DNA from: Methylotenera sp.
GTDB taxonomy: Bacteria; Pseudomonadota; Gammaproteobacteria; Burkholderiales; Methylophilaceae
Length of the DNA: 37,894 nucleotides
Assembly: GCA_027310735.1 (NCBI GenBank)
Contig: DAIDAH010000001.1
Coordinates: 1 to 37,894, forward strand
Direction: 5' to 3'
Shown here: positions 1 to 37,894 of the stretch, one piece after another
How positions within the stretch are numbered: the first letter of the stretch is position 1
Layout of the letters: every line of letters begins with the position of its first letter
The notes under the pieces: model-generated
Told to the model about the DNA's origin: nothing
What the model saw: the letters and a program-made list of their open reading frames with translations, nothing else
Databases searched by the model: none
Program-made: the position numbers and the translations under genes

Positions 1-1818
1 GGTTTCTACCGCATCTTTAATGGCCACAATCGGCGCGACTATCGTTTCCAGCGTAGCATTAAAGCCCTCAACAATTCTACGGAAGTCGCCTTGATGTCGC
101 GTAGCATCAGCGCGAACAGTGATACGGCCATCGCTGGCGGCTTGAGCGAGCATTTTCACATCATCGTTCAATTCAATTAAATTACGTCGCACTTGCTCAA
201 TGGCTTCGTTCACAAATGCTTTTTTGCCTGGGAATTGATCAAGCGGCACTTCAAAATCACCTTCACCAAACGATTTGACACAGGCCATCGCTTTTTCAGT
301 AAGTTCAAGCTGCCCAGCGATGATGCTGTTAACAGCAGTTGCTAACTCACTAAAACCACCCTTAAATAAATGTGCATGTAGGTTCATATCAATATTCCCC
401 TGTGCATGCTCATTAGTGACCCACTTAACCGAGTCTACGATACCTTTTAGCTTGGATTTAACGCGATCAAGGTTAGTATTGATTTCTGCTTTTTTACCGG
501 GGTATTGCTTTAGTTGAACGTCAAAATCACCATCACCCAACGCACGCATGACTTGAATCATTTCGTCTTTTTCAATGACATGCGCATGCACCATGCTATT
601 CACACCATTCACAATTTCAGCATAAGCACAGTGGTATTTACTTGCATCAATCTCAACATCTATATTGCCAGCATCATGCTCTTTAGACATGTGCTGCATG
701 TCTGCAATAAAGCCTTTAATATTGCTGCGTAAAAGCTCAACTCCTTCATTAATAAATTCACGCTGACCAGCAAAACGCTCTAATGGCGCATCAAAATTAC
801 CATCTGCAAACTCAGCAATACAATCTGTCACTTTGTGCATGAGCACCGTTTGATCAGCCACCATGGTATTCACGTTTGTAGCCATGGTCTGGTAGCTGCC
901 ATGGAATTCTGCAGTATTGATTTTTGCATCAATATTGCCTGCTTTATTTTCAGCGGCCATGGTTAGCTGTGCGTCAATTACCGCCTTAAGTGACTGCTGC
1001 ATCGCGGACATTGATGCCATCAAACTTGTGGTGTCACCTGCTTTTAAATGAATAACACTATTCAAATCACCATTCGCGATATTGTTAGCGATAGTCCCCA
1101 CTTCATCGGCTTCACCACCAAGTTGACGGATAAGATGGGAAACAACTGCAAACACACCGATCAATGTGAACCCAAGCGCGATTCCAGCCAAAGTAAGAAT
1201 TGTCACTCTTGTAGATAAAACCTTAGCACCCACACCAGTTTCCAGCATTTTGGATTGTTCAGCTGCCATACTGGCGAGACCATCAACCGCTTTACGATGC
1301 TGTTCATATGCGCTTTTCAAGGCAAGTAATGCAGGTTCAATCTGCTCAGAGTTACCTGAGCGAACCGCTGGAATAAACTCGCTGTCACGTAGACGTAAAA
1401 ATTCTTCGCCACTAGGCTGCAATTGAGTTTTAATGATTTCGTGCATTTTTGGATCGGTAATAGTTTCATCCCAATATTTGGCACGCGTCGCAAAATCTTG
1501 TGCAAGCTTATTACTTTTATCGATTAAAGGCTGAAGTGGCTGATTTTTAATGGCAGCCATTTCCAGTGCCACTTGCCATGACTCGATTAAGTAAGCTGGC
1601 GGCGGCAAGATATCAGCAACTAAATCTTTATTACTGACAATGTCCTCATAAACTGGCCCATTGACCAACACCTTATTGAACTCTCTGTCGCCAATCACAC
1701 CAGTCAACACAAAGCCACTGAACATGAATGCCAACAGTAATAACAACTGCGTTTTAAGTTTTAACGCGAATAACTTTGAAAAAATGGAATTTGATTTTTT
1801 TAATTGCATCGTAGACAT
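1..1818 (-). CDS. Methyl-accepting chemotaxis protein with periplasmic sensor and poly-HAMP array (3' end runs off the window)
   Basis: Absent from the ORF track because there is no stop in the window. ATG at 1818 is preceded by GGGAG. Translation starts MSTMQLKK, then TM1, then DLVADILPPPAYLIESW and TM2, then repeated Aer2-like HAMP units (MSKEHDAGNID...LGDGDF...PGKKAEIN; EHAQGNID...FGEGDF...PGKKAFVN; RHQGDFRRIVEGFNATLE). Segments checked at both ends are in the same frame, down to position 1. Confidence 0.88.
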   Translation of the reverse strand, partial: MSTMQLKKSNSIFSKLFALKLKTQLLLLLAFMFSGFVLTGVIGDREFNKVLVNGPVYEDIVSNKDLVADILPPPAYLIESWQVALEMAAIKNQPLQPLIDKSNKLAQDFATRAKYWDETITDPKMHEIIKTQLQPSGEEFLRLRDSEFIPAVRSGNSEQIEPALLALKSAYEQHRKAVDGLASMAAEQSKMLETGVGAKVLSTRVTILTLAGIALGFTLIGVFAVVSHLIRQLGGEADEVGTIANNIANGDLNSVIHLKAGDTTSLMASMSAMQQSLKAVIDAQLTMAAENKAGNIDAKINTAEFHGSYQTMATNVNTMVADQTVLMHKVTDCIAEFADGNFDAPLERFAGQREFINEGVELLRSNIKGFIADMQHMSKEHDAGNIDVEIDASKYHCAYAEIVNGVNSMVHAHVIEKDEMIQVMRALGDGDFDVQLKQYPGKKAEINTNLDRVKSKLKGIVDSVKWVTNEHAQGNIDMNLHAHLFKGGFSELATAVNSIIAGQLELTEKAMACVKSFGEGDFEVPLDQFPGKKAFVNEAIEQVRRNLIELNDDVKMLAQAASDGRITVRADATRHQGDFRRIVEGFNATLETIVAPIVAIKDAVET

Positions 1819-2029
1819 GTGCTTCTCCCAGTTTATAGTTAGGGGTATTCAGCTATGATTAATATCAGCCGCCAAATTTAAGACTAATCTTAAGTATCAA
1901 GGCAGACTTTTCTTAAATATTGCAAAATTAGCACAATAAATCAACATAAAAAAGTACAACATATTTCAAAATGTAAAAATGAGAGAGATTTTGTACTGAA
2001 CCTTAACATCCATAACTTAATTGTTCATA

Positions 2030-5000
2030 TCAATTGTATTGTGCTGACCTAAAGTCCACCAAACCCTCAAACGCTGCATACGGCATCGGTTTGCCAAACA
2101 GATAACCCTGCCCAATCACGCAGCCATTAGACAGTAGGCAGTTCGCTTGTTCTTGCGTTTCTACGCCTTCAGCAACCAGTTCCATATCCAGCACTTGTGA
2201 GATGGAGATCATCACTTTGATCAGTTCGGTTTTGTCGTGATCGTGTGGAATGTCTTTGACAAATGAGCGGTCGATCTTGATCTGGCTGACTGGGAAGCGG
2301 TTGAGGTAGCTTAAGGCAGAATACCCGGTGCCAAAGTCGTCAATGGAGATGGCGTGTCCCATGTTATTGAAGGTGTTGAGCATGGCGGCAATTTCGGTGC
2401 TGTCTTCCAGAAGCAGGCTTTCGGTGATTTCCAGTTTGATCCAATGCGGCGGACAGCCGGTTTCCTTGAGGATGCGTTGTACCGTGCCTACGAGGTCATT
2501 GCGTATGAACTGGCGGGTGGAGAGATTGACGGCGATGCAGAGCGGCGTTGCTCGGGGCGTATTCCAGGCGACGGCGGCCAGGCAGGCGCTGTGTAGTACC
2601 CATTCGCCAATGCTGAGGATGAGTCCGGTTTCTTCGGCGATGGGGATGAATTTGTCTGGGGTGATGATGCCTTTACTGCTGTGGTTCCAGCGTAAGAGTG
2701 CTTCTGCACCGATGATCTTGCCGGTGGCGAGTTCTACTTGTGGTTGATAGTAGAGTTCGAATGCATTGCGTTCTTGTGCCTTGCGTAGGTCGTTTTCAAT
2801 GGACATGCGGCTGGCGGCTTTTTCGGTGAGGTCGGCTGAGTAGAACTGGAAGTTGTTGCGGCCTTGCTGTTTGGCGTGGTACATCGCTGAGTCGGCGTAG
2901 CGGAACAGGGTTTCGACGTCGGCGCTGTCATCGGGGTAGAGGGCGATGCCGATGCTGCCGGAGAGAAAGAGTTCTCGGCCGTCAATGATGAAGGGCTGAT
3001 TAAAGGCGACGAGTATTTTGCAAGCGATGGTATCGAGATCCAGACCACTACGGATTTCCGGCAATAAGATGGCAAATTCGTCACCGCCAAAACGCGCTAC
3101 GGTGTCATAACTGCGCACACAACCTTGCACACGCTTCGCAGCTTCGTGCAATACCTGATCACCGACACTATGCCCTAGCGTATCGTTGATCTCTTTGAAA
3201 CGATCAAGATCCATCATCATCAAACCAAATTGATGTTTGTGTCTGGTCGCATCGATGACCGCTTGAGTAATGCGGTCGTTGAGTAATGCACGGTTAGGTA
3301 AACTAGTCAGCGTATCAAAGAAAGCCAGATTGTGGATTTGTTTACGATAAGTATCAATTTCGGTAATGTCACGACCAACAGCAAGCACACTCACCACGTT
3401 ACCTTCAGCATCAAACTCTGGGGTTAGCTGTGTAAGCCTCACAGAAAGTCTACCATCACTCAGTTTTGTACTTAGTTCATACTCTTCTGATTTCGCAGTA
3501 ATCAGTACACTTTTAAGAACCTCCTTATATGCGAGATAAGACTCTCCATCAGAAGTTTTCATCGGCTTTTTATTGAGTAGTTGTTCCAGCGACATACCGG
3601 AATCAGTCACCATTCTTGGATTGGCATAAATACGAAAGCAATTTTTATCGTATCTTGCAATGTGATCATGCGTGTTTTCCACTAAAGTACGAAACTGCCG
3701 CTCACTTACCATTAAGGCTTCGTCTATGCGTATGCGCTCTTCAGCTTCATCTTTGAGCATACGATTTGATCTACGTAAACGCATCAAAAGTGGTACCGTC
3801 AAAAACAGAACAATCATACTGCTGACAGCAAGTGTTACTAACCAGCGTTGCTGTAATTTATGCTGTTGAAGTTCCGCTGACTGCCGCTCATTACTTAAAT
3901 TTAAGGCATCAATCTGACGCTGCTTACTTTCTGATTGATAACGTTTAGTCAGCTCCAACATGCGTGTGCTAGCACTTTCTTTGGCCGCTTGTGCAGACAT
4001 TGCATCAGCCTCTGAAAGTAGTTGGTAAGCACGCTTATGGTCACCATGGTCTGCAGCAAGAGCAGCCACATGCCTTGCACTTTCACTCATATAACTAGGA
4101 AAACCCATAGTCTGAGCTAAGGTATATGCACGCTCGGCATCAATCCTTGCTGCGTCAGAGCGTCCCTGCGACTGGGCATACTTACTACGTATATTTAATG
4201 TCCACCACATACCGATTTTATTAGGGTATTTTTCAAAAATATTCACAGCTTCATCTAAAGCGAGAATGCTATCAGCGGCCAGTCCTTGTTTATCCTGATT
4301 CTCTGCAAGCGCAATCAAGCTAAAAGCGACACTAAATGGGATACCTATTTTTTGATACATCGCAATAGCTTCGCGTATTAATCGCTCACCATGCACTAAG
4401 TCCGTACCAGCAACACGTCCATACCCTAATATAGCATCGGCCTCTAAGCGCAACATATGGGAGGCATGTGCTTGCTCCCGCATCTTGATGTAGTGATCAA
4501 TAGCCTCTTTCTCTTGACCACTTTGGTCGAATTGCAAAGCCAAACCCTGATGAGCGTAAGTCAGTGCGACAGGATTATTACTGCGCTTAGCAATGTCCAT
4601 TGTCTGCAAACTCGTGGTAATCGCATCATCGATCTGTCCCCGCCGACGATACATCATCGAGGTGCGCAACATTGCCTCACTTAGTAAGTCCGGCCGATTT
4701 ACACCATCCAACACCTCCATGCTATCAAGGACAGCAGCCGTCATCACGTCCAACTTACCTTGATTGATTGCGTTCAATGCAATATTAAGATCAGCCTCAG
4801 CCTGCCCTACTTTATCTGCATGCTGTTTGGCCAATGCATATGCCTGCTTGGTATGCGTTGCAGCAGCGTCAGTTAAGGCTGAGTAAGTTTCAATACGTGC
4901 CAGCAGATTAAGTAAGCGCACACGGTCATTGGATGTCGCTTCCGCAGGTATGGTTAACTGTAGATGTTCAGCTTTTCGATAAGCAGCAGGCACATCATTT

Positions 5001-5203
5001 TCTGCAAGAATACCTATTGCTGCGGCCTCACTACGCCAAGCACCCAAGTTGCTTTGTTCAGCTATCGCAGGTATTGAATACCATGCCATCAGTATCACTG
5101 ACACAAAGCCAAACAGCCATTTATTGATATGTGGAAACAATTTTGACCTATCCTCAGAAGCGGTGCCTACTAATCGCTCTATGCGCCATGTCACATTATC
5201 CAT
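2030..5203 (-). CDS. Membrane-anchored TPR-like sensor / PAS / GGDEF / EAL c-di-GMP enzyme
   Basis: N-terminal hydrophobic signal/TM, about 400 aa of helical TPR-like repeats, TM (WLVTLAVSSMIVLFLTVPLL), PAS, DTLTSLPNR, RSYD I-site with GGDEF, then EAL (GAEALLRW) and DDFGTGYS. Confidence 0.92.
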   Translation of the reverse strand: MDNVTWRIERLVGTASEDRSKLFPHINKWLFGFVSVILMAWYSIPAIAEQSNLGAWRSEAAAIGILAENDVPAAYRKAEHLQLTIPAEATSNDRVRLLNLLARIETYSALTDAAATHTKQAYALAKQHADKVGQAEADLNIALNAINQGKLDVMTAAVLDSMEVLDGVNRPDLLSEAMLRTSMMYRRRGQIDDAITTSLQTMDIAKRSNNPVALTYAHQGLALQFDQSGQEKEAIDHYIKMREQAHASHMLRLEADAILGYGRVAGTDLVHGERLIREAIAMYQKIGIPFSVAFSLIALAENQDKQGLAADSILALDEAVNIFEKYPNKIGMWWTLNIRSKYAQSQGRSDAARIDAERAYTLAQTMGFPSYMSESARHVAALAADHGDHKRAYQLLSEADAMSAQAAKESASTRMLELTKRYQSESKQRQIDALNLSNERQSAELQQHKLQQRWLVTLAVSSMIVLFLTVPLLMRLRRSNRMLKDEAEERIRIDEALMVSERQFRTLVENTHDHIARYDKNCFRIYANPRMVTDSGMSLEQLLNKKPMKTSDGESYLAYKEVLKSVLITAKSEEYELSTKLSDGRLSVRLTQLTPEFDAEGNVVSVLAVGRDITEIDTYRKQIHNLAFFDTLTSLPNRALLNDRITQAVIDATRHKHQFGLMMMDLDRFKEINDTLGHSVGDQVLHEAAKRVQGCVRSYDTVARFGGDEFAILLPEIRSGLDLDTIACKILVAFNQPFIIDGRELFLSGSIGIALYPDDSADVETLFRYADSAMYHAKQQGRNNFQFYSADLTEKAASRMSIENDLRKAQERNAFELYYQPQVELATGKIIGAEALLRWNHSSKGIITPDKFIPIAEETGLILSIGEWVLHSACLAAVAWNTPRATPLCIAVNLSTRQFIRNDLVGTVQRILKETGCPPHWIKLEITESLLLEDSTEIAAMLNTFNNMGHAISIDDFGTGYSALSYLNRFPVSQIKIDRSFVKDIPHDHDKTELIKVMISISQVLDMELVAEGVETQEQANCLLSNGCVIGQGYLFGKPMPYAAFEGLVDFRSAQYN

Positions 5204-5463
5204 AGAGTCTAAAATCCTTTATGGAATTGCTTTTTTACAATTGACACCACCCTAATGCAAGATTGTTGTTATAAGCTTAATCTTGCTTGATAGCATCAAA
5301 CAGCTATCAGCTTCCAAAAGGTCTTATACGCTGACGAGGCGTGTTATCAACTCACTTCCACAACATAATAGACCATTCGCCATACTGAGTAAAATCTCTC
5401 TAAAACTTAGCCTCCTCCACCTCACAACATCGGCTGATGATAGCTTTTGTAAAAATGCGCGCC

Positions 5464-6300
5464 TCAGTAATCATGCGCTAGTAATGCTTCGCCACAATGA
5501 CGGCAATACACGGCATCTTTTTCATGCCCCTCTAACATGCAGCTTGGGCATGCAATCGCAACATTCACGTTGGAGTTAGCGCTTGATCTGGCCAACTCTA
5601 CTGTTACTATCCCAGTTGGCACAGCAATAATGGCATAGCCCATAATCATCACCATGGAAGCGATGGCTTGACCTACAGGGGTTTTAGGAGAAATATCGCC
5701 GTAACCAACTGTGGTCAGCGTAACAATTGCCCAATACACGGATTCCGGGATGCTGGTATAGCCATTTTCAGGGCCTTCTACAACAAACATCAAAGTACCT
5801 AAAATGACAACCAAGGTAAGTATCGCAAGTAAGAAAACAAGCAATTTCCTTCGGCTAGCGGCTAAGGCTCTAGCCATTACTTCACTCTCCTCAAGATAAT
5901 AGGACAGCTTAAGTATTCGAAATATTCTTAATAAGCGCAGTAAACGTAAAGCCATGGCATAGCTTGCACCACTCATGAACAAGGCAATATAGCTTGGCAA
6001 TGTTGAGAGTAAGTCGATAATACCCATAAAACTAAAAATGTAGTTTGCCGGTTTATTGACAGAGACTATCCGTGCGATATATTCAAGCGTAAATACAATG
6101 GAAAAAAACCATTCCAAATAAAACAACTGATGCCCCCATTGCACATGGATGTTTGCAACGCTATCCAGCATCACCACGATTACGCTTAATACAATGGCTA
6201 CTACCAATCCAATATCAAATAATTTCCCTGCTCTGGTATCCGCTTCAAAAATGATTTGATAGACGGCATCACGCCACGGCGCTTTATCTTCCCTAGACAT
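5464..6300 (-). CDS. Voltage-gated-type (6TM) potassium channel with C-terminal Cys/His zinc-ribbon-like tail
   Basis: TVGYGD selectivity filter, S4-like LRLLRLLRIFRILKL, C-terminal CPSC...H...CRHC. Confidence 0.92.
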   Translation of the reverse strand: MSREDKAPWRDAVYQIIFEADTRAGKLFDIGLVVAIVLSVIVVMLDSVANIHVQWGHQLFYLEWFFSIVFTLEYIARIVSVNKPANYIFSFMGIIDLLSTLPSYIALFMSGASYAMALRLLRLLRIFRILKLSYYLEESEVMARALAASRRKLLVFLLAILTLVVILGTLMFVVEGPENGYTSIPESVYWAIVTLTTVGYGDISPKTPVGQAIASMVMIMGYAIIAVPTGIVTVELARSSANSNVNVAIACPSCMLEGHEKDAVYCRHCGEALLAHDY

Positions 6301-6344
6301 TTAGGTTTACTCCATTTTGTAAATATTTTTAATGTGAGAAACGA

Positions 6345-7724
6345 CTAATGTTCAGCACTTTTTTCAGCAAGAAACTGAGCCTGATTCCGGCTTATCAAAA
6401 CAAGTAACACGCCAGAATAAATAAATGTAGAAAGCATCACAACACCTATTACGACTGCCTTGAACATCTCCAGATATTCAAAAGTTGAGGGAATCATGGT
6501 CAGCATCACAATAGATAAGCCCCCCTTAATCCCTGCAAAAGTTAGCACACCCCACCAACGAAAATTGATGTCGACCATTTTATCGGTTCTGTTTGCAAGC
6601 CATGCAAACATGCCCATCATCAAGCCACGAATCAATGTCGTTGCAAAAAACATGGTCATGATTTCAACACGATATTGCCATAAGAATTTCATATCTATCA
6701 TTTCAGCCATCGCGATAAACAATATGGTATTCGCGACAAGTGCTAACAACTGCACATCTTCTTTGGTACGTAAATGGCGATCCCGCTCTTCTATGGTAGC
6801 TTTAACGCGGCTCAGAACAATGCCAATCACATTAGGCGAAGTCTCAACTTTAGCCGCCTCAATATGCAACTCAGCCTCATCACGTACTATTTGCTCACTG
6901 TCTTCTGTCACCACTTTCATCATGACATGATGTACGGTGATAGTTGCAAAAATACAAGCCAATATGCCTGATAAGTGCATATGTGAATGTGCGCCAAATA
7001 AGTTTAGCAATAGATAAAAATGCTCAGCCATTTCGAATGAGCCATAACCAGTCACAATCAACACCATCATTTCAGCAATACGATTAGCAGTAGTTTTCAT
7101 TAAAAACAAGCCAATATAACCAACTACCACACCAACCGCTAATGATCCAATCACCACAGCAACGCTAATTTCAGCGATATAAGTACCAGTGATTTCACCG
7201 CCACCTAATGCATACAGCCCGATAAATACGAATACGATGAGCGCAGTCGCATCATTAAACAGACTCTCACCTTCCGCTAGAATCTTTAAGTGATGTGGTA
7301 GTTCAAACTTGGAAAAGATACTGACCACAGAAACCGGATCGGTTGCTAGCACCATTGCAAACAATACAATGACCGCCGCGTAAGAGAGGTGTATATCGGC
7401 AAAGAGATAGCTAGAAACAACCAACGCCATCAGCACAGAAAGCACTACCGCGACAATTGCCAGATACAGCAGACTTAATCCATGTGCTTTGAGATCAGCA
7501 AGCTTGAGTTCTAGCGAATCGGACACAAGCAGAATCGGTAAAAGGAATACCACTAAGGCAGCAAAATGCTCAGCATCGCCAGTAAGTATAGGGATTTTCA
7601 GAAAAACGAAATGCGCCGCAAATGACAGTGCAATTAAGCCAAGCGGTGACGGTATTTTAAACTTATCTTCCAGCTGCAATGCAAAGTACAGTATTCCAGC
7701 AATCATCAGTAAGGTAGCAATCAT
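6345..7724 (-). CDS. CPA1 family Na+(K+)/H+ antiporter (NhaP-like)
   Basis: Polytopic membrane protein with the CPA1 signatures ATDPVSV and GESLFND. Confidence 0.88.
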   Translation of the reverse strand: MIATLLMIAGILYFALQLEDKFKIPSPLGLIALSFAAHFVFLKIPILTGDAEHFAALVVFLLPILLVSDSLELKLADLKAHGLSLLYLAIVAVVLSVLMALVVSSYLFADIHLSYAAVIVLFAMVLATDPVSVVSIFSKFELPHHLKILAEGESLFNDATALIVFVFIGLYALGGGEITGTYIAEISVAVVIGSLAVGVVVGYIGLFLMKTTANRIAEMMVLIVTGYGSFEMAEHFYLLLNLFGAHSHMHLSGILACIFATITVHHVMMKVVTEDSEQIVRDEAELHIEAAKVETSPNVIGIVLSRVKATIEERDRHLRTKEDVQLLALVANTILFIAMAEMIDMKFLWQYRVEIMTMFFATTLIRGLMMGMFAWLANRTDKMVDINFRWWGVLTFAGIKGGLSIVMLTMIPSTFEYLEMFKAVVIGVVMLSTFIYSGVLLVLISRNQAQFLAEKSAEH

Positions 7725-7864
7725 TATGTTATGCAGAAATCCTGTGAGCGTTGATGACCTATATTATCCGGCTTCTATTGAAAACGCCAATCACCATGTA
7801 TGAATAAACAAGCTCTCACATACAAGTGCTCCTGCACATGAGATGCCATTAGCTGGAGATTCAA

Positions 7865-9817
7865 TCAGGTCTGAAACCAGTAGAAAGACAATGCCGGGAT
7901 GACAATATTGCCGTCTAACAAAGAGAATGTTTCCCCTGTATGCAAGTCTTTCACTGTGTCGTACTGAAAAAAACCCATGCGCTGCATCGACAAGATATCC
8001 AAGAACTGTGGCTCAGCGTCGAAATTACCAACAACCACTACCCTTGAATGGCTTAAGCCTTGATCAAACCGTGAAAACACAAAAAGATGCTCATTATCCA
8101 CGCTTAATAATTCACGATTATTTCTATCCGCAAATGCTGAAATTTCTTTACGAACAGAAATCATTTTCTTGATTGCACTGAATATTCGATACTCCACTGT
8201 GCCCGGCTGCGCTCGCCTTGCAGCTTTATTCCAGTCCATTTTTGGACGATGCACCCAGCGATTATCGTTACTTTTGCTCTCGTCACTAAGATAAGAGTCA
8301 TCATTGAGTGTGCCGATTGCATCACCATAGTAAAGCAGAGGGATTCCACCAAAGGATAAAATCATACTGTGTAATAACAATATAACTTTTATAGAGGCAT
8401 CAATGGCATCTGCATCATTTTCATTCAACGCACTTTCAAGCGAGGCTAGCGCAGCTAGAGAACCTGAAATACGCGCATCACCCGTTTTGCCATTTTCACC
8501 GAACGCCAATCCCATCGCATGGGAGCCTTCGTAGTTTCCGGTAAAATAATCAACCAGAAAACGACGGTGTAATTGTGGATCATAGCCCGCTGCGACAATA
8601 TCTGCATCACTGAATCCCCAGCCTATATCATCATGACAACGTACATAGTTAAGCCAAGTTGCCCGCTCCAGCTTTTCTGGAATACTGCGTATGCCCTTGT
8701 TGAGCAGAGTAGCTTTCCTTGTTGCTACGGCCTCCCACAATAAAGCCATGTAAGTAGCGTTATAGGCAATCTCGCACTCTTTTGCATTAATTGCATCCTC
8801 ACCAAAATACTTAATAATTTCGGTAGGTGCGACAATCGCCTCAGCAATAAATAAAACACCTGGCGCCGTCACTTGGCAGCAATCTTTCATCAATTGTAGT
8901 ATTTGGTGAGCTTCACGCTCATTCTGGCAGGTACTGCCCATTTTTTTCCATAAAAAAGCAACCGCATCTAACCGCAGAATATCGACCCCTCGGTTGGCCC
9001 AAAAAAGAATGATGTCCAGCATTTCGATAAAAACGGCAGGATTACGATAGTTAAGGTCCCATTGATAACTATTAAACACTGTCATCACCCATTTACCCAT
9101 CTCTGCATCCCAAGTGAAATTTCCTGGTGCAGTTTCCGGAAAGACTTCTGGCATGGACTCTTCATACATATCTGGAATTTGCCTGTCGTCAAAAGTGAAG
9201 TAATAATCTTGGAATGTCTTATCGCCTTGACGCGCCTTTTGCGCCCACTCATGCTCATCCGAAGTGTGGTTAACCACAACATCCAATGTCAGCAACATAC
9301 CTCTTTTTCTTAAATGGTCAACCAACTCATCTAGATCCTTCAGCGTACCAAATCGATGATCTATATTGCGAAAGTCTCGTACCGCATACCCCCCGTCACT
9401 CTTGCCTTCCGGGCAATCACAAATAGGCATGATATGTACCAGATTGACCCCAAGATCCTGCAAGTAATGTAACTTTGACGGCATTCCTTTCAGGTCGCCA
9501 GAGAATCCATCACAGTACAAAGCCATAGCCACCCATTGCTGACTCAAAAACCAGTTATGGTCTTTTTCTCGTGCTAAATCCAGTTTCTTTAAATAAGCAG
9601 GCCGTTTAATATACTGGCGCGCTAAGGTCTCAACCAGATGCAACATCTGTTTTTTGAAATCGGGTCGATCACCATAAAGAGAACTGAATAAGGAATGGAT
9701 CGCATAAAAATTAGCACCCAATCGTGTATAAAAATGCTGTAATTTTTGGTATTTTATTTCTGGTTTCAGCGCGATTAATACATCATTGAGCAGCGAGTGT
9801 GAAGCTTGTTCATACAT
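7865..9817 (-). CDS. ams: Amylosucrase / sucrose hydrolase (GH13)
   Basis: GH13 motifs SDGGYAV, DVVVNHTS, LRLDAVAFLWK, AEAIV, NYVRCHDDIGW and ARISGS; adjacent to sps. Confidence 0.88.
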   Translation of the reverse strand: MYEQASHSLLNDVLIALKPEIKYQKLQHFYTRLGANFYAIHSLFSSLYGDRPDFKKQMLHLVETLARQYIKRPAYLKKLDLAREKDHNWFLSQQWVAMALYCDGFSGDLKGMPSKLHYLQDLGVNLVHIMPICDCPEGKSDGGYAVRDFRNIDHRFGTLKDLDELVDHLRKRGMLLTLDVVVNHTSDEHEWAQKARQGDKTFQDYYFTFDDRQIPDMYEESMPEVFPETAPGNFTWDAEMGKWVMTVFNSYQWDLNYRNPAVFIEMLDIILFWANRGVDILRLDAVAFLWKKMGSTCQNEREAHQILQLMKDCCQVTAPGVLFIAEAIVAPTEIIKYFGEDAINAKECEIAYNATYMALLWEAVATRKATLLNKGIRSIPEKLERATWLNYVRCHDDIGWGFSDADIVAAGYDPQLHRRFLVDYFTGNYEGSHAMGLAFGENGKTGDARISGSLAALASLESALNENDADAIDASIKVILLLHSMILSFGGIPLLYYGDAIGTLNDDSYLSDESKSNDNRWVHRPKMDWNKAARRAQPGTVEYRIFSAIKKMISVRKEISAFADRNNRELLSVDNEHLFVFSRFDQGLSHSRVVVVGNFDAEPQFLDILSMQRMGFFQYDTVKDLHTGETFSLLDGNIVIPALSFYWFQT

Positions 9818-9827
9818 GGCTCATACC

Positions 9828-12008
9828 TTACTCTTCCTGAGAGGGCGCTTTGAAGCCGCCGAATCCATAGTGATCAAGCCCTTCCAGAATGCCTGCTGCA
9901 TAATGGTGTTGTGCAAAATACACTTGCTCATGTCCACGTAAAAATTCTAGCTCAGAACTGTGATTACCAACGACAACAGCCAGCGTATCTCCAACCAGCA
10001 TTTCACTGTCATTTCCAGAATCACCTGCCACTAAAAAACTTTTCAACGGAAGCCCCCATTTATAAGCAAGATAGCGAATTGCATGTCCTTTTGAGGCGCG
10101 TATTGGCAATATATCGAGAAATTCGTTGTGAGAGTATATGAGCTGGGCATGTAGTTTCAGTTCATGCAAGTGGTGATAAATATCCTCCACAGGAGGCATT
10201 TGATCTGGGGTTGCAATATAACTCAACTTGAATTCACGCTGATTTTCCTGAGCTTGCAATACAAGACCAGGAATATTAATCATAGCCTTTGCCAAGTCAT
10301 CACGGCGCCATAAATGACGGATATGGTTTGGCCAACCTAAATCTGGGGTAAGTTCTAGTCCGTAATTAATTTCGCTACCTACGGAGGTAATAAAAATATC
10401 GGGTAGCGGCACGCGATGCTTTTTAAGCATACTCACAGCACTTTCCAATGAACGTCCAGTTGCAACGCCAAAGCCTATCATGCCGGCATTATTGCGCAGC
10501 CAAGGAATTAATTCCGCCAAGCCTTTTTTGTCACCGATTAGCGTATTGTCAATATCACTAATCAGCATCATTTTAACCAGCGGCATAGGCGACTTACCTG
10601 CATTAAGCGCCATGGCATGTTGACGGCGCATGCGCTTACGATCCCGACGCAGTAACTGACCAACTTCTTTCATGTATTTTTCAACATGCGCATCCCAGCT
10701 ATAGTGATGCTTAACGTTGATGATGCCATTCTTGGCCCAAGTCCGCCACTGCTTCCTATCTGACAACCCCTGACTCATAGCTGCAGCTATCGCGGTACTC
10801 TCCAAGGTATTTGCTAATAAGCCATTATGGCAATTAGCCAGAATATCCCGTGGCCCACCATCGTCTGGAGCAACGAATGGTAAGCCGCTCGCAGCCGCCT
10901 CAATCAGTGTCAAGCCAAATGGTTCTGTCATTGCAGGATTAACAAACAAGCCATGTCGGTGAGCCGCTAACCTATACAATTCAGGCAAATCTTCCTGAGT
11001 AATATGTTTAGGAATCGCTACCTTTCCCCATAAATCATAACGGTCTATATCAAGCAAAATGTCATTCATCACAGCCTGCTGCGACTCTTCCAGATCACGA
11101 ATATCCTCGCGAACACCAGCAACAATGACTAGGTTCGCCTTCTCTTGCAACTGAGTATCCTCACCGTATGCTGCAATGAGTCCTTTTAGGTTTTTTCGTA
11201 ATACTGGGCGTGAAATTGACAGGATGATTGGTTTTTCTGGCTGATGTAGAAATCGATCTATTCTAGCCTGCAACTGAGGATTTATTTTTTTACGTCCCAG
11301 TGGCGAGAAGCGTGAAGTATCCGTACCTGGTGGAATCACACTACAGTTTTTTGCAGAGTGACTCTGATACATACCATATTGCTCATCAATCTCCTGACGA
11401 GTACTAGTCACGACCATAGAGGCATGCTGAATAACCTCCTCCTCCACCGCAATACGGCGCCCGAAATTAAACTGGCGCTCAATAGCACTTTCTTTTCGTC
11501 CACTTGCCAGCAAACGAGACTGCTTGGGGCGTCCAAGTGAATGTCCTGTATGAATCAAAGGAATACCAAGTAAGGTGGAAAGCTGCTTTCCAACATATCC
11601 GGCATCGGCATAGTGAGAATGAATTAAGTCAGGGAGTCGGCCTTGCTGACGCAGAAAGTGCAAACTTTTGTCTACCATCTGATCAAGATGTGGCCACAAC
11701 ATCTCCTTACGAATATACTTTTTGGGACCACAAGACAATCGAATAATACGCGCACCCTCGCCAAAACTCTCCTCAGGTTGTGCATAATCAGAAGACAGGG
11801 ATGGATCATCAATCAATCTTGTCAGCAAATCAACCTTACCAACCGCATGATGTTTAGCCAAGGCCTTAGCAAGCTCTACGACATACGTGGTTTGACCTCC
11901 CGTATCAGCATCGCGACCAAGCTCCATATCGTGTGACCGAATCAAGCCGTGTACGCTAATCATCAAAATATAAAGGGACTGATCCCTATTACTTACTTGA
12001 CTATTCAT
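9828..12008 (-). CDS. sps: Sucrose-phosphate synthase with C-terminal SPP-like HAD domain
   Basis: ISVHGLIR...ELGRDADTGGQ..YV, HSHYADAG and EPFGLTLIEAA (GT4 SPS motifs); C-terminal SDIDNTL and VAGDSGND HAD motifs. Confidence 0.95.
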   Translation of the reverse strand: MNSQVSNRDQSLYILMISVHGLIRSHDMELGRDADTGGQTTYVVELAKALAKHHAVGKVDLLTRLIDDPSLSSDYAQPEESFGEGARIIRLSCGPKKYIRKEMLWPHLDQMVDKSLHFLRQQGRLPDLIHSHYADAGYVGKQLSTLLGIPLIHTGHSLGRPKQSRLLASGRKESAIERQFNFGRRIAVEEEVIQHASMVVTSTRQEIDEQYGMYQSHSAKNCSVIPPGTDTSRFSPLGRKKINPQLQARIDRFLHQPEKPIILSISRPVLRKNLKGLIAAYGEDTQLQEKANLVIVAGVREDIRDLEESQQAVMNDILLDIDRYDLWGKVAIPKHITQEDLPELYRLAAHRHGLFVNPAMTEPFGLTLIEAAASGLPFVAPDDGGPRDILANCHNGLLANTLESTAIAAAMSQGLSDRKQWRTWAKNGIINVKHHYSWDAHVEKYMKEVGQLLRRDRKRMRRQHAMALNAGKSPMPLVKMMLISDIDNTLIGDKKGLAELIPWLRNNAGMIGFGVATGRSLESAVSMLKKHRVPLPDIFITSVGSEINYGLELTPDLGWPNHIRHLWRRDDLAKAMINIPGLVLQAQENQREFKLSYIATPDQMPPVEDIYHHLHELKLHAQLIYSHNEFLDILPIRASKGHAIRYLAYKWGLPLKSFLVAGDSGNDSEMLVGDTLAVVVGNHSSELEFLRGHEQVYFAQHHYAAGILEGLDHYGFGGFKAPSQEE

Positions 12009-12958
12009 AACGTTTGATCCTCAAAAAATGGTACGTAGAAATCACGATTCTGGGGCATAGCACCTCTGACTCCACAAAGCGCAGCAGCAAAGGCATTGGC
12101 TCTATCCAACATAACATCTGCATCCCAATTACCTAGAATACCCAAGATGCAAACTGCAGCAAAACCATCCCCGGCACCTACAGTATCGACTAGACCTCCA
12201 TGCAAAGCTTTGCCAGAAGATCTTGTTTCCACACCATCTCTGGATAACATCCATGCCCCATTAGCACCACATGTGACTAAGAGACAATCCAGATTAAACA
12301 TTTCAATCAAGTGTAATCCATAATCTCGCAAACCAGAACCTGCGAGTCGAAACAAACCTGCGATTACCTGAAGCTCTTCTTCATTGAGCTTCACAATATT
12401 AGCTCTTAACAACGAGCGCTTAATGATGTGCTTGTCATACCAAGGATCACGCAAATTAATATCAAGAAATCGTGGGCTTTTTGTTTCACTTAAAAACATA
12501 TCTAAAGCAAGACGCGACTCCAGACTCCTTTGCGCCAATGTTCCAAAGTAAACCATGCTTGGATGTGTAGCCATCGTAATTAAATGGACAACGCCTGCGT
12601 GAATGTGGTCATATGCCTGATCCGGAAGAATTTCAAAACGATGGCCACTTTCATCCAGATGAACAATGACTTGACCTGTCGGATGAATTTGATCGCACTG
12701 CACTCCAGAGTCATCCATGCCCAAACGCGTCATTTCAGCAAGAAATGCTTCACGTAGCGAATCATTTCCAGTTCTGGTTACCAGCACAGGATGCTGACCA
12801 AAGACCTGAAGGTGGCGCGCAACATTGTATGGCGCGCCGCCAAGCACTGATCTATCAGGGAATATGTCGGCTAACACCTCACCAAATAATGCAATCGTAC
12901 TCTTGTCTACTTCTTGATTTGTGGACGAATCTCTCGTGCAGTCTGTCTTATCAATCAA
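12005..12958 (-). CDS. PfkB family carbohydrate kinase, probable fructokinase
   Basis: GGAPYNVA, DINLR and DTVGAGDGF motifs; TTG start after AGGAGG; ATGA overlap with sps. Confidence 0.88.
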   Translation of the reverse strand: MIDKTDCTRDSSTNQEVDKSTIALFGEVLADIFPDRSVLGGAPYNVARHLQVFGQHPVLVTRTGNDSLREAFLAEMTRLGMDDSGVQCDQIHPTGQVIVHLDESGHRFEILPDQAYDHIHAGVVHLITMATHPSMVYFGTLAQRSLESRLALDMFLSETKSPRFLDINLRDPWYDKHIIKRSLLRANIVKLNEEELQVIAGLFRLAGSGLRDYGLHLIEMFNLDCLLVTCGANGAWMLSRDGVETRSSGKALHGGLVDTVGAGDGFAAVCILGILGNWDADVMLDRANAFAAALCGVRGAMPQNRDFYVPFFEDQTL

Positions 12959-13003
12959 ACGACACCTCCTATCAAATATTTAAAGTGGTGGACTCCATAG
13001 AAG

Positions 13004-13897
13004 TTAACCACGTATTGACTTGCGACCGTTGCCAAGCTCAATCCAACGCTTGACTTTCACCGCATCTACAATGCGAGAACGCACACCCCATGAGTCTAAA
13101 AGAATAATGATAGTAGGCTGATTCCCAATCGTTGCCTGCATCACCAAACATTTTCCTGAGTTACTAATATAACCAGTCTTGGACAAACCGATTTTCCAAC
13201 CTTTACGCTTAACCAGCCTGTTAGTATTTCGAAAGGTTATTTCCTGAGTTTTGTCATTGACCCTATGTGAAACTGATGTCGTCATCTGACGAATAAGCTT
13301 ATATCTATAAGCGGCATTCACCATAATGGCAATATCTCTAGCTGTTGATACATTACGCGCATCTAATCCAGTAGGTCCATAGAAGACGGTGTTTTTCATC
13401 CCCAACCTCGTCGCAGCACGATTCATTGCCTCAACAAAACTATTGGTACCTCCCTGATAACTTCTCGCTAGAGCAAATGCAGCTCTATTTTCAGAGGCCA
13501 TCAGCGCCAGTTTCAACATTTCATGTCGAGTTAGTGTAACACCTACAGGAAGTTTTGATTTTGACCAGCGCTGCCTATCAACATCATCGGAACATATCGT
13601 AATTGGGGTATCTAATGATTGGTGACTATCAAGCACTACCATTGCTGTCATCAGCTTGGTGATTGAGGCAATGGCTTTTTTATCACCGGCATTTTTCTCA
13701 TAAAGAACTTGGTCTGTACCTTGTACCAAGATAATTGCCGAAGAAGACCCAAGCACTAATTTTTTTACATGCTTATGTGCTAAGGAAGCATTGGTATGAC
13801 GATGTTTACTGGCATTCTTTGCTGCATCGGCAGTATATGGAAAAATAAATGCGCTAACTGAAACTATTGATATCATTAGCACTTGCCAAATGCGCAT
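13004..13897 (-). CDS. pbpG: D-alanyl-D-alanine endopeptidase, PBP7-like (peptidase S11)
   Basis: Signal peptide; SITK (SxxK), SEN (SxN) and KTG catalytic motifs; PTGL..RNVSTARD. Confidence 0.85.
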   Translation of the reverse strand: MRIWQVLMISIVSVSAFIFPYTADAAKNASKHRHTNASLAHKHVKKLVLGSSSAIILVQGTDQVLYEKNAGDKKAIASITKLMTAMVVLDSHQSLDTPITICSDDVDRQRWSKSKLPVGVTLTRHEMLKLALMASENRAAFALARSYQGGTNSFVEAMNRAATRLGMKNTVFYGPTGLDARNVSTARDIAIMVNAAYRYKLIRQMTTSVSHRVNDKTQEITFRNTNRLVKRKGWKIGLSKTGYISNSGKCLVMQATIGNQPTIIILLDSWGVRSRIVDAVKVKRWIELGNGRKSIRG

Positions 13898-14029
13898 TCA
13901 TTACCCTTAATAGCCTATGGATTTTTAAGAAAAAGTCTTACATTCCGCAGCCTTATGCTACTGATTAATTAAAGATTAATAACCTCACCGTACCAAAGTG
14001 ACTACCGCCCAAACTGATAAGCCTAGCAA

Positions 14030-14176
14030 CTAGTGCATCCACTTCTTACTTGTTGTTACAAGCATATCCTCTTGCAGCAAAGCTACCTGATTCAACTCAT
14101 CAATTATTTGATACAACTGCTCGACGATATAGTCTATTAATGCTTCTCGATAAGCGTCATCATGTAGTTGCCCCAC
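14030..14176 (-). CDS. Possible small acidic helical protein (48 aa)
   Basis: GTG start preceded by AGGAAA; translates as (M)GQLHDDAYREALIDYIVEQLYQIIDELNQVALLQEDMLVTTSKKWMH; below the ORF-track length cut-off. Confidence 0.35.
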   Translation of the reverse strand: MGQLHDDAYREALIDYIVEQLYQIIDELNQVALLQEDMLVTTSKKWMH

Positions 14177-14610
14177 TCATATTTCCTAATCTAAATTAAA
14201 TGATCATGCATACACAACAATGTATTTCAATGCTTGGCATGTTATTGCCATAAACATCACCAACAATATTTAACTTCACAGCCCGCACTACCTACAATAT
14301 GGATTAGGCTACCTACCAACACATACCCCTAAGCATATCTATATCGCGTGCACCACTATTTGTAATTATACGCACTAAATACATTTGTACAAATTATTTA
14401 ACTACAAATATATTGTGTATGTGATATAAAAAAATACGCATTGATATTATTACTGTAATAAACAACTGGTCTACTTAGCATCATAAAATGACAACTAGAA
14501 GAGATAGTGCAATAAAATGTGCGCCAGTATTGAAACCAGTTGCAATGGTGAGTTGAGAATATTTCAGGAAAGTTTAGAACTGAAAATAATGACGTAGCTG
14601 CATCATTACA

Positions 14611-14647
14611 ATAAAAAAAGCCACTCATATAGAATGGCTTATTTATT
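14611..14647. terminator. Probable intrinsic terminator downstream of the DUF347 gene
   Basis: Imperfect inverted repeat AAGCCACTC/GAATGGCTT with an A-tract on the left, which reads as a U-tract on the minus strand. Confidence 0.5.
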
Positions 14648-14741
14648 AACTAAGAACGCAAGAATCAATTTGGCAGATTAACTAGCTAGCCAACCGATGA
14701 GCCCTATCACTCAAATCATTACATTGGGTTGCAGTTTTATA

Positions 14742-15503
14742 TTAATGTCCAGCGCGTGCCCCTGCTCGCTGAGAAAAAAGTAAGATAAAGGCAATAATGA
14801 CTATAGTGAGTGCTATGGATGCAGAGTAGCGACTTAATGCAAGACCGCCTGCAGCTAGCGGTTTGTCGAGAAAATCACCAACTACAGCACCAAGAGGTCT
14901 GGTTAGTATGAATGCGGACCAGAAAAGTGTAGTTTTAGATATCTTTGTCCATAAATGGGCTCCAAGAACAATTAACAATAAACCACTAAAAATAATTGCG
15001 CCGCCACCATAACCAAGTCCGGCTGTGTCCGCAGTCCAATCTCCCAATGCCGTGCCCAATGTCTGAGAGAACATAATAGTTATCCAATAAAACATTTCTG
15101 CTTTCGGCAAGTGCACAGTATTGACTGAAACAGAGCCGAGTGTTTTGTACCAGACAAATAAAGATACCATCAAAAGGGTAAACAACAGTGTAGTTCCTCC
15201 TGTATAACCAACCCCAAGAGATCGATCCGCAAAGTCTGCCAGAGTCGTCCCAACCGTTGTTGTTGCGATAATTGTTGTCCAGTATAGAAACGGATGAAAC
15301 TGCTTAGCCTTGATTTGGGCAATTACCGCAATAATAAAGATCACTGAAAAAATTGCAGTTCCAACAAGGTAGCCTAACTTCATCGACATGGATACCGCAT
15401 CGCCACCAGTTTCACCCAGCGTTGTGGCAAAAATCTTTATGACCCAGAAAATCAAAGTAACCTCTGGAACCTTACTTAAGTGATTACGAACTATATTTTT
15501 CAT
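14742..15503 (-). CDS. COG4705 / DUF347-repeat membrane protein
   Basis: SKVPEVT..FW.IKI.ATTLGET.GD start with repeated TTVGTTLAD, QTLGTALGD and TRPLGA.GD units. Confidence 0.85.
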   Translation of the reverse strand: MKNIVRNHLSKVPEVTLIFWVIKIFATTLGETGGDAVSMSMKLGYLVGTAIFSVIFIIAVIAQIKAKQFHPFLYWTTIIATTTVGTTLADFADRSLGVGYTGGTTLLFTLLMVSLFVWYKTLGSVSVNTVHLPKAEMFYWITIMFSQTLGTALGDWTADTAGLGYGGGAIIFSGLLLIVLGAHLWTKISKTTLFWSAFILTRPLGAVVGDFLDKPLAAGGLALSRYSASIALTIVIIAFILLFSQRAGARAGH

Positions 15504-15760
15504 AGCACGATATTACACTAATTTTTATCATTGGCTTATGACTGACTATGGTTGTAGAGTCTCATCAAAACTTACGAAGTATTGCGCTTTTCTACCTAAA
15601 ATCCTATAGAAACCTGGCTTTATGCGTATTTCATCCGACTAAAAAACAATGTGGTAAATAAGTACCATACCACCAAGAAATTAAATAGCTCTTGATTGGA
15701 ATATGCAATTGGCAATGTGGGCTTAACTCATTCTTATAGCCATGTTTAATATCGGCTCAA

Positions 15761-15776
15761 TACTCATTAAGTAGTA
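15761..15776 (+). promoter_or_regulatory. NarL-type 7-2-7 operator upstream of the PAS-MCP gene
   Basis: TACTCAT-TA-AGTAGTA, close to the NarL consensus TACYYMT-NN-AKRRGTA; TATTTT follows after 37 nt (15814-15819). Confidence 0.65.
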
Positions 15777-15835
15777 TAAGTAATGCAATGATTTTATAGG
15801 ACAATTACTCTAATATTTTAGAAAGTTGATAATTA

Positions 15836-16552
15836 ATGTTACAAAAAAATATTGGCAGCAACGAACCCAAGCAAGACAAAATATACGCTGAATTAATTTC
15901 AGTGAAGAAAAAACTTGAGGACTTAGAGCTTGCTGATTCAGCCATTACTGAAGGCATATGGGTTCTTCACATGGTCAATGGTGATCCTGACCATAAAGAG
16001 AGCACCATAGAATGGTCTAGCCAATTTAGAAGACTTTTAGGATACGAACGAGCGGATGACTTTCCTAACGGATGGGACAGTTGGCTTAAAGCTATCCATG
16101 CTGACGATAAACAACAAGCATTAGACGCCTTTAGCGCCCATTTGAATGACAGTAGCGGTCTCACTCCCTATAACGTTGAGTATAGAATGCAGACTGCAAA
16201 TCGTGGCTATGTATGGTTTCGTGAACGCGCCATTACTGCCCGCAATGATTCCAACTTAGCGCTTCGCTCAGCAGGAGCCATTCGTGACATTAGTGACGAG
16301 AAAACTACCCAAGAATTGCATCAGCTTAATGTTATTCGTAATGAACAGAACATGCGTGAGATCATGAGTGTAGCTGATACTATTAACCAAATCGCGATGC
16401 AAATTAACATACTAGCCATTAATGCAGCAATAGAAGCAGCCCGAGCAGGTGAGGCTGGTCGAGGTTTTGCCGTTGTGGCCAGTGAAGTACGTAAACTGGC
16501 AGAACGTACTACTCAAGCGATGAATGAGATACGTTTGATGGCAAACAAATAG
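15836..16552 (+). CDS. Small soluble PAS-domain chemoreceptor (PAS_3 plus short MCP signalling hairpin)
   Basis: PAS with [10 protein letters not shown]...IHADD...VEYRM...WF; MCP tip [37 protein letters not shown]; no TM segment. Confidence 0.88.
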
Positions 16553-16607
16553 ATGCTCGACTTTAAAAATCTACTTACATTTTGACTCAAAACTCAGAAT
16601 AGTCTCT

Positions 16608-17015
16608 TCAATAAACCACAGATCTAAGCGTAGTAAAAGCTTCCGCTTGAATCAACCATAGGCCGTCAGCTTGCCTCTGCCATTTAGCCGAATACACTCC
16701 AGCAACAAAAACTGTTTTTTTGTCTAATGTGTATTTACCGACCCAATTACCAAGCTCCTCAGCATCTTTTAATAAACTACTTGTATACACTTTTCTGGTT
16801 CGCCTACGGTAAACCGTAATTGGATCATGCAAAAATGTAGCTTGCCAGCGTTGACGTTGCGCTTCAATCCCCTGTGACTGAACGCCACGTCCGGTCAAAA
16901 CATGATAGTCAAAAGTTAAAAATGAACAGATTAAATCCACATCCCGACTTAATATAGCATCGTTGTAGCACTTACGTGCCGACGTGATGTAATTGATGTG
17001 ATCAATACGTTGCAA
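16608..17015 (-). CDS. NTF2/SnoaL-like (DUF4440-like) protein
   Basis: 135 aa with YNDAI..RD, G.W.G and G.YSAKWQRQ.DG.WLI.AE.F patterns; 26 nt downstream of the response regulator; TTG start is uncertain. Confidence 0.7.
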   Translation of the reverse strand: MQRIDHINYITSARKCYNDAILSRDVDLICSFLTFDYHVLTGRGVQSQGIEAQRQRWQATFLHDPITVYRRRTRKVYTSSLLKDAEELGNWVGKYTLDKKTVFVAGVYSAKWQRQADGLWLIQAEAFTTLRSVVY

Positions 17016-17041
17016 ACCTCAAATATCCGCGTGATTTATAG

Positions 17042-17692
17042 TTATTTTTGCCGATGCGCCCATACGGCTGCTTCAAGCCGACTGGTTAGCTTCAGTTTAC
17101 TTAATAAATGTTTAATATGAACTTTTACAGTAGTGTCGCTAATACCCAAGGCACGCGCTATGGTCTTATTATTAAGGCCGTTTGCAAGACATTCAAGAAT
17201 CTCCCGCTCTCGCTCAGTGAGTGCTACATCCTCTTCACTTTTGCTAAGTGTTGGGTGGATTAGCGCATTTTTAAGTATTTCTGTCAGACTTTCATGTAAA
17301 ACAGTTACGCCAAGCATGGCTCTGCTTAAATTATCGCAAAGATCCTCAGGCTCCATATCCTTTAACAAATATCCATCAGCGCCTGCTCGTAAGGCTTCAA
17401 GTAAATCATCCTCTGCATCTGAAACTGTTAACACAATACACTTTGACTCTAACTTCGCATCTTTGATATGAGCAAGTGTTTGCAAGCCATTCATGCCCTT
17501 CATATTTAGATCGATCAAAACAAGGTCTGGCTTCAGTTCCTGAACTAGCAATAAACCTTCAGCACCAGATGCCGCTTCACCTATCACTGAAAATTTTGAA
17601 TCAGCTGAAATCATTTGTATGACGCCTTTTCGAAATAACGCATGGTCATCAATAATAACTACTGTAGTAGGCACTTGCATAAAGTTCTCCAA
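17042..17692 (-). CDS. narL: NarL-family response regulator (REC plus LuxR HTH)
   Basis: IDDHALFRKG, DLNMKGMNG, LTVSD, GADGYLLKDMEPEDL and LTEREREIL...GLNNK.IAR.L.ISDTTVKVHIKHLL.KL are strongly NarL/NarP-like; orthology to nitrate-responsive NarL is not established. Confidence 0.88.
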   Translation of the reverse strand: MENFMQVPTTVVIIDDHALFRKGVIQMISADSKFSVIGEAASGAEGLLLVQELKPDLVLIDLNMKGMNGLQTLAHIKDAKLESKCIVLTVSDAEDDLLEALRAGADGYLLKDMEPEDLCDNLSRAMLGVTVLHESLTEILKNALIHPTLSKSEEDVALTEREREILECLANGLNNKTIARALGISDTTVKVHIKHLLSKLKLTSRLEAAVWAHRQK

Positions 17693-17728
17693 CGTTAAAT
17701 TTTTACTGTTTGAATGACAATGTGATAA

Positions 17729-19558
17729 TTATTTCGGCCGGAATAACAAGCGAACGCGCGTACCGCCAAGGCGTCTAGGAATAACTTCAATAGTGCCTCC
17801 TAGACAATAAGCTCGCTCAGTCATAATAGCCAATCCATAATGATGCGGTTTAGCCTCATCAAAAGAGCAACCTTTACCATCATCATCGATTGTGACAATC
17901 ACATCTCCAGTTGATTGCAGCACAAGCGCAATCGTTACTTTCTCAGCACCTGAGTGACGCACGATATTAGACAAAGCCTCACGCACTACATGCAATAGAT
18001 GAAACTCTTCATTCACGCTTAATCGACATTCCTGCAGTCTATTATCCAGCATGATATTCAAGCTAGATCGTTGTGAAAATTCTTCGATGGCTTCTTCAAG
18101 TACATGATCAAGCCCTCGTATATCCATTTGCACCCTAAACGTGGTGAGTAGCTCTCTTAGCTCGCGATAAGCGTTATCCAGCCCATCTCGCATATCATCA
18201 ACAATTGTTACTGCACCACTTTCAATGAGATTGGAGCCAAAATTTGTTTGCAGGCGTGCCAGTTGAAATTTCATATATGAAAGCGACTGCGCCAAAGAGT
18301 CATGCAACTCTCTAGCAATGACCGCACGCTCCTCAAGCAATGCTACCCGTCGACTTTCTTGCTCTCTAGCCTGAAAACCCATTGAAAGTGCCAGCATTTG
18401 TGCTGTCACTTCAAATAATTGCAACTCAGCACCTTCAAAATAATGATTAGCTTCGGTTTCCAACAGGAGGATCCCCAACCAGCCACTAGGGCTAAGTAAT
18501 GGCACTGTGACACATTGTACACATTCGCCATGAATCAACTTTGTTGTATGACTTACAGCAACAGAGTTTACTGTTTCGTCAAACATACTTTCATCAAAAG
18601 ACAATGGCCAATAGCTTGAAAATAAAGCACGCTGTGCAGAGATGCGCGAACCATTTTCACTAAAAACCAACGCCACATTGCCCACCCCCAAAGTACGCTC
18701 AAGCGAATAAAGCGACTTTTTGATGGTTAATTCACTCAAACCAGAATCGCCAATTAACTTAGCCAGCTTAAACATGAAGTCTTGCGCAAGAATCATTTTC
18801 CGCATTTTTTCTGTGCTGGTGATATTCACCCATTTTGTTTCGACCTGAATGCCTTCTAGCCTTGCAGACAATTCAGCCGTTGATTTTTCCAACATCTCAA
18901 ACTCATCATCATATTGCTGGCTATTCATATTAGAAACTAGATCACTTGGCATCATTGAGAAAACCTTGCCTAACCTAAGAATCAGAATACTCCACGATGT
19001 CAGCATAATGCCAGCTCCAATGCAGAATACGAGAAACAAGCACACTAACTGTAATAATGAAACTACTGACTGCTTAATAACAACATCTTTTTCCGCCGCA
19101 GATATAAACTCATCATAGGCACTTATGACAAGTTGCCCTCGCTCTAGAATAACCTCCTTTGAAAGGCTGTGTACTCGAGCATCAGCAAAGTTATGGTGCG
19201 CTGATTCAAGTTTTTTATAGGCCCTAGCTAAACTCGTATCATTTTGATTCTTAGCCCATATATATGCCGAGTCATCAAAGGCACTCTGGTTCTCATTCAA
19301 GAGATTAAAGTCTGAACTGCTCTCGTTTAAATTATTTTTTAACTTATAAACCTCTAACTTCCAGAGCGATTGATCTTGATATGCATGATGAATAATAGAT
19401 AGATGATCGGGAATATAGTCAAAAAGGAATAATGAACCAGCCTGCATCAATATCACAGACAAAATCATAGATATGACTAAAGTATGCAAGCTTGCATAAA
19501 GTTTGTGTTTCTTTACAAAAACACGTATTAACTTGGAAATACTCAAAATATTTTGCAT
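17729..19558 (-). CDS. NarX/NarQ-like sensor histidine kinase (HisKA_3) with divergent periplasmic domain
   Basis: Two TMs; GAF-like central region with CVQC; H-box EERAVIARELHDSLAQSLSY; AYRELRELLTTFR; REALSNIVRH, DDDGKG and HYGLAIM.ERA. Confidence 0.9.
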   Translation of the reverse strand: MQNILSISKLIRVFVKKHKLYASLHTLVISMILSVILMQAGSLFLFDYIPDHLSIIHHAYQDQSLWKLEVYKLKNNLNESSSDFNLLNENQSAFDDSAYIWAKNQNDTSLARAYKKLESAHHNFADARVHSLSKEVILERGQLVISAYDEFISAAEKDVVIKQSVVSLLQLVCLFLVFCIGAGIMLTSWSILILRLGKVFSMMPSDLVSNMNSQQYDDEFEMLEKSTAELSARLEGIQVETKWVNITSTEKMRKMILAQDFMFKLAKLIGDSGLSELTIKKSLYSLERTLGVGNVALVFSENGSRISAQRALFSSYWPLSFDESMFDETVNSVAVSHTTKLIHGECVQCVTVPLLSPSGWLGILLLETEANHYFEGAELQLFEVTAQMLALSMGFQAREQESRRVALLEERAVIARELHDSLAQSLSYMKFQLARLQTNFGSNLIESGAVTIVDDMRDGLDNAYRELRELLTTFRVQMDIRGLDHVLEEAIEEFSQRSSLNIMLDNRLQECRLSVNEEFHLLHVVREALSNIVRHSGAEKVTIALVLQSTGDVIVTIDDDGKGCSFDEAKPHHYGLAIMTERAYCLGGTIEVIPRRLGGTRVRLLFRPK

Positions 19559-19608
19559 ATTTTATCTAGTTCTTTTTATACTCGTACATTGGCATATTCA
19601 GGTTTAAT

Positions 19609-21000
19609 TTGATGAGTTTATTCATTTTTTCAACACTAATCATCAGCATTAGCTTCTTAACGATTCTTGGTTCATGGTACAGCATTCAAGGGCCATTTTT
19701 ACAACATCTTGTCATGTTAATTTCAGTGGCAGTTGCTATATTTTCCGCCGCGATTGTGATTGCGATACAACCATTGTTATCCTCAAGAAAATCGCGCTTA
19801 CAACATGCTCTACCGCATGAAGCTGCATGGGGAAATGAACTATCTACGGTATTAACCACTCCAGCAGCTGTGCTTGATGGTTTTGTCGTCAAGTTTGTTA
19901 ACACTCCTTTTCTTCAAGCACTAGGCATGGTAGGCATGGCAGACCAAGTTCTAGGCATGCCATTTACCAATTTAATACATCCGGCCGACCATACAAACTT
20001 TGCAGAACTCAGTGTAGAAGCTTCTACAGGTAAGACTAAGAATGAGGCGACTAAAATTCGCATGGTGTGCTCAGATGGCAGCACTTTACCTGCGAATAGC
20101 AGCCTGACCCGCCTACGCGAGGATCGCCGAAACAATCTAATGCTTTTCCAGTTCACACCAATCACTACAGTCAACACCTTAAACAACAATTACGAACCAC
20201 AATTCAATTACCATTCCATTATCGAAAAACTTGAAGAAATAGTATTTCAACTAAATGCAGAAGGAAAAATCATCTTTCTTAACTCTGCATGGGAGAGTTT
20301 GCTTGAATTGAAAACTCAAGATTGTCTTGGTAAACCAATTACCGCGTATGCCCACCCCGAGGATAAACCTATGCTAGAAGCCAGACTAGACTCACTAACA
20401 CAAGGTAAAAGAACTAATTGCACGATTGAAACTCGGCTACTTACAGTGCGCGGCGACCCTACTTGGGTAATCCTCCGAGCAAAAACCACAGCAGCTACAA
20501 CATGGGAAAGAACAAGCGTTATTGGCACCATGATTGACAATCAACAAAATAAAGAAGCTGAGGCAGGCATCATTGCTAACCGACGCGCAGCCAACGCCCT
20601 TTTAGCTCATGTTCCAGGCATGGTTTACCGTTGTAGAAATGACCGTTCATGGAACTTTGAGTTTGTAAATGAAGGTTGCATTGATGTCACTGGGTATGAC
20701 TCCCTCGAGTTAATTAACAATCCAAATATTACCTTCAACCACATTATCCATCCTGACGACAGAGAAGCCGTTTGGGAATCTGTCAATCAGCAAATAAACT
20801 GTGGTGAGAAATTTAAGCTGATTTACCGTATCATTACCCGCAAAGGGGAAACCAAACTGGTACAAGAAAATGGTCGCGGTATTTTCTCCAGCACTGGCGA
20901 ATTATTAGCTTTAGAAGGTTTCATTACAGAGATTCCGGACCAGCGCTATAACGTTACCTCCCCATACTCTCAAAACTCAGGTAATAACAGTACAAAATAA
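19609..21000 (+). CDS. Membrane-anchored triple-PAS protein with no output domain
   Basis: Two N-terminal TMs; three PAS repeats with IHPADH, AHPEDK and IHPDDR; ends shortly after LEGFITEI. TTG at 19609 or ATG at 19612. Confidence 0.82.
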   Translation: MMSLFIFSTLIISISFLTILGSWYSIQGPFLQHLVMLISVAVAIFSAAIVIAIQPLLSSRKSRLQHALPHEAAWGNELSTVLTTPAAVLDGFVVKFVNTPFLQALGMVGMADQVLGMPFTNLIHPADHTNFAELSVEASTGKTKNEATKIRMVCSDGSTLPANSSLTRLREDRRNNLMLFQFTPITTVNTLNNNYEPQFNYHSIIEKLEEIVFQLNAEGKIIFLNSAWESLLELKTQDCLGKPITAYAHPEDKPMLEARLDSLTQGKRTNCTIETRLLTVRGDPTWVILRAKTTAATTWERTSVIGTMIDNQQNKEAEAGIIANRRAANALLAHVPGMVYRCRNDRSWNFEFVNEGCIDVTGYDSLELINNPNITFNHIIHPDDREAVWESVNQQINCGEKFKLIYRIITRKGETKLVQENGRGIFSSTGELLALEGFITEIPDQRYNVTSPYSQNSGNNSTK

Positions 21001-21027
21001 ATAGGACGCAATGCGTCCTATTTATTT
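20995..21027. terminator. Bidirectional intrinsic terminator between the convergent PAS gene and porin gene
   Basis: Perfect inverted repeat AAATAAATAGGACGCA-A-TGCGTCCTATTTATTT. Confidence 0.85.
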
Positions 21028-21084
21028 ATTCAACAGTTAAACAACGACTTTCAATGTTAACTGATTCAAGTTTGAACGCGCATA

Positions 21085-21882
21085 TTAAAATGTACGTTTA
21101 ATGTAACCAATTACGCGATCGCCACCGGTTCCCCACCCTTTAGCATCAACATACCAAGCTTTATTTGCATCAGTTGTTGTGTAATTCAAACCGGCATTCC
21201 ATCCTGTACTACCTGCAATTGAAAAGTCCTTGTTTACTCCCACTAGCCAGTCAGTGTAATTACCATCAGAGTAGTTATGTACCGTTTGATGACCTACATG
21301 CAGCGCTAAATTAAGGTCAACCACTGGTAATGGGTAGGCAACGTTAAATTCGGTATAACCAGAACCGCGGGAATCACCTTTTCCACCGAAAGTATTGTTA
21401 ATGCCAAAAAAGTTTGTGACAGCGTACGAATGCTTCAATGTGAAGTATTTGTAGGTTAAAGCAGCGTTAAGCTCTGTGGTATTTGGTGAACCGCCAGTAC
21501 CGCCTGCATGATTAGCATCAGGATAAAAGAATTGTAGAAAACCAACATTCAAACTTAAACTCTCAGTCAATGGTCGCACATATCCACCATAAAGGTCCAA
21601 CTCTACAGTGTTACCATACAAGGCATCCTGTTGTACGTTACTAGCCCAAACTCCGGCATAAAGGCCACTGCTATGTGAGTAGTCGATACCACCCTGCACA
21701 GCACCACGCTCTCTAGTATATGAAATACCACGGAATGTATAGTCGGTAAAAAAACCAATATTAGCTGTAACAGTATGCGGTGAAGCAGGCTGTTCAGTAG
21801 CAACAGTCTCGTCAGCTGCATATACACTAAAAGTAGAAACGAACATACTAGCCAATAACACTGGCTTTATTAAATTTTTCAT
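21085..21882 (-). CDS. TorF / Gcw_chp family putative outer-membrane porin
   Basis: Signal peptide, DY.FRGIS, AVQGGIDY, G.Y.GVW.SN, ELDLYGGY and a C-terminal Phe. Confidence 0.85.
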   Translation of the reverse strand: MKNLIKPVLLASMFVSTFSVYAADETVATEQPASPHTVTANIGFFTDYTFRGISYTRERGAVQGGIDYSHSSGLYAGVWASNVQQDALYGNTVELDLYGGYVRPLTESLSLNVGFLQFFYPDANHAGGTGGSPNTTELNAALTYKYFTLKHSYAVTNFFGINNTFGGKGDSRGSGYTEFNVAYPLPVVDLNLALHVGHQTVHNYSDGNYTDWLVGVNKDFSIAGSTGWNAGLNYTTTDANKAWYVDAKGWGTGGDRVIGYIKRTF

Positions 21883-21995
21883 ACAACCCCCAAAAGTTAA
21901 TTTAAAATCAATTACCTACACTTACATTAAACAACTTAATGCAATCGCTGATTCACTTGACTCAGTATTGTTTAATTCTTTTAAACTCACGCTTT

Positions 21996-23036
21996 TTATT
22001 CTGCATGAGTGCCGACATCTAAAGCTGCGCCATCATCAAACTTAGCAAGCCAATCCACTACCAGTGGATGAAATTTAGTCATGCCTTTGTATTCGATTAA
22101 ATCTGGATGCATTGTTTTCTGCACCCGGTGCAGGCGCTTAGCCCAGCGAGAGTAAGTAGAAAGATCTTTTAGGTTTATTAAATAGCAACGTATGCTAAAC
22201 ATAATTGCATTGCTACGTGGCAGCCTGAACAGAGTCTGCAACTCAACACGCAGATGTACTAGGTCTGACACATTGTCCGCATTGACCGCGTTTCTGTCCC
22301 CTCCCCATTGCGGATAATTCTCCGGCGAGGTATCAAGGCGCGGATTAATTGTCATCGTCCAATTAAGCCTGCGTACCGGGCTACCAAACTGAAGATTCAA
22401 CAGATGCTTTAAAGCGCGATCCATCACACCTAGCTCAGTAGCACGAGGCACTGGGCCGTGCCACTCTCTCCATGACATACCAACGTTAAATGCAAGAGAC
22501 CAGTCTGCCTGACTCGTTACGATGCCAGCGTCGGCAAATAAAGTCTCTTCACGGTGATCAAGCAACACAAAATCGCCCTGAACTTGCCTGCCCATATAGT
22601 CGAACGGTTCCATTGCCAAAGTTGAACTGTCGCCAAATGTGAAAGTATCTTTAATGCCTAATGGCTTATTTTCCCAAGTCCATACCGATCCATTTTTATT
22701 TAAAGAAAAATGCTGTGGGTAGTCCTGAGATAAAGATTCCATAGTCAACTCTAAGAAATCCCATTGCGCATCCATCATGTGTGGCAGAGCCTGATATCGA
22801 CCAGGATCTTGCTCAAGTGTGATTTTCTTATCAAGACATTCAGCCACATAGTGCTCATCTACATCAAACGTAAACTCACATACAGAGCCAACTTTCCCTT
22901 TAACATGCGGCTCGATATTCACCGAGTACATATACTGATCCTCAGGAAAAGGAAAAGGGAATCGTTTGATTGCCTCGGCAGAGTTACTGTAGGTATAGTC
23001 TTCTCGGAAAGTTTCTTTCTTGAACGTAGATGCCAT
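21996..23036 (-). CDS. dmmC: Dimethylamine monooxygenase haem subunit (DUF3445 / haem-dependent oxidative N-demethylase alpha)
   Basis: ETFREDYTYSNS.EAI.RFPFPF.ED.YMYSVNIEPH, WHGPVP, RRLNWT and LRVELQ.L.RLPRSN motifs; last gene of dmmDABC. Confidence 0.88.
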   Translation of the reverse strand: MASTFKKETFREDYTYSNSAEAIKRFPFPFPEDQYMYSVNIEPHVKGKVGSVCEFTFDVDEHYVAECLDKKITLEQDPGRYQALPHMMDAQWDFLELTMESLSQDYPQHFSLNKNGSVWTWENKPLGIKDTFTFGDSSTLAMEPFDYMGRQVQGDFVLLDHREETLFADAGIVTSQADWSLAFNVGMSWREWHGPVPRATELGVMDRALKHLLNLQFGSPVRRLNWTMTINPRLDTSPENYPQWGGDRNAVNADNVSDLVHLRVELQTLFRLPRSNAIMFSIRCYLINLKDLSTYSRWAKRLHRVQKTMHPDLIEYKGMTKFHPLVVDWLAKFDDGAALDVGTHAE

Positions 23037-23136
23037 AATATTTACCTTTTATTGCCGTTTCAAAATTTCTTAAATAGTGAAATAACGTCGATTAATCAAT
23101 AAAGTCTGATTATTGATTTCGCCTGTTATTACCAAG

Positions 23137-24090
23137 CTAAAGATCGAGCAACAAACGCTTGCCGTTTGCCCGAGATACGCAAGGCATAATCTTTTTACAC
23201 GATACTTTTTCTGAGTCTGTCAAAAAGTGGTCATTGTGTAAAATTGCACCATCAGTCTCCAGCACTTGCAGCTCACACCTGCCGCAAACACCACCGCGAC
23301 ATAAATAATCAGCTTCCACACCTGCAGCTTCTATTGCTTCCAACATGCTCATATCTGCTGGAACCTGAATTTCAATATTGGATTTAGCCAGCTGAATATT
23401 GAACGGCTCACCTACAGGAGGTGAAAGAAACTGTTCGTTATGGATATGTCTTTCCGGCCACCCTAGATTTCGAGCAGTCTCTAAAACAACTGTGACCATA
23501 GAACTAGGCCCGCACACATACACATGTGTGCCTAATGGCTGATCACCTAGTAAGGCTTTAAAGTCTAGTTGTTCACCTTGACTATCTATATAGCAATGCA
23601 AACGACTACTGCAGCTTTTCTTTAGTTGCTCAACAAAAGCACCATGCTCTGGTGAGCGGAATGCGTAGTGCATCTCATAGTCAGCTCCTAATCTATTAAG
23701 GTCTGCAATTTGCGACATAAACGGAGTAATGCCAATACCGCCAGCAATTAAGATATGCTTATGCCCTTTTTTTGCTAATGAAAACAGATTAACTGGGTAT
23801 GTAATCTTAATGGGCATACCGACAGTGACATGCTCATGCATAAATACCGACCCGCCTCTAGAGTTCTCTTGTTTACGCACAGAAATATGATATGCGTCTG
23901 TAGCTTCAGGTGAGCCCATCAGAGAGTAAGGGTTGCGATGTACCCGTCCACCAATATCCATTGATACCACTACATGGCTACCACCTGAAAAGGGCGGCAA
24001 TTTAGAGCCATCTTCTTTTACAAAAGTAAAGTGCTTAACTAATGGCGTTACCTGCTCAACGGCAGCAACTATTGCATTTATCATGCTCAT
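23137..24090 (-). CDS. dmmB: Dimethylamine monooxygenase reductase (PDR/VanB family, flavin plus [2Fe-2S])
   Basis: RNPYSL, SRGGS, AGGIGITP, YVCGP and C-terminal CRGGVCGRC...PC; ATGA overlap with dmmA. Confidence 0.88.
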   Translation of the reverse strand: MSMINAIVAAVEQVTPLVKHFTFVKEDGSKLPPFSGGSHVVVSMDIGGRVHRNPYSLMGSPEATDAYHISVRKQENSRGGSVFMHEHVTVGMPIKITYPVNLFSLAKKGHKHILIAGGIGITPFMSQIADLNRLGADYEMHYAFRSPEHGAFVEQLKKSCSSRLHCYIDSQGEQLDFKALLGDQPLGTHVYVCGPSSMVTVVLETARNLGWPERHIHNEQFLSPPVGEPFNIQLAKSNIEIQVPADMSMLEAIEAAGVEADYLCRGGVCGRCELQVLETDGAILHNDHFLTDSEKVSCKKIMPCVSRANGKRLLLDL

Positions 24091-24689
24091 GGATATATCT
24101 CCTCAATCTCTGGTAATTGGCCTGGAGATTCCGCATCAACCATCAATCCCATATAGGCACCCAAATGGCGTGAGAAATGATCGCGCACAAACAACATACG
24201 TTCACAACTTGAGCACTTACCAATGTTAGTAGTGATGTTGTGCGTAATAGCCTTGCAATGTACGCAATAAATAGACCGTGCCAGCGTACCGGTCAACTCT
24301 TTCATAATGTCAGCATCTTCAATGCCAAATTCTTTAACTGCCTCAGCTACAGCCCAGATAAAGCCTTCAGAACCAGCCACATAAATACGTAAACCCATCC
24401 GTTTGGTCGGCATAATCCTTTTTAATAGACTCACCACCTCTTGCTCTGACTTCAACAAATGCAAATCTTCAGGCACAACTTTTTTTAGCGTGATCGCAAA
24501 ATTTGCATCAATATCTGAGTGCTCATAGAGCGTCGTGACTGGCTGTTGCGGGTGCATTTGTTGAAATAACTTGATCGCCGCCAACCCACCCTGACCTTGT
24601 GCCACGACCAAATGTGAGGTTGCCTTTTCATGCCAAACTAAGGAAGTGTAAATAGGCTTACTTTTAATCCAATATCCGCGCTCCATCAT
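24087..24689 (-). CDS. dmmA: Dimethylamine monooxygenase subunit DmmA
   Basis: IKSKP.Y, MGLRIYVAGSEGFI, CVHCK...CSSC...VRDHFSR.LGAYMG; translationally coupled to dmmD and dmmB. Confidence 0.88.
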   Translation of the reverse strand: MMERGYWIKSKPIYTSLVWHEKATSHLVVAQGQGGLAAIKLFQQMHPQQPVTTLYEHSDIDANFAITLKKVVPEDLHLLKSEQEVVSLLKRIMPTKRMGLRIYVAGSEGFIWAVAEAVKEFGIEDADIMKELTGTLARSIYCVHCKAITHNITTNIGKCSSCERMLFVRDHFSRHLGAYMGLMVDAESPGQLPEIEEIYP

Positions 24690-25807
24690 TAGCCCCTTAT
24701 TTTTTCTGGATTAGTACGTATGCGCATCGGATCATAAAATGGCGTCTGCGCTACTCGCGCCTCACATACTCCAGCGCGCCCATCCACTTCAACCAAGGTA
24801 CCAATTGCGCTATATTCCGGTTTGACATGGGCTAATGCCAATGAAAGCATTAGATAGTTACTGTAACTACTGCTTGTTATCACACCAATCTCAACACCGT
24901 TTTTCATTACTTTTGCGCCAGCTTCTACAGCATTTGCACTGGTACAAATCAATCCAACTTGAAGCACTCGAGCACGCTCACGCAACTTCAACACAGCCTC
25001 TTTGCCGGTGTAATCCGCCTTCTTATTTACGTCTACAGCCCAACCAAGACCTGCTTCCCACGGAGTGGTATCACCTTCAGGCATTTCAAATGGAAAAAAC
25101 TGCAATGCACCCTCAACACGCATTAACTCCAGACAGTTCCATGATGCCGGAATGGCGCCAAGCGGCTTACCAACCTCAAGAATATTATCCCAAAGCGTGA
25201 GCATGTTTTTTGAAGCAGCATAGATCTCATAACCACGCTCTGCCGCATAACCACCACGCCCTATCATCACATCAATGCCAAACAAAGTGGTTTTGACACA
25301 ATTGAAATAGGGCAAGTCAGCCAGCTTACAATTAACGTGCGGTGATAATATTTCTAGCGACTTTGGTCCTTGCAGCGAAATAACATGCGTGTCTGTATCT
25401 TGCTCAACTTTAATATTCTTACCGACAGCTAATAGCTGTAAATTCTGAAGTGTTTTGCCGCTACCATGTGAAACCATAAAAGCATTTGCAGCTTCACGAA
25501 CGATCATAATGTCGTCGCATAATGCACCGACTTCATTCAACTCAGCTGCAATCATGGCCGCGTTAACTTTTAGCGCAGTAACATCTCTTGCAACCAATGT
25601 ATTAAGTACACTTTCAGCATCAGGCCCAGTCACATTTACAAGGTTGAGCGCAGACACATCGAACAAACCAGCGCAGCTGCGCACGGCAAACACTTCATCA
25701 TTAGCATCCGTGCTGTAACTCCAAGGCACAGGCATATCATTCCAAGTATCGCCATCCAAACCTGATCCAAGCGTAATATGCCTGCCGTTAAGTACTGAAT
25801 TTCGCAT
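24689..25807 (-). CDS. dmmD: GcvT-like aminomethyltransferase family (THF-binding) subunit DmmD
   Basis: GLFDVS, DDIMI, SLQGPKS, GY..ERGYEI and PFYDP GcvT-family motifs; first gene of the dmm operon. Confidence 0.85.
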   Translation of the reverse strand: MRNSVLNGRHITLGSGLDGDTWNDMPVPWSYSTDANDEVFAVRSCAGLFDVSALNLVNVTGPDAESVLNTLVARDVTALKVNAAMIAAELNEVGALCDDIMIVREAANAFMVSHGSGKTLQNLQLLAVGKNIKVEQDTDTHVISLQGPKSLEILSPHVNCKLADLPYFNCVKTTLFGIDVMIGRGGYAAERGYEIYAASKNMLTLWDNILEVGKPLGAIPASWNCLELMRVEGALQFFPFEMPEGDTTPWEAGLGWAVDVNKKADYTGKEAVLKLRERARVLQVGLICTSANAVEAGAKVMKNGVEIGVITSSSYSNYLMLSLALAHVKPEYSAIGTLVEVDGRAGVCEARVAQTPFYDPMRIRTNPEKIRG

Positions 25808-25865
25808 TTTCTTCCCAAGTCATCCGACGTAATTTTTTAAAAACATCTTTTACAATATGGTTTAC

Positions 25866-25953
25866 ATACTATCGGAATAGAAAAACGTCGAAAATTCTCT
25901 TGAAGGTGTACTACCAAAGAGGTATTAAAAGTGGTATTAAAGGGTGTGGCACA
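25866..25953 (-). promoter_or_regulatory. dmmDABC promoter with NarL-type 7-2-7 box and predicted -35/-10
   Basis: Minus strand: TACCTCT-TT-GGTAGTA (25924-25909), 14 nt, TTTTCG, 17 nt, TAGTAT (25871-25866); extra heptamer in a 12-bp direct repeat at 25918-25941. Confidence 0.7.
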
Positions 25954-25991
25954 AAAAAATAGTGTGAACCACAATCATATGATTCACACTA
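25953..25991 (-). terminator. Intrinsic terminator after etfA
   Basis: Inverted repeat TAGTGTGAA...TTCACACTA followed on the minus strand by T7. Confidence 0.75.
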
Positions 25992-26007
25992 CATTGACTA
26001 ATACTTC

Positions 26008-26973
26008 TTAAGCCGCAAGCTGGTTTTTCAACTCTTCTTCCATCTCAAAAATATCAGCCACTATCCCGTACTTGGCGATGGTAAAGATTGAAGCACCTGG
26101 GTCAGTATTCACGGCGATAATAGTCGGCACATGCTTCATACCAGCCATATGCTGAATCGATCCCGAAATACCCAGCGCAACGTAAAGTTTGCATGAACCA
26201 ACCACTTTGCCAGATTGCCCGACTTGTCTTGATTTAGGCAGCCACCCAGCATCCGCAATAGGTCGTGAGCAACATAAGGTTGCACCTGCCGTTTCAGCAA
26301 GTTCACGGAACTGTTCAACATTGGTTTCTTCGCCAATGCCGCGACCGATAGACACAATAAAATCAACCGCGGTAATGTCTACATCATTAGCGCCACCGGG
26401 CTCGATAAACTCTTTATTCTGGCTACGAGACTGCACTACAGGTAAATCAAAACTACTTACAGATGGATTAGCCGCGCCTTCAAGGACTTTGAACACACTA
26501 GTACGTAGCGTCAACACAACGGTAGATTTACCTGGAAAATCCACTTCAACATTCACTTTTTGGTTATAACCGCCACGAGTCGCTACTAACTCATCACCTT
26601 GATATTCGGCAATAAATACATCCGTAGCATAGCCATAACCGGCTTTACTTGCCAAAGTCGCAGCATAACCTAGGGCATCAACAGAATGCGGTAGTAACAC
26701 TACGGCGGGGTTCTTTGCTGTAATTAATGCTGAAACGGCTGACTCAAAAATATCAGGATCAAAATCAGCAATTGGCGTTTGCACTACAATCACTTCATCT
26801 ACACCTGCAACTGACAATGCCGGCACAAAAGATTCAGCCTGACTGCCGATGACAGCTACCAGTACCTTATCATCTACTGATTTCTTTAATCCGTATGCCG
26901 CAGCAATAAGCTCTAAACTCACTGGACGCAACTCATTGCGACGATGCTCCGCAATTACTAAAATAGTGCTCAT
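26008..26973 (-). CDS. etfA: Electron transfer flavoprotein alpha subunit (TMADH-partner type)
   Basis: SIGRGI, CCSRPIAD, RQVGQSGK, GISGSIQHMAGM and AVNTD motifs; closely matches recalled M. methylotrophus ETF alpha. Confidence 0.96.
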   Translation of the reverse strand: MSTILVIAEHRRNELRPVSLELIAAAYGLKKSVDDKVLVAVIGSQAESFVPALSVAGVDEVIVVQTPIADFDPDIFESAVSALITAKNPAVVLLPHSVDALGYAATLASKAGYGYATDVFIAEYQGDELVATRGGYNQKVNVEVDFPGKSTVVLTLRTSVFKVLEGAANPSVSSFDLPVVQSRSQNKEFIEPGGANDVDITAVDFIVSIGRGIGEETNVEQFRELAETAGATLCCSRPIADAGWLPKSRQVGQSGKVVGSCKLYVALGISGSIQHMAGMKHVPTIIAVNTDPGASIFTIAKYGIVADIFEMEEELKNQLAA

Positions 26974-26975
26974 GC

Positions 26976-27770
26976 TTATGCTCCCTTAAATTCGTTAATA
27001 ATCTGGATGATTTTGGCTGCTTGCTCTGCCAGCGAACCTTCAATCATTTCTGCGCGACCTTTTTCTGGGATATACATGCGGCGTACACGTGACATTGAAT
27101 TTCCGGCGCCAACATCACCAGTTGACAGGCCAACATCTGCCAGTGAAAGCTCTTCAATAGGCTTGGCAGCGGCTTGCTTGATACCTCGTAGCGATGCATA
27201 CCGTGGCTTATTAATGCCAAGCTGTATGGTTAATACCGCAGGGCAATTAATTTCAACCTCTTGCAACATGCCGCCTTCAAGCTCACGACGAACCACAGCT
27301 TGACTAGCGCCGGGCTGATATTTAAAATCCGCGACGACTGCCGCATGTGGCCAGTTCAAATAAGCTGCGGTAGAGATACCTGTTGAGGCATAGGAGTGAT
27401 CAGATGACTGTACGCCGGCAAAAACAAGATCTGGCGCTTCTTTTTTGGCAACAGCGGCTAAAATTTTACCAATAGCTATTGCATCAGAACCCTCAATACT
27501 GTCATCCCAAACTCTAATTGCGCGGTCTGCGCCTTTAGCCAGACATTTACGCAAACTTTCATCCACGCGATCAGGTCCAATAGAAACTACAACGACTTCA
27601 ACCTCAGAGTCACTGGACTCTTTGATTTTCATTGCTTCTTCAAGTGAAAAATCATCCCACTCATTCAAGTCATACAGCAGGAAGTCTTCGTCTACATCTT
27701 TTTCATCAGCACGGATTTCAAAATCCTCATCTAATGCTGCGACTTGTTTTACTGCTATCAATATCTTCAT
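26976..27770 (-). CDS. etfB: Electron transfer flavoprotein beta subunit
   Basis: MKILIAVKQV, LNEWDDFSLEEA, GADRA, RRELEGG and INKPRYASLRGI; closely matches recalled M. methylotrophus ETF beta. Confidence 0.96.
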   Translation of the reverse strand: MKILIAVKQVAALDEDFEIRADEKDVDEDFLLYDLNEWDDFSLEEAMKIKESSDSEVEVVVVSIGPDRVDESLRKCLAKGADRAIRVWDDSIEGSDAIAIGKILAAVAKKEAPDLVFAGVQSSDHSYASTGISTAAYLNWPHAAVVADFKYQPGASQAVVRRELEGGMLQEVEINCPAVLTIQLGINKPRYASLRGIKQAAAKPIEELSLADVGLSTGDVGAGNSMSRVRRMYIPEKGRAEMIEGSLAEQAAKIIQIINEFKGA

Positions 27771-27814
27771 ATCTTCTATCTCCTAATAACTTCAATACTT
27801 ACCATCATTGTTAA

Positions 27815-29233
27815 TCACCTAACGGCTGACTCACAAAGCCTACTTGCCATCCACCTAAACACCATAAATCTGACTTGAAAATCTGGATCGTCTCGCAAAG
27901 ACCACTTATCCTTCCCTTTTAACCTAACGCTTCCTACTAGCATCAATCGATGTAAATAGTAGGGATCTTCCAGCAAAGGCAACAAGGTTTTACGCGTTGC
28001 ATATTTATTTAAAATCACACCCCTACGTATATCTAGCTCTGGTGATGCAGCCAAATCTTGCAGAATCATTTGCGGAGTGTGCGGGTTATTGGCAACACCA
28101 CTCAGTACGTCAATATTGTTATCTGTAGCCAGCGCTTCCATCACCACCTTTGGTGACTTGTGTTGATAAGCTACTGCAGAGCGCACCCATGCGCTTTGGT
28201 CCTTAGCCAACGCTTTCAACAACCCAACCGGACAGCATGTATTTCTAGCTACAGCCCGCCTTACATCCACCTCAAAATCAACTGAAAGCCTCTCGAGCAC
28301 CTTACGTGGTATCCGTGGATTACGCGCAAGCCACTGGCGCACCCAAGAGTCTTTGTCGTTCGCTAAGGCATTAATACTTGCCGCTGTTAAATCTAACCTT
28401 GCTGCAATTGCACGCCTGACTAGACAACTATCATCAAGAAGCAATCTCATCACCAACACTTCTGGTGACGCTACATTTGAAGCTACACCACACCTAACAG
28501 CGACATCATGACTTGCTGCTAAATTGACCAATGTTTCGCTAGAGACTCTCGCGTTAACTGCCAACTTACGCATGATCTTTACATCTTTGTCGCTTACAGA
28601 TTCATCAATAACCGCCTGCGAGCATCTAGCGTGACCGATTACTGCAGCTCGCACATACTCATCACCTTTGGCATAAATAAAATCAAGTAACTCTGTCGAT
28701 GTGGATGGGTTCTCAGCCAAATTTTTGTACAAAACTCCAATTATTTTGCTGTTTGCCATTCGCTCCAGCATCACACTTAACACCTCTGCACTTGCCGCAG
28801 GATTTCTACTTACCGCTTTTAAGCTTTGCTCATCCTCACTCAACTGCACGATGCTGGCCAAGACACTTACCGGGCTATGCAGGTGTTGCGCAATCAACAC
28901 AGTAAAATCTGAATTTAGTTGCCTGACATCAGCTTGACCAACATAAAGCTGAGACAATGCCTTAGCAGTTGCATTTGGATTCTTATCTAACCGTATGACT
29001 ACGCCACTATCGCCATTACCAGCACTACTATTTGCAATTGCCTCCAGTACAGATGCTGGGGTATGTTCCCATCTGGCCAGCAATAATGTATTACGCCTTT
29101 TATCAAACATAAGCGCTTCCAAACGTCTCTTATCGCGCCCTGTTGCAATGTTATGAACCGCTGCCGCACAGTATGGATCACCAGCTTTGATCGCTAACCT
29201 AACCAAATCAGTGGCTTTAGCTGGCATCCCCAT
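27815..29233 (-). CDS. Helical repeat protein with 26-aa LRV/HEAT-like repeats, function unknown
   Basis: About nine or more tandem xxVRxxVAxNxxxPxxxLxxLAxDxx units. Start placed at ATG 29233, 1 nt after the upstream TGA, rather than at 29296. Confidence 0.78.
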   Translation of the reverse strand: MGMPAKATDLVRLAIKAGDPYCAAAVHNIATGRDKRRLEALMFDKRRNTLLLARWEHTPASVLEAIANSSAGNGDSGVVIRLDKNPNATAKALSQLYVGQADVRQLNSDFTVLIAQHLHSPVSVLASIVQLSEDEQSLKAVSRNPAASAEVLSVMLERMANSKIIGVLYKNLAENPSTSTELLDFIYAKGDEYVRAAVIGHARCSQAVIDESVSDKDVKIMRKLAVNARVSSETLVNLAASHDVAVRCGVASNVASPEVLVMRLLLDDSCLVRRAIAARLDLTAASINALANDKDSWVRQWLARNPRIPRKVLERLSVDFEVDVRRAVARNTCCPVGLLKALAKDQSAWVRSAVAYQHKSPKVVMEALATDNNIDVLSGVANNPHTPQMILQDLAASPELDIRRGVILNKYATRKTLLPLLEDPYYLHRLMLVGSVRLKGKDKWSLRDDPDFQVRFMVFRWMASRLCESAVR

Positions 29234-29234
29234 A

Positions 29235-31361
29235 TCAAACGGCTTGCGGCAAGCCTTCCCACGCTTCATATTCAATACATTCATCAATAAGTTCAATTAG
29301 CTCGCGTACGATGAACTTACCTTCAAATCCAGAGGTTTTTAGTGCATCCTCAAACATCGTTAGATCTTTAGGGCATGAAACTACAAACACCTGTAAACCC
29401 TCAATTTGCCCAGCTTCTTTCATTCTATTGGCTGAAGGTTTTTCGATGCCGACTGGATCCGGTATCCAGATGCGACCACCACCAGCACCGCAACAAAAAG
29501 AGTTGTCACGATTACGTGCCATTTCCACCAGTTCGCAGCCAAGCAGTTTCAGTACATCACGCGGTGCGTCATAACCTTTGTTATAGCGGCCAAGATGGCA
29601 TGGGTCATGGAAAGTCACACGGTAATCGAGCTTCTTTTTCAGTTTGATCTGACCGCTCTCTATAAGCTGCTTCACTTTTGTCGTGTAATGCTCAATCTCA
29701 AACTTACCGCCGAAATCAGGATATTCATTACGGATAGTATTGAATGAGTGAGGGTCTGTTGTGACAATTGACTTAAAGTCACAAGATTGAATAGTCCCAA
29801 TATTAGACGAAGCTAATAACTCATATAGCCCCTCCTCTCCCACTCGGCGCACATCATTACCAGCATTGAGTTCAGCCTCAAAAAGCAAGCCAAAATTCAC
29901 ACCCGCGTGATGCATCAATCGAGCAAAAGACTGTGTTACCTTTTGGTTACGCGGATCAAACGAAGCGTAGTCACCAACAAACCAAAGTACATCCACTGGT
30001 TCTTTACGTGCATCTTTAATTTCAAATGGCAACTCTTTAGCCCAGGCAGCCCTCTTGCGTTTTGATTCGCCAAATGAGTTACCTGTTTTATGGATAGTTT
30101 GCAGCGTTTTTTCCAGCAAAGGCTCCATTTCCCCAGCCTCAACCAGATTACGTCGCATTTGTACAATAATAGGCACATGCTCAACGGCTACAGGACATAT
30201 CTCGACGCAGGCCAGACAAGTACGGCATGACCATAATGTCTCCATAAATACCTGTCCAATATCTTTACCATGAATATCTAACTCAGCTTCTTTCGGGATT
30301 TCTTTTGCGCTCAGCGCATGGTTAGCAAACTCACGCAATGAAAGAATCACATCTCTAGGTGACAATGGTGCACCTACGGCATTGGCAGGGCATGCTTCCT
30401 GGCAACGGCCACACTTGGTACAAGCATCAAGATGCAATAGGTTTTTCCAAGTTAAATCGGTAATTGTCTTGTAGCCCGCGGTTTTTTGCTCATCCGGTAC
30501 TCGAGGCAACCTTTTACCGGCAAGAGGATCCTTGAACATCAAGGATGTTGCAGCAGTGAAAATATGCTTGATTTTAGTATAGGGAATACAAGCTATAAAA
30601 GTCAGCGACAATAAGCCATGAAACCACCACAGGCCTACGCGTAAGTTACTGGCACCTTCAGCAGTTAATCCTATCAACTGCATAAGTTGTGCAAGTAAAG
30701 CGCCAACTGGCGACCATATACGATAATCCCAGACTTCTGGCCGACCACTTAACCAAACTAGACGCGTTGCTTCAAGGACGAAACCTGTAACACCAATCAG
30801 AATGAATGACCATAGAAAAGCCCAGTCTTCTCGCCGATATTGGTTGCGATCAAAATCAGGATCACCAACCTGCCTATCCACCCTTTTATAATCTAACTTA
30901 GGAAGGTTAAGCCATTTACGGCGATACATCATGTAAATCAAACCTACAATTAACCCGATACCAGCCAAATCCAACACAAGGGAAAATAATAGATAAAAGT
31001 TACCGTACCAAAACTGCACGCCAAATAACGGACGCAGTATGTCGTACTCTAGCGTAATGGTAGACGTACCTATAAACAGCAGTACGAAGCCAAAGAAAAT
31101 TAGGCCATGTGCACGACCAGCACTTTTATCACGTCGCACTAATGTGCGATGCGATACCATCGTTTTAGCCATATCAATAAAGCGGTGTAGCAAATCGTTC
31201 CATGAGCCATCAGACTTACCGCGACGGTATTTTCGCAACTGGACATAGACGCCATAAATAAAAACCGCAATGGCTACATAACCAATTGCATAAAATAAAT
31301 ATATCGCCTGTGGCTGAAAGTTTTCAAACAACACTCTGGTGATTTCTTTAGGATTATTCAT
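29235..31361 (-). CDS. Membrane Fe-S oxidoreductase (cytochrome b-like TM domain, two 4Fe-4S motifs, CCG domains); EMO/EtfD/FadF-like
   Basis: About 5 TMs with His residues (RAHGL, WFHGL, IKHIF); CTKCGRCQEACP and CRTCLACVEICP; HDPCHLGR, SFCCGAGGG and VSCPKD. Confidence 0.88.
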   Translation of the reverse strand: MNNPKEITRVLFENFQPQAIYLFYAIGYVAIAVFIYGVYVQLRKYRRGKSDGSWNDLLHRFIDMAKTMVSHRTLVRRDKSAGRAHGLIFFGFVLLFIGTSTITLEYDILRPLFGVQFWYGNFYLLFSLVLDLAGIGLIVGLIYMMYRRKWLNLPKLDYKRVDRQVGDPDFDRNQYRREDWAFLWSFILIGVTGFVLEATRLVWLSGRPEVWDYRIWSPVGALLAQLMQLIGLTAEGASNLRVGLWWFHGLLSLTFIACIPYTKIKHIFTAATSLMFKDPLAGKRLPRVPDEQKTAGYKTITDLTWKNLLHLDACTKCGRCQEACPANAVGAPLSPRDVILSLREFANHALSAKEIPKEAELDIHGKDIGQVFMETLWSCRTCLACVEICPVAVEHVPIIVQMRRNLVEAGEMEPLLEKTLQTIHKTGNSFGESKRKRAAWAKELPFEIKDARKEPVDVLWFVGDYASFDPRNQKVTQSFARLMHHAGVNFGLLFEAELNAGNDVRRVGEEGLYELLASSNIGTIQSCDFKSIVTTDPHSFNTIRNEYPDFGGKFEIEHYTTKVKQLIESGQIKLKKKLDYRVTFHDPCHLGRYNKGYDAPRDVLKLLGCELVEMARNRDNSFCCGAGGGRIWIPDPVGIEKPSANRMKEAGQIEGLQVFVVSCPKDLTMFEDALKTSGFEGKFIVRELIELIDECIEYEAWEGLPQAV

Positions 31362-31451
31362 TTAGCATCGCCTATTGAAAGGAGTTTATTAAGTTTTTAA
31401 TCGATAACCTTGTAAGGTCTGATTACGTAGAGATTCTTGACTAGCATTTAA

Positions 31452-31487
31452 AGCATGGCTACCGAATCATTATTCAGTAGCCATGCT
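31452..31487. terminator. Stem-loop directly after tmd (weak terminator or mRNA-stabilising hairpin)
   Basis: Perfect 11-bp arms AGCATGGCTAC / GTAGCCATGCT; only a short U-run follows on the minus strand. Confidence 0.65.
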
Positions 31488-31495
31488 GGCAACAT

Positions 31496-33727
<2,232 letters not shown>

Positions 33728-33729
33728 CT

Positions 33730-33788
33730 ATTCTCATTGCGATGCCATATTCAAACAATTACCATCATGGCTTACTACTAAGGTGTTA
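33730..33788 (-). promoter_or_regulatory. tmd promoter with NarL-type 7-2-7 box
   Basis: Minus strand: TAACACC-TT-AGTAGTA (33788-33773), 14 nt, TTGTTT, 17 nt, GAGAAT (33735-33730). Confidence 0.65.
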
Positions 33789-33806
33789 CTTGAGTGTGTT
33801 GCAGAA

Positions 33807-33863
33807 AAGCAATAAAAAAGCGGGCGAGGTATAAACGTCCCCTCACCCGCTTTTTTATTGCTT
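33807..33863. terminator. Strong intrinsic terminator after the APC permease
   Basis: AAGCAATAAAAAAGCGGGCGAGG...CCTCACCCGCTTTTTTATTGCTT inverted repeat with A/T tracts on both sides. Confidence 0.88.
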
Positions 33864-33866
33864 ACG

Positions 33867-33895
33867 GCAGGCCTATAGACATGCAATAGGCCTGC
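33867..33895. repeat. Second hairpin immediately after the permease stop codon
   Basis: Perfect 10-bp arms GCAGGCCTAT / ATAGGCCTGC around a 9-nt loop. Confidence 0.7.
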
Positions 33896-33904
33896 GAAAG
33901 ACAC

Positions 33905-35605
33905 TTACAAGCTATGCATATACCAAACTAAAGCAACTCCAGTCATTAGCGCAACATATGGCAATACACCAGCCTTGTTACTAGAGCCGCCCTCTTCATG
34001 CCCATCAATATACATATCTTCCAGCATTTGTTTAGGAAATTTACCCTTATCCTGAACGTAGTGACGGTACATAAATACTGGAATAATCAATGCAGCAAAG
34101 ATTAAGCCTGTTTTCAGTGTTCCTTCTCCCCAAATATCTGCACCAAGACCCATGATACCCAAGTTAACGAAACCCAGAACACCACCTAAAGCCAGAATTA
34201 AAGTGGGCGCTTTGTAAGGACGCTCCCAATTTGCACGATCAATTCTATGAATCCAACCAGAGTTAAGATTTAGGAAGTTGAAAATGATATAACCAATATT
34301 TGAAGCTGCAAGAATAAACACATAGTCAGACATCATAAGCAGAATCAAGTTGAAACACAGGTCTGTCCACATAGCGCTGGTCGGGGCACCATGATCATTT
34401 ACTTTAGACAGGTACTTTGGTAACCAACCATCAACCGATGCTTGATACAGAGTGCGTGAAGAGCCCGCCATTGATGTCATGATAGCGAGTAGTAAAGCCA
34501 GCACCATCATGATTACCATCACGTTTGCCACAAAAGCACCGCCGCCAACCATATCTGATAGCGCTTTTGCTACCCCCATACCACTATAAATTGAAGACTC
34601 CAGCATACCGTCATACACTGCTGGCGTAGTCACGACACCAGCAGCATCTACAACCGCCGGAGATACCATGTGGCCTAAACCTAAATGACTTTGAAAAGCA
34701 ATAGGTACTAAGGTAAATACCGCAATGCAGAGTAAGCCTGAATAAAAAATAGCTTTAAATGTATCTGTTTTCGGATTTTTAAATTCACGCGTATAACACA
34801 CTGCAGTTTCAAAACCATAAGTAGACCAAGCGGCAATAAAGAGGCCACCTGCCATAAGCTTCCAGCCTTCTATTCCCCATATCCCATCAATCACATTGCC
34901 TGCAGCATCGTGGGCGAGTGGTGCCAGTGGAAGGAAATTTGCCTGCGCAATATCACCTGTTAATAGCGGCACTAGGCCAATCAACATTAGTGGGATAAGC
35001 GCGATTACGCCTAGAATCATCGTGGTTTTAGCTGAACGTAAAATACCTCCATGCTGAACGGTAAACACCGTAAGCAAAACAGCCGCGCCCAGAATAAATG
35101 TTGCGTTAATCCTAAGTGCCAGGCCATCTTTTATCATGCCTAAATCAAGCAGTGTTATCTGCCAAGTGTTAATCACAGCATCTGGTGCAAACAAAGCATT
35201 TAACATGTACCCTGCCGCCAAACCAGAACCAATAGCGAGAACCGGCGACCAAGCAAACCAATTACACCATACCGATACAGGCGCAATAAACTTACTATAC
35301 TTAACCCAAGCCACAGCACCGTAAATAGATGCACCGCCAGACTTGTGCGGGAACAAACCTGCAATTTCCGCGTAAGTAAATGCCTGAATGAAACCAAAAG
35401 CAATCGAAATTGCCCAGATCATCCACGCAGGCTTACCCACTGTAGCTGCAATAGCACCTATTGAAAAAAGAACAAGCGCAGGAACGCCGCTTGCCACCCA
35501 GAACGCACCTTGCCAGCCAATCTTTCTATGTAGCGTTGCATTTTGCGCGGCTATGTTTTCAGAAAGATCAGCTGAAATTGCATCAACTGAAGAATTTACG
35601 CTCAA
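33905..35605 (-). CDS. APC-superfamily permease, probable methylated-amine transporter
   Basis: About 12 TMs; LHRKIGWQGAFWVASGVP, YAEIAGLFPHKSGG, YGFETA and SSRTLYQ...DGWLP; TTG start after AAGGGG. Substrate is inferred from context. Confidence 0.85.
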   Translation of the reverse strand: MSVNSSVDAISADLSENIAAQNATLHRKIGWQGAFWVASGVPALVLFSIGAIAATVGKPAWMIWAISIAFGFIQAFTYAEIAGLFPHKSGGASIYGAVAWVKYSKFIAPVSVWCNWFAWSPVLAIGSGLAAGYMLNALFAPDAVINTWQITLLDLGMIKDGLALRINATFILGAAVLLTVFTVQHGGILRSAKTTMILGVIALIPLMLIGLVPLLTGDIAQANFLPLAPLAHDAAGNVIDGIWGIEGWKLMAGGLFIAAWSTYGFETAVCYTREFKNPKTDTFKAIFYSGLLCIAVFTLVPIAFQSHLGLGHMVSPAVVDAAGVVTTPAVYDGMLESSIYSGMGVAKALSDMVGGGAFVANVMVIMMVLALLLAIMTSMAGSSRTLYQASVDGWLPKYLSKVNDHGAPTSAMWTDLCFNLILLMMSDYVFILAASNIGYIIFNFLNLNSGWIHRIDRANWERPYKAPTLILALGGVLGFVNLGIMGLGADIWGEGTLKTGLIFAALIIPVFMYRHYVQDKGKFPKQMLEDMYIDGHEEGGSSNKAGVLPYVALMTGVALVWYMHSL

Positions 35606-35765
35606 TTTAAGTCCCCTTTTTTAAATGTCCCAACACAACCCTAAAAGTACTATTCGAACTTACTTTATAGGACTGCTGAATTGGGTGATACAAAAGAATT
35701 AGATCTTGTCGCCTAGTTAAAAAACTTACATGCGAACCAGCGATAAGGCTTTCACATTGGCTTCT

Positions 35766-35825
35766 ATTTTGCTGATAAACCTTACTTGATTACAATTCTC
35801 ATTACGGATTACTCTATAAGTGGTA
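35766..35825 (-). promoter_or_regulatory. Permease promoter with NarL-type 7-2-7 box
   Basis: Minus strand: TACCACT-TA-TAGAGTA (35825-35810), 14 nt, TTGTAA, 18 nt, CAAAAT. Confidence 0.6.
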
Positions 35826-35853
35826 GTTGGCCATATTTTTATATGTATTATTC

Positions 35854-35936
35854 TGTGCCACTAATAAAAAATATAAATACTTCTTTGGTATTACACCTTC
35901 AAGATAGTTTTCTATGATTGCTGCCAGCACTAATAT
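35854..35936 (+). promoter_or_regulatory. Globin/transporter operon promoter; near-copy of the dmm promoter
   Basis: TACTTCT-TT-GGTATTA (35878-35893), 14 nt, TTTTCT, 17 nt, TAATAT (35931-35936). Confidence 0.7.
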
Positions 35937-35969
35937 ACAGGCATCCTCAAGGCATCATGAAAGCTATTA

Positions 35970-36392
35970 ATGACACATCATCAGCCCGCAACGCCTACCC
36001 TTACACGACAAACTTTATATGACTTAGCCGGTGGGGAGGCTGGTGTTAAAAATTTAGTTCAAGTGTTTTATGACATTGTTGAAACCAATCCTGATGGCCA
36101 CAAGCTGCACTTGCTACATCTACGTGGAAATGGAGTAGCGCATTCACGCGTAGAGCAGTTCAACTTTCTTTCAGGTTTTTTGGGCGGACCTAAGCTATAT
36201 GTTGAAAAACATGGCCACTCTAACGTTAGAACCATGCATGAACATGTCGAAATCACAAATGAATCAAAAGATATCTGGCTTCAATGTATGTCCATGGCAA
36301 TTGACGCTGTTGGTATAGAAGTCACCATAAAAGAGATGCTCATGAACAACTTCACAGCAATTGCTGAGCGACTTATCAATCAAACCGAGTAA
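35970..36392 (+). CDS. Group II truncated haemoglobin (GlbO-like)
   Basis: TLYDLAGG, VFY (TyrB10), FLGGP.LY...HGH, RTMH (proximal His) and DIWLQCM (TrpG8). Confidence 0.9.
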   Translation: MTHHQPATPTLTRQTLYDLAGGEAGVKNLVQVFYDIVETNPDGHKLHLLHLRGNGVAHSRVEQFNFLSGFLGGPKLYVEKHGHSNVRTMHEHVEITNESKDIWLQCMSMAIDAVGIEVTIKEMLMNNFTAIAERLINQTE

Positions 36393-36428
36393 AAAAATTC
36401 AAACTTATAATAAGCGGAATGCGAACTA

Positions 36429-37526
36429 ATGGCTGGTTATACAACCTCTAGGATAACTCTAGCGCAAGCTTTACAAAACCATTATGCACGCAACCAAAGA
36501 TGGGGGTTTATGTGGGCCTTATGGACCGCTATTCTATGGGGGGCTTGGTATGTGCCAGGCACTGCACTATGGTTTGAGCATCCTTATGTAGATATTCCTG
36601 TAGATCAACAATCTACAAGACTTGCAGCAACGGCGGTGATGACGTGGATACATGCAATTACAGTTTTCTTCTTTTTACTATTATGGAATACAGTCTTAGG
36701 TAAAGTTAAAGACTACGGTCGTACCATGGTACGCTTCCGAAAAATATCAAAATGGTATGCCCTCGCATCGCTGTGTGGTGGTCCAATGGCGATATTTGGT
36801 TCTTACATGGCAATGGGCTTTATCGGACCAGTATTTGCGGCCATCTCATCACTCTTTTATCCCGTCATCGGCGCTGTGATTGCACGGCTCTGGTATAAAG
36901 AGAAAATATCAAAACGTGCGGCTATTGGTATGTGCATCATTATATTCGGTGGCATGGTGATTTATGGCCCGAGCCTGTTCGGCGAGATGGATGCATCAAA
37001 TCCAAATGCATGGTTAGGTTATGTGGGCGGCATCATGTCCGCCATCGGCTGGGGTTCTGAAGGTGCTGTAGCTGGGCGAGCCATGGATGTCTCTGACCCA
37101 GATGTTGGCATACACTGTCGATTTAGTTTTGAAATACTATTTTGGGGGTTGTTAATATTGCCAGCACTCGCAATATTTTCCGACCTACCAATTAAAAACC
37201 TGATTATGGACACAGTAACGCATGGCAAAGCAATGTTATGGATAGTCTTAGCTGCCGCCTGTCACGCCTATTGCTATACCGCTTTTTACAAAAGCTTTAG
37301 CTTGATCGGCGTTGGTCGAGGCGAAGCGATTGGCAACTTATACGCCGTGTTCGCGCTCATCTTTATTGCAGCCTTCACTTTACAGTTGCCGCAGTGGTAC
37401 TTCATCGTTGGCCTTGTATTAACGGTGTTTGGTAGTTTTGTAATGTTTAGCGAGACTGCAGAATCTGTCGCTCAACTTCGAGACAATGCTGATACCAATA
37501 ACAACCCTGCAAAAAAATTACTATGA
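36429..37526 (+). CDS. DMT/EamA-superfamily transporter, MttP-like putative trimethylamine permease
   Basis: About 10 TMs in two repeats. Motifs LWGAWYVPGT, GGPMAI.GS..AMGF, LWYKEKIS, GWG.EGA and YKSF.LIGVGRG..IGNLY resemble recalled Methanosarcina MttP. Confidence 0.8.
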   Translation: MAGYTTSRITLAQALQNHYARNQRWGFMWALWTAILWGAWYVPGTALWFEHPYVDIPVDQQSTRLAATAVMTWIHAITVFFFLLLWNTVLGKVKDYGRTMVRFRKISKWYALASLCGGPMAIFGSYMAMGFIGPVFAAISSLFYPVIGAVIARLWYKEKISKRAAIGMCIIIFGGMVIYGPSLFGEMDASNPNAWLGYVGGIMSAIGWGSEGAVAGRAMDVSDPDVGIHCRFSFEILFWGLLILPALAIFSDLPIKNLIMDTVTHGKAMLWIVLAAACHAYCYTAFYKSFSLIGVGRGEAIGNLYAVFALIFIAAFTLQLPQWYFIVGLVLTVFGSFVMFSETAESVAQLRDNADTNNNPAKKLL

Positions 37527-37801
37527 AATTACATCAAAAAGGATTCTTGTTGGTAGCACTCAGCAAAAACAACAAGCTGTGGGATGACGAGCTTATTGTA
37601 CAAGCCTTTATTGAATACAATATATCTGGGGATTACAGCGAAAAAACATTACGTATCGCTCTAGATGAATTGTCAGCAGCGGGGCTAATCACTCGTGTTG
37701 AAAAAAGGCTTGAATCTAACATTAGGCATGCAAAACTACTGTTTCGCTATCAATTATCAGACTTTGGTAGGATGAGAATGGTCGATACAGGTCTATTATA
37801 A
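37523..37801 (+). CDS. Small winged-helix-like protein coupled to the DMT transporter
   Basis: ATGA overlap with the upstream gene; L.EL.AAGLI...YQLSDFGR pattern typical of PadR/MarR-like wHTH. Confidence 0.7.
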   Translation: MKLHQKGFLLVALSKNNKLWDDELIVQAFIEYNISGDYSEKTLRIALDELSAAGLITRVEKRLESNIRHAKLLFRYQLSDFGRMRMVDTGLL

Positions 37802-37845
37802 AGACAATACTTCAACTGATTACCACCAACAAAAGGACATAAATA

Positions 37846-37894
37846 ATGAACGGATTCTGGGGTTATGCTAGCGCAGATACACTCGCCTTACTTG
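37846..37894 (+). CDS. Start of the next gene (MNGFWGYASADTLALL...), truncated by the window edge
   Basis: ATG preceded by AAAGGA; open to the window end; too short to classify. Confidence 0.5.
   Translation, partial: MNGFWGYASADTLALL

Follow-up and report, generated by a model that had tools for sequence, protein, structure and literature searches.

In freshwater and soil, methylated amines are commonly consumed by Methylophilaceae, and the TMADH-ETF of Methylophilus ranks among the classic enzyme systems. A literature search, with most subscription journals and RegPrecise-type databases outside its reach, found no description of the regulator or motif presented here. Among described systems, E. 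coli NarL offers the point of reference: the accessible part of PMC10853779 reports base reading by K188, V189, H190 and K192, contact with the alpha-CTD by K174 and R178, and, at the yeaR promoter, a NarL site whose centre at -43.5 places it immediately before the -35 element.

The locus analysed here lies on 37,894 nucleotides of DNA from Methylotenera sp. (the window; contig DAIDAH010000001.1) and comprises the following genes:

15836..16552, (+), PAS-MCP soluble chemoreceptor (Pfam; context in relatives), probable regulon member
17042..17692, (-), NarL-family response regulator (D61; K176, R180; K190, V191, H192, K194), predicted operator-binding activator
17729..19558, (-), NarX/NarQ-like histidine kinase with two predicted TM segments and H419, without nitrate P-box
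19612..21000, (+), divergent, membrane-anchored PAS protein with two predicted TM segments, three PAS domains and no output domain, predicted accessory sensor
21085..25807, (-), dmmD-dmmA-dmmB-dmmC-torF-like porin operon (dimethylamine monooxygenase; profile matches)
26008..33688, (-), tmd (trimethylamine dehydrogenase) - Fe-S membrane protein - LRV protein - etfB - etfA operon
33905..35605, (-), APC permease, above the NCBIfam TMAO-permease cut-off (852 > 690)
35970..37801, (+), globin - EamA-family transporter - 92-aa protein operon (Pfam)

The tmd product matched the solved TMADH 1DJN over its full length (residues 2-730, 1610.8 bits), and the letters B and C in the dmm operon follow the dmmDABC order. 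No AraC or GntR regulator was matched among the 27 window proteins scanned.

A preliminary description of this DNA had placed 16-bp NarL-type 7-2-7 boxes near -57 of five promoters (dmmD, tmd, permease, globin and MCP), with a TT-initial hexamer 14 nt after the box in four of them and a -10 hexamer at 37-38 nt in all five, and had taken this arrangement as one shared, positionally fixed operator. All five 16-mers and the four TT-initial hexamers (dmmD, tmd, permease and globin) are indeed present, and the box is centred at about -57.5. The shared operator itself holds for these four promoters and not for that of the MCP gene, which has a different geometry. In the four, the operator spans 30 bp and consists of two overlapping 7-2-7 boxes: the 14-nt 'spacer' that follows the NarL-type box 1 is itself conserved and forms a second, degenerate box 14 bp downstream, centred at about -43.5 and abutting the -35 element. 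The elements are:

25895..25924, (-), dmm tandem operator; box 1 25909-25924, box 2 25895-25910 (23.3 + 20.5 bits)
dmm promoter, (-): -35 25889-25894, -10 25866-25871, predicted start site ~25859
33759..33788, (-), tmd tandem operator; box 1 33773-33788, box 2 33759-33774 (20.5 + 19.1 bits)
tmd promoter, (-): -35 33753-33758, -10 33730-33735, predicted start site ~33723
35796..35825, (-), permease tandem operator; box 1 35810-35825, box 2 35796-35811 (16.9 + 23.5 bits)
permease promoter, (-): -35 35790-35795, -10 ~35766-35771, predicted start site ~35760
35878..35907, (+), globin-operon tandem operator; box 1 35878-35893, box 2 35892-35907 (18.7 + 14.7 bits)
globin promoter, (+): -35 35908-35913, -10 35931-35936, predicted start site ~35943
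15761..15776, (+), lone NarL-type 7-2-7 box ahead of the PAS-MCP gene, no second box

A 34-bp matrix trained on sites of relatives, initially chosen using the window's boxes, found four sites of at least 25 bits among the 5.5 million strand positions of the genome. These are exactly the dmmD, tmd, permease and globin operators, all inside the window, which speaks against the motif's occurring at mere background frequency. The motif search proposed for orthologous promoters was likewise successful: de novo EM on 116 promoters of relatives, with the window excluded, recovered the whole 34-bp element in about 91%. Among 190 non-redundant sites of relatives, xAxxxT begins at position 54, 37 nt past the box, in 67%, whereas none of the other positions between 37 and 79 exceeds 17%. 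This fixed position of the -10 element relative to the box is far beyond chance. The -10 spacing noted earlier is thereby borne out in relatives, and fails at the MCP promoter, where the supposed hexamer is AT-rich sequence. The offset between the boxes is fixed as well, with 168 cases at shift 0 and 2 elsewhere, and a search for variant spacings found none beyond this count. Box 2 differs from box 1 by TT instead of TA at its outer end and by a preference for C at half-site position 5, and each promoter class has its own operator consensus. Box 1 taken singly is a generic NarL site: 54 canonical NarX loci yielded 72 strand-hits, of which none carries the extension to box 2. Recognition of the GAGAATTGT part by an FNR- or Fur-type factor was considered and rejected, because positions 35-53 are unconstrained.

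As a 16-mer, the box upstream of the MCP gene reaches 18.2 bits, while its extension scores -28; four other 16-mers of the genome have comparable values (17.0-18.2 bits). A candidate promoter is formed by TAAGTA (-35, 15777-15782) and GACAAT (-10, 15800-15805), separated by 17 nt. The box abuts this -35, an arrangement that suits it better than the shared geometry, and is possibly a yeaR-like site at about -43.5; transcription would then start at ~15812. Its interpretation as box 2 of a tandem site was ruled out, as the upstream 16-mer scores -21.9 bits. In relatives, mcp either belongs to operons headed by a box or is preceded by a weaker tandem site of its own.

It is somewhat probable that both boxes of the tandem operator are regulator sites. 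A less probable alternative is that only box 1 is bound, with class I activation from about -57.5, and that the following 14 nt serve RNA polymerase as a contact (alpha-CTD or extended -35), are the site of another factor or form a ComA-like third half-site. The degeneracy of box 2 and its 2-bp overlap with box 1 fit this alternative; two dimers on boxes sharing the central TA may clash sterically. The consulted sections of two papers point the same way: the alpha-CTD contacts DNA around -43 in the yeaR complex (PMC10853779), and ComA, also of the NarL family, uses a second, differently arranged motif beside its inverted repeat (PMC4797271). What speaks for two sites is the symmetry of the element. 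The dyad symmetry of the 30-mer was equalled in 0 of 20000 permutations, and the column-wise likeness of box 2 to box 1 in 1 of 20000. Moreover, some folE2 and cupin promoters lack the outer half of box 1 while retaining box 2, and at ogt, according to the portion of PMC7419079 at hand, NarL activated from -44.5, -67.5 and -77.5 and poorly from most of the other positions tested there.

The regulator, a receiver joined to a LuxR-type HTH, scored 279 bits against NF007935, above the NarL equivalog cut-off of 250. Its phospho-acceptor D61 is invariant in 34 of 34 alignment rows. Aligned to 1A04, residues K190, V191, H192 and K194 correspond to the base-reading K188, V189, H190 and K192 of NarL, and K176 and R180 match the alpha-CTD contacts K174 and R178. 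The kinase has a HisKA_3 and HATPase core (Pfam) and two hydrophobic segments in a 2-TM four-helix sensor plus HAMP architecture. For the sensor model, the best six Foldseek rows were NarQ (TM ~0.5-0.6, E 0.045-0.11), as was the top VIA row with a Z of 11.8, which is middling for a helical bundle. The kinase stayed below the NarX and NarQ cut-offs and gave no match to PF13675, a profile that across genomes also matches PilJ-type chemoreceptors. The P-box motif with its nitrate-binding Arg matched none of 26 triad-type kinases (L111-L132, L140, L141, L147, L150) and most canonical NarX proteins; the periplasmic domain of the kinase has few invariant residues. Fold search with the PAS protein returned generic multi-PAS matches only, and the ESM Atlas generic PAS clusters.

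The five window boxes were made into a 16-bp matrix, and upstream regions of relatives were scanned with it at a threshold of at least 10 bits, the window being included in the counts. Boxes were found upstream of tmd (40/41), dmmD (21/21), the permease (53/61), globin (19/24) and dmd (9/10), and upstream of none of the narL (0/55), PAS (0/53), etfA (0/35), etfB (0/34), dmmB (0/39) and dmmC (0/40) genes. The kinase gene had one in 1 of 52 cases; bar this 11-bit 16-mer, the regions upstream of narL, kinase and PAS genes gave no sign of autoregulation through the operator. The operator also precedes tmm (5/5), folE2 (8/8), the EutQ-like cupin (9/13) and five tdm-like genes, and was found at neither of the methylamine-pathway genes mgdA (0/12) and gmaS (0/5). 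It thus tracks function across non-homologous enzymes. Of 301 family genomes, 55 encode the kinase, and 53 of these contain at least two matches to the operator pattern, compared with 2 of the 246 lacking it; tmd or dmmC occurs in 57 genomes, 54 of which have the kinase. The relatives are kin and these counts are therefore not independent. Triads of PAS, kinase and regulator genes neighbour dmm, tmd, tmm or dmd. Methylophaga and Hyphomicrobium have the operator beside such triads, and Paraburkholderia has it weakly. Seven triad genomes have dmmC and neither tmd nor tmm, and the triad appears to follow dimethylamine use, not TMADH. The kinase tree is a quick tree, in which row L044 (an ORF without family match on a very long branch) is to be disregarded. 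Two small RNAs are candidates; the Rfam comparison of a candidate small RNA gave no match.

We propose, with a probability of roughly 0.8, that a NarX/NarL paralogue with a membrane PAS partner has been repurposed as activator of a di- and trimethylamine regulon through the 30-bp tandem operator, dimethylamine being the likeliest signal. This reading, built on sequence comparison, would refine the earlier one in four respects: a tandem operator with a proximal box at about -43.5, a three-gene system, an association with dimethylamine use and a separate architecture for MCP. The amine would be sensed by the P-box-less NarX-like kinase, probably aided by the divergent PAS protein, whose part in signalling we consider likely. 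Phosphoryl transfer from H419 to D61, both residues being present, would follow the chemistry of NarX/NarL. Very probably it is the local regulator that binds the operator, and with the same high confidence we expect it to activate. Bound to the strong distal box at about -57.5, it would aid occupancy of the weak proximal box, from which RNA polymerase would be recruited via the alpha-CTD as by NarL at yeaR. The predicted targets are permeases and ETF, the genes oxidising trimethylamine (tmd or tmm/tdm) and dimethylamine (dmm or dmd), and those that supply folate and flavin; the monomethylamine pathway would lie outside the regulon. Co-activation of uptake, oxidation, electron transfer, globin and taxis genes by the local NarL-like regulator, as first suggested, is supported by its NarL-level score, its retained base-reading residues and an operator that tracks the kinase and precedes all of these but the taxis gene, which has a differing promoter and is a probable member of the regulon.

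Dimethylamine as the direct signal has slightly better than even odds. The same regulon and regulator might instead respond to a downstream catabolite (methylamine, formaldehyde or methylene-THF) or to the oxygen or redox state read by the three-PAS protein, which we regard as possible and clearly less probable. The three cytoplasmic PAS domains share their fold with sensors of oxygen and redox state such as DosP, PpsR and FixL, by generic PAS similarity only, and among the genes of the regulon are those for a globin and an O2-dependent monooxygenase. For TmaR of Ruegeria, the available part of PMC13390433 names a methylamine catabolite as the signal. Methylovorus glucosotrophus SIP3-4 shows a joint rise of its syntenic dmm, tmd and permease genes by 4- to 38-fold, the values being 0-7 RPKM with methanol and 10-189 with methylamine (PMC3728764 Table S10), at q ~0.1 and with gene identities assigned by annotation order; in M. 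versatilis 301 the rise is small and not significant. Methylamine itself apparently raises the cluster somewhat. These levels are low beside the 1400-7000 RPKM of the N-methylglutamate genes in methylamine-grown SIP3-4 (PMC3728764 Table S10). A non-dimethylamine signal is further opposed by the operator's absence from methylamine-pathway promoters and by retention of the triad with any enzyme that forms or consumes dimethylamine, including the dehydrogenase dmd.

Binding of the boxes by the genome's nitrate-responsive NarL, which would couple amine oxidation to nitrate respiration, is very improbable. The genome does carry narX/narL (split over contigs C151 and C194) beside narK, as well as narG; dmd and narG occur together in 11 of 13 genomes, and the same 16-mer is found in canonical nar loci. 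Against this, narG was not found in 43 of 55 triad genomes, of which 41, single-contig genomes included, have at least two operators. The nitrate NarL of this genome has I and Q in place of V189 and K192, and its four, fragmentary nar contigs contain no 16-mer of at least 6 bits. An origin of the matches by chance in AT-rich sequence, or by duplication of a single promoter with no regulator in common, could draw on the near-identity of the dmmD and globin promoters over about 35 bp and on the loose 16-bp pattern (9 matches vs 3.3 expected), and is effectively refuted by de novo recovery, genome-wide specificity and the reversed-pattern control (single matches only, in 16 of 301 genomes), with class-specific consensus sequences and kinase co-occurrence also against it.

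A more far-reaching version of the proposed model falls somewhat short of an even chance. It holds that a three-component dimethylamine sensor, made up of the membrane PAS protein, a P-box-less NarX and NarL, arose by rewiring of a nitrate two-component system; that its unusual overlapping double operator is read cooperatively by a dimer of dimers, which would also insulate it from nitrate NarL; that the module spread among beta-, gamma- and alphaproteobacterial methylotrophs; and that it controls tri- and dimethylamine catabolism, cofactor supply and lineage-specific small RNAs. With a candidate regulator, base-pair sites, predicted start sites and a regulon, tri- and dimethylamine induction becomes directly testable in cultured strains. 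The locus would represent a case of NarX sensor repurposing, with an operator geometry absent from 54 canonical NarX loci, and a candidate biosensor for di- or trimethylamine. The motif also links uncharacterised genes (cupins, Amt-like and EamA transporters, porin, globin and small RNAs) to amine metabolism.

The system resembles E. coli NarX/NarQ-NarL/NarP in a regulator above the NarL cut-off with base-reading and alpha-CTD contact residues retained, in the 7-2-7 box type, in a proximal box placed as at yeaR, and in a kinase whose cytoplasmic part is NarX/Q-like and whose modelled sensor region folds closest to NarQ. It differs in the kinase, which lacks the nitrate P-box and falls below both cut-offs, in the constant divergent PAS partner gene and in its amine-catabolic targets. 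Unlike the sites at ogt, which the available text places 33 bp apart at -44.5 and -77.5 (PMC7419079), the boxes here overlap at a 14-bp offset. In Ruegeria pomeroyi, TmaR (AraC family) and TmoR (GntR family) likewise govern tri- and dimethylamine genes (tmm, tdm, dmm), often from within the cluster; as far as the excerpt of PMC13390433 goes, both are one-component regulators of unrelated families serving the monooxygenase route in marine Alpha- and Gammaproteobacteria, and TmaR, with its catabolite signal, also governs gmaS-mgs and mgd. SecR of Aminobacter, an atypical NarL/RcsB-like protein, shares the family and is required for growth on methylamines, whereas the part of PMC13199381 consulted describes an orphan, with neither phosphorylation site nor kinase, whose targets belong to the serine cycle and whose binding sites are inverted repeats of CCYACCCG. 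ComA of Bacillus subtilis, finally, is a NarL-family activator that similarly pairs a strong canonical site with a degenerate promoter-proximal one, but in the accessible portion of PMC4797271 that second site is a separate direct repeat in a quorum-sensing system, while here it is an overlapping inverted repeat.

The kinases closest to that of the window, among relatives with a name, come from Methylotenera, which places the genome in Methylophilaceae. The window, from an assembly of 2.76 Mb that is 99% complete, holds the following features, the last three of which form what we call the triad and lie beside the amine genes:

tmd, a true trimethylamine dehydrogenase gene by full-length match to PDB 1DJN
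after tmd, genes for an Fe-S protein (fes), an LRV protein (lrv) and ETF
dimethylamine monooxygenase operon (dmm)
APC permease gene
globin-EamA operon
gene for a soluble PAS-MCP
17042-17692, NarL-like regulator
17729-19558, NarX-like kinase
19612-21000, three-PAS membrane protein lacking an output domain, divergent from the kinase and regulator genes

A sucrose cluster at 7865-12958 (fructokinase, sucrose-phosphate synthase/phosphatase, alpha-amylase-family protein) adjoins the amine locus, and an sps gene is found near the triad of Methylophaga (L122) as well.

All five 16-mers (box 1) which the preliminary description had reported before the MCP gene, dmmD, tmd, the permease gene and the globin operon are present where it placed them. 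A matrix built from these boxes (at least 10 bits, up to 400 nt upstream, genes with less than 300 nt of upstream sequence left out) was applied to the window and to 80 stretches of relatives, taken from 56 of 57 further family genomes having tmd or the kinase. Box 1 was found upstream of tmd in 40/41 cases, dmmD in 21/21, the permease gene in 53/61, the globin gene in 19/24, dmd in 9/10 and, where it heads the operon, dmmA in 14/37. The corresponding counts were 0/55 for narL, 0/53 for the PAS gene, 1/52 for the kinase gene, 0/35 for etfA, 0/34 for etfB, 0/36 for lrv, 0/39 for dmmB, 0/40 for dmmC and 1/39 for fes. The single tmd miss arises because the box stands before fes there; five globin genes have no box of their own because they are sited within the dmm operon, and two checked second permease copies lack one because they lie downstream of a boxed folE2-ribBA unit.

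The motif search on orthologous promoters proposed earlier as a check recovered the element de novo from relatives alone (expectation maximisation on 116 redundancy-filtered promoters out of 154, window excluded). The box itself was confirmed, while its supposed length of 16 bp was too short: the consensus TACCaCcTaaGtAGTA-AnCCnTaanGAGAATTGT is present in about 91%. Positions 15-30 of this predicted 30-bp operator look like another 7-2-7 box (box 2), a degenerate one that has the central TA in common with box 1. In a symmetric-matrix scan box 2 was the only other offset scoring near zero, its column-by-column likeness to box 1 was equalled in 1 of 20000 permutations, and the self-symmetry of the 30-mer in none of 20000. 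The offset between the boxes is fixed: among 376 strand hits of box 1, the extension scored at shift 0, for which the matrix had been trained, in 168 cases and at any other shift in 2. T31 is the first base of the -35, and 67% of 190 sites have a -10 of the form xAxxxT beginning at position 54 (at most 17% at other positions). With ordinary sigma-70 spacing, this places box 1 at about -57.5, in agreement with the earlier estimate of -57, and box 2 at about -43.5. Activation would occur from -43.5, as at the NarL-regulated promoter yeaR of E. coli, assisted by high-affinity binding at the distal box. Two dimers may or may not fit around the shared central TA; plausible alternatives are a hand-off between the boxes and a role of box 2 as polymerase contact.

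Searching the whole genome with a 34-bp matrix from relatives revealed four sites of at least 25 bits, every one within the window, which argues against a motif at background frequency. The next-ranked sites precede an EutQ-like cupin gene (G000:C372:22150(-), 24.7 bits) and folE2 (G000:C340:1440(-), 14.7 bits), where box 1 has lost its outer half and box 2 is retained. Both genes are boxed in relatives as well; the cupin gene and folE2-ribBA are probable regulon members outside the window. The folE2-ribBA unit concerns folate and flavin supply. The MCP box did not share the common geometry claimed for it, as its extension scores -28 bits. This single box is close to the consensus and has a possible -35/-10 directly after it; its status is uncertain because four unrelated 16-mers reach similar scores. 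The mcp genes of relatives are located in box-led operons or, in one instance, preceded by a weaker tandem site of their own. A strong single 16-mer (G000:C329:6089(+), 17.3 bits) without the standard extension, some 110 nt before a Fae-like gene, makes this gene a possible single-box target.

A pattern search of 301 family genomes found at least two operator matches in 53/55 kinase-positive versus 2/246 kinase-negative genomes. Although kin genomes do not count as independent, presence is patchy within genera (for instance 10/40 in the window's genus). The two kinase-negative genomes with at least two matches are incomplete assemblies (completeness 90% and 78%) that carry tmd; with one match each, 14 kinase-negative genomes are comparable to the reversed-pattern control (16 genomes). 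The regulator exceeds the NarL cut-off and retains the base-reading residues and the two residues that contact alpha-CTD in the yeaR complex (PMC10853779). Judged by sequence, it is a NarL-family member and the system would work like NarX/NarL, with phosphotransfer from kinase to regulator followed by operator binding and activation. The main rival binder is the nitrate-type narXL of the same genome, which adjoins narK, narG being located elsewhere. Box 1 is the generic NarL site: the 54 canonical NarX loci, many of them next to narK/narG, gave 72 strand hits, and the operator extension never accompanies it there. Against the rival, I and Q replace V189 and K192 in its helix, no such box was found on the nar contigs, which are fragmentary, and at least two operators are kept in 41/43 triad genomes without detected narG. 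In the nitrate-type NarL (G000:C151 and C194; L066), position 189 is I or V and position 192 is Q, and its NarX is short (488 aa) with a variant P-box, so this NarL probably recognises another site.

The N-terminal model of the triad kinase is nearest the NarQ TM-sensor-HAMP fragment, with a weak to middling match. The nitrate-binding P-box is absent in 26/26 triad-type kinases checked, and by this test the kinase is not a nitrate sensor. The few conserved periplasmic residues (D47, Y48, P50, W66, W101, D158) are acidic or aromatic and for the most part membrane-near; one can speculate that they would accommodate a cationic amine. On every contig that reaches far enough, the PAS gene is a divergently oriented neighbour, and its product probably takes part in signalling. 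The kinase occurs in 54/57 genomes with tmd or dmmC, and 54/55 with the kinase have tmd or dmmC. Where a TMA monooxygenase replaces TMADH, the operator precedes tmm (5/5) and a tdm-like gene; both tmd and tmm are missing from seven triad genomes that have dmmC, and methylamine-pathway promoters carry no operator. The operator tracks the chemistry rather than the enzyme. Dimethylamine is the sole substrate common to all arrangements and the likeliest signal.

A paralogue resembling dimethylamine dehydrogenase, with about 64% identity to TMADH, occurs with narG in 11/13 genomes, and in G238, which has no triad, beside narXL and narG without a strong operator; this context suggests that amines are oxidised anaerobically, coupled to nitrate respiration. 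The amine clusters of two genomes contain a second, diverged NarL-like gene that has PAS-type neighbours: beside tmd in G251 (L044:3641-8418) and, together with a kinase, between tdm and tmm in G010 (L201:11716-14383). In L040, L042, L043 and L046-L050, dmmABC stands directly under the operator and dmmD, the THF-dependent subunit gene, is absent from the operon. An operator-bearing Amt-family protein under the ammonium-transporter cut-off (L070:12366, L072:16855, L074:12987, L122:13286) is a candidate methylated-amine channel.

Two conserved units are candidate sRNAs. At L128:8267-8430 (also L117:8232 and L047-L050, some of these loci possibly sharing a genome), the tandem operator with -35/-10 heads a non-coding stretch of about 95 nt between dmmC and the 3' end of the PAS gene, comprising a hairpin with a CU-rich loop and a GC-rich terminator-like hairpin; it has no Rfam match and was not found in the window's genome. 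In genus g17 (L191:225, L192:217, L195:3074(-)) the operator heads a different unit of about 90 nt, in two gene contexts, ending in a terminator-like hairpin and U-run, clearest in L192 and L195.

Beyond the family, Methylophaga L122 carries the triad with operators before dmmD, an Amt-like gene and a cupin gene, and Hyphomicrobium L131 the triad with an operator before dmd; none was found at the triad of Hyphomicrobium L123. Weaker operators precede narL and dmmD at the triads of Paraburkholderia L140 and L147, and none was found at those of L141 and L150. In a quick unrooted tree, Methylophaga and Hyphomicrobium kinases nest among those of Methylophilaceae (SH-aLRT 99 for the group), separate from narG-type kinases, which suggests spread of the triad by transfer.

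Published RNA-seq on methanol and methylamine (PMC3728764, Tables S6, S7 and S10; q about 0.1) is compatible with an activator-dependent, co-regulated cluster. In M. glucosotrophus SIP3-4, genes in the same order as in Methylovorus L124 and L125, identified by annotation order, are more highly expressed on methylamine (10-189 RPKM) than on methanol (0-7 RPKM); the regulatory trio is 1.7- to 3-fold higher and the N-methylglutamate genes reach 1400-7000 RPKM. In M. versatilis 301 the cluster is low, with a small, non-significant rise.

We found no description of the present system in the literature, most subscription journals being outside coverage; the available text of PMC8399692 mentions tmm and dmd-tmd in Methylophilus and no regulator. 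The amine regulators TmaR (AraC) and TmoR (GntR) of Ruegeria (PMC13390433) and the orphan SecR (PMC13199381) are, according to the accessible text, unlike the present system in that none is a NarX/NarL-type pair. In narK-narX intergenic regions (L151, L175, L176, L186, L142-L144) a GGTAG/GGTGGTA half-site often follows the NarL box by 2-3 nt, a tandem type unlike the amine operator. Among known sites, the available text describes tandem NarL sites 33 bp apart at ogt of E. coli (PMC7419079) and the use of a second degenerate site by ComA (PMC4797271).

What the first reader, a model, noticed from the sequence alone, without database searches (positions are those of the whole stretch)
16608..21000. 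Repurposed NarX/NarL-like system without the nitrate P-box, possibly a multi-component amine sensor
Seen: the kinase keeps NarX-type transmitter signatures (ARELHDSLAQSLS, AYRELRELLTTFR, central CxxC). It lacks the AINxAGSLRMQSYR P-box; only QAGSLF appears, at the end of TM1, without the Arg. There are no nar/nap genes in the window, and the pair flanks the dmm-tmd island. Known: the P-box Arg is the nitrate ligand in NarX/NarQ. Inference: the input domain has been replaced and senses methylated amines or their metabolism, possibly with the divergent PAS protein and the NTF2-like protein as accessory components.
Basis: partly seen in the sequence, partly recalled or inferred. Interest (0 to 1): 0.8.

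Follow-up and report, generated by a model that had tools for sequence, protein, structure and literature searches.

The report
Nitrate sensor rewired for methylamines
A descendant of the nitrate-sensing pair NarX/NarL has lost its nitrate-binding site and, together with a neighbouring membrane-anchored PAS protein, likely switches on the genes that bacteria use to consume tri- and dimethylamine, through a predicted DNA box found in front of those genes.

Summary
The kinase (17729-19558) is NarX-derived and has no P-box. Its periplasmic domain was not replaced: the model keeps the NarQ fold (VIA Z 11.5-12.7), with the nitrate Gly/Arg read as Tyr60/Gln63. That domain is the least conserved part and is deleted in 29 of 68 non-redundant orthologues, so it is an unlikely amine receptor. 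The divergent two-TM, three-PAS protein occurs in exactly the same 55 of 251 family genomes as the kinase. All 55 carry dmmC or a tmd-type dehydrogenase, 54 carry a dimethylamine-oxidising enzyme, and 7 carry only that one with these queries. The trio also flanks dmd, tmd, tmm or dmm in Paracoccus, Paraburkholderia, Cupriavidus and metagenomes. New here: a NarL-type 7-2-7 box. A matrix trained on relatives finds four strong sites in the 2.76 Mb genome, three of them heading the window's permease, tmd and dmm operons. The NTF2 protein (14 of 55) looks like a target, not a signalling part. Best reading: a three-component activator of methylamine oxidation, likely sensing cytoplasmic dimethylamine through the PAS protein. 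Ligand, kinase-PAS contact and DNA binding are untested. No description was found in 10 paper searches.

The parts
17729..19558 (-). NarX-derived sensor kinase, 609 aa: TM1 27-45, degenerate NarQ-type four-helix periplasmic domain, TM2 168-186, HAMP-like region, GAF-like domain, HisKA_3 (His419), ATPase domain
19358..19396 (-). Position of the lost P-box (residues 55-67; Gly read as Tyr60, Arg as Gln63)
17042..17692 (-). NarL-type response regulator (NCBIfam NarL 279 bits, cut-off 250); Asp61 and the TTVKVH helix conserved; likely start at ATG 17677
19612..21000 (+). Membrane-anchored PAS protein, 462 aa: two TM helices (1-19, 34-52) and three PAS domains, no output domain; distant orthologues keep a degenerate GGDEF tail
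35791..35827 (-). Predicted operator (7-2-7 palindrome plus second half-overlapping site) in front of the TmoP-like permease; score 43.0
33754..33790 (-). Predicted operator in front of tmd; score 26.5
25890..25926 (-). Predicted operator in front of dmmD; score 18.1
33905..35605 (-). Predicted target: APC permease, TmoP-like (NF053774 852 bits, cut-off 690)
26008..33688 (-). Predicted target operon: trimethylamine dehydrogenase tmd (31496-33688; Tyr60/Ser74/Trp105), Fe-S protein, LRV-repeat protein, etfB, etfA
21085..25807 (-). Predicted target operon: dmmD, dmmA, dmmB, dmmC (dimethylamine monooxygenase) and a TorF-family porin
16608..17015 (-). NTF2-like (DUF4440) protein; clade-restricted passenger, likely a target rather than a signalling part

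Best explanation
This is likely a three-component system that activates methylamine oxidation genes: the membrane-anchored PAS protein likely senses dimethylamine in the cytoplasm and likely controls the NarX-derived kinase, which would phosphorylate the NarL-type regulator, which is predicted to bind the 7-2-7 box in front of the permease, tmd and dmm operons. Shown by the calls: loss of the P-box, NarQ fold of the periplasmic domain, its repeated deletion, the identical distribution of kinase and PAS protein, linkage to methylamine genes, and the box with its placement. Inferred: phosphotransfer to this regulator and its binding to the box (about 0.9); activation rather than repression (a second imperfect 7-2-7 site would sit at -43.5 if the TTG that follows is the -35 element; no start site mapped); PAS protein as obligatory input, probably through contacts between its TM hairpin and the kinase TM1/TM2 (about 0.75); dimethylamine as the ligand (about 0.55). 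Trimethylamine and TMAO would induce indirectly, through the dimethylamine made by TMADH or Tdm.
For: Kinase and PAS protein in the same 55 of 251 genomes; PAS gene divergent from the kinase in 69 of 69 family loci, 37 of 40 metagenome loci, 3 of 4 plasmid loci, nearby in the fourth. Periplasm mean conservation 0.12 (gaps counted as zero) against 0.43-0.71 elsewhere; 54 residues or fewer instead of about 124 in 29 of 68; short-periplasm kinases keep PAS gene, regulator, tmd/tmm/tdm/dmm and box. 55 of 55 kinase genomes have dmmC or tmd; 54 of 55 have dmmC or the dmd-type paralogue; 54 of 56 such genomes have the kinase. Seven genus-g16 genomes have kinase and dmmC but no tmd, full-length tdm or tmm with these queries. 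In Paracoccus aminovorans the trio brackets a dmd-type dehydrogenase. Box: 4 sites scoring 18 or more in the genome, none with 10 column-shuffled matrices; in front of 50 of 63 dmm operon heads and 11 of 14 tmd/dmd genes, 0 of 34 etfB, 0 of 63 dmmC; pattern in 52 of 55 kinase genomes and 8 of 196 others, reversed control in 12 of 251. Five near-complete genomes with the box have no P-box NarX and only this close NarL homologue.
Against: No ligand is identified: the conserved residues of the third PAS domain are largely shared with unrelated PAS_3 domains and no related solved PAS domain names a ligand. Three metagenome loci have room but no PAS gene (L140, L142, L144) and 6 of 17 long metagenome loci show no methylamine gene by my queries; in L102 and L106 the box heads a porin-urocanase-ABC-histidine ammonia-lyase operon and L141 sits among restriction genes. 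G203 has the dmd-type gene but neither kinase nor box. No box in front of the kinase or PAS gene (0 of 70, 0 of 103). Related genomes are not independent, some loci are duplicates, and the metagenome query was chosen from short-periplasm proteins, which inflates the 29 of 68. Tyr60 and Trp66 are invariant in the window's close clade, so that clade's periplasm may still bind something.
Confidence: 0.55

Rival explanations
1. Same trio and same regulon, but the PAS protein reads a consequence of amine oxidation (flavin redox state of TMADH/ETF, formaldehyde, folate-bound C1 units or monomethylamine) rather than dimethylamine itself.
For: PAS domains often carry redox cofactors (general knowledge); the box also heads folE2 and ribBA cofactor genes; no amine pocket was identified.
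Against: 196 of 251 family genomes, methylotrophs that all make formaldehyde (general knowledge of the family), lack the system; seven kinase genomes lack TMADH with this query; the system tracks dimethylamine enzymes 54 of 55.
Confidence: 0.2
2. The APC permease is the co-sensor (as in transporter-kinase pairs), and the PAS protein only scaffolds or modulates the kinase.
For: The permease lies next to the regulator in 10 of 34 close loci and many distant ones; the kinase keeps TM-proximal residues while losing its periplasm.
Against: The permease is itself a predicted target (box in 30 of 32 upstream regions) and is absent from the 38 kb Paracoccus locus; the PAS gene, not the permease, is fixed beside the kinase.
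Confidence: 0.1
3. The kinase's own periplasmic bundle binds an amine at the dimer interface where nitrate used to bind.
For: Tyr60, Gln63, Trp66 and Trp101 are invariant in 35 close homologues; fold and dimer-type site are those of NarQ.
Against: Tyr60 is kept in 20 of the 37 non-redundant orthologues that have a residue there, Gln63 in 17 of 39; the domain is largely deleted in 29 of 68.
Confidence: 0.1
4. The pair still responds to nitrate or nitrite, or the boxes belong to the canonical NarL, linking amine oxidation to anaerobic respiration.
For: The genome has narG and a P-box NarX with its own NarL; the box has the NarL 7-2-7 form, so cross-talk in this genome is possible.
Against: No GxxR, and loss of the Arg makes NarX/NarQ ligand-insensitive (PMC8199190 section 9); five genomes with boxes have no P-box NarX; boxes follow this kinase across 251 genomes.
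Confidence: 0.05

Closest known systems
NarX/NarL and NarQ/NarP (E. coli nitrate/nitrite two-component systems)
   Same: Domain order sensor-TM-HAMP-GAF-like-HisKA_3-ATPase; NarQ fold of the sensor; NarL-class regulator; 7-2-7 box, with an inferred site at -43.5 as at yeaR (PMC10853779 passages); kinase core groups with P-box kinases in the tree.
   Different: P-box lost; periplasm variable or deleted; a dedicated PAS partner gene; targets are methylamine genes, not nar/nap/nir.
Three-component systems with an accessory sensor: TorS/TorT/TorR, UhpABC, DcuS/DctA (recalled, no call)
   Same: A separate protein supplies the signal to the kinase.
   Different: The accessory here is a membrane-anchored, cytoplasm-facing PAS array that appears to descend from a PAS-GGDEF(-EAL) protein, not a periplasmic binding protein or a transporter. 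TorSTR senses TMAO for respiration with a hybrid kinase and an OmpR-type regulator (recalled).
SecR of Aminobacter (PMC13199381; abstract start, passages and Introduction read)
   Same: NarL/FixJ-family activator needed for growth on methylamines.
   Different: SecR is an orphan without phosphorylation site or kinase and controls the serine cycle; this regulator keeps Asp61, has a kinase and is predicted to control the oxidation steps.
dCache_1AM amine receptors (recalled, no call)
   Same: Proposed response to methylated amines.
   Different: Those bind amines in a periplasmic dCache domain; no Cache domain was found in either protein here.

Membership tests
Nitrate/nitrite-sensing histidine kinases (NarX/NarQ) | P-box with G-x-x-R nitrate site (PMC8199190 sections 6 and 9) | tested here: not met
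   No GxxR in residues 1-200; position holds Tyr60/Gln63
Nitrate/nitrite-sensing histidine kinases (NarX/NarQ) | NarX-like N-terminal domain by profile (PilJ, PF13675) | tested here: not met
   0 of 42 members at E<=1 among the families shown; genome search finds it only on C151 and C317
Nitrate/nitrite-sensing histidine kinases (NarX/NarQ) | Four-helix sensor plus TM fold of NarQ | tested here: met
   VIA ranks 1-6 are NarQ, Z 11.5-12.7; 6xyn 156 residues, rmsd 2.9. Z is under the 13 that helical bundles can reach by chance, but NarQ also covers TM and HAMP parts and heads Foldseek ranks 2-6 at E 0.03-0.04
Nitrate/nitrite-sensing histidine kinases (NarX/NarQ) | GAF-like, HisKA_3 and ATPase domains | tested here: met
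   HisKA_3 and HATPase_c; strand-rich domain at 256-392 in the model; NarX/NarQ models hit at 210-225 bits, below cut-off
Nitrate/nitrite-sensing histidine kinases (NarX/NarQ) | Nitrate-respiration genes nearby | tested here: not met
   None among the window ORFs scanned; neighbours in relatives are methylamine genes
NarL-type response regulators | NCBIfam NarL score over cut-off; receiver Asp and LuxR helix | tested here: met
   279 against 250 bits; Asp61, Thr89, Lys111 and TTVKVH kept in at least 97% of 70 rows
NarL-type response regulators | Binds 7-2-7 palindromes | tested here: inconclusive
   A TACYNCY-TW-RGNRGTA palindrome follows the regulator across genomes; binding not testable here
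Three-component systems with accessory sensor | Accessory gene conserved with the kinase | tested here: met
   Same 55 of 251 genomes
Three-component systems with accessory sensor | Accessory binds the ligand and is required for signalling | not testable with these tools
   Needs binding assays and deletions

The most novel reading that the evidence does not exclude
A widespread, undescribed dimethylamine-sensing switch built from two crippled signalling proteins: a NarX that lost its input (down to deleting the periplasmic domain in several lineages) and a membrane PAS-GGDEF protein that lost its output, now working as one receptor-kinase complex in which cytoplasmic PAS domains bind dimethylamine and signal through the membrane helices to a NarL that runs a whole methylamine regulon (uptake, tmd, dmd, tmm, tdm, dmm, folate and flavin supply).
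Probability: 0.4. Interest if true: 0.85.

Novelty: new variant of a known kind. Interest (0 to 1): 0.74.

Why it matters
A 2026 paper states that regulation of the primary methylamine oxidation steps is unknown beyond a proposed GntR repressor (PMC13199381 Introduction). This locus gives a candidate regulator, a candidate sensor and an operator sequence, all present in culturable strains (Methylophilus methylotrophus, the source of the TMADH structures; Paracoccus aminovorans; Paraburkholderia phymatum), so the question becomes directly testable. It would also be a clear case of a nitrate sensor changing its input by recruiting a partner rather than swapping a domain, would correct database labels (many homologues are annotated NarX), and could give a dimethylamine reporter for water, soil or DMF/metformin waste streams.

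Tried and rejected
Complex prediction of kinase 15-480 with PAS protein 1-445: no answer (score 0.01); no evidence either way. RNA runs: no RNA holder listed. Earlier findings of the scan: nothing by place or words. Profile search of the sensor region against PDB sequences gave only chance hits. Foldseek on the full-length model returned kinase cores only. The wide structural search could not be run, so folds outside Foldseek's top 885 were not compared. PAS ligand: Atlas look-alikes are generic PAS_3 clusters; PDB hits are 3mr0 and ARNT; unrelated PAS_3 domains share the motif. CxxC as a redox site rejected (11 of 68). QAGSLF as P-box remnant rejected. NTF2 as core part rejected; in G070 and G225 it follows folE2-ribBA-TorF away from the kinase; no PDB relative. 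The tree gives the family as one side of a branch with weak support only (64/77), so monophyly is not shown. The ergothionase idea for the L102 lyase was not supported: it scores as histidine ammonia-lyase with hutU. A first seed pattern found nothing and a strict pattern was too narrow. The Fisher test overstates, since kin are not independent, and is not used. Paper searches listed no paper describing this system; the library lacks most subscription papers, including the Paracoccus aminovorans transposon study (PMID 28856785), seen only as a reference; no supplements were read.
Full report
Setting. The window is contig C111 of a 2.76 Mb genome whose closest named homologues are Methylotenera and other Methylophilaceae. 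From 16608 to 35605 it carries an NTF2-like gene, a NarL-type regulator, a HisKA_3 kinase, a divergent PAS gene, a TorF porin, dmmCBAD, etfAB, an LRV-repeat and an Fe-S protein, a 730 aa dehydrogenase matching TMADH 1djn over its whole length, and a TmoP-like permease.

Observation. The transmitter motifs are there and the P-box is not. The published P-box consensus and the role of its Arg are from PMC8199190 (abstract and sections 6, 9, 13 read). QAGSLF (39-44) is inside TM1. The P-box position is residues 55-67: alignment with P-box kinases puts Gly on Tyr60 and Arg on Gln63, and the structural alignments start with offsets of 13 to NarQ and 9 to NarX, which place NarQ Arg50 (named in the PDB titles) and NarX Arg54 (recalled) at residue 63 if no gap intervenes. 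The CxxC is present in 11 of 68 non-redundant orthologues.

The input domain is degenerate, not replaced. A model of residues 1-250 (pLDDT 75) finds NarQ sensor-TM-HAMP fragments at Foldseek ranks 2-6 (E 0.03-0.04) and at VIA ranks 1-6 (Z 11.5-12.7). The weakest hits of the profile search are true P-box kinases, and the kinase core groups with them (weak support inside). The periplasm is the least conserved region (0.12, gaps as zero, against 0.43-0.71) and shrinks from about 124 to 54 residues or fewer in 29 of 68 non-redundant orthologues. That share is inflated because the metagenome query was built from short forms, and two rows may be cut at the start; but a deletion also occurs within the family, in G009. 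The genome keeps a separate P-box NarX beside a Crp/Fnr-type gene and has narG.

The PAS protein is a fixed partner. It has two TM helices and three PAS domains and no output. In a sample of 251 family genomes the kinase N-terminal part and the PAS N-terminal part were found in the same 55. The gene is divergent from the kinase in 69 of 69 family loci with room, 37 of 40 metagenome loci and 3 of 4 plasmid loci (left out: L078, L086, L087, L089 and the unrelated kinases L154-L168; some loci are duplicates). In Paraburkholderia and many metagenome loci it has a 150-170 aa tail, which scores weakly as GGDEF in the one tested (E 6e-4); in Cupriavidus oxalaticus it is TM-TM-PAS-PAS-GGDEF with a further tail. 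The last two PAS domains are the common core and the last is the best conserved (0.66), though partly as a generic PAS_3 subtype. The NTF2 gene is in 14 of 251 genomes, all with the kinase, but not always beside it.

What it is linked to. All 55 kinase genomes have dmmC (49) or the tmd family; of 58 genomes with either, 55 have the kinase, the misses being G058 and G248 (90% and 87% complete) and G203. The 65% paralogue of tmd has Gln60/Thr74/Phe105, the dimethylamine dehydrogenase signature (recalled). Counting dmmC or that paralogue, 54 of 55 kinase genomes can oxidise dimethylamine; the miss, G040, is 85% complete. Thirteen kinase genomes lack tmd; seven of them (genus g16, one closed) also gave no tmm and no full-length tdm (not found with these queries). 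Dimethylamine is thus the one substrate common to nearly all. Outside the family the trio brackets the dmd-type gene in Paracoccus aminovorans, and sits in tmd-dmm-etf clusters of Paraburkholderia phymatum and caribensis (regulator 16 kb away) and Cupriavidus, and beside tmd, tmm, tdm or dmm in 11 of 17 long metagenome loci.

The operator. Upstream regions of the permease in relatives share a motif. A 37 bp matrix from 21 distinct sites (30 of 32 loci; window not used) scores 18 or more at four places in the genome: before the permease, tmd and dmmD in this window and before a cupin gene on C372; a fifth (16.5) precedes folE2; ten column-shuffled matrices gave no site at 18 and 0-2 at 15. In related loci it precedes 50 of 63 dmm heads, 11 of 14 tmd/dmd, 4 of 10 tmm and 6 of 11 tdm genes (these last include operon-internal genes), and none of 34 etfB, 63 dmmC, 70 kinase or 103 PAS upstream regions; also folE2-ribBA. 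The consensus of 106 sites is TACYNCY-TW-RGNRGTA, then a second imperfect 7-2-7 overlapping by two bases, then TTGT and a -10-like element 17 bases on. If that TTG is the -35 element the second site is centred at -43.5, the position of NarL at yeaR (PMC10853779, passages); this is inference. A pattern written from these sites hits 52 of 55 kinase genomes (partly circular) and 8 of 196 others, against 12 of 251 for the reversed control (counted by hand). Five near-complete genomes with boxes have no P-box sensor and only this regulator at E<=1e-35, so the canonical NarL cannot own the box there.

Mechanism. The simplest reading is a three-component activator: amine enters by porin and permease; TMADH or Tmm/Tdm turn TMA and TMAO into dimethylamine; the PAS protein binds it (inferred) and switches the kinase, probably through membrane-helix contacts (inferred from conserved Leu20, Gln170, Leu192, Arg195 and the TM hairpin); phosphorylated regulator binds the box and activates uptake, oxidation and cofactor genes. 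Against it stand the lack of any identified pocket, three loci without the PAS gene, loci L102/L106 where the box heads a histidine-utilisation-like operon, and G203 with dmd but no system.

Novelty. It works like NarX/NarL at the output and like accessory-sensor systems at the input, but it is not a member of the nitrate-sensing kinases. Ten library searches listed no description; PMC8399692 (passages) lists the enzymes in Methylophilus without a regulator in the passages seen, and PMC13199381 (Introduction) calls the regulation of the oxidation steps unknown. Subscription papers and supplements were not seen. Verdict: new variant of a known kind, interest 0.74.

Noticed in passing
L078:14716-18972 (G009): A second kinase-regulator-PAS set: a soluble HisKA_3-type kinase (393 aa), a NarL-type regulator and a two-PAS protein close to the last two PAS domains of ours (119.8 bits), directly upstream of tmm. 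Possibly a parallel trimethylamine switch.
   Followed up: partly
L102:233-8054 and L106:250-8065: The trio with a strong box heading porin, urocanase, ABC transporter and histidine ammonia-lyase genes; may act on an N-methylated histidine, untested.
   Followed up: partly
window 15836-16552 (+): Short soluble chemoreceptor-like protein (PAS_3 plus a cut MCP signalling domain, 238 aa); homologues lie just upstream of dmmD in L055, L057 and L064, so it travels with the island.
   Followed up: no
window 35970-37801 (+): Truncated globin, EamA transporter and a 92 aa ORF, divergent from the permease; they recur in the island in several relatives, including Cupriavidus for the last two.
   Followed up: no
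G000:C372 21718-22167 and C340 365-1457; L176, L177: Boxes before an EutQ-like cupin gene and before folE2(-ribBA); the cupin is also next to dmd in Paracoccus. Function of the cupin in amine oxidation is open.
   Followed up: partly
L001:291-1757 (G000:C151): The genome's P-box NarX is a short form (488 aa) without the GAF-like region, beside a Crp/Fnr-type gene.
   Followed up: no
window 27815-31361 (-): LRV-repeat protein and CCG/4Fe-4S membrane protein between tmd and etfBA, conserved with tmd up to Paraburkholderia; likely the ETF-to-quinone link for TMADH.
   Followed up: no
window 7865-12958 (-): Sucrose cluster (amylosucrase-like, sucrose-phosphate synthase/phosphatase, PfkB kinase), ordinary for this family.
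   Followed up: no
window 19559-19611: Only 53 bp separate the kinase and PAS start codons, and the same spacing is kept in most close relatives, which suggests overlapping divergent promoters.
   Followed up: no
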